From: Amoebophrya sp. A120
Taxonomy: Eukaryota; Protista; Dinoflagellata
Reading direction: 5' to 3'
Length of the DNA: 43,805 bases
Assembly: GCA_905178155.1 (NCBI GenBank)
Contig: CAJINV010000043.1
Span: 19,055 to 62,859 of the forward strand
In this document: piece after piece, positions 1 to 43,805 of the stretch
How the letters are laid out: the number at the start of each line of letters is the position of its first letter
Numbering within the stretch: position 1 is the first letter of the stretch
Position numbers and translations under genes: made by a program
Notes under the pieces: generated by a model
The model's input: the letters and a program-made list of their open reading frames with translations, nothing else
What the model was told of the DNA's origin: nothing
Databases searched by the model: none

Positions 1-264
1 GCAACAATCCCCAAAGACGCACGGCACACCATCAGAGTGGCGCGGTGTGCGCACTCTCTCCGGGGCCCCGACATTTGCGGGCGAATTCCTGCCAAATTTC
101 TCGGCCAAGTCGGGCCGACCGAATCGGCAGACCGCAGCACGGGAGCAACAATCCCCAAAGACGCACGGCACACCATCAGAGTGGCGCGGTGTGCGCACTC
201 TCTCCGGGGCCCCGGCATTTGCGGGCGAATTCCTGACGAATTTCCCGGCCAAATCGGGCCGACC
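1..264. repeat. 144-bp tandem repeat (~1.8 units, cut by window start)
   Basis: GCAACAATCCCCAAAGACGCACGGCACACC... occurs at 1 and 145; the second copy diverges after ~235. Confidence 0.9.
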
Positions 265-1028
265 GTCCGAACCGGCGGACCGAGTCCCGGCTTTTCCATA
301 GATTTTGCGCAGATTCTCTTGGTGCTGGCTCGAAAAGTCGTGTCGCAAATGCGGGCCACGCTTGTCGCAGCCCTGCCTTTGGATTTCGGTGTCTGTCTGC
401 TCCGGATGGTCTTATCTCGGCGCGCCAGTTATAGATCGTGCCCAGTGCTCGTGTTGTGAATAAAAACTCCCGCTGCGCGGGTACCCGCGCGTCGGCGCTT
501 TTTGGCCATCCTTGTAGTGCTGTTTTACTGCAGAAGCCGGCGGTCCGCGTCCGCTCGGAGCTAGGCTTGTTGGCGGATAAACCTCGGCCTCGGGAAACTT
601 CTTTGTTTTGCTCACGTTAACGAACCCGCATCAAGTTGCGCTCTACGTCTTTTTTTCCTTTACCTGGACGAACAGCAGGTAGAGGACATAACCCATGCTG
701 CTACAACATCAGAGATGAGATGCCAGATTGCTACATGAGAGAGATAAAAGTTTTTTTTTCCATGTCGAGTGCCCTATCGAGAGATGAACCAGCAGTAGGT
801 GGAGAAGCAGTCTTGGTTTTTTTTTTTGTTTTTTTATCCTCCACCTAGACGAGTTTGAAACAAATGCAGTTCCTGCCAACAACCCAGGATCTTATACGTT
901 GCTTCGGTGTGGTTGTGTAGTGTTGCTTTTGCGCAACACCTGCTCCTGCTGATGCAGGTTTTATTGCGACATTGTTTGTAGCTGTGATTATCAAATTCAG
1001 TTTCGGATCTTTATTTTCAGTTGGATTC

Positions 1029-4000
1029 ATGATGAGCAACGGCGGGGCAGCCGGGGGCGATAAGCCCCCGGGCGACACCAGCGCTGAACAACCGTCGGCC
1101 GCTTCTGTTTATGGGATAGTTCTCAAACGTTACATTCTCAACTGCTGCATGATTTGTCATGCAAAATTGACATCGACATGGACATCTACACGATGAAGTG
1201 CTTTTTCGCATGACATATTTTTGATGGCCCAATCGGCATGAAAATCATTTCCGAATTTGTAATGCTAGAGGCGCAAGCTCCCCGTCCCGGCTTCCACTTT
1301 TGCTATTCTTGCATCAAAAACCCATGTTGGAGCCGTTGAGATCGTAAACTTTGAGAATCGCATACTATTGCGGGACGATCAGCTGCAAACAAAATGAAGC
1401 GGAAAATGGGCGCGAAAGAAGGAAAGAAAGCGGGGAGCAGCAAGCGTGTTGTGGAGGAAGTGGAATCTGATGGGGTAAGGGAAGAAGTGATGACTTTTTG
1501 TTTTATGCAAAAGATGGAATTTTTTGTCATGCAGATTTCCAACAGGTACGGGATTGATGTATAAGAACTCCAACTGTAATTTGTAATGCATTTTTGCAAG
1601 TGGAACTGCTCTTACTCTATTCTACAAAAAATTCAGGTTGGCGAAGATGAGTGGAGGGCGGAAGAACTGGATAAGAAACAAGAGTATGCTCTGCAAAAAT
1701 ATCGCACTTCTTCGTCGCGAAAATTTCATAACAATCTTCATGCACAAGAAATCAGCTGGATTATGTCTGTGTCATGCATACAAGAAATCATTTATGAAAG
1801 CAGATCTGTCACACGGCACGACGATTTATCCATTGACAACTTTATTGTTTTCGTATCAATTGACGGTATTTTTGCACAGAATAAAGACGTTCCGAAACCT
1901 TTGGTGACAGACTTTCATACGCTATCCTGTGCAAGAAAAGTGCCTTCTTTGGAGGTCCTCAAGCGACTACTAGCACCGCTCTGTTAGTAAGTACACAGGT
2001 CTAGTTGATTGGCTACAAAGAAATCATTCATGACACGAACTTGATGGATCCTCGAGAATGAAAGTTACATTTAGCCGTGACGAGGTACTCGTACTACTCT
2101 TAGCGTATAGCTTCCTGGGCTCCTTGTGTACTATGCAGCCGTGCTGCATTTTTAGACAAGCGCAATTGGGGACCTCCACGAGGGTCTTTTTACGCAGGAT
2201 GCATGCGGGCGCTCTACGCGCAGCGACGCTGGGTCATGACGGAATCGGGGGCGGAGAAGAAGAGTGGGATGCAGGGACTTAAAACCGAGTGCGAAAGGAT
2301 TGAAGCGGAGGAAGGAAGTAAAAACCGAACAAATGCTGCGCAGAAGGAACTGGACCTGTGCCACATGTACCTGCAAAATATCGTGGGAAAAAAGTGTTAC
2401 AGTTACACACCCTGATGCAGACAAGCAAGACAGACGACCTCTGTCATGCAGGAAATGCTTGCCAGCGTGAGCGTCATTTCATTCGTGTTTTCTCTTATAC
2501 TCTGCGCATCACAGGTTTTCTTAGGCATGTCGAGCAACTTTGTGATGCAGAAACTCCAACAAGCGTGTAACTGTAACACTTTTTTCCTGTGATACAAAAA
2601 CATCAGAGGTTGCTGCCCGACGACACGGATGAAACCAACGCGGACGGAGACCACGGGAAAAGCGTCGACCAGCACGACAGAGCCGTCGGCGACGCAGCTG
2701 GTGCTCCTTCCCTCGGTGCGGAAAAGAACGAAAGCAAGGACTATTCCGCGGCGCATTTTCCGCAGGAGGCTGCAGCAAGAACGTCTTCAGCTGGTACTAG
2801 CCAAGTAAAAACAACAAACGACCAGCCGCTTGGGTCAACATCATCGGCCAGTGCTACAACTGGGACGTTTAACAAGCGAAATCTACTGACGACTTCCGCT
2901 TGTTCGCCAAGTTTCAGTTTGTTTTCACCACCGCTGCATTCAGAACGAGTACGAGAGCCAAGCTCGTTTTCCCCGTCGAGGCGCGTCGTGCCACAGCCGA
3001 GATCCTCGTCCTCGGCTTCAAGCGGAACTACGGTATCAACTGCAAGTATGTCTGGGTCTGGATGAATGTATAGATTTCACATGCATATTTCCATTGACCC
3101 ATGAAATGATGCCTGTAATGCATGACCTATGCATGACCTAGCGTCACAGATTTTTACAGGGCTTATTGATGCACCTTCCGCATGAGAAATAATTCTTTGT
3201 CCTTTTAGCACAAACAGTACACCTCCTGCTTGTCATGCAATACAAATTTTTTTGGAGTTCAAAAACAGCATGACAAGTCGCAATCCTCCAGACCAAGACA
3301 CTTTTGCGGTTGATATACGGGTTTAGTCGGCAACTTTACCACGCCTGCTCCCAGCTCCAGCGCGATCGCAAATACCAGGATGTTAAAGCAGTCGATCGAA
3401 CAAACAAGTACAAACCCGACGGTGGACAAGCAAGGCGGAGAGAAAAAGACCGCAAATGTTGAGTCGTCCGATAGTCTTCTTATCAACAACAAAAGTGCTG
3501 TTGCTCTCGGCGGGAAGAAGAAGCTTCCCACCACCACGACCGGTAGAACTAGTACCATTTCCACGACACAGAACCTTGATCCAGCTCCGGATGTTGCAGC
3601 TGGAGAAACTATGTCGACGCTCAGGTGGATACGACACTTCTCGCCCTTGCAACAACCAGGACGAACTACACCCGGCGATGGTAAAAACAGCAGTACCACT
3701 GTGAATGTGGTCGGAGCTGCTGCCGCGGCAACGACGAGCAAACCAGGTGGTCAGCAGCACGGTGCGCCATCTTCTTCTTCCACGAAGAACGCTGCAGTGG
3801 CCAAAAATAGTACAGGTGGCGCCACTAGCAGTGGCGTCCAGGTGAACAAACAATCTCGCGAAACAAGACTCCGTGAAGCCATGAAGAAGTACCGCAATGC
3901 TTTGGAGAAGAAGAAATATCAAAATGCAAAACTCCCCCTGCTCCCCGTACTAAAACGGAGATTTTTATAGCATGATTTGTGAACACAAATCAGGTTGTCA

Positions 4001-7000
4001 TGCCAGAAGACGAAAAATAAACGCGGACTGTAATTCTGGCTGGCGTTGGAATAAACCTTTGCATCTTCAGCATGGCAGAAGACAACTGAAAATTGGAAAC
4101 CGCATGACAAATTTCCTGCTTTTCGGGCCGCAACTGCTTCTCTTGGCCCTCGAGCAATACAAGTCGATTTGTGAACGCAAATCCAGCATCACGAATGTCC
4201 TTTTCAGTATGGGGAGGGAGGACTTTTCCTCGCCATAACACCACGGAGCATGAAGATGATCGTGAAGGCCGCAAAGTAGAAGCACCCGCCCCTGCACAAG
4301 ACGATGACGAAGCTAAGAACGCCGTAGCGCAGCAGGCGAAGATGAAGAACAAGGGCATGAAAAAAGCGCCGATGAAGAAAGCCACTGCAGCTGCTCCCGC
4401 GAAACCGAAGTACGACCCGGAGCTGCTGGAACTATTCGAGATACTAAAGTGCAACTATTTAATATTTGGGTCAGGAAGCGTGGAACGTGTCTTGCGTGGA
4501 GTGGATTCTTGTGAAATCTGTGTTGCATGGGTATGACCAACAAAAACGAGCGATCCTTTGTCAGGCAAAAATATGCAGCTTTTTATGCGCACTTGGCATG
4601 AGGCATCGCCTCCCAGCATTGCAAACTTCCCAGACCCAGACCTGTTTGCAATGCATACGAAGAGAATCAGGAGAATTCGATGACCAACGCGGACAAAGAC
4701 GAACTACAGAACATTTTCAACCTGCTTATCCCACTGAAGAAAGCTAGCACATAATTGCATTTGAAGTGCGTAGAATGAACAATCCACAGAGAGGTCCTCC
4801 GTCGTGGTTTCTTGTGGGCTCGTCCGTGGCATGCTAGTCAAGATGTTAGTGCGTAATACGAATTTTTTTGTGTCGGTATTTTTGTCGCATGTTGATGCAG
4901 AGATGAGATTTAGTGTGCTAGGTTTTTCATCCTGGCGGATAGTGCTCAAAACTTACAGAACAATACTCGGTGATATGACGTCCTCAAACGTTACTACACT
5001 CTCAACTGTTACATGAATTTGTAATGCAAGAAGGGCCGCAAAAGAGAAAGAACTGGAAGAAGGAAGATTGCGCCTTTTATTGCATATGCACATTTTTGAC
5101 GGATTCTAGTGCCATGTAGCCGCGTCGAGAAGTTGTCATGCGAAAAAGCCGCGGTCGTGTGCAGAGCCAGAGTACTAGTCTTTTTGCATGACAAGAAACC
5201 ATGTAACAGTTGAAAACGTAAAGTTTGAGAGCTCCATAGAGGAGACGAAGAATGAGGATCTGCACCAGTGGAAAGACATGAAAGAATTTGAAGATGATTT
5301 TGCGTCGGAGGTAATATATGTTCTTGAAGCAGAGCAGATACAGTTGTGTGGTTTTACTTTGTTGTCACTTTGTCCTCAACCTACTTTACACAAAAGCTTT
5401 GTAGTTGTACCGAATGCAGAAAGATCCAGAAATGGATGACGATTTCACCCCCTTGCAAAAGAAAAATTCAAAACTCCACCAGGTCGAAAAGCTTAAGGAG
5501 CTGCTGGATAAGCAATACCCCACTGAGTTGAAGATAGTTTGTCGTACCTGCGATTGCGATTTTTGACAAAACAATTCATACGAAATTGTAACATCTGGCT
5601 GCTAGTGTGCAACATTGGCAAAAGAAGGTGAAAGAGGCAACTGTGTAAGGCCTTAACCCAGCAACGTTTGCATGGCAAAAGAATGGAATACCGAAACAAC
5701 AATTTTTCCGCTTTGATTCAGATAGTGCAAAAATTGAGATCGCAGTTGAGACAACAAAAAGTTACGTTGCATAGCAGTAAGCTCCGCAAAATCACGAAGG
5801 CGTTCAATCAAGAGTTACCAAATGCAAGTATGTCTGGGTCTGAATCTCTCCTGCGCAAGATTCAGGTACAACAAGATCTGGCATGATGCATGAATACAAG
5901 TCACAAGCTTTTTTGTCTTGCTGGAAGCCGGGTTATCGGGCGGTAAATACGAATGAATGTGTAGCAATTATTTCGATTATCCTCGCGAAACTTATAATTC
6001 TCTCATGTCGTACACGAGGAGGCCGTCCTGCAATGCAGATACCAGCAACACAAATTCCGAGACCCAGACATATTCGTATATGCATAAACGTTCAAAGACT
6101 GCAGAAGCGCTCTAGCCGAGATGATAAAAATATCAAATACGAAACATGTAGTTGTTTGGGTGGGACTGGAAATAAAGTGAATAAGATTTATCATGCTCAG
6201 CGGGACTACCGGAATCAAATCTGTCATGCACGTTAGAGCAGCGTGTCAAGAAGTTCTTGAGACGTCAACTCGAGCGCCCTCCGGACTTTTCATCGCCAGC
6301 CAGCATTACAAATTTCCAGATGAACGCCCGAACACACATTTGGATTCAATAGATGATTCGCGACTATCTGATACGGACAGATGTCTGGAACGCGAAGCAA
6401 GCGGAACGCGCAGCAAGCGCGAGCGGTGAGAACGACGAAAACCGCAAAATAAGAAGTGAGGTATTGTTTACAATGTATAGTTAGAAGATTCATTGTGGTT
6501 TTTACGTACAACTACACCCACAGACGAAAGCAAATCATTCAGTCACACCGTGCATGACAAACTAGCTTTATCGTTGTACTTCTCGCCTTGATTTGTGCTT
6601 GAACGGAATTTCTTCTACTCTGCATGAGAAAAAGATAATACTCAAAAGAAAACAAAGCTATCAAAAACAAACCTTTGACATTCCAGGCCAACAGCCGAAA
6701 GCCTTCCTCGCCCGACGGTGTTGCCAAGAAAAATACCAAATCGGCTAAAAACTTGTCGAAGAGCGTCGCTCCGGCGGTGGTGCACAGGCGGAAAGATGAC
6801 AAACTACCGGCGCAAGAGCCAGTAACATCTGCAGCCTCCTCTTTTTCGGGTTCTTCTCGCGTTGTAGTTGGCCCGGCTGTGAGTAGTCTGCTCCTCCCGG
6901 CTTCTTCTAGCGGGGCACCTTCAGCGTCCTCTCGGAAAGTGCCGGCTGCTGTTGTGGAAGAGCAAGAGAGCGAGGAAGATGATGACGTAGTGGGCGAGAA

Positions 7001-10000
7001 GATCATCGCAGGTGGAAACGAAAATCACAGAGAGGAAGCTCGTTCGCATAAGAATAGCTCCTGTGCTGACAACGGACAACATGCCAAAGAATTAATCGGC
7101 GAAGAAACGAGTAGCGGTAACGTAGAGCAGGACGAGAACGCAATCAGCACGGCACAGGAGGACCACGACGCCAGTAATCAACATCTGCCCGAAGGAGCAG
7201 GAGCACCCGCGCCGGAGGGACCGTCGCGACGACCAAATAAGGTGCCGCAAATATATGCGGTTCAGACGAGGGACGGAAGATTAGTCCCAACAGACGAAGA
7301 AAGCCACAGGATCGTATGCAGGGAAACAAATGTGTTCAAATCTAGTTCTAGAAGGAATTTGTGTTGTTGGTTTGCTTGCATTGCAGCATGAAAAAGCAAT
7401 CAAAGATTGCATGACGAATTCCCATCTGCTCGACGCACGATGACAAAAACTCTGCACCAACGCGTAAGATCTGCAGCACAGATGTTCTTGCTGTCCCTCA
7501 GATCTACTCACACCACACAAAAAATCTGGATAGTTTTGAACGTTTTTGCCATCCATACCAGGCAGGAAAAATCGTAAGAAGTTGCAAGGGGTACACGGAT
7601 CATATCATGTGCAAAAGTATCGTACTCGTACTAATCGCAGTCGTGCATGACAAAATGCTTTCCATACCTGAATCAGCATGACAGATTCCATTTTTCAGCC
7701 GGCTGCGGTCGTTTGATTTCTACCAGAAGTGCGAGGATACTCTTGCACTGCATAAAGTACGAGGGCGTCGACGAGGAAGGAGAGGGTCTCTTCGACGAGC
7801 CAGAGCAGAGTCATCAGCAAGACAAACAACTTCGCAGCACTAGCACCCCGATGAAGCGCAAGCACCTCGGGAACGATGAGCCTGAGCTCGACGATGAAAG
7901 CGACAAAGCTGCGAAGACTCCATATGTTGGCAATTGTGAAGCACGAGAACAACACCAGAGCCCGAAGGTTGATGGAGCAGCCGGATCTTCCACCAGTGTG
8001 GTTCCGCGCGAGGAGGAGCGGCTGCTGATGACCCCCAAGTCGGACAAGAAGAAGCGGAGGAGATCTCTGTTCGAGATTGCGGGTGACCGCCACCAACAAG
8101 AACAGCATCTGGATGATGAACTACCACATGGCGCCGACGTCGCTCACAGCAGTGCCAGCTCTTCCGAAGAGGACAGCGAGTTGCAAGAGGCACTACTGAA
8201 CGACGCCCAGGAACAAGTAGACCGTCGTGGTGCATCAGCGATAGGAACTTTCTTGGACGAGGATGGAGGAATCGACGCTGAGAAAAATAACCAGGATGCT
8301 TCCTTTCTGGCCCAGTATGCATTGCGAAATCATGTGGATTTTCTCGTAGTCGTACTGGTTGCAAGGATGCAAGACCAATGATTTCTCCTTCCGTATTAAA
8401 ACTCTAAAACTACCCCGTATTGTAGTTTGATAGCAATTTCTATGTACAACTGCGAAGATCATAACTATGCTTTTGCAATGCATACGCAGCATCAACTACA
8501 AGCGAGTGTGAATCAGGACGTCGAAATGGAGGACGTAGAAATGGAGGACGTGGAGGGCTTATGCAATGCAAAAGCATCGTACGAGTTGTATAATTTGCAT
8601 TACAAATTCCCTAAGCATTAGAAATTGAATTTGTGATGCTGATTCACCTTGAGAAAGAGATTTGTAATGCCGAAATGCAATTACTACGAGTGCGATACTT
8701 TTGCACAGGATAAGGCTACGAGGATGAAAACGCTGACGAACAAAGAGACGCACACGACCCCGAGGGCGGAAGGTCCGTCGAACAAGAAGTGTCCTCCCGG
8801 GATGTTGCCGACGAGGAAGAGGCAGGGCAAGAAAATGAGGAAGAATTGTCCCGGCCCGGTGTCGAGGAGCAGGTGGCACAAGATGAAAACGAAGAGCACA
8901 GCGGCTTGGCTCCGGAGAATATCACACCCTTCGGTGGTCGAAGTCAACCCGTGCATCAAACTGGGAGCGATCGGGAACAAACGCCGGCAGGGCAGCAAAC
9001 CGTGTCATTTGCAGATCCGAAATTCTTCCCCTCACCACAACCAGGACGTTTATGAACCGCAAATATGTCTGGCCCTGGAAGATTCTAAACTTGTGATGCT
9101 GTCTCTGAAATCAGAAGAAATTTGTATTGTGTGGCCAGCAATAGAACTCCAGTTTGCCTTTGCGCTACGCGGAGAGAGCATTTCTCATGCGAAATAGGCA
9201 TTGGGAAGCCCTGCGAAAGTCTGTGATGCTAGTGCATGCATTACAGACCTCATGGGTCATCCAGAATATGCATGACAAATCTGGCAATCTTCCAGACCGA
9301 GATACTTTTGCAGTTCATAATGCTCGTTGCTAGCCGAAATCATGATCAGTCGCACCCCCGTATCCTTTGCAAAAGTATCGTGCTCGTACCAATTGCGTTT
9401 ATGCATGACAAATCTTTTTGATTTCTGCATTACAGATTTGATTTGTAATGCTAAGGTAATTTGCAATGCAGTTTACACTAGTGCGATGCTTTTGCAGTTC
9501 ATACCCCGCGTCACCGAAAAGACGACAGGAGGGAAGTTCCAGTGGGAGTAGCGAGGAGCAGGCGAAAAGGATGAGGAAGAACGGGGAAGGTGCCAGAAAC
9601 TACACTTACACGGCCAGTGAGGTAAGGAACTTTCCTCCCAACTGGGCGTATCAAGTGCCACGATGTCTGGGTCTTGAAGAATAGATGTTTGTCATGCTTG
9701 TTTGGCATGACTGGTAAATCTGTCATGCACGTTATCCAAGAGCAGCCCCACTTATCTGTCATGCAGAAACGCAGTTTGTCATGCAGCAGAAGCAACGCCT
9801 AGAAGCTCGGAAACTTGTCATGCTGAGCCAGCACTTGCGGCCTCCTCATGACACGCCACTTAGCATCACAAGTTTCCAGAGCCAGACCCAGATGTATTTG
9901 CAGCGCATAGGGCGGTGCCAGTTGGGGCGGTGCCAGTTGAAGGAACAGTGAACACGCCAAACTTCGGGGGCGGTGCCAGTACTTCTTCTAGCAACAGCGG

Positions 10001-13000
10001 AAATTTCGCATTTGCCCCACAGCAAAACGAAGACAATGACAACGTTCGCGGTGGTGCCGGTGCTCCTTCTAGTAACAGCGGAAATCTCGCCCCGCAGCAG
10101 CAAATGCAAGACGAAGGCAATGAAGACAACTTTCGTGGCGGTGCAAATGCTTTCAGCAGCAGAGGAAATAATTTCGTGCCCGAGCGAGGCGAAGAGAATG
10201 AAGAGCAGCAAGCCCAGGATGAGCAACATTTGTCCACAGGTTCAGCGTCCTCCTCTCCAAGACAATACCAACCAGACGGTGATAAGACCGACGAATTGCC
10301 GAGGGTGAGCTGTACTACTCCCAAGCGCCGTAGTACATCCTCCCGCCCAAACTCGAAGCAGCGTGGAGTTTCCGGTACCTACGAAATGCAGGGACCGTCT
10401 CCGGCGGGAGAAGAGCGGACGGAGAGTATCGTAAGGAAAAATGATCCCCCCTCCCCGTATCAAAACGAAGTTTCTGATGCTGGATTTCCGTACACAAATC
10501 AGATTTGTCTTGCAGTACTAGGGGACTGCAGGCATATGCCAAGCCTGAGCCGAGAGGCTTTGCCGTAGGCGAGCAGCATGGCAACTGTCTATTGCTGCAA
10601 GCTCAACAGCATCTTCACAAACCGCCTGCATAATGCGGCGGAGTCTCTGGCTTTGCCTTCTTGCAAGACAGACAGGACTTGTGGCCCGCAAATCTGCATC
10701 GCAAATTTTCAAACCGATGCACTTTCCACATGGGGAGGGGGGATTTTCCCTTACGATAGAGAGATACCGGGAGAAAATGAGCTTGACTCATCGTAGTGAG
10801 CAGTCGAGAAAGCTCGAAAAGGAACGGCTACAATATAAACTGCTGAGGTGTTACAATCTCAAACGCCACAATAGAATGCGGAAATCTGTGATGCAAGAAG
10901 TGCATGATCTAACATACTCCCACAGGACTGCGCATGACAAGTTTCACAGCACCAAACCGCACTAGAATCTGGCGAAATTTGTATTGCAGAAAGTGGAATG
11001 CTGTCCGAGTCTGTCATGCTCGTCATGCAGTAAGTACATGTACAAAATCCAGACTCTATTGTAACGTTTCAGATTGTAACGCTTGAGCAGGTCATATAGA
11101 AAAGCAGAAGTTGCGGCGCGAACGGAAAGAAGCAAATTCATCCTCGTCGCGGGCGAGCTCGAACGACTCCAGTTTTGTTCAAGACGGGCGAGGACCGCCA
11201 GCACAGCATCTTGAACTACCTGGTCGCAGGAGTACCAGCGTCGCGGCGTCTTGTATGCACAATAAAAAGACCCAACATCTCTATCCATTTTATGCATGAC
11301 AAACACAGGCCCTGACGCATGTTTTGCATGACAAAGTGGATGCTGGGTTTGGCCCTTTTTTTGTGGATAACTTCCTCCTCTCCGGAACAAGAACCGGGCC
11401 GTGCGTCCGATGCCGTCGTGCCAGAAACGCATATCAAATGCAAATATGTCTGGGTCCTCTGGGAGATAATTGCGAGATTTGTCATGCTAGTCTGGCATGT
11501 TGACTCTGAACTCTGCATTCCGTGGCCGCGAAGAGCAGCTCCTCTTGCCTGTCATGCAAAATCGCAGTTTCTCATGCGGAGTACGCAACTCAGAACCACG
11601 GCAAAACTTGTCATGCCGGGCAGCGTATAATTACAGGCTTTCCCTATTCCCTCTCTTGCGCCACAAGTTGCCAGACCCAGACATTTTTGCAGATGATAAG
11701 GCAGCAACCAGTGCAACAAACAGCAACCCTGGGAGTAGGAGCAACAAATGGCGCCTATGGCGCTCTCAGCTGTTGCATTCTCAACTGTTACATGAATTTG
11801 TGATGCAACAATGGCGAAAGCGACAGGGGGGAGCTTGCGTGTCGTGCATGACAGATTTGGTACAGATTTAGACGCTGTCTAGCAATTCGATAATTTGTCA
11901 TGCAAAGCAGCTTGGTCGCCTGGTGGCTTATGGCCATTTTGCATGACAAATCATGTAACAGCTGAGAATGTAACGTTTGAGAACGCCATAGCGCCAGGTG
12001 GCTCCCCGGGTTCGAACTACCATGGGTCGTGCAACAATTACAAGGACTCGCGGCAGCGGCAGCGTCATCTTCTTCTTCTTCGCAGCAGCAGCACCAACCC
12101 GCTATCCTGTGCTGAAGTATCGTACTCGTATTGCAGTCATGCATTACAAATTTGCCTTCAAATAAGGTAAATCCGCATTACAACTTCTCTTTCTCATGCT
12201 GAGGAAATTTGTAATGCACTTATACGAGTACGATACTTTTGCAGTTCATACCCGTAGTAGTACAGCCCAATAATGCATCTTCTTCTACGACACCAGGACC
12301 AGGCGTCATCAGGAATAATACAACGCCTGTGGTGAAAAAAGAACCCCCAAAAGCTCCCCGCCCTAGCCTTCAACCGGTGTATGACTCTTGGCACAAGAAC
12401 CACGAATGGCGTGAGAAAATATGCACTTGCGAAAGCATCGTAGTACCAGTAGTGGTGTACTATTTCATCACGTAGTTGTACATAAAATTTGCTCAGCATG
12501 ACAAGTGGAACTTGTACTGTTGGTTGTAGCTTTGCCTTTGGAAAAAGACTTGTGTTTATGTTGCCTATTATCCTGAGTAAAAACGTACCCACACCAGAGT
12601 TGTCATGCAGATTTACCATGACAGGAACATTTGTGATGCGCAACCCCGTGACAGGCATTTTCAATCGTGTTTGGGAACTTAAATGCTGTAAAGAGGATCA
12701 GCAGATCGATTTGTGATGCGGCTTCCCTTGCTAACTTGCACTACCTTACGGACTGAAACTTGTCATGCGTGACTCCCAAAGCTCCTAGGTTTGTGTTGCA
12801 AAATTGTGTAAATGAAAACTGGTTTTAAACGCTGTTTCTCATAGATCAAAATAGAAAAAATGAAGAGGATGATAAGAAAAAGCCACGAAAGCGATCAAGC
12901 GAGAAAAAGGGCCACAATACAAGGAAAAGCAAGCAAATTCTTGCCACGATCGGAAGAAAAAGGAAAGGGAAAAGAGAAGAAGAGAAAAGCAAAGAAATTA

Positions 13001-16000
13001 GGTCTGATTCACGCTGAATCCGCATGAAAAACTGGCTTTCTTACTACTTTCAAGAAGCGGAGCCACGGCTACGAGCACGTTAGGAATACGGATTTAGCAT
13101 AAGCAACTGGAAAAACTAGACTGGAGATGATGAATCTGTAATGCGTATTTGTGGAATTCGAAGTAGTCTTAGATGGTGTTCGAATTTGATTTCGGTATGC
13201 TTGCGTTTGAAAAATAACCTCTCCATTTCGAAACTAGATCCCACAATTGGTGGAGAGCCTGGGCATAGTTCGACTCAGATGCAGCGCATACCTTTACCGT
13301 TTTAGCTAGATACCCTACCCCTATGGCCTCGGAGAACCGAAAGAAGAAAGACGAATACGCGCAAGAAGGAGAAACAGCACCGCGGAAGGAAAAACGACTA
13401 CGACATGGAGCGAGCTGCATGACAAGCAGTGAGTAAAAGCCTCAGCTTTTTTAGTAACAGCTACTGGAGACGAAGACCTGCTTGACTGGGTGTGAAGAAC
13501 GCGCGCTAGATTGATAGGACGCAACAAACAATGTAGAGGACGGGACTAAGTACGACGCGAAGCTTTGGACGGAGTACAACCGCGCAAAGAATGTGGCTTG
13601 CGAGATGCTGAAAAAAGACACACTGGAAATCGACAAGACCAGTCCCAGAACCGGAAACCGCCTTCGTACGTTTTAGACCACGGGGAAGATTTGTTTTTAG
13701 ACCGCTGGATATATTTGTTTAACGGGACCTCAGTCGCGCTATAAAGTTCGCGGGAACTAGTTCGGCAAAACGACGCGGCTGGGGTACGTTCCAAGATTTG
13801 TTTACGGATTCGGGTTTTATTTTGACAACGGGATACGATTTACGATTTTTATTTACGGATGCGGGTTTTACGGTTAAGCGATGGCAGTGATGATTTTCGA
13901 TTTGTTAACGAGCAGCAGAACACGATCGAGATTTGAAGGCGCGGAAAATTCCGGCAACAGTAAAACAAGAACAACGGGGCACAGCTACAGAAGACGTCGA
14001 AGGGTTGCTTGCTACTTTGCTTAGCCCACTAACGAACCGGGAGCGACTCAACAAGACGGACCACTGTAGGCTGCCTACCAGTTCACAGATTTGTAAGCGA
14101 TGAGAAGACTCGGCGTTGTGTTTTTGCAGGCGATCACGGGTGCGCTGGCAGCGTTTTCAATTTCGAACGCAATAGACAGAGGCGCTTGCGCGCAGTAGTA
14201 GTTTTCCAGGGTTTGTTTCGAACAGTGCGGACAGATGAAGCAAGACCTCCTCCTCTCGCGGCAGCATGAGGACCTGGCTGGGGAAACCACAGATAGCAGT
14301 AGACCGCGTCTCGATCGTTCTCTTGTTTCCGACGTGATAGGGGTTTGCTCCTGGCGCAGTAGTAATAGCGCAGCGACATTAGTGGCTGTCCAAGATTTGC
14401 TTTTCGCCACGCACAGCAAGCGAGACACGAAGTAGTGCGCACCAGTAAACTCCGTTCTATTTCCGGCCCAGTTTCAGAAGCAGTTCGTAGACCTCGGCAA
14501 AGCAGTCACGTCCAAGATTGCAGTTTTTCATCCTACAGAAACCGACGCACGCGGTACAGAACCGGCAGAGCAGCAATAGAAGCAGCAGTAGTAACTAAAA
14601 GAGGGAGACTTTTGTAGAGGCGAGGACACTGAATTGAAGAGAAGACTTTCTTTAGGCTTTCGCAGTTCAAGCCTGCGATAGAATGGCGCCCAGCAGGCAC
14701 CAAGGTTGTACGATGAAGAACAAGGCACCAGACTCAAGACCCCGACCCTCCCTTATTTGTGTTCGCAGCACCGGTAGAAGACGATCAAGATTTTGTGTTC
14801 GAAGTTCACGATGAGAAGATGAAGAAGTTTCAGTCAGGGGGCGTGTAGTCGTGTAGCGACTTGGCTAGTGACTGCAACTTCTTCCGGATGGTGTTCTCGA
14901 TGTGATTCAAGATTCCGATGCAGTACGGGCTCCGTTATCGACTTTCAGTAGCTAGCTGACCTACCGGGATTCAAGATTTTGATTTTGGGTTCGGGATCCT
15001 GACTTGTGTTCGCGGTTTCAAGCTTTAATGCTATCGGGCTCCAGGAATAACTAGCTACCGAGGACGGGCGTTTTCGATTTGTGTTCGGGATGAAGCAGGA
15101 ACACTAGATGATGGTGGTGATGAAGATTTGATATCGGGCTTCGGGATTTTAGGCACTAGTAGATCTTGGTGAAAAGCAGGCAGGCTAGCGTAGAACACTC
15201 GGGCAGAGGTGCGAAAACACCGGGAGAACAACAAGAAGAAAACCCGGGACAGCACTAGAACACGGGCACAGACTACGAACGCAAAGCAGCAACAGAAAAG
15301 CAAGAGCAGAAACCAGGACGCAGCGAAGAGAATAGCAGGAAAGACCACCGACACGAACACGGAAGACCAGGAACAGGAACACGGACAAGCAGACAGACGG
15401 GGAACGGAGAAGACGCGAATGCAGAAAAGAGTACGGGGGCGAAGGACGACTTCGATTCTAGCGAGGTGTAGCAGACAGAGACGATTTCTAATTTTGACGC
15501 GGGACCAAAGAAGAACGTTTGGAACACAGGACCCGGAGTAGCAGTGCAGGTTTTAGGAGAAGTAGAGACGGAGACTAACTCTGAGGGCCAGCAGTAGTAA
15601 TGACGAAGTGCGGAGCAATGGTTTTCGGAAAGTAGCAGCGTAGCAGTAACAGTTACGGCCTCAGGGTTTTTACATTTCACGGATGGGGGCGCATACAAGA
15701 TTTTGGAGCACGGGAATGACGACAAGCCGAAGAACATGCGGAGTTTGCAGATACCGGCACAGCAGATCGTGGCTTCGGTCCAGCGCAGTGGCAGCGCGAC
15801 GTTTTGGATGAAGACGACGACCTTCGTATGGCGTTAGGGGGCAGTGCCACCTGCCGATGCTGGGAAGATTTGTTTTCAACCGACGGCAGTTTCAATTTCG
15901 TCTATGATCCGACGCGCCGAAGCAGATGTTCCCGACGACCAGCAGATAGGTTTCTGCACGACTTTGCCACTTCCCCGATGAAAAAATTGCTTCTGTACCG

Positions 16001-19000
16001 CGACCGCCTTGGAAGTGTTGGCGAAGACTCCGCACGATTTCAATTCTAAGCCCACCTGACGACCACGGGCGACGACTGCATCCTTCGCAACGACTTTTTT
16101 GTGCACACCGACCGACATAAGCTTGTTTTCCAGATTTGAAGATGAACTTGCAGAACGAACGGGATTCCGGTTTGGAAATTTGTCATGCAGTTTACGCTGG
16201 GGGCGCCGAAGATTTGTTTCTGTTCACGACAAAAGATCACGACTCGACGAACCACTTTGGAATAGCAGAGCGCCCGACGCTGATACGATGCGGAAGAAGC
16301 GTTTGATTTTACCACGGACCTGGAATTTGTGATGCAGATTTTCTGTGCAAGAATTCGCTTCCGGACTACACGACACGGAGTTGCTTCTGGACACTCAAGA
16401 ACCGACGGAAGTGCGAATTTGTCATGCTGGACATCGAGAAACTTGGGACTACTTGACGGAGACCTTTTGCTTGTGCGACTACGACGATGTGGATTTGTAT
16501 TGCTGATTTCGGACGACATGCTTTTGGTTGCGACGAGATTCTGCGGTCCGAGATTGAGACACCGCTGCAGATTTGAGTATGGGATTCTTCAATTGGTGCT
16601 TGCATTACGACACTGGACTTGCCGACGACATTACGATGCTGACTTTGGATTTACGATGAGAAGAGCACGATGCTGGGATGGGATAAGAGGACGCGGCGAT
16701 GAGGACTGGAAGATGAAGCGACTGTGGAAAATTGTTTATGGATTTATGCTATACAGATTTGGGCTTACGACTTAGAACTTCTTGTAGGATTTCGACCATC
16801 AGTTTCTGTTTCGAGCCTTTGTAAGATTTGCGTTTTAGATTTTGATTATGAGAAAAAGCGTTGGGGGCGGTTTGTGTAAATGAAAACTGGTTTTAAACGC
16901 TGTTTCTCATAGATCAAAATAGAAAAAATGAAGAGGATGATAAGAAAAAGCCACGAAAGCGATCAAGCGAGAAAAAGGGCCACAATACAAGGAAAAGCAA
17001 GCAAATTCTTGCCACGATCGGAAGAAAAAGGAAAGGGAAAAGAGAAGAAGAGAAAAGCAAAGAAATTAGGTCTGATTCACGCTGAATCCGCATGAAAAAC
17101 TGGCTTTCTTACTACTTTCAAGAAGCGGAGCCACGGCTACGAGCACGTTAGGAATACGGATTTAGCATAAGCAACTGGAAAAACTAGACTGGAGATGATG
17201 AATCTGTAATGCGTATTTGTGGAATTCGAAGTAGTCTTAGATGGTGTTCGAATTTGATTTCGGTATGCTTGCGTTTGAAAAATAACCTCTCCATTTCGAA
17301 ACTAGATCCCACAAAATCCCCATCTTGACTCTGGTGTGGGTACGTTTTTACTCAGGATACCTATAACAACTACTACAACTAGTTTTTTTCTGCCGCGTGC
17401 AATGCTTTTCCAGTGCATAGAAACGCCTGCGGGAATTAAAAGCGAAAAAGCAGAAACATCAGAAGATGCGGGATACTGCAGACGCACTAGCCTGGAAACC
17501 CGAGAAGGTAAGAATTGCGGAGTATCAAATGCAAATATGTCTGGGTATGGAAGATTCCGAGATTTGTGATGCAGTTTATCCAAGCTCAACCCAGTCTGGA
17601 ATGCAGGGTCTAGCGTCACAAGATCTACTGCAGCCCCTTGAGCTTGATGATGCCTGTTCTGCATCACAAATGCCCTCTCAGCATGGCCAGAAATGGGCAC
17701 CTTTTGCAAGTCACGCAACGGCACAGATTTTTGTACGATCCGCAACATGCATCACAAGTTCACATCCTTCCAGACCCAAACATATTTGCAATGCATACGG
17801 AGCACGCGGAAGCAACCCAGCGAGGGAAGTCCGATAAAGAAACTTACGGCGGCGAAGGGGTATCGCAAGAAAAAACTGCTACTTCATTGTGAGCTTGCAA
17901 TGCGGATTTTGTATCGCAATTGTTTCTGGCAAAAACTTCAGGAGTGTTTGTCTTTCTAAATATGCATAGAAAATGCATTTTTAGTTGTGTTTTCCCCTAG
18001 AGGAAATGCTCGCATGGCACACTTTCTATTGTGATGTAGAGCTGCGCGCTTGTGATGCAATAAAACTTGCGAAATCAATAAACAAAATCATCACAGTGAC
18101 ACAGTTTTTTCGCCGGATAATGGGGTTTGCGCGATGAATTCCCCACCACGGCTATCCTGAGTAAAAACGTACCCACACCAGAGTTGTAATGCAGATTTGC
18201 AAAGACAGGAAGACTCGCAATGCGCATCCCTTTGAGAGCCATTTCCAATCGTGTTTTGGAATTTGTGATGCTGTGAACAGGATGAGCAGCTGGATTTGTG
18301 ACGCGGCTGCACTTGCTAACCTGCACTACACTGCAAAGCTCAACTTGTCATGCGTGACTCACAAAACTCCTAGGTTTGTGTTGCAAAATCCTCATCCTAA
18401 CTCTGGTGTGGGTACGTTTTTACTCAGGATAACGGCAGGAACCCGCGTTGTTCCAACAGAGAACAACACGGAAGCACCGGAACAACAGAACGTACCCGCG
18501 CAAAACGACTCGTGGAAAGAAACGTGCACGAGAATCGAAAAGGAACTTCTCCAGGAGCTGGGCGTACACCACGGGAAGCGACAGCTAGTAGACGTATCAA
18601 GATTCATATCGCAAGAAAAAAGTGTTAGAGTTACACACTGTGTTGCAGGCCAAGCAAGACAGACAAGCTCTGTCATGCCGGATATGCGTAGGAGCCTCGT
18701 CTTATAGCCTTTTCCCGTAGGATTTCTGCATCACAAGTTTTCTCTCTCATGCTGAGAAATTTGTGTTGCTAAATTCGCTACAAATGTGTAACTGTAAGAA
18801 AACTTTTTTCGTGGGATAATGCATGATAAAAGCCGCGGTAGAAAGACTGATCAAGCTATCCTGAGAAGCAAAAACGTCTCCAAGCCATAGTCAAGATGGG
18901 AAATAACGTGCTAGACAAATCAACAAGCTTTGGTACTTGTTGCGCATGACAGGTTTGCCCTTTTAGTATGATCGATGTGTTTCGTTCGTCTAGTAGCATT

Positions 19001-19519
19001 ACAGGTCTAGCGTATTGTGCTGATTAGAGCATTGCAAATTTTTCCAGAACACAGCTATGAAATGCTTCTCATAGGGTTCCGCATGACAAACGTTTTGAGC
19101 ATGCAGATTGCTATTGGGTGAGGACGTGGCTTTTACACAGGATACAAGCGACACGAGAAAGAAGGAAACGCCGACCGCGCAGAAGAGGTCCGGCTATGGA
19201 AAATCAAATGGGAAACGACAGGTGGAGATAAGTTTTATCCTGTGCAAAAGTATCGTGGTCTAATATTAACAATAATGCATGATGACTCTGTTTTCTTGAC
19301 AAGCCTGAATCTCGTGCATCCGCATGGTAGTACATACGAAAGAACTTCATTTTCCGCTTTGGTGGAGAATGAATTTGTCATGCAATTTGTACAACTAGTC
19401 TGAAGATGCTTTTGCAATGCATAAGCAAGCCGGAGATGCTCCTTCGCGCTAGCCGGGATTTCGGACTAGATGCTAATGCGGTGAGAAGTGACTCGAAAGT
19501 TTCCATATTGGTTTTCTGA
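1029..19519 (+). CDS. Gene 1: large multi-exon hypothetical low-complexity protein (S/T/A/E/K/Q-rich), ~30 non-canonical introns plus some GT-AG introns; 3' end approximate
   Basis: ATG 1029 (MMSNGGAAGG). ORF fragments 1586, 2203, 2589, 3380, 6675, 8789, 9915, 12239, 17466, 18189 join in frame at the junctions tested. Not all junctions resolved; could be more than one gene. Confidence 0.7.
1110..1364. mobile_element. Introner family D
   Basis: TATGGGATAGTTCTCAAACGTTAC ... GTAAACTTTGAGAATCGCATA; DR CTGTT/CTATT; join gives AAS-IAGRSAANK. Confidence 0.75.
1475..1636 (+). other. Canonical GT-AG intron (phase 0)
   Basis: GTAAGG donor, TTCAG acceptor; join gives VESDG-VGEDEW. Confidence 0.65.
1685..1883. 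mobile_element. Introner, family B-like (diverged)
   Basis: TATGCTCTGCAAAAATATCG ... CGGTATTTTTGCACAGAATA; DR AAGAG/AAGAC. Confidence 0.7.
1923..2201. mobile_element. Introner (diverged)
   Basis: TATCCTGTGCAAGAAAAG ... CTTTTTACGCAGGATG; DR TACGC/CATGC; join gives FHT-RALYAQRR. Confidence 0.6.
2379..2594. mobile_element. Introner family E
   Basis: TATCGTGGGAAAAAAGTGTTACAGTTACAC ... GTGTAACTGTAACACTTTTTTCCTGTGATA; perfect DR CAAAA; join gives YLQ-KHQRLL. Confidence 0.9.
3034..3315. mobile_element. Introner family A
   Basis: TATCAACTGCAAGTATGTCTGGGTCTGGA ... TCCAGACCAAGACACTTTTGCGGTTGATA; perfect DR TACGG; joins ORFs 2589 and 3380 in frame. Confidence 0.9.
3917..4237. mobile_element. Introner family F (diverged ends)
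   Basis: CTCCCCGTACTAAAA ... TTTTCAGTATGGGGAG inverted pair; interior resembles 23847-24157; DR unclear. Confidence 0.7.
4442..4657. mobile_element. Introner family A-like (diverged)
   Basis: ATTTGGGTCAGGAAG ... CTTCCCAGACCCAGACCTGTTTGCAATGCATA; DR CGAGA/CGAAG. Confidence 0.55.
4974..5238. mobile_element. Introner family D
   Basis: TATGACGTCCTCAAACG..CTCAACTGTTACATG ... CATGTAACAGTTGAAAACGTAAAGTTTGAGAGCTCCATA; DR poor. Confidence 0.7.
5816..6086. mobile_element. Introner family A
   Basis: TACCAAATGCAAGTATGTCTGGGTCT ... AGACCCAGACATATTCGTATATGCATA; DR poor. Confidence 0.65.
6461..6686 (+). other. Canonical GT-AG intron (phase 0)
   Basis: GAG|GTATTG ... TTCCAG|GCC; join gives NRKIRSE-ANSRKPSS. 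Confidence 0.65.
7603..7754. mobile_element. Introner family B
   Basis: TATCATGTGCAAAAGTATCGTACTCG ... GATACTCTTGCACTGCATA. Confidence 0.7.
8316..8484. mobile_element. Introner family B-like
   Basis: TATGCATTGCGAAA ... TTTTGCAATGCATA; DR CCCAG/CGCAG. Confidence 0.7.
8560..8712. mobile_element. Introner family B (reverse orientation)
   Basis: TATGCAATGCAAAAGCATCGTAC ... GTGCGATACTTTTGCACAGGATA; DR GGGCT/AGGCT; join gives DVEG-YEDENADE. Confidence 0.85.
9051..9319. mobile_element. Introner family A body with B-like outer termini
   Basis: TATGAACCGCAAATATGTCTGGCCCTGGAAG ... CTTCCAGACCGAGATACTTTTGCAGTTCATA; DR ACGTT/ATGCT; frame restored. Confidence 0.8.
9361..9503. mobile_element. Introner family B
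   Basis: TATCCTTTGCAAAAGTATCG ... CGATGCTTTTGCAGTTCATA; perfect DR CCCCG; join gives SRTP-ASPKRR. Confidence 0.9.
9649..9909. mobile_element. Introner family A-type TIR
   Basis: TATCAAGTGC..ATGTCTGGGTCT ... AGACCCAGATGTATTTGCAGCGCATA; perfect DR GGGCG; join gives NWA-VPVGAV. Confidence 0.85.
9960..10176 (+). repeat. Coding tandem repeat (~28 aa x ~2.5; N(F/V)xGGA..SSxxxN)
   Basis: Repeated NFGGGASTSSSNSGNF / NVRGGAGAPSSNSGNL / NFRGGANAFSSRGNNF in ORF 9915. Confidence 0.75.
10427..10758. mobile_element. Introner family F
   Basis: TATCGTAAGGAAAAATGATCCCCCCTCCCC ... GGGGAGGGGGGATTTTCCCTTACGATA; perfect DR GAGAG; join gives RTE-RYREKMS. Confidence 0.9.
10834..11096. mobile_element. Introner family D
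   Basis: TATAAACTGCTGAGGTGTTACAATCTC ... AGATTGTAACGCTTGAGCAGGTCATA; DR TACAA/TAGAA. Confidence 0.75.
11254..11369. mobile_element. Short introner-like element
   Basis: TATGCACAATAAAAAGACCCAACATC ... GATGCTGGGTTTGGCCCTTTTTTTGTGGATA; DR TCTTG/ACTTC. Confidence 0.55.
11432..11698. mobile_element. Introner family A-type TIR
   Basis: TATCAAATGCAAATATGTCTGGGTC ... GACCCAGACATTTTTGCAGATGATA; DR ACGCA/AGGCA. Confidence 0.85.
11756..11990. mobile_element. Introner family D
   Basis: TATGGCGCTCTCAG..CATTCTCAACTGTTACATGA ... TCATGTAACAGCTGAGAATGTAACGTTTGAGAACGCCATA; perfect DR GCGCC. Confidence 0.9.
12103..12250. mobile_element. Introner family B
   Basis: TATCCTGTGCTGAAGTATCGTACTCGTAT ... ATACGAGTACGATACTTTTGCAGTTCATA; DR CCCGC/CCCGT. 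Confidence 0.9.
12805..13245 (+). repeat. 5' LTR
   Basis: TGTGTAAATG...GATCCCACA; appears identical to 16873-17313 by eye. Confidence 0.95.
13248..13266 (+). promoter_or_regulatory. Primer binding site, probably tRNA-Ala
   Basis: TGGTGGAGAGCCTGGGCAT 2 bp after the LTR; reverse complement ATGCCCAGGCTCTCCACCA fits tRNA positions 58-76 with A58, C61, U70, A73. Confidence 0.8.
15650..15910 (+). pseudogene. Possible degenerate reverse transcriptase remnant
   Basis: VTASGFLHF (cf. LD..SGF.QI), RMALGGSATC (cf. RMPFGL..AP.TF) and FVYD (cf. YxDD) appear in the correct order; match is weak. Confidence 0.35.
16850..16872 (+). promoter_or_regulatory. Polypurine tract
   Basis: GAGAAAAAGCGTTGGGGGCGGTT immediately before the 3' LTR. 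Confidence 0.65.
16873..17313 (+). repeat. 3' LTR
   Basis: Direct repeat of 12805-13245. Confidence 0.95.
17523..17797. mobile_element. Introner family A-type TIR
   Basis: TATCAAATGCAAATATGTCTGGGTATGGAAG ... CTTCCAGACCCAAACATATTTGCAATGCATA; perfect DR CGGAG; join gives RIAE-HAEATQ. Confidence 0.9.
17861..18119. mobile_element. Introner family E-like (diverged)
   Basis: TATCGCAAGAAAAAACTG ... CAGTTTTTTCGCCGGATA; DR AGGGG/ATGGG. Confidence 0.65.
18153..18431. mobile_element. Introner family C
   Basis: Perfect TIR TATCCTGAGTAAAAACGTACCCACACCAGAGTT; perfect DR ACGGC; join gives PTT-AGTRVV. Confidence 0.95.
18607..18818. mobile_element. Introner family E
   Basis: TATCGCAAGAAAAAAGTGTTAGAGTTACACA ... 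TGTGTAACTGTAAG..CTTTTTTCGTGGGATA; DR ATTCA/ATGCA. Confidence 0.8.
18857..19144. mobile_element. Introner family C-like
   Basis: TATCCTGAGAAGCAAAAACGTC ... GACGTGGCTTTTACACAGGATA; perfect DR CAAGC. Confidence 0.8.
19236..19423. mobile_element. Introner family B-like
   Basis: TATCCTGTGCAAAAGTATC ... GATGCTTTTGCAATGCATA; DR poor. Confidence 0.7.
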
Positions 19520-21067
19520 AAGTTTTAGAACTAGGATCGGGGTCGTCTTCATAGCATACACAGAACAATCGTAAATTGTACAAAAATAGCGGATAATTTA
19601 TAGAAGAAGTGTTACTAGAATCAGATTCAGAGAAAATATTTCAACTCGAAGATAAAAAAGTACTACAGTACAGCTACACGGTAAATTCATTCACATCTAC
19701 TTGAAAAATTTCGAATTGATGTTGTATCTAAAAGGCCGTCGTGCACAGAAACAGTGGACAGTACAGATTTGGATAGAAATGAAGAGTTTCAAGCTACCGA
19801 TGAGCATCGCTCACGCAATAGAAAAATGCACTGAATAAATTTGAATCGACTCAAAAAATATGTATTCTAAAGGAGCCATCTCGTACGCCAACAGTAACAG
19901 AGTGCATAGTTGTACATAGAAGTAAAAAATGCAGAAAATGTACAAAGAAAACCGAAATAGGAAAGAATGACACCAAAGACAAAATTACCGTATTACAATG
20001 GATGTAGATGCAAAACGAAAAACTAAAGCGAAACAATAGTGTCTCATAGATAAACACCGAGTGCTAGGTGAAAATATCACGGAGTAGAGGACATTCTTGC
20101 AAAATTGAAGTAATTGTAACTGGAAACTGCTCTGGAGTAAATGTAACTGTAGAAGCGTTGTAATAGCAGACCACACTACGACTTGGAAAAGGGAATGCAA
20201 AAATCATGGGCATGAAGCTCCACGTAGGAAAACTGTCACGGTCGGCTCGACTGTAAAGCGGCCGTGGTCAACTACTTACCTTGTGCTAGCAAAATGGAAA
20301 AATCCCTTTGGCCACAGAAGTACGAAAACTCGGTTTTTTTTTGTGAGGGCCAAGACGAGGCACACTACACTTTTCCACGTTCTGTCACCCATTTTTCGGT
20401 ATCAGTACCTTTTTGTGTTGCGTTCAAATAACTTGTCGTCTTATGGTTGTGTAGTTGTGTCTGTATGGGGAAAGTGCAGAAGGTCGGTATTTTTTTTGTG
20501 AAGACCAAGAGTAAGTAGAGTACAGCCTGCGCCCCGTCACAAATTCGGTCTTTTTTTTTTGTGCTGCGTGGGAGAGAGTTGTAGTTTGTGTGTCATCGTG
20601 TTTTTTTTGCAGCGAGTCGATCGAGTTGGAAAGAGGTAGTTTTTTTTTGTTGATTTACTTCGAATTCCCACACATGTACAAACGGGTCCCCGGGTGCAGG
20701 ACGTAGATAAATGCAAATTCACCTTTTTCCCTAGACCAGGACGAGGGACCGTGTGATGATCTACCAATACGTTGCAAAAGTAAGTTTCTTTGGAAGTAGT
20801 TGATGTACAAAGGTAGCCGCAGGCCTATACACCAAGAGTACTCTCAATTGATTTTCTCCTTGTTTTTTTTTGAAACAGAAAGACCGCAGCGAAGGGAGAG
20901 GTAGAGGACTGCAAAACGATGCGTTGAAAAACTCCTCTCTTCGTTTTCAAGTTCCTGCAAGAACCGCTAAAGAAAGCCGCTTTTTTTCGTCGAGGTCCAA
21001 AAGTAAAAAGGAAGAAACAAGCCGCAATTTTGCCCAGTGGAAAGGTGAAGTGCAACCGATAGTTGTG

Positions 21068-24000
21068 ATGGCCGCACAAAAGGACAAAGGTAATAAAACG
21101 CCGCAGGGCGGCGGCGACCTCGAAGAATCCTTCTTTACCGAGGACGAAGATTCATATGGGAGGAAAAAAAGTTCTAGGATCTTTCGAGGAGGATTATTTT
21201 GCGTTAAATGCAATAGACTACGCAGAAGTCGCAGACGCAGCAGAATTGGCAAACGCAAATTGGTCATGCTGCATTTTTGAACTGATGTTTTTGTCAAAAT
21301 TTTGACTCATCAGCAAAATTTCCCCTATATTTCGTCCTGTAAACTTTTTTTTCTCGTCCACAACCCTGTCCATATCGACCTCACTGACTTGAACAGCACC
21401 GCCTACAACAAGGTCGTGAGCAAGATCCAAGACCAGTACGAAATCGTGAAGGTACAAGTTGTTTAAAAATGCCTGTCTTTCTACACACGCATGAAGCTCA
21501 TGTCAAACCTAAACAAGCATGACAAATTTACAAATTCTTCACCAGGCAAATAATCATAAACAGGACGGCAACGCGTCTGCGGGGTCGAGTACGAGACCGC
21601 CGGCACCGGTAAAGAGAATTACGGTCAGTGCAAGGATTACAGTTCAGGTCCGTGAAAAGCCTGGCGGCACGGTGAAGAAGAACAATTTATTGTCAAAGAA
21701 CAAACCGGCACTACCCGTGACCAAGGGTAACGACAAGAATAAGAAGAACGCAGCTGCCGGTGGTGACAAGGAGAAGCAGAAAGGCAAGTCGAAAAACCTG
21801 CGCACGACGTCTTCCAGAAAACGGATTAAGGTAGGCAAAAGCAACCAGATGAAACTCGATAAGAAGGCCGCAGCGAAGAAGGAACAGGAGCTGCAAAAAC
21901 GACAGGTGGATGCGGTGTTAGGCCAGCTTAAGCACTTCACTGTATCCTGTGCAAAAGTATCGTACTCGTACTGCAATCATGCATTACAAACCTCTTTGTT
22001 GACGTTAAGTCAAATCCGTATTACAAATTTTATTTCTCTTGCTGAGGAAATTTGTAATGCAATTATACAAGTATCGGATAGGATTAGGAATAGGATACTT
22101 TTGCAGTGCATACACTGAGCAGAACGGCAAGAACACGGAGATAACCGACGAGATGGAGGAAGAGTTCAGAGGCGCTTTGGGGATATCAAATGTAAAAATG
22201 TCTGGGTCTCCTGGAAGATTACCAGGTTTGTCATGCATATTTTGAATGACCCATGATGTCTGTGATGCATGCCCTAGCATCACAGACTATTAAAGGACTT
22301 TGCGACGCCTCTACCGCTTGAGAAATGCCCTCTCCGCGTAGCACAGACCGGAGTTCTCTTCCTTGTCATGCAATACAAATTTTGTCAGAATCCAGAGGCA
22401 GCATTACAAGTTTAGAACCTCGTTCCAGACCCAGACATTTTTACATTTGATTGGGGATGATGCTGTGCTACATGGACGCCATCGTCACCGGAAACGGCTA
22501 TGGAATTCCCAAATCGGTTACCTTCTCAACCGTTACAATGAACTTGTCATGCAAAACTACCTTGAGCCGACAGACGTTGAAGCTACTTCGCATGACAGAT
22601 CTCCGAAGGGTGCTAAACACCGTTTAGATCTTTTCCAAAAGATGCGAGATTACCCCTTTCCCTGCCGCGGCTTTTGCATCACTGATTTATGATGTACTAC
22701 GGTTGAAAATGTATCGACGCTTGAGAACTCCATACAAACAATGCAAAAGATCTGGCTGACGTGAGAAACGAGCTGCGCGACGAGACGATGAAATTTCACA
22801 ACTTGCTGAAAGCAGTGGGGTATCAAATGTAAAAATGTCTGGGTCTGGAAATTTCAATTTGTGATGCTGAAATGTGCATAACAAAAACGCTCCCTCATGC
22901 AGCAGGAGAGCATAAAGTTTGCAGAACGTTTCCTCATACGCATTCCGCATGAGAAAGAGAAACTGCGTTTTTGTATGACAAGGGAGGCTGCGACTTTTGT
23001 GGGTCATGCAATACAGATCTCACAGGGATGCAAGACCAGCATTACAAGTTCCAACTTTATTCCAGACCCAGACATTTTTGCACTAGATATGGGGCCCCGA
23101 AACAGTGTCGACCGGAGGAAATGGGCTTGTCATTCCCTATGGCTTGCAAAAATGTCTGGGTCGGGAAGATTCTAAACTTGTGATGCTGTCGCTGGATTCT
23201 AAAAAAATTTGTATTGCATGACCAGCAAGAAGACTCCAGTTCGTGCTACCCGGAGAGGGCGTTTCTCATGCGGTGGATGCATCACAAAGTCCTCTAAAAA
23301 TATGTGATGCTAGGGCAGGCATCACAGACATCATGGGTCATTCAAATTGTGCATGAGTGATAAAGCTGGCAATCTTCCCGACCTAGATATTTTTGCAGTT
23401 GATATTCCCTCGATGCCCTCGAAGCAGCGAGCGACGTGCTTCAGGGGTGGAAGAGGACCTGCTTCAACCCTCTCAAGGAGACACTGGATGATCCAGTCGT
23501 GCAGTCCGTTTTCGTACCAAGTGCAAAAATGTCTGGGTCTGGAAGAATGCAAATTCTGATGCTGCATTTGGACTCCAAGAAAATCTGTATTGCATGAGTA
23601 CTAGCGAAGGGAAAGCAATTTTTGCGACGCTCTTGAGGAGGCATTTTTCATGCGGAATAGGCATCAAGAAGCGGTCAAAAAATCTGTGTTGCTAAGGTAT
23701 GCATCACAGACATGATCATGGCTCATGCTAAACGTGCATTTGACAAGTGTAAGAATCTACTTCCTGACCCAGACATTTTTACATTTGATATTTCGACGCT
23801 TATGAAAAGAGGAAGACCTCCTCGTCTATGAAGATGACGGAGGCGATATCACAAAGAAAAATCCCCCCTCCCCATACCAAAACGGAGATTTGTGGAGCAT
23901 GATTTGCTACCACAAATCATGTTGTCATGCTAGAAGGCAAAAGATGCGGACTGTAGTGCTGGCTGGCGTGGGAAAACCTTGCATGTTCAGCATCACAGGA

Positions 24001-27000
24001 GGCCACTTTAAGTGGGAAACGGCATGACAAATCGCCTACAATTTTGGCCGCAACTGCGTCTGTTGGCCTTCTAGCATTACGAGTCGATTTGTGTACGCAA
24101 ATCCAGCATCACAAATGTCCTTTTCAATATGGGGAGGGGGGATTTTTCCTCACAATAGGCGATGAAAGAAGATTTAACGCAAGCTGTGCGAAGGATGAGG
24201 AAGTATTTTCTCGACGCCGTGGAAAACTGGACGGACGAACACGAAACTTCCATTACCGAAACCCAGAATAAGCTAAAAAAGGCGTTACGCGATTTTCGCG
24301 ACGTGTGCCGCGCAATCAAGATTTCCGAGCGCGAGGTGCCTCCGCTGTGCGAGTCTGTTACCAAAGCGTGCACGCATTATCCTGTGCAAAAGTATCTGAT
24401 ACTCGTATTGCAATCATGCATTACAAATCTTCTGCTAAAGGTAAATCCCCATCACAAATTCCATTTTTCATGCTGAGGAAATTTGTAATGCATTTATACG
24501 ACTACGATACTTATGCAATGCATACGCCTGTGGTGATAGGGATATTCCGAACCCAGATCGACTGGAATATGGAGTATGGAGTTCTCAACCGTTACATTCT
24601 CAACTGCATTACATGAATTTGTCATGCGAAACTAGTACCATCATCATCCACAAGATCAAGCTGCTTCGCATGACAAATTTGCGAAGGCGGGCTAAACAGC
24701 ACCTAAAGCTGCGCGAGATTTTTAATGCAATTTTTGCACCCTGTCTTCCCCCTTTCGCTTTTATTGCCATTCTTGCATTACAGATTCATGTAACAGTTTT
24801 GAGAATGTAACGTTTGAGAACACCATAGGGAGAGCGCAGAATTTCGAGAGGAAGTGACACGGAAATATGAGGAGTTCCGCCAGGAGGCGGGATTGTCGGA
24901 GGAAAGTCGTTATAAACTGCAAAAGTATCCGATACTTGTGTAAATGCATTACAAATTTTCTTGGCATGAGAAATAAAATTTGTAATGCGGATTTAGCTTC
25001 AGAAAATGATTTGTAATGCATGATTGCAATACGAGTATCAGATACTTTTGCACAGGAGCGTCGTGCGAAAACCCCCGTGAACAACGAGCCGCAAGAAGCT
25101 GGTACTGCGGCGACCGTGAGCAACAAGAAAAAAGAACTCCACCCGGTCGTGCAGAGCGTGTTTGAAGCGAACAATGAGGATGGCAAAATGGAAATAACGC
25201 CGAAGAAGCAGGTAGAATTCGTGGAAGCTTTCGACCGGATTATATGCAAGAAGAAAACTGTGGAAGTGTAAATTTGTGTTGCAGAAGAGGATGCAAGACA
25301 CCAACACTTGTCATGCTGGACATGCATCAGAGGTTCTTCTCGTAAAGTGTTTGCACCGATACCAGCAATACACATGAGAGGTTTATTTCTCTGTCATGCA
25401 GGGCCGAGCAAATTTGTGATGCTGTTCCTCGAAGAAAGTTACACTTTTACATATTTTTTTTCCTGGATAGATCAACCGATACTTTCACAAAATCGTAGAA
25501 GGGAGCCCGGAAGATACAGATCTCGATCGAAACAAGGACTTGTTGCGGGAAGCGAAAATCGACTTTGACGCCCTGTTGGAGGAGCATATCAAATGCAAAA
25601 ATGTCTGGGTCTGGAAGGATGTAACTTGTGATCATGCTATCTCTGGATTCTAAAAAAATCTGTATTGCATGACCAGCAAGAGGGGTCGGGTTTGTCCTAC
25701 GTGGAGAGGGCATTTCTCATGCGGTAGAGGTATCGCAAAGCCCTCCAAAAATCAGTGATGCTACGGCATGCATCACAGACATCATGGCTCATGCAACATA
25801 TGCATGACAGATCTAGAAATCTTCCAGACCCAGACACTTTTGCATTTGATAACGCACGATATCGAGCAACCGTCCGAAAAGTGGCTAAAAGCTGAAAGAG
25901 CGTGTGATGATGTGCTGAAGGGGGAAAAGAGGACCTGCTTTGACTCGGAAGCCGAGCCGGACTCTGACGTCTCACAGGAAGGGCGCGCGGTGGAGAACGA
26001 AACGAACTTGCAGAATACGGTATGAACGACGTAGAATTATTGTTCCTTCCGGTATCATATTGGTCGAAAAAACGGTATTTTTGTGTTCTACAAACCATGA
26101 TCCGTGAAAAATCTACATCTCCATTTACGACGCAGCTGTCGTTGCATTTAGATGAACCGAAAACGAGAAATCATAATCAAAGTCCATACCAAAATCGTTT
26201 CCCTCAGGTCCAGGTGCGTGCGGAGTCCCCCGTGGTCGCCCCCCGCTCGGCTGCGCAATTACTCCTTGCCCCTGCTGGCAGTTCCAGGTCACCGTGTGCG
26301 GATTCGTTCGAGGCCTTGAGACAGCAGGACCAGGAAGATAGTAACGGCGAAGAAAGAAGTGGCGCCCAGGACGGGGAAGTACAAGGGCAACGTTTTGAAG
26401 AAGGTCGTGCTCCCGCGCAGAACGACGAGTTGGAGATGAACGAAGGACAAGACCACGGTGACGCCGCACAAGGAAAAAAGGCAACCAAGATGAAGAAGGC
26501 AAAAAAGATGAAAAAGGCGAAGGAAAATAACGAGAACAACACACCCGCCGCTCTGCTACAGGGCAACGCAACGTCCTCTAGCACGATGGCCGGTCAGGGT
26601 GCGGTGGCGGCGCGCGGAAAGTCATCGTCATCGTCCATTTTTAGTGCGGTACTGAATTCTGGTTCCATGTTGAAGGATTTCAAAAATGATCTCGTTCTCA
26701 ACATTTTTGCAGTACTTACAGTCTGCAATTCATCACGGTAATTACTTCGATGTTTAGAAATGTCACAGAAACAGAACAGAACTCTTATTTTCTGGACCGG
26801 AATTCAATCCAATTCGTATAATTACACCAATATCAGGTATCGCACGGCAAGAATCTCATGGCGACCGTCCCTTCGAGCAGCAGTGTCGAACAGAAAATAT
26901 GAGAATGCACAATCCCCCACGTCGTCCCCCGGATCTGTAATGCATAAACAGAAATATTAGGAGCATCGGCAACAGAAAGAGTACAGTATGCGCATTACAG

Positions 27001-28764
27001 ATTCACACAGGAGTATAGTGCTGGTTGAGCTCCCGAGCGACCCCTGTCATGCAACACTCACAACAAAAAAACGGTAAATCTGCCTGTTGTCATTGACAAA
27101 CGAGGAAGCGGGGGGGCGGAGGTTTGTACACTCTCATAGAGGAAAAACAACATCGTGAACACCACCTTCAGTGCCGCGAATACTACCACGCCGCACTCGA
27201 CCGATGCCACCATGACCACTGCTCTGTACGGCGGTGGACAACTACAAGGAACTACGAAACAAAAGAGGTCCCAGATGAAGAAGCTTACCGCCCCTTGTAC
27301 CGCAAAGGCTCCGTCGAAAAAGATGAACCCGTCCACCTCTGTCACCAACGGATCAACTACGAAGTTGTCTGCAGCATCTTCTACCAACAGCGGTACTACA
27401 AAGGGCAAAACGCCTGTGCGGAAATCTGGTGGGAAGCAGCCGGCTGCTGCTAGCTTCTTAGTCGCACCAGCACCGACGAAAAGCTACGGATCATCTTCCT
27501 GGGACACGCCGAAAGTGATATGAGAGTGTACAACTCCCCCTTCCCCTCATTTGTCATGCAAAACCCCAAATGCAAATCCAAAACCAAATGCTCCACTGTG
27601 GCACTGTTTGCACCACAGATTCCTGTCGTGACACTGTTTGCATCACAGATTCCGGATGAATGATCCCAAACAGTACTACAGTAGGCGCATGAGTTTGTCA
27701 TGCACAGGCTTGACATGTGGTGCTGTTTGTATTGCTGTTCATGCAATACAAATGAGGGGGAGGGGGGGTTGTGCACTCTCATAAAGGGTTCAGCCAATAT
27801 ACAAACCACCGAGAAGAACTGGCGGTAGCAGCGGTGCATCGGAGGACCTGCCGGTGGTATAGTAAACCAATTTTTGTCAATCATGTATGCACAGAGCGTA
27901 TAGATGATGAAATTGAGATCTTCGTCATTTATTTCCCATGAGCAGACGGTGTGTCCTCTGTAGGAACAGTGGCTGAATATGAATATGAAATTTATTCTTT
28001 CAAGAAATAAAATCGAATCAGCATTCCTATCCGTCGCACACCTCCGGTAGCCTCGTCGAGGGTGAGCGGTCGCGAATATCAAACGCAAAAGTGTTTCAGT
28101 CCTCTGGAAAGCCGGGGCTTGTAATGCTGGTCGCACATTTCGCACATTCCCGTGAAAAAAAAATCCACAGTTCAGCATCACAACTTTGCGTTTCCAGAGG
28201 ACCCAAACACATTTGCAATGCATAGCGGAAGATCCGGTACCAGGATAAGAGTCCGCATATGAACTGCAAAAGTATCGTACTCGAATAAATGCATTACAAA
28301 TTTTCTCAGCATGAGAAAAAAAATTTGTATTATGCTGATTTGCCTTGACAAAGAAATTTGTAATGCAAGACCAGCATTTATACGAGTGCGATACTTTTGC
28401 ACGGGATACCGCAGTTGTCCTTTGGTACGAACACCAAACACGGTATCCTGTGCAAAAACGTCCCCACACCAGAGTCAAGCTGGGAAATCTGCTAGACAAA
28501 TCTGTCAGCTTTTGCTGCTGCGCATGACAAGTTTGGCCTCGCAGTGTAATCCTGTTTAGCTTGTTCAGCAGCATCACAGATGTAGCATATCATGCTGATT
28601 CTAGCATCACAAATCCCACAACACGACTAGAGACTGCTTCTCATGGGTCTCCGCATGAGAAGCATTTTCAGCATGCAGATTTGCATTACAACTCTGGTGT
28701 GGGGACGTTGTTACAACTGATACAGGGAGCGACCTCCTCGTCTAGCCGCGCGCCGTGGTCGTAA
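21068..28764 (+). CDS. Gene 2: multi-exon hypothetical protein (K-rich, low complexity), ~19 non-canonical introns; ends approximate
   Basis: ATG 21068 (MAAQKDKG). In-frame joins include KHFT-EQNGK and QSVF-DAYEKRKTSSSMKMTEA-MKEDLTQ. Region 26000-28100 only partly resolved. Confidence 0.65.
21155..21329. mobile_element. Introner-like element (diverged)
   Basis: TATGGGAGGAAAAA ... AAATTTCCCCTATA; DR ATTCA/TTTCG. Confidence 0.45.
21943..22112. mobile_element. Introner family B
   Basis: TATCCTGTGCAAAAGTATC ... GATACTTTTGCAGTGCATA; perfect DR CACTG; frame restored. Confidence 0.9.
22184..22452. mobile_element. Introner family A
   Basis: TATCAAATGTAAAAATGTCTGGGTCT ... AGACCCAGACATTTTTACATTTGATT; perfect DR GGGGA. 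Confidence 0.9.
22499..22734. mobile_element. Introner family D
   Basis: TATGGAATTCCCAA..TCTCAACCGT ... ACGGTTGAAAATGT..TTGAGAACTCCATA; DR poor. Confidence 0.7.
22821..23089. mobile_element. Introner family A
   Basis: TATCAAATGTAAAAATGTCTGGGTCTGGAA ... TTCCAGACCCAGACATTTTTGCACTAGATA; perfect DR TGGGG. Confidence 0.9.
23138..23404. mobile_element. Introner family A
   Basis: TATGGCTTGCAAAAATGTCTGGGTCGGGAAGATT ... AATCTTCCCGACCTAGATATTTTTGCAGTTGATA; perfect DR TTCCC. Confidence 0.9.
23515..23790. mobile_element. Introner family A
   Basis: TACCAAGTGCAAAAATGTCTGGGTCTGGAAG ... CTTCCTGACCCAGACATTTTTACATTTGATA; perfect DR TTTCG; frame restored. Confidence 0.9.
23847..24157. mobile_element. Introner family F
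   Basis: TATCACAAAGAAAAATCCCCCCTCCCCATA ... TATGGGGAGGGGGGATTTTTCCTCACAATA; perfect DR GGCGA; frame restored. Confidence 0.9.
24378..24524. mobile_element. Introner family B
   Basis: TATCCTGTGCAAAAGTATC ... GATACTTATGCAATGCATA; DR CGCAT/CGCCT. Confidence 0.85.
24575..24827. mobile_element. Introner family D
   Basis: TATGGAGTTCTCAACCGTTACATTCTCAA ... TTGAGAATGTAACGTTTGAGAACACCATA; DR TGGAG/GGGAG. Confidence 0.9.
24911..25059. mobile_element. Introner family B (inverted sibling of 24378-24524)
   Basis: TATAAACTGCAAAAGTATC ... GATACTTTTGCACAGGAGC; perfect DR GTCGT. Confidence 0.85.
25243..25469. mobile_element. Introner family E-like
   Basis: TATGCAAGAAGAAAA..AAGTGTAA ... TTACACTTT..TTTTTTCCTGGATA; DR GATTA/GATCA. 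Confidence 0.65.
25587..25851. mobile_element. Introner family A
   Basis: TATCAAATGCAAAAATGTCTGGGTCTGGAAG ... CTTCCAGACCCAGACACTTTTGCATTTGATA; DR GAGCA/ACGCA. Confidence 0.9.
26898..27138. mobile_element. Introner family G
   Basis: TATGAGAATGCACAATCCCCC ... GGAGGTTTGTACACTCTCATA. Confidence 0.7.
27519..27783. mobile_element. Introner family G
   Basis: TATGAGAGTGTACAACTCCCCCTTCCCCTCATTTGT ... ACAAATGAGGGGGAGGGGGGGTTGTGCACTCTCATA. Confidence 0.85.
28077..28224. mobile_element. Short introner, family A-type TIR
   Basis: TATCAAACGCAAAAGTGTTTCAGTCCTCTGGAAA ... TTTCCAGAGGACCCAAACACATTTGCAATGCATA; DR GCGAA/GCGGA. Confidence 0.8.
28258..28408. mobile_element. Introner family B (reverse orientation)
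   Basis: TATGAACTGCAAAAGTATCGTACTCG ... CGAGTGCGATACTTTTGCACGGGATA; perfect DR CCGCA. Confidence 0.9.
28444..28722. mobile_element. Introner family C
   Basis: TATCCTGTGCAAAAACGTCCCCACACCAGAGT ... ACTCTGGTGTGGGGACGTTGTTACAACTGATA; DR CACGG/CAGGG. Confidence 0.85.
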
Positions 28765-31160
28765 AGAAGACCGCAGAACAAGAACACGATGGAGGTTTTC
28801 AGGCAGGGTCTGATACTGTTGATGGGTCGTGGAAAGGCGACATAAGTAAAATTTTGCAAGATTTTATAGAAACAATCGATTAGGTCTTTTAATACATGTT
28901 TCGTTGTTAGAAGTTATTGTAGCACACCACTGTAAAAGTCCTACTTTAAAGTTTTAAACCATGTACATTCTGATTGATGAGAGAGTACTTGTTATTGGCA
29001 CGGTAGTTGTTCACGAAAAATTGTACAAAAGTTTTATATTTGGACGACAATTTTAGCCTGTTTATTTACAACCTTGAGCAAGAACACTAAAATCATCACG
29101 TTTCGCTTGATATCGTTCACTTCAAGTAAAATTCTACGACTATAGTTTAACCGACGATTTACATTGTTGATATGACAAAAACAGGAAAAATCAAAGTGCA
29201 TCACTACTACGACCCGTAAAACTTTCCGGCATGGTTATATACTACAGCCAGCGGCGAAATTTTATCAAATTCGAACCAGAAACCTTCGTTCTGTAAAGAG
29301 CCCGACATGTAGTTGTCAAGGGTTCCCTTTGCACAGAAGATTGATGAATAGGACAAGAAAAAAAGGAATTGCATAGAAACTACACAAGTTACTACACATA
29401 GCATAGAAGAATAGTTGCAGTCGAAGCCACATGAAAATTAGCGTAAAATCGGAATGGTAGCGAGAAGAGGGTGATAAAGTTAGACCACCAGAGCAGTATG
29501 GATTTCCAACGCAGCATCTGACTCGAACTCGACGGAACAAGTCGAAGTCCTAATCCCCGAAAGACACACTAAAATAAACAACACGACAAATTTATTTGTA
29601 TTTCCGGATGGGTATCTTGATGCTGAGTATGCCAGATAACGAACGAAGATATTTCTACACCTTTTCTCACACTCAGTTTTCATTTTCCCCATTACCACCT
29701 CTCATGTATCTATTCTCGCCTGGCGTCAGTACTTCGAACATAGATTGAAAAACCGAAAAGAATGAAGATCTTGGATCTCCTCCTCGTGGTTTTTATTTAC
29801 CACTGCTGCTTTTTTACCCTGTGGCTGCCTTGTTCGGACAGTGAAATGTTGCATCAGGAGCTTTCGTTTTTGTACGCAAGACGAAAGAGACGGAAAAACC
29901 AGATTTGTAATGCGGAACGCCAAAAGTTGACAAACAGAGATTATTTTTCCACATGAACATAAAAAAGAGCTTGACTTTTGTGCCCGTTTAGTCGTGTTTC
30001 ACCAATCTGTCATGGTAAATAAAAGGCGAAATAGAGTGTGGCTTGATGCTGTGGCGCGTGTGGGCAGCAATGCAGATTAAAAATCTGTGATGCTGAAAGA
30101 GGAAAAGTTTGTTCTTTTTCCGAGGCCTGATTAAAAACGCCATAAATAAGATTCCTTGCTCTTCGAAAAGTAAAACGACAACCATAAAAGACTTACTATA
30201 CCACTATTGCCTTGCGTTAACTAAATATCCTGATGGGTATGCCAGATAAAGACTATCCAACCACTTTGATGGAAACAAGCAGACAGAATTGAGCAAAACG
30301 TCTGACTCTGAACTAAAACTCCACTACATCCGCTGTGATGATAAGAAGAATGAGTTTATTTCCGATGGACAAACGCTTGTAGCTGTACATCGAGATTGAA
30401 TTTCAATTTGGGATCATAAAAGCAACACATGGAGACAACAATACAACGACGTTCGAGTGCACGTTGTGCACCGCAGCTGCCGTACAAACGCAGCCATGAG
30501 GAGGCGCAGAAGTTGCGTCTCTTCATACCACGTCGTGCGCCGAGTTCGCAAGTGTGTTCCACCATGATAAATTATTTTGCGGCGAGCGTTGTGGTTGTCC
30601 TTTCTCATCATGGACGTATTTTTTCCCAGCAGGCGGTAGACGAAGACGCGCGCGGCGGGTCGCTGTGCATCTCCTGCGCGAGCAGCGGGCAACTGCCTGC
30701 GGTGAGGCCATTCCTGACGGGTTTGGCCCGGTTGCGACTCCTCCCAGCCTCAGTAGCGTGGTTGGTCGCGTTCTGCAGGTTGGGCCTGATGGTTTTGTCA
30801 TTGAGTCCGCCACCAGGAGAGCAGACGGCGGAATTACGGCGAAAGGCGCCGAGGCGCCTCACCGGCCTCCCCGTTCGAGGTTTACAAGTTAGGGCGCGGC
30901 AGCCTGTGGTGAGGCCATCCCTGGCGGGTTTGCCTGCGCCTGTCCTCGGCAAGTTGCGGCGCGGGCAGAGTTGTGCCCGGCCGGACCAACGGCCGCGCGC
31001 GCCGAAGTGCGCGACGCGAGCCCGAGCAGCAACGCGCCCCGCCCCACAGTGGCGGCCCTAAAGGAGTCAGCGCTGCAGAGGGGGCCACCTTCAGGGGATG
31101 GCCTTCCCTTCGTCTTGGCAGGCAGACACGAGACGCCGGCCCTTCTGGGTATCGTGCCCG

Positions 31161-31240
31161 GCGGCCGAATTTCTGGGGCATGGGGGCGGCCGAATTTCTG
31201 GGGGGTGGAGGCGAGCGAATTTCTGGGGCATGGATGGGGG
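31161..31240. repeat. ~25-bp G-rich tandem repeat x3 inside a GC-rich island
   Basis: GCGGCCGAATTTCTGGGG(C/G)... three copies. Confidence 0.75.
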
Positions 31241-32499
31241 AGCCGATATTGATCGCCCAGCAGGTGCGGCGCAAGTCCGCGGCCGCTGCCCTCGGCAGCC
31301 TGGCGGATGCCGCCGCCGCCGGCTAAGTACCGCGCCGGCTACTTGGCCGGCCGAGCCTCTTCCCTGCCGGCCCGCCCCCCCGGGGGCCCTGGCCGTACAC
31401 GCCCGCGCGCCCGCGGCGCCGTTTGCCCCGGTGGGGCAGGGTAGCAAGCCCCGCGCGCGCCCCGGCCTCAGCTGCCGGCGCGGGCCGGGGAGGGTGCGGG
31501 CAAGCCATCCGCAGTGCAATCGATTACACGATGGCGCCAAAGAAAGTCGCGACGAAGGAGATCGGCACGTGACCGGGGAGCGCGCGAACAAAGCCCGCGA
31601 AAGCGGTCAAGGGCGCCGCTCGAGATGTTTGAGGACGCTGCGAAGCCGGCCTTTCTCCGATCAGTTCTTTCAGCAGGGCGCCAGGCGGTGCCTGCCTGGG
31701 GCCAGTCGGCCCCTTTGTACCCGGGCGCCGCGCCGGAGTTGTGCGTGCGAGCCCGGGGCCCGTTTCCTTTCCACGGGCCGGCGCCCCTGCTGCCCCAAGC
31801 GGCCAGGCGCGGCGCCGCCCTTCGCCGCCGATGGTGTTGCCCCCCGCCCGGGGCGCCCCTTTCGCGGGCGGAGCTTGATTGGGGGGCCCAGGCTTTGTTG
31901 CCTTCCCGCCCTTGCTTGGTTGCCGCTGGGCCGCTGAGGTCGCGGGCCTGCGCCGGTGGCTGTGGGTTGCCGTTGCGCGGAGATGAAGCGGCGCGCCTCC
32001 CGCACTTGGCTGCGTGGCCGGTGCCCGTGGATAGTCTTGGGCGCCGCGGTGCGGTGCGTAGCGCATTCGCGACTCGCAATGCGGAGCTCTCTGCTGAGTA
32101 AGAAAGTGCCTCACCGAGGTACAGCGCTTCAATCGCCGGCTGCGGCCGCGGAATGAAAAACTCTCGCGCGCCCCATGATAATTGGGGCCCCATGACAACG
32201 ATGCTCGTTGCCTGTCCTTCTGTGTTCGAGTTCGCACCGGCAGAGCCGTCTGATGATCAGGCCGGTGGCCATTCAATACGACGAAAGCCTCATATTTTGC
32301 TTTCTTTCAACGTGTCGCTTCTGGCTGTCGAACTTGAATTGTGTTATGCGGCTAGCGCATTTTTGTTAGGCGGTATTTTGCGGTTACTTATAGAAATAAC
32401 ACGCCACGATTTTTTACGCCAACTGAAGAACCTGGACGAAGGCATAAGATTCCCGTATGACGAGGAGTACTTAAAGCTTTCACATCAAACTCGATCATC

Positions 32500-35400
32500 A
32501 TGGCAACATCCGGCTCATCTGCGCAAAGAACAACGGGAGTGAGCGACCAGCTTCCCTTCACTCACCCGGACAGCAGTGAGGGCCACGCGACAAACACCAA
32601 CGCTGCGGACGAGCCGTCCGTTGTTCCGCCGGAAGTAGGAGTCGACAGCGACCTGGAACAAGCAGAACAACGGGAGCTCGATCCTGCCGTATTTTCTAGC
32701 CGAAGCGCTGCTGCATTTCTCCCGACCCTGTTGCAGCACGACCAACCGGAAGGAAAATTAGAGGGTGTACCACGAGAGAAAGAATCCTCCAAGCTCGTCC
32801 AAGCGTCGTCCGCGATGGGCCGTAGGCTGTTGGAGCAGGACGAGAATCCGGCAAGAAGCAGTCCCTTCGCTTATTTTCCCACCAGTAGTGCTACTTCTAC
32901 GTCTACCCAAGTACAACAACACCACTCCCGTGCTGTCACCAGCCTGCAGCAAAGCGGTGGGGATCAGGAGGATGAGATATCAGTACCCCGCCTAGAAGTC
33001 GGTGAACAACAGGACAACTCTGGTGCTCCGTTGGTGCAGCTATGCATTGCAAAAGTAACGTACTAGTAGTAATTGCATTTATGCATTACAAATCTCTTTC
33101 TCAAGGTAAAACAGCATTACGAATTTGATTTGTAATGCTGGACTAATTTGTGATGCAATTTATACGTAGTACGATGCTTTTGCGTTGCATAGCAGCAGGA
33201 CCCTGACGGTAGTTACAGCTCACCGGCGCCGAAAGACGGGCGGAAAGACGGTGAAGAGTCGTCTTCTTCTCACGACCAGTCAATGCCCTGGTCGGCGTTT
33301 GTCGGGTCGGACGGCAAGCCTCTGTTTGGTCGTGATACGGCCGGTGACGAAGACCACGCTGCTGGACGAACTAGCTCTTCGTCGCCGATCGGAAACTACG
33401 ACCAGTACGTTCACACGCAGAAGCGGTACAACAATCATTTTTGCGGTGGGAGCGGGGAGCGGGTGGAACCGCGATCTGGATCACAGTCGCCGTCGCAGTA
33501 CACGTTATCAAATGCAAATATGTCACCTGGGTCTGGAAATATTGTGATGCTGTTTTTGCACGACACGAGAAGTTTGCGATGGACGCTTTACTAGCATCAC
33601 AAGTTTAGTAGAGAAGAGTCCCAATGCCTAATCCGCATTACAAATTCCCGTTCTCGGAGACAGAAAATGAGGCAGCTTTTGCTGCCTATGCATGAGAGAT
33701 TTGTGTGTGTTGTGAAATGCGCATGATCGATCACAAGTTTGCAATCTTCAAGAGGGTCGTCCAGGAGACATATTTGCAATGCATATCCGTACTACTCCGG
33801 TGATTCCCAACTTGCACCACGACAGGCAGCAGCAACTGCGGGAGCGGAAGATGCGGGGCAGTCCGTGGCCTTCGAAAATTACGATGTAGGACATGATATC
33901 AAATGCAAAAATGTCTGGGTCTGGAAGATTCCAAGAAACCTGTAATGCTGTTTCTGGATTCTGAAAAAATTCGTGTTGCATGACCAGCAAGAGGACTCCA
34001 GTTTGTGCTACGCGGCGAGGGCATTTCTCATGCGGCAGAGGCATCACAAAGCGCTCTAAAGATCCGTGATGCTACGGCATGCATCACAGACATCATCGGT
34101 CATGGAAAATATGCATGACAAGTCTAGAAACCTCCCAGACCCAAACATTTTTGCATTTGATACATGACGCCGGGGACGACGACAACACCCCCAGCAGCAC
34201 CTGCACAGCGCTCCACCTCCCGGACTACTGGACCTCGACTTACACCTATCAAATGCAAAAGTGTCTGGGTCTGGAAGAGTGCAGGAGTTTGTCATGCAAA
34301 TTTTGCATGACCCATGAGGTCTGTCGTGATGCATGCTGTAGCATGAGAGATTCAGCGAGGGCTTTCTGATGCTCATACCGCATGAGAAAAGCCCTCTCCG
34401 CGTAGCAAAAATTGCACCTCTGTTGCTGTTCATGCAATACAAATCTTTCATAGAATCCACAAGTGGCAACCTTCCAGACCCAGACATTTTTGCAATCCAG
34501 AACACCATCGACACGACAAAATTCGAACACGTCCGCTGGGAGATCTTCGCCGCGTTTGAATATGCTCTGCAAAAGTATCGCACTCATACTAATTGCGTTT
34601 CTGCATTACAAATCTTTTTATTAAGGGAAATCCGCATGACAAATTCCATTTCTCATGCTAAGGAAACTTGTATTGCAAGTTGTACTAGCTCTAGCACGAT
34701 GCTTTTGCATTGCATATTGAAAAGCACATGCTGAAATTCTGGTTTCTCATGCTGAAGCCGGACGTGAGGAACGCGAAAAAGTGGTCGGACCGGTACATCC
34801 CGACATCGGACATGATCACGCAAATCGTCAAGCACCACGTGGTATGAACTGCAAAAGTATCGTACTCGTAGTAATTGCACTCATGCAAGACAAATTTCAT
34901 TTTTGAGCTAAATCAGCATGACAAGTTCCGTTTGTCATGCTGAGGAAATTTGTGATGCGTTTATACGAGTACGGTACTTTTGCAATTCATAAGTCGAAGA
35001 ATTTTTCGCCCCGACCGCGGAATTCGGTATCATGTTGCAGGAACAGACCTTGGCGTTTTTGCAAGAGGGTAAGGAGGAGCTGTTTCGCCAAGAGCCGATG
35101 GGAAAGTCGATTTTTCCGAAATCAATCATCGGCAAACTGCTGCGAGTCCAGTTGGAACGGGTTTGGAAGGACAAGAACTACGATTTTTTCGCGCAGAAGC
35201 TGTTCAACAATGTGAATCTTTTTTGCGACAGCGAATTCGACTTCGAGGGCAACTTCTTCGGGGACGGTTTGTCAGGCGGAGTAGAGGACCGGAAAAACAG
35301 CACGACCACGACCTCTCTGACTTATGGAGTGCAAAAGTATCGTACTCGTATAAATGCATGACAAGTTTCCTCAGCATGACAAATAAAATTTGTAATGTGG

Positions 35401-36338
35401 AGTTACCTTGAGAACAGAATTTGTAATGCATGACTGCGATTAGTGCGAGTACGATACTTTTGCAATGCATATGACCTCCGTCCCTGCGACGTTTCAGGAG
35501 GAGTGCGTCGGCCACACCTTCCGGAGCTCGTGTCTGCATATCGTGGCGAAAATTTTTTTGCAGCAGGCAACACCGTCAATTTGTCATGGTCTTCTTCATG
35601 CTTGGAATGCATAAGCTTTGAACTACTGTGTCTATTGGTATTGTATCTGATTTTGCATGACAAACTGACAGTGATGCCGGTTCTTTCCTGGTCGATACTG
35701 CTGTGGCTGAAACGAGAGGCGTGGCGGGTCGTGAAACAGCAGCATTTATCAATCGCAAAAGTACAACTACCGCTTGTAGTTCCGATAAATTTTCAATTGC
35801 AGTACTTTTGCATGACAGACTTCTTCTCTATACCAAAATCTGCATGACAAATAGTCTATTCTGACTTTCGAAAAACTTTCTGATGCAAACGATGATACTT
35901 AGCATCCGATAGTTGTACTTGTGCAATGCATAGCGAAGGCTGCGATACGGAGTTACCGAGAAGAAATTCTACCGTAATGACAGCTGCGGGTCAACTGGAG
36001 GGGTGAAGAAAAGGAGGGTGGGGTGGTGAACCACCGCCGAAATCGAGATGACCTTTTACGGCAAAATGAACAGAAAACATCGCACAAGAAAAACTTCCAT
36101 CAACAGCGAAGACATTTTTTTCCACCGCGCCGGGGAGCAGAACAAAGCTTCTGTACTTCCGTCTCATCGTCAACCCACTACATCAGCAGCAGTGCATCGG
36201 GAAGAGAAACAAAGAGTCACCACATCAACAGCTGAAGCGAAAAAAACGACAAAATTATTCCCGTATCAGACTTTTTCTCCCTTGTTCAACATTATGCAAG
36301 ACGGGGGAGGACCACAAAACCAGAACTACGAAAGTTGA
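32500..36338 (+). CDS. Gene 3: multi-exon hypothetical protein, at least 8 non-canonical introns; 3' end approximate
   Basis: ATG 32500 (MATSGSSAQ); join LVQ-QDPDGSYS links ORF 32500 to ORF 33283; later exon includes QEQTLAFLQEGKEELF. Confidence 0.65.
33041..33191. mobile_element. Introner family B
   Basis: TATGCATTGCAAAAGTAACGTACT ... AGTACGATGCTTTTGCGTTGCATA; perfect DR GCAGC; frame restored. Confidence 0.9.
33506..33785. mobile_element. Introner family A-type TIR
   Basis: TATCAAATGCAAATATGTCACCTGG ... CCAGGAGACATATTTGCAATGCATA; DR CACGT/TCCGT. Confidence 0.8.
33897..34162. mobile_element. Introner family A
   Basis: TATCAAATGCAAAAATGTCTGGGTCTGG ... CCAGACCCAAACATTTTTGCATTTGATA; perfect DR CATGA. 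Confidence 0.92.
34247..34501. mobile_element. Introner family A (opposite orientation to 33897)
   Basis: TATCAAATGCAAAAGTGTCTGGGTCTGGAAG ... CTTCCAGACCCAGACATTTTTGCAATCCAGA; perfect DR ACACC. Confidence 0.9.
34561..34716. mobile_element. Introner family B
   Basis: TATGCTCTGCAAAAGTATCG ... CGATGCTTTTGCATTGCATA; perfect DR TTGAA. Confidence 0.9.
34843..34991. mobile_element. Introner family B
   Basis: TATGAACTGCAAAAGTATCGTACTCGTA ... TACGAGTACGGTACTTTTGCAATTCATA; DR CGTGG/AGTCG. Confidence 0.85.
35323..35471. mobile_element. Introner family B
   Basis: TATGGAGTGCAAAAGTATCGTACTCG ... CGAGTACGATACTTTTGCAATGCATA; DR TGACT/TGACC. Confidence 0.9.
35747..35932. mobile_element. Introner family B-like (diverged)
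   Basis: TATCAATCGCAAAAGTACAACTA ... TAGTTGTACTTGTGCAATGCATA. Confidence 0.7.
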
Positions 36339-39300
36339 AAAGTAAATGAATAGCGTTAGCGATCGACCACCACTAGAATTTGCTCAGTTGACAGAAGTAG
36401 TCGTAGTGCAAGTAGCTTTATACTACATCTAAAAATGAAACTGTAAATGCAAGAACCGGTTTTCAAATCAAACGACACATTTTCTTTGATCCGATAATTC
36501 GTGCGGTTTCATGAATGGACACATATTCATCGTCACCCCATCACAGTTAAACTGCAAAACGTACGTAAAATTGTCATGCGCATTTCAATTTGTCCTCACA
36601 AACGCAAGGCTTCTCACCTTGGAACACAAAAAGTTACCCTGGTATTTACAACTTAGCACCAGCTGCAAAGGCAGCCATAGAAGGTCGACGACTGCTTTAC
36701 TGATACTTTTGTACACAGTATCCAAAATGGCTTTTGCTGCGACGTAGAAGAACTACATTCACAGCGGCGAAATTGTCATGCGGTTTCGAAACAGAAACGG
36801 TGCCACAAATAAATATGAAGATGACCCTGTACATTATAGATTGTAACGTTTGAAAGAATTCGCGAAAAAACAAATCCAATGAACCAGGGAGTAAAAGAAG
36901 GCAAAGCTGTGCCGTTGTGGTGGAATGTGACTGTCGGGTTTCGAAGGTGCGAGCGTTGTTCTGTACTTAGCTGTTGGGAACTTACGAAAGTAGTAATAGA
37001 CACAGAGCTGTGCTCAAAGTACGAATTTCGAGAGAATCACGCAGACCTACTGGCCTCCTGCATGTGAAGAGGAGAGCGCAAGAACTCATTCAAGAGTACC
37101 GCAAGAGAGAGAAGGCGAGGTGGCAGGATGAGGCGTCGAGAGCTTCTGCTTAGAAGTAGAAGTTGTACTTTGTGGATTTATTAGTCTGTTACTTTCTAGC
37201 ATGCCGCTGGCGGCAATCGCAAAACCTTTCTGCGGACGTCTTTCGTGACGAAGCCCTGGCTTCGATATGCCAATCGCACGCACAAACGGCTTTGCTAGGG
37301 CGTTTTCCCAAGCTAACCGGCCCTACCTCGGCGACCGCGCCACTCAATAGTCGGATGCAGAACCCCCCGGCGTTCACTTTCGGTATACTAAAGCTAGCTC
37401 CTGATGACGGTGTTGATTGGATTGTGTCGACTAATTGATGACGATTGATTTTCGCGACCCTCTCCGCGACATTTTCACACGATAAACGACTTTTGCGCCA
37501 CAAAATCAAAATCTCTATACAGGTGTTTTAAAGACCAAGCCGAGTTGTTTACGGTGACCGCGGAGTCTTGCGGCAGTCCATTGAACGGGGGCGCGGAGTG
37601 GTCTGCAAGCGGCCAGCGCGGCAGTCTGCTAGCAGGCGGGCGTGCGTGCGCTCTCCTGCCACCAACAGCAGCCGCGGGCGGCAGGTGCCGGCATTGCTCT
37701 GCGCCCGCGGATCGTGAGGCCGCGAGGCCTAGCACCCAGGACGAGTCGGACGAAGGCGGCGCGCCTTCTGGCGCCTGCATGCTCCTGGCGGCTGCCCTCT
37801 TGCTTAGAGCATGGATTTCCCCGCCGGGTCGGTCGTGGCGCCGCCCGCGCAAGCGGCTGGCGCGGCGATGCCAGTTGTTGCAAATTGTTCGCGCGCTTTC
37901 GGTTGTGCACCAGTACCAGCAGCGCAGCGAGCAGGAGTAAAACCTTTTCTGCGCGCGCTGCGCCCAAGCCGCCGCCGCCGCGGCACTGCATACCGCCTCT
38001 CCGGATACACGGACCTGTGGCAGTTGAGACGTGCGCCTACTAAACTACATGTCCGATGATTTGTTCTGTCAGACGTCTTACTACGAAAGGCAGCGGCTTT
38101 CCTGCGCGCCGCAGCTTTCGGAAGCTCTGGCGCAGTTACAGTTTCTCGTACCAAGTAAGAGATAATTACTTTTTGAGAGAACAATCCTGCCTATGGAGAG
38201 GAGCTTCCTTTGACCATGCGAGCGCAGGTCCAGTGCAGCACGGGGCATGGAAAATGAAAGAGCGTTCGAGCGGATGAGCGCGCGACCCTTATTTATTAGG
38301 ACGTAAGCACGCGCATTTGGAATGATTTCCGACGTTTTTCTTCTTGCCATTGCAGCTCGTTGTAGAATTCAAAAATCATGGACCGACTTCGTACCTGGTC
38401 TCCGCGAAGCACGGTCGCGCAACTTGGGAGAGGTTGAGGACGATCTCCTGTGGCTCGAGTCGCCGTCCCCTTCCAAGAACACGCCGGGCTCGAGAGAACA
38501 CGCTTCTTGCAAGCTCGCCGTCCCCTTTCAAGAACACGCTTCTCGCAAAAAGTGCGGCGACCACCTCTGTAATTTTGGGGCAAACCTCCGCGGCGCAACG
38601 CCTCAGCTTACTGATCGATGATAGATTTTTCCGTTGTGGCCGCTGAGCTGGTGCGTTCCGGCAGTCTTGCGGCAGTACTAGTCAACGCAGTTTCGCGCAC
38701 TGCGGCACGCCGTTTCGCGCCTTTGTGAGCGCGATTCCTGTCGTGAAGGACGCCAACGGACGGGCTGCGTGCGGCCCCGCCGCAGAAAATCCCGCCGTTT
38801 GGAGGAAATGCGCTGGACGCCGAGCAAGACGCTGTGAATGAGCCGCGCAAACAGCTCCACGAACGGCACGCGGCCGGGTCTCTGCCTGAAGCTCGCACGC
38901 ACGTCGGCGCCCCGGCCGGCGCGCGAAGTGCCTCCCGTGCAGTCGCACACACTGCGGCCGCGCCAATTCGTTGGGGGCCGGCCCCCGTGCGATAGGCCCC
39001 AGAAAGTGTCGCGCGACGGCCAGCCTCCTGGTGGGTGACGTGCGCTCCGCCGCATCGCCGGCAGCGCGCCGCCTGCCCTATGCCGGCGCGGTTCGTCATG
39101 CGCCTCGTTGGTCCGCCATGGTTGGCCTGCCGCGCAATAATGTACGCTGCTGCGCAGGCGCCAAAACCGCGGCGCGTTACATCGGCGCTCCGTGCCTGCA
39201 GGCGCCATGGCTGGCTGCCGCCCCCGAAAGCCTTTACCACGTGCCGCACCCTTCTATCATTCGCAATGCCCGCTCGCGCGGGGCGCGTAAGTACCATGAG

Positions 39301-42300
39301 CAAGCGCGCATGTGGTCGCGGGCTTCAGAGCTCAATGTTAGAAGAGCCGGGTAGTCGTGTCAGGACTGATCTTTGCCTGCTTAGCACCTACACCGAGGTT
39401 TGACCGCGCGAGCCTCTGTTCGACCGCGCCTACTGTTCGACCGCACGAGCCTCTTGCCAGAGCCCCACAACAATTCCAAACAACCGTAAATTATTTATCA
39501 CACCGTCGAGAGAAGTACAAGGAGTGAGCGATAATCTAGTTTACGCTTTTAGCGGCCAGGAGTTTTGGTTGGTGCAGCTGCAGGTAAATTAAGCACGCCT
39601 CCTGGGCCTTATTCTTGGTCCGGCCGCGTTTGGCGACGAACAATTGTCCGTTTTTCTATCAACAGTTTTTGTTGTCGCTGCGTGTCGTCTTCTTGTTCTT
39701 CCGACGTGTCCTGTTTCTCTGCGTCCTTCGTATCAGTAGAAAATCCGTTTTGGTTTTGAGGTTCCACCGCGTTCTGGAACTGAGATCACAAGTACTTTCA
39801 TGGTTTGTTGTTCCCGTTCTGTACTCAGCAAGCTGTTTGTACCCCCCTCCGGGTACTAGACGGACCTTTGGCAGTTGCTGCCGCGGAAGATGAGACTGGA
39901 CGTGAAGGCAACTGCGTCATTTTGACGTTGAGGTAGTATTTTGCACGACTTGACGGCGGCCTTTCTTTGTGCGCATGAGGTGATTTAATTACACATTACG
40001 AACACTAGTAGACGGCGAAGAGGACGAAGAGCGTGTTATTACCGTAGACGGTTGCAACGACTTGTACAGCAGGTGCGAATAGAAACAAAAAAGCAGAATG
40101 AGTCAACCCCCTTCTAATCCGGGCCTCCCGAGAGGTACCGGCTCGACGCCAGCTTCTGCACCGTATCTATACTGAAAGCAATCCCCGCATCAAAATGCAT
40201 GACCGCGTATGCCACAGCATGGGAACGAAAGGGATTGCATATGAGTTGGGTGACCGACAGCTGTTTTTGCATTGAAACGAAACTGGGATTGATTTCCTAT
40301 TGATACCTTGCAGACTCCACCTGCACCCGCACCTGCGGATCCTAACGCGCCGAAGTACGTGGTACACAGAATCAACGATACGCCCCCCCTATCATGCAAA
40401 AAACTGCTTCCAAGTTCACTCCATGTCTTTCATGGGATGGGTGAAGATGTAATGTTTTCATCTGCAACAGCGCAAGGTCTGATGTGCAGGGCAAACTCGT
40501 TTCTCTCTCACATCGACGTGACTACCCAAAGACGCACCTCAAAAACCAAGACGCACTTTGTTCTAGAACTTGGTCTACTTGCTCTTGCGACACCAGACAA
40601 TAGGGAAAGATCAAAAAGCTTCCCTCCTCCAGAGAGGAAAGTCGGAATTTGGAAGCACTTTTTCGCACGATATTTGAACTACAACATGAGAAAACCTGGT
40701 ATCGAACGGAGTAACTGTCTCAACCTACCATACCCGCACGACACTTTGCGTCCCAGCGCTTGCAACGCAGAGAGAGAAACTATTTGCAGAAAAAATAAGT
40801 CTTTCTACCATTTTCGGACGAGGTCGCGTACTCTACTGTACGTGCCTTATAGGCTAATGCGAACACGACTGAGAAAAACTGTCACGCTTGAGCTGAAAGC
40901 CTCGGAACTGATGGTGGAAGAAACCACGACATCCTTCTGCATTTCAGTTTCTCTTCGCGCGTCGGTAAGAAGAGGCCCTTTGTTTCTGAGGATGTCCTTA
41001 TCTATCCAGTTGCATATCGAAGGAGGCTCCTTGCTGTCAGAGGAAAAGCTAAGATGGTAAACAAGATACGGATGATGATTATGAAGGAGCCGCGACAACA
41101 TGATCCCTTTTTCGGTCTCACTACTGGTGTGCATGGATCAGAATATTAGCTTGCTTTTCCTCTGGGTTCGGAACAAACCCTTTGTTCAGCTCGATAACGG
41201 CACCACGCGGGGGCGGTAAGACCTTCGTGCAGGTCGTGAACCAATCGAGTATGCAGTCAGCCACGAGTGATATTATACGGAAAAGCACACCCATACGACG
41301 TGGCAAACCTATTTTTGTTGCACATAAAACATTATTTTTTTTTGGCATCAGTGAACGCATTGCTCTGCATGACAAAGTTTTCGATTCTAGTGTCGTGCAT
41401 TACAAACTGCTGCTTCTACTTTTTATGGACCAAAAAGCATTTGCGCCGTAGCGCTAGAATTTATATGTACAGAATTTTTCTTTTCCTGGGTGTATGGATT
41501 TGATTTTGCTTTTCTCTTTCATACCGACAATGAACAATCCAACCTCTGCAATGACGTCACAACAGCCAGCTGCTGCGTCGAGCGGCGGAGCGGGAGGTAG
41601 TATTTTGGGTAGTTCCAACGATGTTTTTTCGAATCAATGTCAATGTTGCGTAAGATGCATTTTTTGCATAAATATTTTGGCTGCAATTTAGAAAATCACG
41701 TGAAAACGAATGGACCACTCTCGTGATCTTTTTTGGCGATGGTCATCTTTCTCGAACTCTACACACAGGTATGTCCGCGAATACCACCACGTTCGGGCTC
41801 GGTTTCCCAGGTTTCTACTGTGGTTATCTGTTGGTGTTTTAGGACCATTGTGAGAAATGCCGCATGAATAGAAGTACCGCTTTGAAGATGGATTGTGTAT
41901 GATTATGTGACGTCTCCATTTTCTTGTACTAAATCTATTTCAATACGTCAAAGGTATTGGGATAAAACCCGCTCCCGGGTTTGGGAATTTTAGAAGCCCT
42001 GTGAGTGCCCAGTTATCAGATGAACTAGTAATGATGTAGTGCTAATTTTGTCATGCTCGCCCAAGAGGGAGGCATATGCTCGACCAGTCTCTCTGCGGCG
42101 TCGGAGACAGGTTCATTCTTGGGACAGCTGCATTGGTCAGATTGGAAGTCGTCATGAAGTGAATTTGAAGCACTGCATTTGCAGCTTTGAGCACCATACC
42201 TCCAGAACCGGTTCTCCGCGTCCTCGGCGAGCGCGCGGTCTTCTGCTCAAGGAGGAGCCTCGATTCGAACTGGTGCCGGGAGTGCTGCGGGTAGTTATTC

Positions 42301-43755
42301 TAGTTGCTTTTACTTTGTGTGAAGTAGAAGCGCAGCTTGATCATGAAAATTGCAAATTGTTTTTTGCCTGGACAGCGGCACGAGGACAGCGCTATGCTGT
42401 AGTGAGGCAAGATCAAGTAGGAATAAAAGGGCATGCGTTTGAAATTATGACAAACAATTTTCAGGTAAACCGCCTGCGTCAGCTCCTTCCAACGCGGCCA
42501 CCGGTACGAACGTGCCAAGACTCCAGCTGCAGTTCGCCGGAAAATCTACGCCCGCTGTACCAAGTGAAAACGTGTGCCACGTCTGTGCAATGTCGTTTCA
42601 GTTTGTGCTTATTCATAGTGTTGATCATGACCACGGAATTGCAGCACTAGCTTCGACAACACCTCCTCGCGCATGCCTTACTCCAGCCTGCTGGATCAGA
42701 TTCAACATCGAACCAAGATAGACTGCAATTATTTCGGGTAGAACGGATAGGCATGCTCCGACACCGACACACCTTTCCATTCGACTCAGAACGCAGCTCT
42801 CCACCAACGTGTCCTCCACCGCGAACACGTCTCTGTTTATTGCCTGAAATTCAGTCTTTGTGTGGAAACGATTTTGCAGAGGATATTGTGCACCGTAGTG
42901 ACGTTGTATTGCAACAGTTTTGTATCTTTACGAGCAGGAGCATAACGATATTCATTTTTGTACATATCATCGCGTCGCACCAGCAGGTGCTTGCCATCTC
43001 GAAGTCAACATTTGGCGTACACAACTTCGGCGTCATGTCTTGCTTTCGGTTTCCACCACACGCAGCATATTTTTTTGCATAGGTGCTAACTTATGGTGAT
43101 GAAAAAAGATTTCACGATATACAGGAATAAAAACGCTTCGTTCGAGTTTTTATTTCGAGGCGTGAAGCTTTTTCTTCTCCATTCGCCACGGCGGTTGTCG
43201 GCAGCAGCACGTTACGAAAATGAACAATATCACTGAACAGCCTGTGGTCACAAAAGCAAATCGCTCTTGTCCTCGCCGCTTTTGGCATGCGATGAAGGTG
43301 TCTTGATGAAGAAACTAAATTAGCATAATAGCAGAAGCAATGTGATGAAGATTGATAGAAGCATAACGGCGGCAGTCCCTGTTTGTGGCTTGTACTAGCA
43401 GCTGGAGTATTTTTCACAGTCACATACAGGAGCGACGAGCAACACTCCGAGTCTACCACTGCCGTCGTCATCGCTCTTTGGCGGTAGCAACAACCGCTAT
43501 TTCCAGGTATAATCGGACGACACTGTGCTACTTTTTTAAAAAATAACTGCGACCAGTCCGCAACGTTGTGTTCTGCTGTGTGGACACTTGAAAGTGACGG
43601 CTAACATCTTGCAGCTTTGCCCGAGCCGGAGTATTTAGCAGCCCTATTCTGGCTACCCGCGTTTTCCTTTGCGTTCTACTTTATCTTAGAGCCTTCTCCC
43701 GTTCTGCTCTGGGGGGGGTAGGGGGGGGCAAAAACAATGTGACACAGATCGACGG

Positions 43756-43805
43756 CGATCTGGGCTTTCGATCTGGGCTTTCGATCTGGGCTTTCGATCT
43801 GGGCT
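43756..43805 (+). repeat. 13-bp tandem repeat (CGATCTGGGCTTT)n running off the window end
   Basis: ~3.8 perfect units. Confidence 0.9.

What the first reader, a model, noticed from the sequence alone, without database searches (positions are those of the whole stretch)
1029..36338. Genes spliced through ~55-60 TAT...ATA TIR elements with 5-bp direct repeats and no GT-AG
Seen: nearly every interruption in three genes is a 115-335 bp element bounded by TAT...ATA inverted repeats and flanked by a 5-bp DR of arbitrary sequence (CAAAA, TACGG, CCCCG, GGGCG, GAGAG, GCGCC, TTCCC, ACACC, TTGAA and others). Removing the element plus one DR restores the frame at >15 junctions checked by hand. For DRs such as CAAAA, TTCCC and ACACC, no sliding of the boundary within the DR yields GT/GC-AG. 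Known (from memory): non-canonical IR/DR-bounded introner elements were reported in Amoebophrya, with the excision mechanism unresolved; introners in green algae and pelagophytes use canonical sites. Inference: a separate precise removal system (hairpin-guided RNA splicing, or DNA excision) makes these transposons neutral in coding sequence.
Basis: partly seen in the sequence, partly recalled or inferred. Interest (0 to 1): 0.92.

Follow-up and report, generated by a model that had tools for sequence, protein, structure and literature searches.

The report
Known Amoebophrya transposon introns, fixed cut
These genes of the marine parasite Amoebophrya are interrupted by about 60 small transposons that were already described as unusual introns; the addition here is that they are likely cut out of the RNA at a fixed distance from their hairpin ends, whichever way round they inserted.

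Summary
Two window exons are 100% identical to Amoebophrya sp. A120 proteins. The end motif, TAT-N7-AAA with 5-bp direct repeats, is the one Farhat et al. 2021 published for A120 introner elements. I find 52 clear elements, 7 degenerate ones, 1 nested one and 7 ordinary GT-AG introns. Published transcript-based gene models span 15 of the 52 junctions and remove exactly element+5 nt at 15 of 15. Only one register fits all 15: N|TAT...ATA-NNNN|, cut 1 nt before and 4 nt after the stem. The paper calls the sites variable. Families lie in both orientations, and empty paralogous sites in related metagenome loci show the repeat is a target-site duplication. Symmetric ends with an asymmetric, transcript-oriented cut point to RNA processing, not DNA excision. 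The N-U-A start hints at a relaxed spliceosome (inferred). One intron is a 5,005-nt triple nest holding a young LTR element. No reads could be examined.

The parts
1029..19452 (+). Gene 1, predicted ORF of about 1,860 codons of unknown function; 32 element-type introns and 3 GT-AG introns
   Evidence: 0 internal stops with register (-1,+4); residues from 10104 to 12418 match annotated P0002/P0003; the rest is my model; some boundaries in 4433-6351 are uncertain
1110..12250 (.). 19 clear elements in gene 1, first part: 1110-1364, 1685-1883, 1923-2201, 2379-2594, 3034-3315, 3917-4237, 4974-5238, 7603-7754, 8316-8484, 8560-8712, 9051-9319, 9361-9503, 9649-9909, 10427-10758, 10834-11096, 11254-11369, 11432-11698, 11756-11990, 12103-12250
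   Evidence: the last six are skipped as element+5 nt in P0002
4433..7557 (.). 6 degenerate elements in gene 1: 4433-4657, 4727-4941, 5545-5724, 5816-6086, 6125 or 6131-6351, 7315-7557 (the last reads GT-AG at the same register)
   Evidence: weak inverted repeats or decayed direct repeats; frame kept with the same register; not checked against any transcript model
12420..17419 (.). Outer element of a triple nest; predicted 5,005-nt intron 12419-17423
   Evidence: TAT/ATA ends, repeat GAAAA/GAAAC; ORF continues in frame across it; annotated P0003 is 'partial' and stops at its edge
12569..17359 (.). Second element inserted inside the first, exact 5-bp repeat CCTAT, 20/20 inverted repeat; sister of 18153-18431
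12805..17313 (+). LTR element inside the second element: two identical 441-nt TG...CA repeats (12805-13245, 16873-17313), 4-bp target duplication AAAT, no stop-free stretch over 186 codons
   Evidence: strand inferred from primer-site-like and polypurine-like motifs (recalled)
17523..19423 (.). 6 clear elements in gene 1, last part: 17523-17797, 17861-18119, 18153-18431, 18607-18818, 18857-19144, 19236-19423
21068..28764 (+). Gene 2, predicted 946-aa ORF of unknown function; 18 element-type and 4 GT-AG introns
   Evidence: 0 internal stops; no matching annotated protein found
21155..28722 (.). 17 clear elements in gene 2: 21943-22112, 22184-22452, 22499-22734, 22821-23089, 23138-23404, 23515-23790, 23847-24157, 24378-24524, 24575-24827, 24911-25059, 25243-25469, 25587-25851, 26898-27138, 27519-27783, 28077-28224, 28258-28408, 28444-28722; plus degenerate 21155-21362
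32500..36029 (+). Gene 3 = P0001 (A120 GSA120T00025987001), 577 aa, 9 introns, all element-type
   Evidence: spliced model identical to P0001 only with register (-1,+4)
33041..35932 (.). 9 elements in gene 3: 33041-33191, 33506-33785, 33897-34162, 34247-34501, 34561-34716, 34843-34991, 35323-35471, 35539-35697, 35747-35932; two families present in both orientations
35747..35932 (.). Most informative junction: repeats GCATT/GCGAA allow only register (-1,+4), giving a TT-GA intron
1475..28021 (+). 7 ordinary GT-AG introns: 1475-1636, 5311-5419, 6461-6686, 21452-21545, 26020-26207, 26649-26836, 27857-28021; all begin GTA
   Evidence: predicted from frame; not checked against transcripts
40164..40672 (.).
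   Evidence: frame open only for k=2, 5, 8

Best explanation
These are the introner elements of Amoebophrya sp. A120: short non-coding transposons with inverted ends that duplicate 5 bp on insertion and are likely removed from the pre-mRNA, probably by a spliceosome with relaxed site recognition, at a fixed distance from the end hairpin. Steps: (1) insertion at nearly arbitrary sites, in either orientation, makes a 5-bp target duplication (shown); (2) the ends pair into a long stem in either orientation (predicted); (3) the RNA is cut 1 nt before TAT and 4 nt after ATA, so four bases of the left repeat and one of the right are kept and the original codons are restored (element+5 nt shown for 15 published models; the exact register inferred); (4) the 5' end then reads N-U-A, like the G-U-A of the organism's ordinary introns, so U2/U5/U6 chemistry with a free +1 base and a distance-defined 3' site is the simplest catalyst (inferred, untested). 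The mobilising enzyme is not identified.
For: Identity with A120 proteins whose models were built from transcript alignments (PMC7789003 section 25). Same end motif as published. Element+5 nt at 15 of 15 junctions; (-1,+4) is the only register allowed at all 15 and the only one of 6 reproducing P0001 exactly; Bayes factor about 12 for one fixed register over a random one. Both orientations: 12 vs 9 in the largest window group, both within P0001, 28 vs 23 for one family in related loci. Related metagenome loci: 239 of 308 elements found without using the repeat have an exact 5-bp repeat; 4 of 314 junction queries hit an ungapped empty paralogous site. Ends paired in 48 of 51 sense and 49 of 51 antisense folds, against 7 of 51 controls. 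All 9 predominant A120 non-canonical sites in the paper's Table S4 are NT-NN and all 9 of A25 are TT-NN. 8 of 8 GT-AG introns here start GTA. The paper finds all but 6 of 89 spliceosomal proteins, U2/U4/U5/U6 in A120, and the same repeat layout in 15% of A120 canonical introns.
Against: No reads were seen; 37 of 52 junctions, all of gene 2 and the 5-kb intron have no transcript-derived check. The choice of (-1,+4) over (-2,+3) rests on one junction (35747); P0003 fits both. The stop-codon test in related loci had little power: 1 stop in 34 mismatched repeats, at (-4,+1) only, and codon scores favoured (0,+5) slightly over (-1,+4), 18.0 vs 15.4. The paper describes sites as variable relative to the hairpin. 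Annotated donors and acceptors look shifted towards GT/AT and AG/AC, so Table S4 is not clean evidence. Against a spliceosome: no preference for G at +1 or AG at the end (7 of 164 GT-AG, 6.1 expected), U1 snRNA not found, any branch signal would have to sit in the symmetric ends, and the stem would bury both sites.
Confidence: 0.6

Rival explanations
1. Same elements and same RNA-level cut, but by a non-spliceosomal, hairpin-guided nuclease and ligase, as proposed for euglenid nonconventional introns.
For: No sequence preference at +1 or at the last two bases; works in both orientations; stem predicted in 48 of 51; U1 snRNA missing. Euglena introns also have an asymmetric code, N3-CDG...CHG-N5-6, need end pairing (PMC12501133) and leave circles rather than lariats (PMC11282704).
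Against: +2 U and +3 A match the native GUA donor in A120, and A25 sites start TT with TTA-type ends; 7314-7561 is GT-AG in the same register; no such enzyme is identified.
Confidence: 0.3
2. Precise excision from DNA, like ciliate internal eliminated sequences.
For: Symmetric inverted ends and a target duplication are DNA-transposon features; element+one repeat restores the empty site exactly.
Against: A dyad-symmetric DNA cut should give (-1,+4) and (-4,+1) equally; 4 of 15 junctions exclude (-4,+1) and none excludes (-1,+4). Old copies persist with decayed repeats and accumulate nested insertions. From general knowledge, no separate germline nucleus is known in this lineage, so excision would be inherited. 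All informative window genes are on one strand, which weakens the first argument.
Confidence: 0.04
3. The junctions are reverse-transcriptase template-switching artefacts at hairpins flanked by direct repeats, and the genes are disrupted.
For: Hairpin plus direct repeat is the known signature of such artefacts (recalled); support is from cDNA-based models only.
Against: Removal is still exactly element+5 nt where the repeats share only 2 of 5 bases (35747, 11254); ORFs of 577 to about 1,860 codons stay open only after removal; 164 of 293 elements in related loci sit in long ORFs after removal.
Confidence: 0.03

Closest known systems
Amoebophrya sp. A120 introner elements (Farhat et al. 2021, PMC7789003; 58 A120 families in Gozashti et al. 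2025, PMC12130899)
   Same: Same organism and genes; TAT-N7-AAA inverted repeats; 5-bp direct repeats; non-canonical ends; hairpin; many per gene; no transposase inside.
   Different: Nothing in kind. The passages I read give repeats of 3-5 nt and variable sites; here the repeat is strictly 5 bp, one register fits all 15 checked junctions, and both orientations and nesting are seen. I could not see the papers' figures.
Euglenid nonconventional introns (PMC12501133; review PMC11282704)
   Same: Non-GT-AG ends, paired ends, direct repeats, cut sites at fixed asymmetric distances from a conserved triplet (3 and 5-6 nt there, 1 and 4 nt here).
   Different: Different triplet (CAG/CTG), code tested by knock-in there, circular products reported; unrelated lineage.
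Fritillaria borealis non-canonical introns (from review PMC11282704, section 6)
   Same: MITE-derived, inverted repeats and target duplications; removed by an adapted spliceosome.
   Different: Prevalent AG-AC/AG-AT ends and a TAC target; here target and terminal dinucleotides are nearly free.
Micromonas and Aureococcus introners (as described in PMC7789003, section 16)
   Same: Non-autonomous elements that become introns; Aureococcus ones carry terminal inverted and direct repeats.
   Different: Aureococcus elements use canonical splice motifs.

Membership tests
A120 introner elements | Occurs in Amoebophrya A120 genes | tested here: met
   100% identity of two exons to A120 proteins
A120 introner elements | Inverted repeat starting TAT, 7 looser bases, then at least 3 A | tested here: met
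   end matrix against the description; one minor family has CTCAA instead
A120 introner elements | 3-5 nt direct repeat overlapping the exon/intron boundary | tested here: met
   5 bp, 21 of 52 exact, 38 of 52 at least 4/5
A120 introner elements | Repeated in families | tested here: met
   36 of 51 cluster into 6 groups, 15 singletons
A120 introner elements | Absent from transcripts, with non-canonical ends | tested here: met
   indirect: skipped in transcript-based models at 15 of 15 junctions covered, of 52; no reads seen
A120 introner elements | Hairpin joining the ends | tested here: met
   prediction only: 48 of 51 vs 7 of 51 controls
Non-autonomous TIR DNA transposons (MITE-like) | Constant-length target duplication shown by empty sites | tested here: met
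   239 of 308 exact at 5 bp; 4 ungapped empty paralogous sites among 314 queries
Non-autonomous TIR DNA transposons (MITE-like) | Autonomous partner with the same ends and a transposase | tested here: inconclusive
   8 long end pairs in window and loci, longest stop-free stretch 210 codons, no transposase identified; only about 0.46 Mb examined
U2-type spliceosomal introns | GT/GC-AG ends | tested here: not met
   0 of 52 GT-AG at the inferred register; 4 of 52 GT/GC-AG at any register
U2-type spliceosomal introns | Lariat intermediate and snRNP dependence | not testable with these tools
   needs RNA experiments
Euglenid nonconventional introns | N3-CDG...CHG-N5-6 code | tested here: not met
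   ends are N-TAT...ATA-N4; works like it, not a member
Ciliate-type eliminated DNA | Empty sites in somatic DNA of the same cell line | not testable with these tools
   no genome or reads were available

The most novel reading that the evidence does not exclude
A120 uses a strict hairpin-ruler splice code, N|UAU...AUA-NNNN|, that ignores the terminal bases and the element's orientation and still works across a 5-kb nest of three mobile elements; any new insertion with these ends is then a perfect intron at once.
Probability: 0.6. Interest if true: 0.6.

Novelty: already known. Interest (0 to 1): 0.32.

Why it matters
The elements and their non-canonical removal were published for this genome in 2021 and catalogued again in 2025, so the finding itself is known. 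The excision mechanism is still open. A fixed register would make it testable: it says where to look for branch points or circle junctions, lets gene models be corrected (the 65% non-canonical introns of A120 would reduce largely to one rule), and parallels the Euglena code in an unrelated lineage.

Tried and rejected
No genome was held and no sequencing runs were obtained, so splicing was not seen in reads. Gene 2 exons found no annotated protein: none of 772 candidates, and one weak 24% hit to a repeat protein judged unrelated. P0001 has no relative in metagenome contigs (267 stretches, none confirmed). The end motif is absent from viral contigs. Pfam gave no family for P0001, P0002 or two exons, and one sub-threshold hit for a third. 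The atlas gave nothing usable; no tRNA or Rfam hits. Register tests on related loci: stop codons and codon scores too weak. A solved homologue reads M-H-G-G where the options are MPG, MRG or VRG, weakly against registers (0,+5) and (-5,0); the upstream exon gave no hit and a second enzyme alignment stopped before the junction. No target-site consensus. No autonomous element found. Earlier scan notes: none. Frame alone was rejected as proof of 5 nt. My first automatic gene models misread 4433-6690 and the start of gene 2 and were corrected by hand.

Full report
1. Observation. A scan for TAT...ATA pairs with inverted and 5-bp direct repeats gave 17 exact-repeat pairs, against 0-2 in each of 20 shuffles. 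An end matrix, family BLAST and hand curation gave 52 clear elements: 51 of 116-332 nt and one of 5,000 nt. 47 of 52 end TAT...ATA. The repeat is 5 bp and no other length, its sequence is nearly arbitrary (50 distinct of 52), and it is exact in 21, 4/5 in 17 and worse in 14. Seven degenerate copies and one nested copy make 60. The genes also hold 7 ordinary GT-AG introns. GT-AG is reachable by sliding in 1 of 52 elements and GC-AG in 3.

2. Gene models. Removing element+5 nt opens three ORFs on the + strand: about 1,860 codons (1029-19452), 946 aa (21068-28764) and 577 aa (32500-36029). Removal of 2 or 8 extra bases also gives no stops, while other values give 1-20, so frame fixes only the remainder modulo 3.

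3. Identity. An exon of gene 3 is 100% identical to an Amoebophrya sp. A120 protein (P0001) and an exon of gene 1 to another (P0002/P0003). Two gene 2 exons found nothing credible. Farhat et al. 2021 (PMC7789003; I read the abstract, sections 10-12, 16 and 25, search passages, and supplement parts 2-3 of 5 as text, not the figures) describe A120 introners whose inverted repeats start with TAT, then 7 looser bases and at least three A, with 3-5 nt direct repeats and a 5-bp example. Their gene models come from transcript alignments. Gozashti et al. 2025 (PMC12130899; passages and 22 of 58 A120 rows of one dataset) report tens of introner introns in single A120 genes and class most of the rows I saw as TIR DNA elements of unknown superfamily. 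The finding is therefore known.

4. What is removed. For the 15 junctions spanned by P0001 and P0002, I tested every removal starting within 14 nt of the left end and stopping from 14 nt before to 19 nt after the right end. Only element+5 nt fitted, 15 of 15. Where the two repeats differ, the protein shows which copy is kept: 8 of 15 junctions restrict the register, and only (-1,+4) is allowed at all of them. It alone of 6 registers reproduces P0001 letter for letter; P0003 fits (-1,+4) and (-2,+3). A single fixed register is about 12 times more likely than a random one, but the step from (-2,+3) to (-1,+4) rests on junction 35747. The paper's Table S4 lists nine predominant A120 non-canonical sites, all NT-NN, as a cut one base before TAT predicts; annotation bias towards GT/AT may contribute. 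The paper's own legend calls the sites variable. I did not find a fixed register or orientation independence stated in the text I read or searched (word search of PMC7789003; library searches); it may be visible in figures S19-S23, which I could not see.

5. Wider sample. An end motif retrieved 154 loci from metagenome contigs, 137 after merging, 418 kb. Detection without using the repeat gave 308 elements, 239 with an exact 5-bp repeat. Of 293 with at least 3/5 identity (15 dropped), 164 sit in long ORFs after removal. Among those, GT-AG at (-1,+4) occurs 7 times against 6.1 expected, families lie in both orientations (28/23, 10/4, 3/2, 4/5, 9/7), and the two ends are alike in composition; strand was assigned by ORF score and may be wrong for some. 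Four of 314 joined flanks match a paralogous repeat without the element and without gaps (L009, L047), a fifth with a 4-nt gap, so the repeat is a target duplication. Only 34 of the 164 had mismatched repeats; they gave one stop, at (-4,+1), and no clear ranking of the other registers.

6. Mechanism. Shown: insertion with a 5-bp duplication at nearly free targets, both orientations, and element+5 nt missing from transcript-based models, including opposite orientations of two families in gene 3. Predicted: a terminal stem in 48 of 51 sense and 49 of 51 antisense folds against 7 of 51 controls. Inferred: symmetric ends with an asymmetric cut tied to the direction of transcription mean RNA processing. 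Repeat identity is not needed, since 35747 and 11254 share 2 of 5 bases, which argues against recombination or template switching. The intron then starts N-U-A, and all 8 GT-AG introns here start GTA. With a nearly complete spliceosome lacking a detected U1, a relaxed spliceosome is my best guess (about 0.6 for the whole chain). A hairpin-guided nuclease and ligase, as suggested for euglenids (PMC12501133, abstract part and passages; PMC11282704, passages and section 6), gets 0.3. PMC11453091 (passages) only restates the 2021 numbers.

7. Nest. Element 12420-17419 contains element 12569-17359 (exact repeat, 20/20 ends), which contains a 4.5-kb LTR element with identical 441-nt repeats and a 4-bp duplication; removing the LTR element and one copy restores the length of sister copy 18153-18431 at that point. 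The ORF runs in frame across the predicted 5,005-nt intron, but the annotated protein stops there, so splicing across it is unproven.

8. Verdict. Observation confirmed; already known as A120 introner elements; interest 0.32. The refinement worth testing is the fixed code N|TAT...ATA-NNNN| (probability 0.6, interest 0.6 if true).

Noticed in passing
window 12805-17313: Very young non-coding LTR element (identical 441-nt repeats, 4-bp duplication) nested two levels deep in an intron; no other copy in the window or the 137 merged loci.
   Followed up: partly
loci L001-L154: Intron phase is skewed at register (-1,+4): 87 phase 0, 39 phase 1, 38 phase 2 of 164 (p about 6e-7), with no target consensus to explain it; the window is weaker, 22/12/17 of 51. 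Unexplained.
   Followed up: partly
loci L001-L154: A related natural population carries the same element families at up to about 82% identity for full-length matches, with more exact repeats (239 of 308) than the window, so these families are not confined to the cultured strain; the sample was selected by an intact end motif.
   Followed up: partly
window 7314-7561 and 26649-26836: GT-AG introns whose ends also read TAT/TAC...ATA in the (-1,+4) register; possibly old elements that became canonical.
   Followed up: partly
window 40098-41523: Candidate fourth gene with two elements whose direct repeats have decayed to 0-2 of 5; a third possible element at 41271-41523.
   Followed up: partly
window 22184-22452, 24911-25059, 34247-34501, 1923-2201: Right ends ATT, AGC, AGA and ATG instead of ATA; 34247 is still skipped in P0001, so the terminal triplet is not strictly needed.
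   Followed up: partly
window 1-265, 31160-31234, 43756-43805: Tandem repeats of 144, 25 and 13 nt; 31001-32000 is 73% G+C.
   Followed up: no
L060:4245-5044, L027:2582-4844, L015:4353-5585: Conserved genes interrupted by the same elements: a UDP-GlcNAc dehydratase relative, an enoyl-CoA hydratase multifunctional enzyme and a likely SNF2-type helicase (recalled motif, not tested).
   Followed up: partly

Follow-up and report, generated by a model that had tools for sequence, protein, structure and literature searches.

Features of the locus

The window, a stretch of 43,805 nucleotides from Amoebophrya sp. A120, contains a predicted host gene, small introners, GT-AG introns and an LTR element, and copies of one short motif recur among them. 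The features referred to below are as follows.

1110..35932, no strand: array of motif sites (200 PWM sites across the 58 element intervals set by hand)
33897..34162, no strand: family-1 introner of 266 bp, TATCAAATGCAAAA…TTTTGCATTTGATA, with a 5-bp TSD; sites at 33940(-), 34025(-), 34041(+), 34081(+) and 34113(+)
34843..34991, no strand: family-0-type introner of 149 bp whose RNA folds into a long hairpin (z = -9.1); sites at 34885(+), 34916(+), 34932(-) and 34950(-), in steps of 31, 16 and 18
24575..24827, no strand: family-7-type introner of 253 bp, removed in a spliced contig with a skip of 258 (253+5); sites at 24619(-), 24668(+) and 24775(+)
27519..27783, no strand: family-6-type introner with its outermost sites 32 bp from either end; sites at 27551(-), 27640(+), 27695(-), 27727(-) and 27743(+)
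18153..18431, no strand: family-4 introner with a perfect 26-bp TIR; sites at 18184, 18263, 18345 and 18376, all (-)
10834..11096, no strand: family-10 introner; sites at 10886(-), 10932(+), 10979(-) and 11011(-), in steps of 46, 47 and 32
21068..28761, plus strand: host gene, predicted span
21452..21563, plus strand: short GT-AG intron of 112 nt with an X3 joint; one strict site at 21517, no TIR
26020..26207, plus strand: GT-AG intron of 188 nt with an X3 joint; no strict or broad site
1475..1636, plus strand: GT-AG intron of 162 nt predicted from the reading frame; sites at 1523(-) and 1580(-)
6461..6686, plus strand: hand-set GT-AG intron based on reading frames; site at 6552(+)
12804..17314, plus strand: LTR element with two identical 443-bp LTRs and no ORF above 186 aa; PWM sites within the LTRs (13136 and 17204) and elsewhere in the element (13417, 16180, 16327, 16419 and 16495)
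12569-17359: family-4 introner that hosts the nested LTR element
41367..41406, plus strand: two strict sites, spaced by 30 bp, that lie outside any predicted gene

Within the host gene, one X3 contig, whose RNA status is guessed, skips 13 listed introners, each by the element length plus 5, together with two GT-AG introns. Coverage of gene 1 is thin, so neither the intron at 1475 nor that at 6461 is spanned by an RNA joint, and the gene finder merged the latter into a longer intron.

A short motif is concentrated in introners

The pattern GCATBACAAR has 102 matches in the window, compared with a mean of 1.0 and a maximum of 4 in 100 dinucleotide shuffles; since this pattern was picked post hoc and element copies are non-independent, family-level tests were also run. 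On both strands, GCAT.ACAAA accounts for 76 matches and GCAT.ACAAG for 27. When the window was divided by hand, 90 strict matches fell in TIR elements (12,846 bp, 7.0/kb), four in GT-AG introns (1,516 bp; at 1523, 1580, 6552 and 21517), four in the LTR element (13417, 16179, 16326 and 16418), four in intergenic or other DNA (29904, 41367, 41397 and 42047) and none in the other 11,081 bp, mostly exon. A strict match is present in 47 of the 58 hand-set element intervals and a PWM site in 56, and TIR introners carry about 3-7 sites in both orientations. The original prediction of a motif that recurs several times per element in both orientations and is enriched over a composition-matched background was therefore borne out, with all its coordinates correct to within 1 bp. 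The scarcity in exons that it described holds for strict matches, but exons are at chance rather than below it (73 sites with PWM>=8 versus 89.5 in shuffled sequence).

The core first quoted is present, but the true motif is wider, with the broad consensus (T/A)GCA(T/A)(G/C/T)A(C/G)A(A/G)(A/G)T or, in a shorter form, GCAWBA[CG]ARR. It has five near-invariant bases outside the short A-tract with which it ends. Its middle position had been taken as a free N. A comparison sample in which 619 kb of related loci were added to the window contradicts this: over 662,604 bp, this position is G in 638 sites, T in 501 and C in 297, and A is avoided (17/1,453).

The carriers are TAT…ATA introners

The carriers are small, non-autonomous inverted-repeat introners of 110-320 bp with TAT…ATA termini. 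Across families, their ends read TAT, seven variable nucleotides, then AAA; in a matrix of 556 elements, the first three positions are T.97, A.97 and T.96, with A at.81-.90 at positions 11-13, where the TAT is partly built in by a finder that demanded 5/6 terminal bases and the AAA is not. Run on a shuffled window, the loose TIR finder produced 25 false candidates, so its 761 candidates were cut to 608 (family members and stringent singletons), or 685 after HMM rescue. A perfect 5-bp TSD flanks 318 of 459 aligned exon-inserted copies, and each of 16 element joints in X3/X1 contigs, runs whose RNA status is guessed, skips the element plus 5 nt. A further joint, 7630/8676, was dropped as a repeat artefact because it links two copies of one family. 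The raw RNA runs X8-X10 placed 90, 17 and 0 reads and contributed no joints.

The TIR sequences fall into about seven clans that differ and covary, with 168 double compensatory changes in the arms compared with about 27 expected. The families had been called unrelated, and their TIRs do differ, but all share the TAT-N7-AAA end, and long alignments exist between some consensuses: families 1 and 3 align over 274 bp at 70%, and the pairs 10-6, 14-2 and 12-2 are also alike. Family 0 inserts in both orientations (72 versus 70), and the consensuses of families 4 and 11 carry every site in a single orientation.

No transposase or integrase domain was detected in the 96 long ORFs scanned of 195 listed, and no tRNA or Rfam match was found. 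Ten long candidate elements, from a sample of less than 1% of the 115-Mb genome, proved on inspection to be unrelated sequences, adjacent copies or the product of nested insertion. Four introners contain nested GC-rich inserts of 0.5-1.2 kb with 0-1 sites. No 10-11-bp period was seen in the lengths of exons that lie between introners. In viral contigs, two TIR patterns had 0 matches; two motif-pair patterns had 4 and 3, which were judged to be chance as there was no further enrichment.

Sites are helically phased

The spacing of sites has a period of 10.46 bp (CI 10.38-10.56). Distances between sites in the same orientation give cos(10.5)=0.53 and those between opposite orientations -0.48, which corresponds to whole versus half turns. 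Under each of the three nulls, 0/500 replicates reached this phasing, and the result holds when only distances of at least 36 bp are counted; cos fell to -0.08 at a period of 11.0, 0.23 at 10.2 and -0.10 at 10.0. Taking one family per TIR clan, cos was 0.39-0.61. Adjacent-site steps peak at 16 and 31-32 bp, and other steps (about 18-20, 39-43, 49-55, 74-76, 80-86 and 93-98) fit 10.5. The register extends to the element ends: 21 outermost sites that point outward are separated from the end by 31-33, 39-43 or 51-54 bp, equivalent to 3, 4 or 5 helical turns (R=0.81, p~1e-6), with inward-pointing outermost sites less clearly phased (n=9, R=0.62). Distances between A-tracts inside elements showed no 10-bp comb. 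Helical phasing suggests that the reader is a protein on double-stranded DNA rather than RNA, and it is likely that the motif is read in this form.

Sites are conserved within families

In all 12 families analysed, each with at least eight members (three of the 15 families, with 4-5 members, were left out), motif columns diverge by 0.03-0.16 and the interior by 0.17-0.32. Relative to non-CpG interior, the mean divergence ratio is 0.32 (Wilcoxon p=5e-4), and this threefold gap holds with non-CpG and base-matched controls. The excess conservation anticipated in the original prediction is thus present in 12/12 families, and in 11 of the 12, motif divergence is below even that of the terminal 30 bp. 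The 5' and 3' halves are equally conserved, and within-family changes follow the cross-family matrix, with middle G>A at 0.024 versus 0.112 in the control.

Once inserted, individual sites change at roughly the rate of the interior, a near-neutral decay. On a TSD clock, the motif slope is 0.0074 (CI 0.0008-0.0145) and the interior slope 0.0047 (-0.006 to 0.015), a weak clock in that the latter interval spans zero, and uniform post-insertion protection at the overall ratio was reached in 2.1% of bootstraps, although host selection on the whole array could be masked by the redundancy of its 3-7 sites. Site divergence was nominally lower in exon-inserted copies (0.044) than in other copies (0.053), and pre- and post-insertion change were not separable by nearest-neighbour analysis.

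Sites in GT-AG introns

Gene finding used 71 of 131 sequences (the 60 below 2 kb were excluded), and all GT-AG introns but two are predictions; the retrained gene finder continues to fuse some introns and to report spurious exons in the LTR and in GC-rich DNA. Among 118 predicted GT-AG introns, 14 contain the strict motif and 26 the broad motif. Introns shorter than 165 nt carry 35 PWM>=8 sites in 38 introns (0.92/intron) and longer ones 16 in 71 (0.23/intron); site number falls with intron length (Spearman -0.37, p=8e-5). Site density is 9.2/kb in GT-AG introns of 100-139 nt, 19/kb in introners and 0.27/kb in exons. Eighteen short introns with strong sites hold 1.1 near-perfect sites each and no TIR remnant, as judged by end scores and best inverted repeats at the level of motif-negative introns and AAA at +12 in 1/18. 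Since these short introns have near-perfect sites, a host factor stays in play. Four further GT-AG introns show remnants of introner families, and motif-positive introns adjoin more introners (1.35 versus 0.92 neighbours, p=0.002).

Motif orientation on the mRNA is balanced, at 486:526 in elements and 9:8 in GT-AG introns, with slightly higher conservation of sites that read TTTGTCATGC on the mRNA (stratified OR 1.18, p=0.054). Phasing to canonical splice sites was absent in small samples (pooled outward-pointing cos 0.02-0.22, p>=0.07), same-orientation pairs in GT-AG introns were unphased (12 pairs, cos 0.03) and 5'-3' pairing within these introns was not specific (own versus other partners, p=0.82). 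The proposal that the motif is the real identity signal of introns finds no support as a general rule: 104 of 118 GT-AG introns are without the strict motif, and there is no strand bias, no splice-site phasing and near-neutral decay.

A predicted protein-binding site and its possible roles

Enrichment, excess conservation and helical phasing support a shared protein-binding site well at the sequence level. We consider that the motif is probably the binding site of one sequence-specific protein of double-stranded DNA that is predicted to help introners transpose. Bound copies would all lie on one face of the helix, and their bends would add up to curve a segment about as short as the persistence length of DNA or shorter, which could let both TAT-N7-AAA ends meet in a transpososome. 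If only copies with an intact, phased array go on copying themselves, conservation along family lineages would coexist with near-neutral decay of single sites. The lack of strand bias, together with this decay, favours selection through transposition. The protein could be the DNA-binding domain of the transposase itself or a co-opted host protein; we lean towards a host or domesticated protein because the site is common to about seven TIR clans, short GT-AG introns and the LTR element. Of the intron-definition, subterminal and chromatin roles originally proposed, the subterminal or transposition site is best supported, intron identity is not sustained as a rule and a host or chromatin role is kept in play by the short GT-AG introns.

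Transposition alone leaves the sites in short TIR-less GT-AG introns, the LTR element and some intergenic DNA unexplained. The scanned ORFs lack a transposase or integrase domain, and Farhat et al. 2021 (PMC7789003) likewise report that no transposase was found in A120.

A host DNA-binding protein might instead mark hard-to-splice introns, both short GT-AG introns and non-canonical introners, on DNA, so that introners succeed by carrying its sites; such a mark might pause polymerase or recruit splicing factors in a lineage reported to be without U1. The concentration of sites in GT-AG introns below 165 nt, the 18 introns with near-perfect sites and no TIR remnant, the use of a single motif by clans with different, covarying TIRs and the sites in the LTR element are all consistent with this. 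We nevertheless regard it as rather unlikely, given that 104 of 118 GT-AG introns are without the strict motif, that neither splice-site phasing nor phased same-orientation pairs were seen there, that single sites decay near-neutrally after insertion and that the GC-rich inserts of four introners are almost devoid of sites. The proximity of motif-positive introns to introners is also as expected of old introner remnants, which four further introns do show.

A role in RNA, in which opposite copies pair to extend the terminal hairpin or a splicing factor reads the motif, would suit the strong hairpin of the family-0-type copy, where two opposite sites are paired (z=-9.1), and the weak orientation effect on conservation (p=0.054). 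It appears improbable, as the period of 10.46 excludes 11, the motif is fixed across families while TIR arms covary (168 versus about 27), family 0 inserts equally in both orientations and two consensuses have all sites one way. There is very little probability that the sites are a now functionless residue of an ancestral tandem repeat with a 16/32-bp unit, or a mutational cold spot. Steps that peak at 16 and 31-32 bp and the relatedness of several families point that way, but position-specific conservation, the variable middle base and directional changes largely refute it, other steps (such as 39-43, 74-76 and 93-98) fit 10.5 and the threefold gap survives non-CpG and base-matched controls. 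A nucleosome-positioning or curvature signal that needs no sequence-specific protein could account for a helically phased motif ending in a short A-tract. We give this hardly any credence because five near-invariant bases lie outside the A-tract, A-tracts form no 10-bp comb inside elements and the best period is 10.46, cos being 0.23 at 10.2 and -0.10 at 10.0; nucleosomal DNA has a period of about 10.2.

The preferred transposition reading and a host role may also be combined. It is possible, though tentative, that a host protein coats short and non-canonical introns on one DNA face and licenses their splicing or transcription. By taking up phased arrays of its site, many TIR families would have gained a bending cofactor and immediate spliceability, and hence invaded exons by the tens of thousands with neither a recognisable transposase nor U1.

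The motif bears on how A120-type introners move, with no transposase reported, and how they are spliced, with U1 not found; both are stated as open questions by Farhat et al. 2021 (PMC7789003). The conserved, phased site is a ready bait for the protein, with built-in controls (middle A, 5-bp phase shifts), and what it captures could be a host chromatin factor, in a lineage whose chromatin is unusual, or a transposase that is hidden or domesticated. If the link between site number and GT-AG intron shortness is genome-wide, it would constitute a DNA-level intron mark, of which we found no description.

Comparison with known systems

The carriers match the A120 introners described in PMC7789003 and PMC12130899 in their TAT + 7 nt + AAA inverted repeats, junction direct repeats and non-canonical splicing. 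The 3-5-nt direct repeat at junctions given there as a hallmark corresponds here to the 5-bp TSD, and element sizes of 106, 149, 209, 252-260, 278, 305 and 320 bp recur in the family table of Gozashti et al. 2025 (PMC12130899). The accessible portions of both papers do not describe the internal motif, its conservation or its phasing for A120 introners. We found no published description of the motif, and its helical phasing is new here.

Two element identities do not fit: CACTA (En/Spm), as TAT termini and a 5-bp TSD contrast with CACTA termini and a 3-bp TSD, and hAT, as the skipped length is always the element plus 5, compared with the 8-bp TSD of hAT elements. The arrangement itself has precedents in work on Emigrant/Lemi1 (PMC1636448), Hermes (PMC10368747) and En/Spm TnpA (PMC2613891), where a short motif likewise lies in both orientations inside the TIRs. 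Lemi1 proteins bind the subterminal motifs of the Emigrant MITE cooperatively (PMC1636448) and Hermes BED domains bind subterminal repeats (PMC10368747); in these systems, as in introners, the motif is better conserved than its surroundings and the elements need a protein in trans. Unlike such subterminal repeats, the introner motif is common to about seven TIR clans, whereas CACTA motifs diverge even within soybean; it extends throughout the element, keeping to a strict 10.5-bp register; and it is not confined to cognate elements, being found in short TIR-less GT-AG introns and the LTR element, with no cognate transposase known.

Whole-turn placement is also a feature of V(D)J signals, with their 12/23 spacing. 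Sequence specificity is loose or absent in IHF and HMGB, and introners differ in that each carries 2-7 specific sites arranged as an array. DNA-bending accessory proteins aid transposases (PMC6900584). IHF and HMGB sites in transpososomes are alike in lying whole helical turns from the cut end; the end-joining role is our inference for introners. Other known sites include the ApiAP2 TGCATGCA sites of apicomplexans and the Oct4-Sox2 composite TTTGTNATGCAAAT. Their look-alike cores (TGCATG; TTTGTNATGC) show resemblance only, and the middle A of the Oct-Sox site (in GCATAACAAA) is the very base avoided in the introner motif (17/1,453).

A motif concentrated in introners

With a 20-base stretch of the terminal inverted repeat (TIR) as bait, 134 loci were recovered from metagenome contigs, all sharing one assembly prefix among the matches listed; after overlap removal, the analysed DNA came to 662,604 bp, window included, and is skewed to introner family 0 because the family-0 TIR served as bait. 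To assign sequence classes, a gene finder was trained on these data after the motif positions had been neutralised. Both GT-AG introns seen in RNA are recovered by it; the element joints are built in.

The strict form of the motif (GCATBACAAR) occurs 102 times in the window against 1.0 expected, which bears out the recurrence described in the original prediction. Of these matches, 90 lie in elements and four each in GT-AG introns, an LTR element and intergenic DNA, with none in 11,081 bp of mainly exonic DNA. The predicted scarcity in exons extended to the window and loci together, where elements carry 1,012 strict matches in 130,518 bp (7.75/kb; 505 of 556 elements positive) and exons, as classed by the gene finder, nine in 269,679 bp (0.03/kb). 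Density is 0.12/kb outside genes and 0.79/kb in predicted GT-AG introns of up to 400 nt (17 matches in 14 of 118 introns). The consensus derived from 76 consensus sites is (T/A)GCA(T/A)(G/C/T)A(C/G)A(A/G)(A/G)T.

Elements sorted into 15 families of 4-219 members, grouped by eye into about seven TIR clans. Motif-masked consensus interiors gave no BLAST match among families at E<0.01; this test is weak, since seeds are interrupted by the masking. Unmasked interiors of four family pairs align over 70-270 bp. Calling the families unrelated was therefore too strong, although the interiors differ among them far more than the motif does. Within families, the anticipated excess conservation was found in 12 of 12, motif columns showing one third of the divergence of the interior, and this threefold gap holds when non-CpG or base-matched columns serve as the reference. 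Variability at the middle base equals that of the interior, yet A is avoided there, and changes at degenerate positions head towards the cross-family consensus. Sequence-specific binding would leave such a pattern.

Helical phasing of sites

The main new result is the geometry of the sites. The spacing analysis that had been proposed showed same-orientation distances clustering at whole turns of B-DNA (cos 0.53 at 10.5 bp) and opposite-orientation distances at half turns (cos -0.48 at 10.5 bp). None of 500 nulls (random-position, jitter, orientation-shuffle) reached the observed phasing, likewise for distances of at least 36 bp. The period fits best at 10.46 bp (10.38-10.56 in a family bootstrap) and stands with one family per clan. 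Sixteen extra-family elements showed the same trend (0.37, -0.39), several being composites of known families and so not independent. Where the outermost site points outward, its distance to the element end is 31-33, 39-43 or 51-54 bp (21 sites, R=0.81); phasing of the inward-pointing ones (n=9) is less clear. We infer that the bound proteins share a single face of double-stranded DNA and keep register with the factors at the ends. The period excludes an RNA helix, which has 11 bp per turn.

Timing of selection

Motif sites lie on the mRNA in either reading direction, without strand bias. A naive difference in conservation between the orientations (p=9e-4) fell, after stratification by site, to an OR of 1.18 (p=0.054). 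Conservation does not differ between the 5' and 3' halves or between the two TIRs. With target-site duplication (TSD) mismatches (0.082 per position) as a post-insertion clock, decay per mismatch was 0.0074 in the motif core and 0.0047 in the interior, with wide intervals, and uniform protection as strong as the overall ratio (0.18) was reached in 2.1% of bootstraps. This moderately, not decisively, favours selection acting on copies that continue transposing.

Carrier elements and splicing

The window genes are co-oriented and broken at intervals of a few dozen to a few hundred bases by elements of 110-330 bp, inserted both ways, that start with TAT, end with ATA and have 5-bp direct repeats on both sides. 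In run X3, whose RNA status is a guess, a single contig from the gene at 21-28.7 kb skips at least 13 elements and two GT-AG introns; gene 1 provides three additional element joints. At all 16 joints (window 21154-25855 and gene 1) the skipped length is the element plus 5, compatible in 16 of 16 with cuts that fall 1 nt ahead of TAT and 4 nt past ATA. Element junctions in the window and loci have no clear GT/AG preference (first base G in 156 of 490). These ends, repeats and splicing joints agree with passages of PMC7789003 on Amoebophrya A120 introners.

Within families, TIR arms covary at TIR positions 14-28 (loci L001-L134), with 168 double compensatory changes versus ~27 expected under independence, a count that includes subfamily structure, so that pairing or symmetry appears to outweigh sequence there. 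Positions 11-13 (AAA) are best conserved (0.02-0.03). In the window and loci, 7 of 410 exons flanked by two introners are <28 nt, the majority being 30-90 nt, which may reflect a lower limit on exon length or a zone closed to insertion. The window also holds a direct repeat of roughly 144 bp at its start (1-300), two motif-free GC-rich stretches (30600-32200 and 37500-39500) and a 13-bp tandem repeat at its end (43745-43805). Some introners reach 0.8-1.4 kb because GC-rich inserts without the motif are nested in them, and these composites could pass for autonomous elements:

Introners swollen by a GC-rich insert
L022:6184-6998
L006:505-1608
L004:2129-2941
L059:2085-3440

Sites outside introners

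LTR element at 12804-17314: two 443-bp LTRs (TG…CA), identical to each other, the first followed by a PBS-like stretch

This LTR element is young and non-autonomous, with no ORF >186 aa and with an AAAT duplication of 4 bp. It lies within an introner of family 4 that retains intact TIRs and an intact 5-bp TSD. It holds seven strong motif sites; of the four in its 3' interior, three are in phase at spacings of 147 and 168 bp.

GT-AG introns <165 nt contain 35 sites in 38 introns and longer ones 16 in 71; the cut was taken from the data, and the rank correlation with length is -0.37 (p=8e-5). Motif-positive short introns adjoin introners and short exons, as remnants would; no TIR trace was found in them, and family homology is limited to 18-38-bp patches. 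Their sites showed no phasing to splice sites. Predicted GT-AG introns are T-rich over the first 30 nt and A/C-rich over the last 30 (A 0.38, G 0.12), where no polypyrimidine tract was seen; donors are mainly GTAT/GTAC and few introns are <100 nt. Predicted intron 1475-1636 holds an internal CAG|GTA at 1545/1546, without RNA cover, and may be two back-to-back introns or spliced recursively.

Interpretation and comparison with known systems

The motif appears to be a real functional element, a predicted subterminal binding-site array. We lean towards one dsDNA-binding protein that would occupy the phased sites and bend these short elements, whose ends would then meet during transposition. Sites in short GT-AG introns and the LTR element suggest either a protein that is the host's own or domesticated, or a second role. 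The main alternative, that the host marks introns at the DNA level when they are short or non-canonical, is conceivable but rather unlikely; both can hold. No transposase domain was found among 96 long ORFs scanned (of 195).

Text passages of PMC7789003, PMC12130899, PMC9860276, PMC11282704, PMC11453091 and PMC12005148 contain no description of the motif; motif words are also absent from one supplement text file of PMC7789003 and from the PMC12130899 supplements other than files 13 and 14 (38 of 58 A120 family rows). In the parts of PMC12130899 covered, A120 family 38 comes closest to a candidate mobiliser: it is 'Ginger; 5-bp TSD, TA/TA termini' in the table, at odds with the text, where the element is said to lack Ginger termini. 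Subterminal repeats bound by transposases are described in parts of PMC1636448, PMC10368747 and PMC2613891, and bending cofactors of transposition in part of PMC6900584. Unlike usual subterminal arrays, the present one is common to TIR clans, strictly helically phased and found in short canonical introns.

What the first reader, a model, noticed from the sequence alone, without database searches (positions are those of the whole stretch)
12420..17419. Three-level nested intron: introner > introner > LTR retrotransposon
Seen: the outer element (DR GAAAA/GAAAC) contains a family C element (12569-17359, DR CCTAT), which contains an LTR element (12805-17313, TSD AAAT). Removing the LTR element regenerates TTGCAAAATCC, matching the empty site in sibling 18153-18431. 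Removing the whole nest joins HEWRE-KRLRELK in frame. Inference: the removal system tolerates 5 kb between paired ends or works recursively from the inside out, and introners act as safe havens for other transposons.
Basis: partly seen in the sequence, partly recalled or inferred. Interest (0 to 1): 0.85.

Follow-up and report, generated by a model that had tools for sequence, protein, structure and literature searches.

The report
Five-kilobase nest of transposon-derived introns
In the marine parasite Amoebophrya A120, a small hairpin-ended transposon inside a gene holds a second such transposon, which holds a young 4.5-kilobase non-coding retrotransposon, and the whole 5-kilobase nest is likely cut from the messenger RNA by pairing of its ends, which would make it a natural test case for this organism's unexplained way of removing introns.

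Summary
The anatomy is confirmed to the base. An outer element (12420-17419) holds a family C element (12569-17359; perfect 32-bp inverted ends, perfect 5-bp duplication). That holds an LTR element (12805-17313; identical 441-bp LTRs, 4-bp duplication, primer site, purine tract, no coding domain found). The host exon matches a published Amoebrophrya A120 protein, so the two outer layers are the known A120 introners.

Removal of the nest from RNA is likely but not shown. An RNA-type contig stops matching at 12418, the last base the predicted join allows, but its 140 further letters were not displayed. The two neighbouring introners are spliced exactly by the same rule, and the frame stays open across the nest.

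Only two layers are intron-like; the LTR element is a passenger. Inside-out removal would still start with a 4,796-nt step, so long-range end pairing is needed either way. One case cannot show a safe haven. The RNA could also come from cells lacking the very young LTR insertion.

Verdict: a real new variant of a known kind, useful as a test substrate. Interest 0.45.

The parts
12251..12418 (+). host exon upstream of the nest (56 codons, open)
   Evidence: 100% match to P0001/P0002, the published A120 model, which ends here; RNA-type contig X6 record 14 matches 12293-12418 with 0 differences
12415..12419 (+). left copy of the outer 5-bp duplication
12420..12568 (+). outer introner, left part (inverted end about 12420-12438; the last 5 bases are the middle element's left duplication)
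   Evidence: weak interior similarity to other short introners of the window (7 hits, 76-100% over 16-47 nt)
12569..12804 (+). middle (family C) introner, left part; inverted end 12569-12600; the last 4 bases are the LTR element's left duplication
12805..13245 (+). 5' LTR, 441 bp
   Evidence: 0 of 441 differences from the 3' LTR
13248..13266 (+). primer-binding-site-like stretch, 2 nt behind the 5' LTR
   Evidence: its reverse complement reads as a tRNA 3' end: CCA, A73, U70, C61-C63, A58. U70 with A73 points to tRNA-Ala (recalled identity rule; the cognate tRNA was not available, 0 tRNAs in the window)
13246..16872 (+). LTR-element interior, 3,627 nt, no coding domain found (non-autonomous)
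   Evidence: 47 stop-to-stop frames of 50 aa or more, longest 186 aa; no Pfam family at its cut-off in 20 of those frames or in all six frames read through stops; X3 contigs with 0 differences lie on 14342-16815
16853..16870 (+). purine-rich tract before the 3' LTR
   Evidence: 14 of 18 purines
16873..17313 (+). 3' LTR, 441 bp
17314..17317 (+). right copy of the LTR element's 4-bp duplication
17318..17359 (+). middle introner, right part; inverted end 17328-17359
   Evidence: 32 perfect pairs with 12569-12600, duplex -60.6 kcal/mol
17360..17364 (+). right copy of the middle element's 5-bp duplication
17365..17419 (+). outer introner, right part; inverted end about 17402-17419
   Evidence: duplex with the left end -22.0 kcal/mol, within the range of 10 neighbours (-15.1 to -44.8)
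17420..17424 (+). right copy of the outer 5-bp duplication
17424..17522 (+). predicted host exon downstream of the nest
   Evidence: in frame after removal of 5,005 nt; the frame continues across five further introners; not seen in RNA or in an annotated protein
18153..18431 (+). intact family C sibling (279 nt) carrying the empty LTR site
   Evidence: 84.6% identity to the emptied middle element, 33-bp perfect inverted ends, 5 of 5 duplication

Best explanation
Three mobile elements sit one inside the other in a protein-coding gene of Amoebophrya A120, and the whole 5,005-base nest is likely removed from the messenger RNA because the outer introner's two inverted ends are predicted to pair around it, with the interior likely ignored. 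SHOWN: the nested anatomy; the non-coding LTR interior; removal of neighbouring introners as element plus 5 nt; an RNA-type contig that leaves the genome at 12418. INFERRED, history: a 204-nt introner entered an exon, a 278-nt family C introner entered it, and a non-autonomous LTR retrotransposon in the gene's sense entered that one very recently. INFERRED, removal: the pre-mRNA folds into two concentric hairpins. The inner 33-bp stem folds 4.7 kb away and brings the weaker outer ends close together. The cut falls within the 5-bp duplications and leaves one copy. Inner-first removal (4,796 nt, then 209 nt) may occur but would not be obligatory, because the inner element interrupts the outer one's interior and not its ends. 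The enzyme is unknown (a U1-less spliceosome variant or a structure-guided nuclease plus ligase).
For: (1) Rule: all 6 introns implied by the published model P0002 remove an inverted-end element plus 5 nt (337, 268, 121, 272, 240, 153 nt). Two of them are seen as joints in contigs of both X3 and X6 at exactly the predicted places (11750>11991 and 12096>12250). (2) The same rule lets the nest's join slide only between 12413>17419 and 12418>17424. X6 record 14 matches with 0 differences up to 12418 and has 140 more letters beyond the listed piece. P0002 is marked partial and ends at 12412, the last whole codon before 12413. (3) The frame stays open for 227 codons from 12251 across the nest and five more introners; only 35 of 729 combinations of 4, 5 or 6 nt do as well. 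(4) The minimum-energy fold of the 5,081-nt region pairs both the outer and the inner ends. Outer pairing survived 3 of 3 shuffles of interior 33-mers but only 3 of 6 shuffles of the inner arm: the inner stem helps but is not required in the model. (5) X6 has spliced host contigs at depth 3-4 and no depth in 13328-16583. (6) Related introners lie in both orientations in the window, as expected if symmetrical ends are read. (7) In Euglena, 5-bp changes in the centre of a nonconventional intron did not affect splicing (passage of PMC12501133; analogy only).
Against: The join itself was not seen. The 140 loose letters were not displayed, and 6 joints, 187 loose ends and 743 pieces were left out of the answer. 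No protein record spans the junction: 1 hit among 10 candidates, and it ends at the nest; 0 of 8 candidates for a downstream exon; no candidate among 30-98 aa proteins. The published pipeline did annotate introns up to 35,152 bp, yet its model stops here. The model is also cut short upstream, where the frame stays open back to at least 8714, so this weighs little. The open downstream frame does not prove present splicing, because the LTR insertion is too young for decay. X3 and X6 are only guessed to be RNA, are two samples of one study, and lie at depth 2-6. A second contig end (record 10, at 9049) falls one base short of the +5 prediction, so end positions carry about 1 base of doubt. Fold models under-penalise long loops and ignore kinetics. 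The outer left end carries a one-base bulge relative to the family signature.
Confidence: 0.55

Rival explanations
1. The 5-kb allele is not, or only poorly, spliced. The LTR insertion is a fresh, possibly culture-level polymorphism that damages the gene. The spliced RNA comes from cells whose outer intron holds only the 278-nt middle element, so no long-range removal is needed.
For: LTRs identical at 441 of 441 bases. Variant contigs of the interior in X3, X8 and X6 show other copies of an apparently active family. The published model stops at the nest. The element lies in the gene's sense, so its LTR could end transcripts early (inference).
Against: X3 holds both spliced host joints and exact (0-difference) contigs of this interior. 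No contig reading from the exon into the outer element was among the pieces shown (list incomplete).
Confidence: 0.22
2. Obligatory inside-out removal, as in twintrons: the family C element (4,796 nt with its LTR cargo) must be excised first to rebuild a 204-nt outer introner, which is then removed.
For: The inner hairpin is much stronger (-60.6 vs -22.0 kcal/mol), has a perfect duplication and is completed 60 nt earlier in transcription. Outer pairing failed in 3 of 6 inner-arm shuffles. The emptied outer element folds with a long interior stem that spans the insertion site.
Against: The inner element does not split the outer ends, and both hairpins coexist in the full-length fold. No intermediate was seen among the joints shown, although the lay did not reach the right end. 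Even this route needs pairing across 4.8 kb.
Confidence: 0.15
3. The nest is an assembly artefact, or these elements are removed from DNA rather than RNA.
For: No single contig bridging the nest's junctions was displayed. The run types are guesses.
Against: Exact 4-bp and 5-bp duplications, TG...CA ends, a primer site and a purine tract in the right order are not what mis-joins produce (inference). The emptied site equals the sibling's. The published study calls these elements RNA-seq-supported introns present in genomic DNA.
Confidence: 0.05

Closest known systems
Introner elements / non-canonical introns of Amoebophrya sp. A120 (Farhat et al. 2021, PMC7789003; read: abstract, sections 5, 10, 11, 12, 16, 25, passages, supplement passages)
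   Same: Same organism; inverted ends starting TAT with an A-run, 3-5 nt direct repeats at the borders, no GT-AG, no transposase, predicted hairpin.
   Different: That study analysed introns of 40-1,000 bp only and the word 'nested' does not occur in its text or its one held supplement. Here one introner lies in another and the span is 5,000 nt, against a median of 238 nt for 38 short elements in the window (scan limited to 100-420 nt).
Amoebophrya A120 introner family 38 and similar TIR-flanked, LTR-homologous introners (Gozashti et al. 2025, PMC12130899; read: passages; 7 of 14 supplementary files searched)
   Same: An intron-forming element with terminal inverted repeats that carries LTR-retrotransposon material.
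   Different: Family 38 has ORFs with Copia/Gypsy homology and several near-identical copies. Here the cargo is a whole LTR-bounded element with its own duplication and no coding homology, seen once. No sequence comparison with family 38 was possible.
Twintrons and spliceosomal stwintrons (PMC9024468, PMC8469720, PMC6616335; search listings and abstract starts only)
   Same: An intron inside an intron, with possible consecutive removal.
   Different: In stwintrons the inner intron splits a splice signal of the outer one, which forces the order. Here the inner element sits 149 nt from the left end and 55 nt from the right end, and the ends are non-canonical hairpin ends.
Non-autonomous LTR retrotransposons (LARD-like; definition recalled)
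   Same: Two identical LTRs with TG...CA ends, target duplication, primer site, purine tract, long interior without gag/pol.
   Different: The autonomous partner and superfamily were not identified.
Nonconventional introns of Euglena (PMC12501133; passages)
   Same: Non-GT-AG introns whose ends pair; small central changes tolerated.
   Different: Different lineage and motif; only 5-bp central changes were in the passages seen.

Membership tests
A120-type introner (middle element) | 8-20 nt or longer inverted repeat at both ends, TAT + 7 bases + at least 3 A | tested here: met
   32 perfect pairs; signature exact at both ends
A120-type introner (middle element) | 3-5 nt direct repeat at the borders | tested here: met
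   5 of 5
A120-type introner (middle element) | repeated family | tested here: met
   sibling at 84.6%, a reverse-strand relative at 69.7%; contigs with other flanks loose before 12569 in X3 (5), X8 (3) and X6 (11)
A120-type introner (middle element) | excised from RNA | tested here: inconclusive
   no joint for this copy seen; the sibling's removal is inferred from frame only
A120-type introner (outer element) | inverted ends with the A120 signature | tested here: met
   8 perfect bases then bulged pairing, 17 pairs; right end exact, left end with one extra base
A120-type introner (outer element) | direct repeat at the borders | tested here: met
   4 of 5, as in 15 of 38 short elements
A120-type introner (outer element) | repeated family | tested here: inconclusive
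   only short matches (16-47 nt) to other introners in the window; no genome held
A120-type introner (outer element) | excised from RNA | tested here: inconclusive
   RNA-type contig leaves the genome at 12418; acceptor side not seen
LTR retrotransposon | two direct LTRs with TG...CA ends and a 4-6 bp target duplication | tested here: met
   441 bp, 0 differences, 4-bp duplication
LTR retrotransposon | primer-binding site and polypurine tract | tested here: met
   tRNA-like 3' end complement at 13248; 14 of 18 purines at 16853-16870; cognate tRNA not checked
autonomous LTR retrotransposon (Copia/Gypsy) | gag, protease, RT, RNase H, integrase | tested here: not met
   no such Pfam family in six frames read through stops or in 20 of 47 open frames; one 76-aa frame gave only 3 weak hits to repeat proteins and no usable Atlas hit
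stwintron / obligate twintron | inner intron interrupts a signal needed to remove the outer intron | tested here: not met
   outer inverted ends and direct repeats are intact; unknown interior signals cannot be excluded
stwintron / obligate twintron | splicing intermediate lacking only the inner intron | not tested
   no read-level view of both ends together was obtained
three-level nested intron | innermost element is itself an intron | tested here: not met
   the LTR element has a 4-bp inverted end only and no introner signature; no joint removing part of it among the 15 joints shown, which could not include its right end

The most novel reading that the evidence does not exclude
Amoebophrya's unknown intron-removal machinery reads only a terminal RNA duplex, at any distance and in either orientation. 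It processes concentric introners in sequence, giving a twintron made of hairpin-ended non-canonical introns. An introner can thus carry a whole retrotransposon through a coding exon at no cost. If the loaded family C element also moves as one unit, this is the birth stage of the TIR-flanked, LTR-bearing introners reported in A120.
Probability: 0.2. Interest if true: 0.75.

Novelty: new variant of a known kind. Interest (0 to 1): 0.45.

Why it matters
About two thirds of A120 introns lack GT-AG ends, U1 snRNA was not found, and the removal mechanism is open (PMC7789003). The published intron analysis stopped at 1,000 bp. This locus is a natural experiment: two sets of end signals of different strength around one 4.5-kb passenger. 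One long-read or RT-PCR experiment would show whether ends alone suffice, whether length matters, and in which order concentric substrates are cut. It also offers a simple origin for chimeric TIR-plus-LTR introners, and shows where gene models in this genome may break. Against high interest: transposons inside introns are ordinary, A120 annotation already lists introns up to 35 kb, and this is one case without the direct join.

Tried and rejected
X9 (raw RNA reads) gave 1 laid read and is uninformative. X1, X2, X4, X5, X7, X10 and X11 were never laid. Protein searches for a record spanning the junction found none (weak evidence). Metagenome contigs: 596 pattern matches, none confirmed, so no strain comparison. 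Coding remnants in the LTR interior: Pfam gave two sub-threshold hits (zf-C6H2 E 0.032; Orexin E 0.065), both rejected as noise. A frame with an RNase-H-like look (motif recalled) gave only 3 weak hits summed over repeats of unrelated proteins and nothing in the Atlas; rejected. No Pfam family for the host fragments P0002 and P0003. Alternative LTR borders with a 5-bp duplication were rejected because they lose the CA end and the 2-nt gap to the primer site. The idea that the inner stem is required for outer pairing was not upheld (3 of 6). Literature: six searches and term look-ups in six papers found no description of nested Amoebophrya introners. Subscription journals are mostly missing from the library. 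Seven supplementary files of PMC12130899, which may list such elements, were not searched, and bioRxiv supplements are closed.
Full report
Setting. The window is dense with short elements that begin TAT, end ATA, have inverted ends and carry 5-bp flanking duplications. A heuristic scan limited to 100-420 nt found 38 (median 238 nt, 8,476 bases in all). The exon before the finding matches P0001 at 100% identity over 95% of the query (1 hit among 10 candidates). Its cluster holds GSA120T00025984001.1 and CAD7975095.1, labelled Amoebophrya sp. A120, partial. The elements fit the published A120 introners: inverted repeats starting TAT, seven variable bases, then As, with 3-5 nt direct repeats (PMC7789003 section 11).

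Observation. Every coordinate holds. The outer element is 12420-17419 with a 4-of-5 duplication. The middle element is 12569-17359 with 32 perfect inverted bases and a 5-of-5 duplication. The LTR element is 12805-17313, with 441-bp LTRs that differ at 0 positions, TG...CA ends and a 4-bp duplication. A tRNA-primer-like site starts 2 nt behind the 5' LTR and a purine tract (14 of 18) precedes the 3' LTR, so the element lies in the gene's sense. Emptied, the middle element is 278 nt and 84.6% identical to the sibling at 18153-18431, including the empty site. The emptied outer element is 204 nt. The outer ends alone are not beyond chance (65 pairs found, 13-26 in 10 shuffles); their status rests on the context given below.

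The LTR element is a non-coding passenger. Its 3,627-nt interior has 47 frames of 50 aa or more, the longest 186 aa. Pfam finds nothing at cut-off in 20 of these or in six frames read through stops. One candidate frame gave only noise. It has no introner ends, so 'three-level intron' overstates: there are three nested insertions, two of them intron-like. Contigs in X3, X8 and X6 differ from the interior at up to 6 places and point to other copies. X3 also has exact contigs on 14342-16815 at depth 2-6.

The removal rule. Mapping P0002 on the window gives six introns, each an inverted-end element plus 5 nt. For two of them, contigs of X3 and X6 show joints at the predicted leftmost places, 11750>11991 and 12096>12250. 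X3 and X6 are runs guessed to be RNA, from two samples of one study. The gene is therefore expressed and spliced by this rule right up to the nest. Applied to the nest, the rule removes 5,005 nt and keeps the frame open for 227 codons from 12251 across five further introners; 35 of 729 combinations of 4-6 nt do as well. Any partial removal stops 18 codons past the exon.

Is the nest removed? The join can slide only between 12413>17419 and 12418>17424. Two records touch the two ends of that range. X6 record 14 (266 nt, depth 3.6) matches 12293-12418 without a difference and has 140 more letters beyond the listed piece, and X6 has no depth in 13328-16583. The next predicted exons offer 99 + 58 nt. 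P0002 ends at 12412, the last full codon before 12413. Both fit the exact join, but neither shows it. The loose letters were not displayed, 6 joints and 743 pieces were omitted, and repeat masking (mentioned in the paper's methods) could also end a model here. No protein record spans the junction. The model is equally cut short upstream, where the frame is open back to at least 8714. No read-level view holding both ends of the nest, and no DNA-run check for an LTR-free allele, was obtained. Because the LTRs are identical, such an allele remains a live rival.

Mechanism. The minimum-energy fold of the 5,081-nt region gives two concentric stems: 33 pairs for the inner ends and 17 for the outer. 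Duplex energies are -60.6 and -22.0 kcal/mol; ten neighbouring introners range from -15.1 to -44.8. Shuffling an interior 33-mer kept the outer stem in 3 of 3 runs; shuffling the inner arm kept it in 3 of 6. These are small numbers from an equilibrium model, but they fit a helper clamp that is not essential. Related introners occur in both orientations, as expected if symmetrical ends are what is read (inference). I commit to end-pairing-guided removal with non-obligatory order (0.55). Rivals are a damaged or polymorphic allele (0.22), obligatory two-step removal (0.15), and artefact or DNA-level removal (0.05).

Comparison with what is known. The introners, their hairpins, the missing U1 and the open mechanism are published. 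That analysis covered 40-1,000 bp only, while the annotation lists introns up to 35,152 bp. A120 introners flanked by TIRs but homologous to LTR elements were reported as unexplained (PMC12130899); this nest shows one route to such chimeras (inference; no sequence comparison made). It works like a twintron but fails the stwintron test, since no end signal is interrupted. Secondary transposon insertion into introns is routine. Six searches found no account of nested Amoebophrya introners, with the limits stated under Tried and rejected. Two unchecked notes of this scan report long or mid-sized hairpin-bounded non-canonical introns in other dinoflagellates; they are leads only, and they lower the surprise of 5 kb.

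Verdict. This is a new variant of a known kind. Interest is 0.45: a clean, testable substrate for an open splicing question, but a single case whose decisive join is inferred.

Noticed in passing
window 9051-9503: X6 record 10 stops matching at 9049, one base short of the element-plus-5 prediction. Of 27 combinations tested, both 5/5/5 and 4/6/5 nt keep the frame open, so two adjacent introners may be cut with compensating one-base shifts.
   Followed up: partly
window 8714-19470 (by eye possibly from about 1026): The host appears to be one long, low-complexity, introner-riddled gene of which the published model P0002 covers only 10104-12412. A downstream exon (18432-18605) found no protein record, and Pfam gave no family.
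   Followed up: partly
window 14342-16816: LTR interior: exact contigs in X3, variant contigs in X8 and X6, and no X6 depth in 13328-16583. This suggests several copies and perhaps sample-dependent transcription; DNA carry-over is not excluded.
   Followed up: no
window 16181, 16328, 16420 (also 13417): The 8-base motif that fills introner interiors (11.8 per kb) occurs three times within 240 nt of the LTR interior (1.1 per kb overall), without BLAST similarity to any introner.
   Followed up: partly
window 28444-28722 and 18857-19144; 22211-22413 vs 25634-25827 and 33936-34138: Relatives of one introner family lie in opposite orientations within stretches that look like + strand genes (70-84% identity), hinting at orientation-independent removal.
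   Followed up: partly
window 1-260: A unit of about 110 bases occurs twice near the window start (at about 1 and 145), seen by eye.
   Followed up: no
window 31001-32000 and 37001-40000: GC-rich blocks (0.73, and 0.56-0.59) between genes, without introners from the short-element scan.
   Followed up: no
window 12612-12794: Contigs about 95% identical to the middle element exist in X3 and X8, closer than the sibling in the window, so family C has younger relatives elsewhere in the genome.
   Followed up: no

What the first reader, a model, noticed from the sequence alone, without database searches (positions are those of the whole stretch)
24378..25059. The same introner appears to be removed in either orientation
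Seen: 24378-24524 and 24911-25059 are reverse-complement siblings in one + strand gene. Family A (33897 vs 34247, 22184, 3034) and family B (9361, 12103, 21943 vs 8560, 28258) also occur both ways. TAT...ATA reads the same on both strands. Known: spliceosomal signals (donor, branch point, acceptor) are directional. Inference: recognition depends on a symmetric feature such as the terminal stem, not a linear polarised signal.
Basis: partly seen in the sequence, partly recalled or inferred. Interest (0 to 1): 0.8.

Follow-up and report, generated by a model that had tools for sequence, protein, structure and literature searches.

The report
Reversible transposon introns, fixed cut rule
In the algal parasite Amoebophrya, small mobile hairpin elements sit in genes facing either way and are missing from the transcript assemblies both ways, cut one base before TAT and four after ATA, likely because their mirrored ends show a rewired splicing machine the same signal in either direction; the elements themselves were already described.

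Summary
Observation confirmed. 24378-24524 and 24911-25059 are reverse-complement siblings (86%) in one + strand gene; all listed A/B orientations hold. An exon matches an annotated Amoebophrya sp. A120 protein at 100%: these are the introners of Farhat 2021. Spliced contigs fit removal of all 17 gene-2 elements, both orientations, to the base (1182, 386, 61, 181 nt); DNA contigs keep them. In 251 elements from other loci no family has a significant orientation bias. Not found in my searches: one fixed geometry, N-TAT...ATA-NNNN, fits 11 of 11 RNA piece ends and 9 of 9 annotated introns; no G or AG is recruited from the host; TAT/ATA appear conserved after insertion. The inference is only partly supported: inverted repeats present the same linear signal both ways, either-orientation introners are published (Polarella), the cut is polar (1 vs 4 nt), 24911 ends AGC not ATA, and no strand-specific stem selection was found. 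The enzyme is open: rewired spliceosome about 50%, Euglena-like stem-guided cutter about 35%. The scan noted similar signal-free introns in other dinoflagellate DNA (unchecked).

The parts
24378..24524 (+). Family B introner (TAT...ATA, 147 nt), reference orientation; 5-nt target duplication CGCAT / CGCCT
24377..24528 (+). Intron as removed (element plus 1 nt before and 4 nt after, 152 nt)
   Evidence: X6 record 13 piece ends at 24376, fits register -1 or 0; lengths
24911..25059 (-). Family B introner in opposite orientation (149 nt); 3' end AGC instead of ATA; duplication GTCGT / GTCGT; shares a 2-nt insertion with 24378
24910..25063 (+). Intron as removed (154 nt); absent from X4 record 9; X6 records 13 and 14 both stop exactly at its duplication (fork: likely partial retention)
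21564..28764 (+). Host gene 2, validated part of CDS: 17 introner introns plus GT-AG introns 26020-26207, 26649-26836, 27857-28021; function unknown, no protein hit
21943..22112 (+). Family B introner, reference orientation
28258..28408 (-). Family B introner, opposite orientation, absent from X4 record 9 and X6 record 14 by length
22184..22452 (-). Family A introner, orientation opposite to 23138/23515/25587; ends ATT; absent from X4 and X6 contigs by length (386 nt)
23138..23404 (+). Family A introner
23515..23790 (+). Family A introner starting TAC
25587..25851 (+). Family A introner
32500..36029 (+). Host gene 3 = annotated Amoebophrya sp. A120 protein P0001 (577 aa, no Pfam hit); 9 introner introns
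33897..34162 (+). Family A introner
34247..34501 (-). Family A introner, opposite orientation, ends AGA
35323..35471 (-). Family B introner, opposite orientation; X4 record 12 piece ends at 35317 (register -1 or less)
35747..35932 (.). Introner with decayed duplication (GCATT / GCGAA); only register -1 gives the annotated protein
6690..19430 (+). Host gene 1, validated part: open for 1136 codons after removing 19 elements and the nested 5-kb insertion
8560..8712 (-). Family B introner, opposite orientation (no RNA laid here; ORF evidence only)
9361..9503 (+). Family B introner (ORF evidence only)
12103..12250 (+). Family B introner (ORF evidence only)
3034..3315 (-). Family A introner, orientation opposite to 33897

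Best explanation
These are the transposon-derived introns (introners) of Amoebophrya sp. A120, absent from transcript assemblies in either orientation with one fixed geometry, N-TAT...ATA-NNNN, likely because their mirrored ends give a rewired, U1-independent spliceosome the same end signals whichever way they land. SHOWN: 5-nt target duplications; both orientations inside + strand genes; removal of element plus exactly 5 nt, which restores the pre-insertion message; one register (1 nt before TAT, 4 nt after ATA) fits every informative junction; no G or AG is taken from the host site. INFERRED: the elements move as non-autonomous DNA transposons with a 5-nt staggered cut. The long hairpin likely brings the ends together. 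UAU at intron +2..+4 is likely read like the UAY of the local GUAY donors with +1 relaxed, and the 3' cut is likely measured 4 nt past AUA. Because 1+4 equals the duplication length, any coding site in either orientation would become a harmless intron. Recognition is symmetric in sequence but polar in the cut. The catalyst is not shown: rewired spliceosome about 50%, separate stem-guided cutter/ligase about 35%.
For: Removal: X4 record 9 has 1182, 61 and 181 letters between listed pieces and X6 record 13 has 386; the model gives exactly these. Keeping any one of 12 tested elements adds 2-24 stops; removing element+2 or +8 also opens the frame but misses the length. P0001 equals the model over 515 of 515 aa. 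Register: -1 is the only value compatible with all 11 RNA piece ends (24378, 26898, 34843 need >= -1; 27519, 35323 need <= -1) and with all 9 gene-3 introns (35747 only -1). Orientation in other loci: A 44:28, A2 27:14, B 14:20, D 6:15, E 11:10, C 3:4, F 5:2, none p<0.05. No host signals: intron +1 is G in 72 of 251 (flank G 32%), last two bases AG in 21 of 251 (flank 8.7%), both in 5 (6.0 expected). End triplets conserved after insertion: 5 of 264 TAT/ATA positions changed vs 43 mismatches in 220 duplication pairs (p 2e-5); 11 of 11 elements with >= 2 duplication mismatches keep TAT...ATA. The copy with the damaged end (24911, AGC) is the one gene-2 junction where listed X6 contigs break exactly at the duplication (n=1). 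For a spliceosome: the 4 GT-AG introns fixed by RNA lengths start GTAC/GTAT, TAC is the commonest tolerated 5' variant (3 of 55; 6 of 251), and Farhat et al. found 83 of 89 spliceosomal proteins and U2/U4/U5/U6 but no U1 in A120 (section 10).
Against: No junction-spanning reads were seen. Removal rests on contig lengths and left-aligned piece ends of two runs whose RNA status is a guess, and the 24376-26207 stretch holding 24911 is fixed by X4 alone. A spliceosome that accepts all 16 first/last base pairs is hard to square with known second-step chemistry (recalled). The 5'/3' arm asymmetry seen in the window (p 0.029) did not replicate on its own in 251 other elements (p 0.18; pooled 0.016). 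No conserved polar branch motif was found: the internal GCATNACA motif is nearly strand-symmetric (68:66 in the window, 353:408 in loci, p 0.05). Stem selection on the RNA strand was not detected (G-U 99 vs A-C 107; sense folds better in 27 of 55). A varying register per intron cannot be excluded, only that none demands it.
Confidence: 0.6

Rival explanations
1. A spliceosome-independent cutter and ligase recognises the paired ends, as proposed for Euglena nonconventional introns: a short inverted motif at fixed spacers from both junctions.
For: No terminal dinucleotide constraint; strong hairpins (positions 8-14 predicted paired in 40 of 55); arm covariation at positions 8-20 in families A, A2 and E (may be subfamily descent); Euglena code N3-CDG...CHG-N5-6 with tested spacer rules (PMC12501133 abstract, sections 7-8); U1 not found in A120.
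Against: No G-U over A-C excess and no sense-strand folding advantage; positions 4-7 unpaired in 101 of 136 family-B cells, no covariation in B or D; UAU-AUA helix predicted open in 24911 and 28258, yet both are absent from contigs; donor N-TAY matches local G-TAY.
Confidence: 0.35
2. The elements are cut out of DNA (like ciliate internal eliminated sequences), so orientation is irrelevant.
For: TA-bounded ends, symmetry and a short direct repeat fit a DNA transposase-type cut.
Against: DNA run X1: single-copy contigs (depth 41-47) run 24-28 nt into elements instead of breaking at the duplication, and records 2 and 8 hold whole elements (26898; 35539 and 35747) without gaps. The cut is polar with respect to the transcript. 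Only 15 of 1998 joints were shown, so a rare excised form or another life stage is not excluded.
Confidence: 0.04
3. Reverse-transcriptase template switching across hairpins flanked by direct repeats only mimics splicing.
For: Stable hairpins plus 5-nt direct repeats are the usual substrate (recalled).
Against: Genes are open only if all elements are removed; elements whose duplication has decayed (27519, 35747, 22499) are skipped at the same geometry; X4 record 9 lacks all 17.
Confidence: 0.03

Closest known systems
Introner elements / non-canonical introns of Amoebophrya sp. A120 (Farhat et al. 2021, PMC7789003; read: abstract, sections 10, 11, 12, 16, term passages, supplement legends)
   Same: Same organism (P0001 label); inverted repeats starting TAT + 7 nt + AAA; 3-5 nt direct repeats (5 bp in Fig. 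S19 legend); about 240 nt; hairpin; RNA-supported; MITE-like origin and an alternate splicing mechanism already proposed.
   Different: In the text I saw, 'orientation' refers only to genes; element orientation is not reported, and splice sites are called variable relative to the hairpin. Here one fixed -1/+4 register fits all informative junctions. Figures were not visible and may show more.
Either-orientation introners of Polarella glacialis and Aureococcus anophagefferens (bioRxiv 10.1101/2020.10.14.339549, passages; opposite-orientation pairs also allowed for in PMC9860276 methods)
   Same: DNA-transposon introns with target duplications that create introns in either orientation.
   Different: They need GT/GC/GA and AG from the element or the duplication and show an orientation bias in the simple two-way classes; here no host base is required and no significant bias was found.
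Nonconventional introns of Euglena (PMC12501133 abstract, sections 7, 8 and discussion passages; review PMC11282704 section 6)
   Same: No GT-AG; short inverted motif at fixed spacers, 3' spacer longer than 5'; MITE origin suggested; machinery unknown.
   Different: Motif CAG/CTG with spacers 3 and 5-6 and a purine starting the next exon, versus TAT/ATA with spacers 1 and 4 and no purine preference (148 of 251). Circular release was not testable here.
Non-canonical introns of Fritillaria borealis (via review PMC11282704 section 6; primary paper not read)
   Same: MITE-derived, TIR and TSD, removed despite non-GT-AG ends, by an evolved U2 spliceosome according to the review.
   Different: Preferred ends AG-AC / AG-AT; here first and last bases are free.

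Membership tests
Amoebophrya A120 introner elements (Farhat 2021) | Occurs in Amoebophrya sp. A120 genes | tested here: met
   Exon 34996-35319 is 100% identical to P0001, labelled Amoebophrya sp. A120; spliced model identical over 515 aa
Amoebophrya A120 introner elements (Farhat 2021) | Terminal inverted repeat starting TAT, then 7 variable nt, then >= 3 A | tested here: met
   Arm profiles, 44 window elements and 251 others
Amoebophrya A120 introner elements (Farhat 2021) | 3-5 nt direct repeat at the boundaries | tested here: met
   5-nt duplication in the window; exact in 207 of 251, where >= 4 of 5 was a detection condition
Amoebophrya A120 introner elements (Farhat 2021) | Repeated families | tested here: met
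Amoebophrya A120 introner elements (Farhat 2021) | Removed from mRNA with non-GT-AG ends | tested here: met
Canonical-site two-way introners (Polarella / Aureococcus type) | Donor GT/GC/GA and acceptor AG supplied by element or duplication | tested here: not met
   G at +1 in 72 of 251, AG end in 21 of 251, both at background
U2 spliceosomal introns | Lariat with 2'-5' branch; dependence on U2/U6 | not testable with these tools
   No lariat or inhibitor data
U2 spliceosomal introns | Polar branch-site motif near the 3' end | tested here: inconclusive
   GCATNACA nearly strand-symmetric; the A 7 nt from the 3' end is invariant in 55 of 55 window elements and 247 of 251 others, but it is also part of the TIR
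Euglena-type nonconventional introns | N3-CDG...CHG-N5-6 followed by a purine | tested here: not met
   Motif is TAT/ATA with spacers 1 and 4; first exon base purine in 148 of 251. Works alike, not a member
Euglena-type nonconventional introns | Released as full-length circles | not testable with these tools
   No suitable reads
Ciliate-type eliminated DNA (IES) | Absent from the expressed DNA | tested here: not met
   X1 DNA contigs retain the elements; one sample only
MITE / TIR DNA transposon | Cognate autonomous element and transposase | not tested
   No genome held; PMC12130899 passages report TIR-flanked A120 introners with Copia/Gypsy-like ORFs

The most novel reading that the evidence does not exclude
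Amoebophrya A120 has a second splicing code, N-UAU...AUA-NNNN, executed by a non-spliceosomal, hairpin-guided ruler whose two spacers (1+4) equal the transposon's 5-nt target duplication, so any insertion at any coding site in either direction is erased from the mRNA without a scar. It would be a convergent twin of the Euglena code (3+5, which would match an 8-nt duplication; my inference).
Probability: 0.3. Interest if true: 0.85.

Novelty: already known. Interest (0 to 1): 0.45.

Why it matters
How some 40,000 non-canonical introns of Amoebophrya A120 are removed has been open since 2021. The useful gain is a precise rule: a fixed 1-nt and 4-nt spacer around TAT/ATA, free first and last bases, no host signal. 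It explains why this family could invade genes so freely, would let ambiguous junctions be annotated uniformly, and turns the enzyme question into simple tests (lariat or circle, spacer and triplet swaps) like those done in Euglena.

Tried and rejected
No whole genome is held, so the genome-wide count was replaced by metagenome loci. One search listed no holder on record as RNA. The raw-read run X9 laid only 100 reads, all on element ends, and says nothing on this gene. Junction-level rows for 24378 and 24911 were not obtained; one search showed 15 of 1998 joints, nearly all from DNA repeats. Protein searches with exons of gene 2 and gene 1 found nothing (limit 2000 aa; weak evidence); P0001 has no Pfam hit. 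The idea that GCATNACA is a polar branch site was dropped as nearly strand-symmetric. The idea that the 5' and 3' arms decay differently was significant in the window but not in the independent set. The G-U/A-C and sense/antisense folding tests were null. The 5' part of gene 1 (1030-6690) could not be closed into a stop-free model (best 3 stops), so its 11 elements were left out of the 44-element counts and used only in the 55-element counts. Literature: 6 searches found no paper reporting element orientation or a fixed register for Amoebophrya introners; subscription papers (the journal version of Roy 2023, Huff 2016, Henriet 2019) and figures were not visible; PMC12621601 and PMC12005148 passages added only that other Amoebophrya strains use GT-AG and have U1.

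Full report
The observation. All listed family A and B orientations are correct, and families C, D, E and A2 also occur both ways. Each element is flanked by a 5-nt duplication. TAT...ATA is the consensus, but 4 of 44 ORF-validated elements deviate: 24911 ends AGC, 22184 ATT, 34247 AGA, and 23515 starts TAC.

What it is. An exon of the third gene matches one protein at 100%, labelled Amoebophrya sp. A120. Farhat et al. 2021 (PMC7789003; sections 10, 11, 12, 16 read) describe for this strain repeated non-canonical introns with inverted repeats starting TAT, seven variable bases and at least three A, 3-5 nt direct repeats and hairpins; 29,850 were counted. The window's arms have this profile. 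So the elements are known. In the text and supplement legends I saw, orientation is discussed only for genes, and splice sites are called variable relative to the hairpin.

Are both orientations removed? laid four runs on 20600-36400. X4 and X6 are contigs guessed to be RNA; they carry spliced records and little or no depth at 30613-32193. X4 record 9 has 1182 letters between 21937 and 26207, 61 between 26647 and 27143, and 181 between 27516 and 28726; X6 record 13 has 386 between 21937 and 24157. Removing each of the 17 elements plus 5 nt, and three GT-AG introns, gives exactly 1182, 61, 181 and 386. The joined 21564-26647 frame has 666 codons and no stop; keeping any one of those 12 elements adds 2-24 stops; removing element+2 or +8 also opens the frame but gives 1218 or 1146. 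This stretch holds B in both orientations (21943, 24378 vs 24911, 28258) and A in both (22184 vs 23138, 23515, 25587). Gene 3 with 9 elements removed equals P0001 over 515 of 515 residues. Gene 1 from 6690 is open for 1136 codons after the same operation (no RNA laid there). This is length evidence, not junction reads, and the part holding 24911 is fixed by X4 alone. The DNA run keeps the elements: single-copy contigs run 24-28 nt into them, and records 2 and 8 contain whole elements.

Orientation elsewhere. Their strain is unknown and no RNA was laid on them. A detector that ignored positions 1-3 and required 17 of 23 arm matches and 4 of 5 duplication matches recovered 38 of 55 window elements with no false call (circular) and found 334 unique elements. 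333 had flanks; 251 got a host-strand call at score >= 8 (223 of 242 calls agree within loci at score > 4); 228 of 251 were assigned to a window element. Counts: A 44:28, A2 27:14, B 14:20, D 6:15, E 11:10, C 3:4, F 5:2; the lowest p values are 0.06-0.08 (A2, A, D), so mild biases are possible but both ways are common.

Where is the cut? Where the two duplication copies differ, piece ends limit the register. Assuming the tool left-aligns joints (it did so at the GT-AG introns), 24378, 26898 and 34843 allow -1 or 0, 27519 allows -2 or -1, 35323 allows -5 to -1; only -1 fits all 11 ends. Against P0001, 35539 needs -1 or less and 35747 allows only -1 (the annotation's junctions may share RNA data with X4/X6, which I did not check). 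The intron is thus N-TAT...ATA-NNNN: one base of the upstream duplication and four of the downstream one. In 251 elements the first base is G in 72, the last two are AG in 21, both in 5 (6.0 expected), and the next exon starts with a purine in 148; all are at background. No host signal is recruited.

What is recognised? In the 44 window elements, taken without a duplication filter, duplications differ at 43 of 220 pairs but TAT/ATA at only 5 of 264 positions (p 2e-5, counting two sites per pair); all 11 elements with two or more duplication mismatches keep both triplets. This points to selection on the triplets after insertion. X6 records 13 and 14 end exactly at the two sides of the 24911 duplication, the pattern of a fork between a spliced and a retained form, at the copy whose ATA is AGC; X4 runs through it, and the other opposite-orientation B copy (28258) shows no break. 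That is one case. For the stem: both copies fold into long hairpins (z -5.8, -3.5); positions 8-20 are 88% Watson-Crick (2879 of 3263) and covary beyond shuffles in A, A2 and E but not B or D (descent not controlled). Against strong stem selection: G-U is not favoured over A-C (99 vs 107 in loci; 43 vs 52 in the window), the sense strand folds better in only 27 of 55, and positions 4-7 are paired in 590 of 1004 cells with no covariation. For polar reading: in 55 window elements the 5' TA and the 3' A at -3 never change while their partners do (0/4 vs 3/0, p 0.029), but the independent set gives only p 0.18 (pooled 0.016; one shifted call dropped). The four GT-AG introns fixed by RNA lengths begin GTAC or GTAT (21452, 26020, 26649, 27857), so element and canonical donors share +2 to +4 TAY.

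Inverted repeats place the same linear sequence at each end in either orientation, so two-way removal cannot separate stem from sequence. Two-way introners are published for Polarella and Aureococcus (passages). What is unusual here is that no GT or AG is needed at all, and the closest tested parallel is the Euglena code N3-CDG...CHG-N5-6. I commit to: sequence triplets at fixed spacers, juxtaposed by the hairpin, read by a rewired U1-less spliceosome (about 50%), with a separate stem-guided cutter close behind (about 35%). DNA excision and template switching are unlikely.

Verdict. Real, in a known system; two-way removal is supported but expected; the fixed -1/+4 rule and the absence of any host signal were not found in six searches, with figures and subscription papers unseen. 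The scan's own notes held nothing on this genome and four unchecked notes on other genomes. Interest 0.45.

Noticed in passing
window 12420-17419: A 5.0-kb nested insertion inside gene 1: outer TAT...ATA element, containing a family E introner (12569-17359), containing an LTR-like element with two identical 443-nt TG...CA repeats (12804-13246, 16872-17314) and no internal ORF over 186 aa. Removing the whole at the -1/+4 geometry keeps the frame open, so the rule may act over 5 kb (no RNA laid). A 90% copy of the LTR is in L017.
   Followed up: partly
all elements; window-wide: The motif GCAT(G/C/T)ACA occurs 134 times in 12.9 kb of elements of unrelated families, on both strands alike, 0 times in 10.4 kb of exon, and at lower density in GT-AG introns and the nested insertion; 12.3 per kb in the loci set. 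Possibly a transposase or chromatin-protein site shared by all families.
   Followed up: partly
element positions 4-7, loci L001 onward: The same few terminal heptamers (TATCAAA, TATGCAT, TATCCTG, TATGGAT, TATCAAC) recur at either end of unrelated families without covarying between the two ends of a copy, as if tips were exchanged between elements.
   Followed up: no
window 7314-7561 and 26649-26836: Two introns fit both codes at once: G-TAY...ATA-NCAG, i.e. GT-AG at the introner geometry. Such hybrids were not enriched over chance in the loci set (5 vs 6.0).
   Followed up: partly
window 24378 and 24911: The two copies share a 2-nt insertion near one end that six other B copies lack and lie 386 nt apart; one may be a local, inverted hop of the other.
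   Followed up: no
window 33895-33930, run X9: About 90 raw RNA reads of another sample carry a family A end joined to flanks foreign to this window: an expressed, unspliced family A copy at another locus or in a related strain.
   Followed up: no
window 43745-43805 and 1-300: Short tandem repeat of a 14-nt unit at the right end, and a duplicated ~130-nt GC-rich block at the left end.
   Followed up: no
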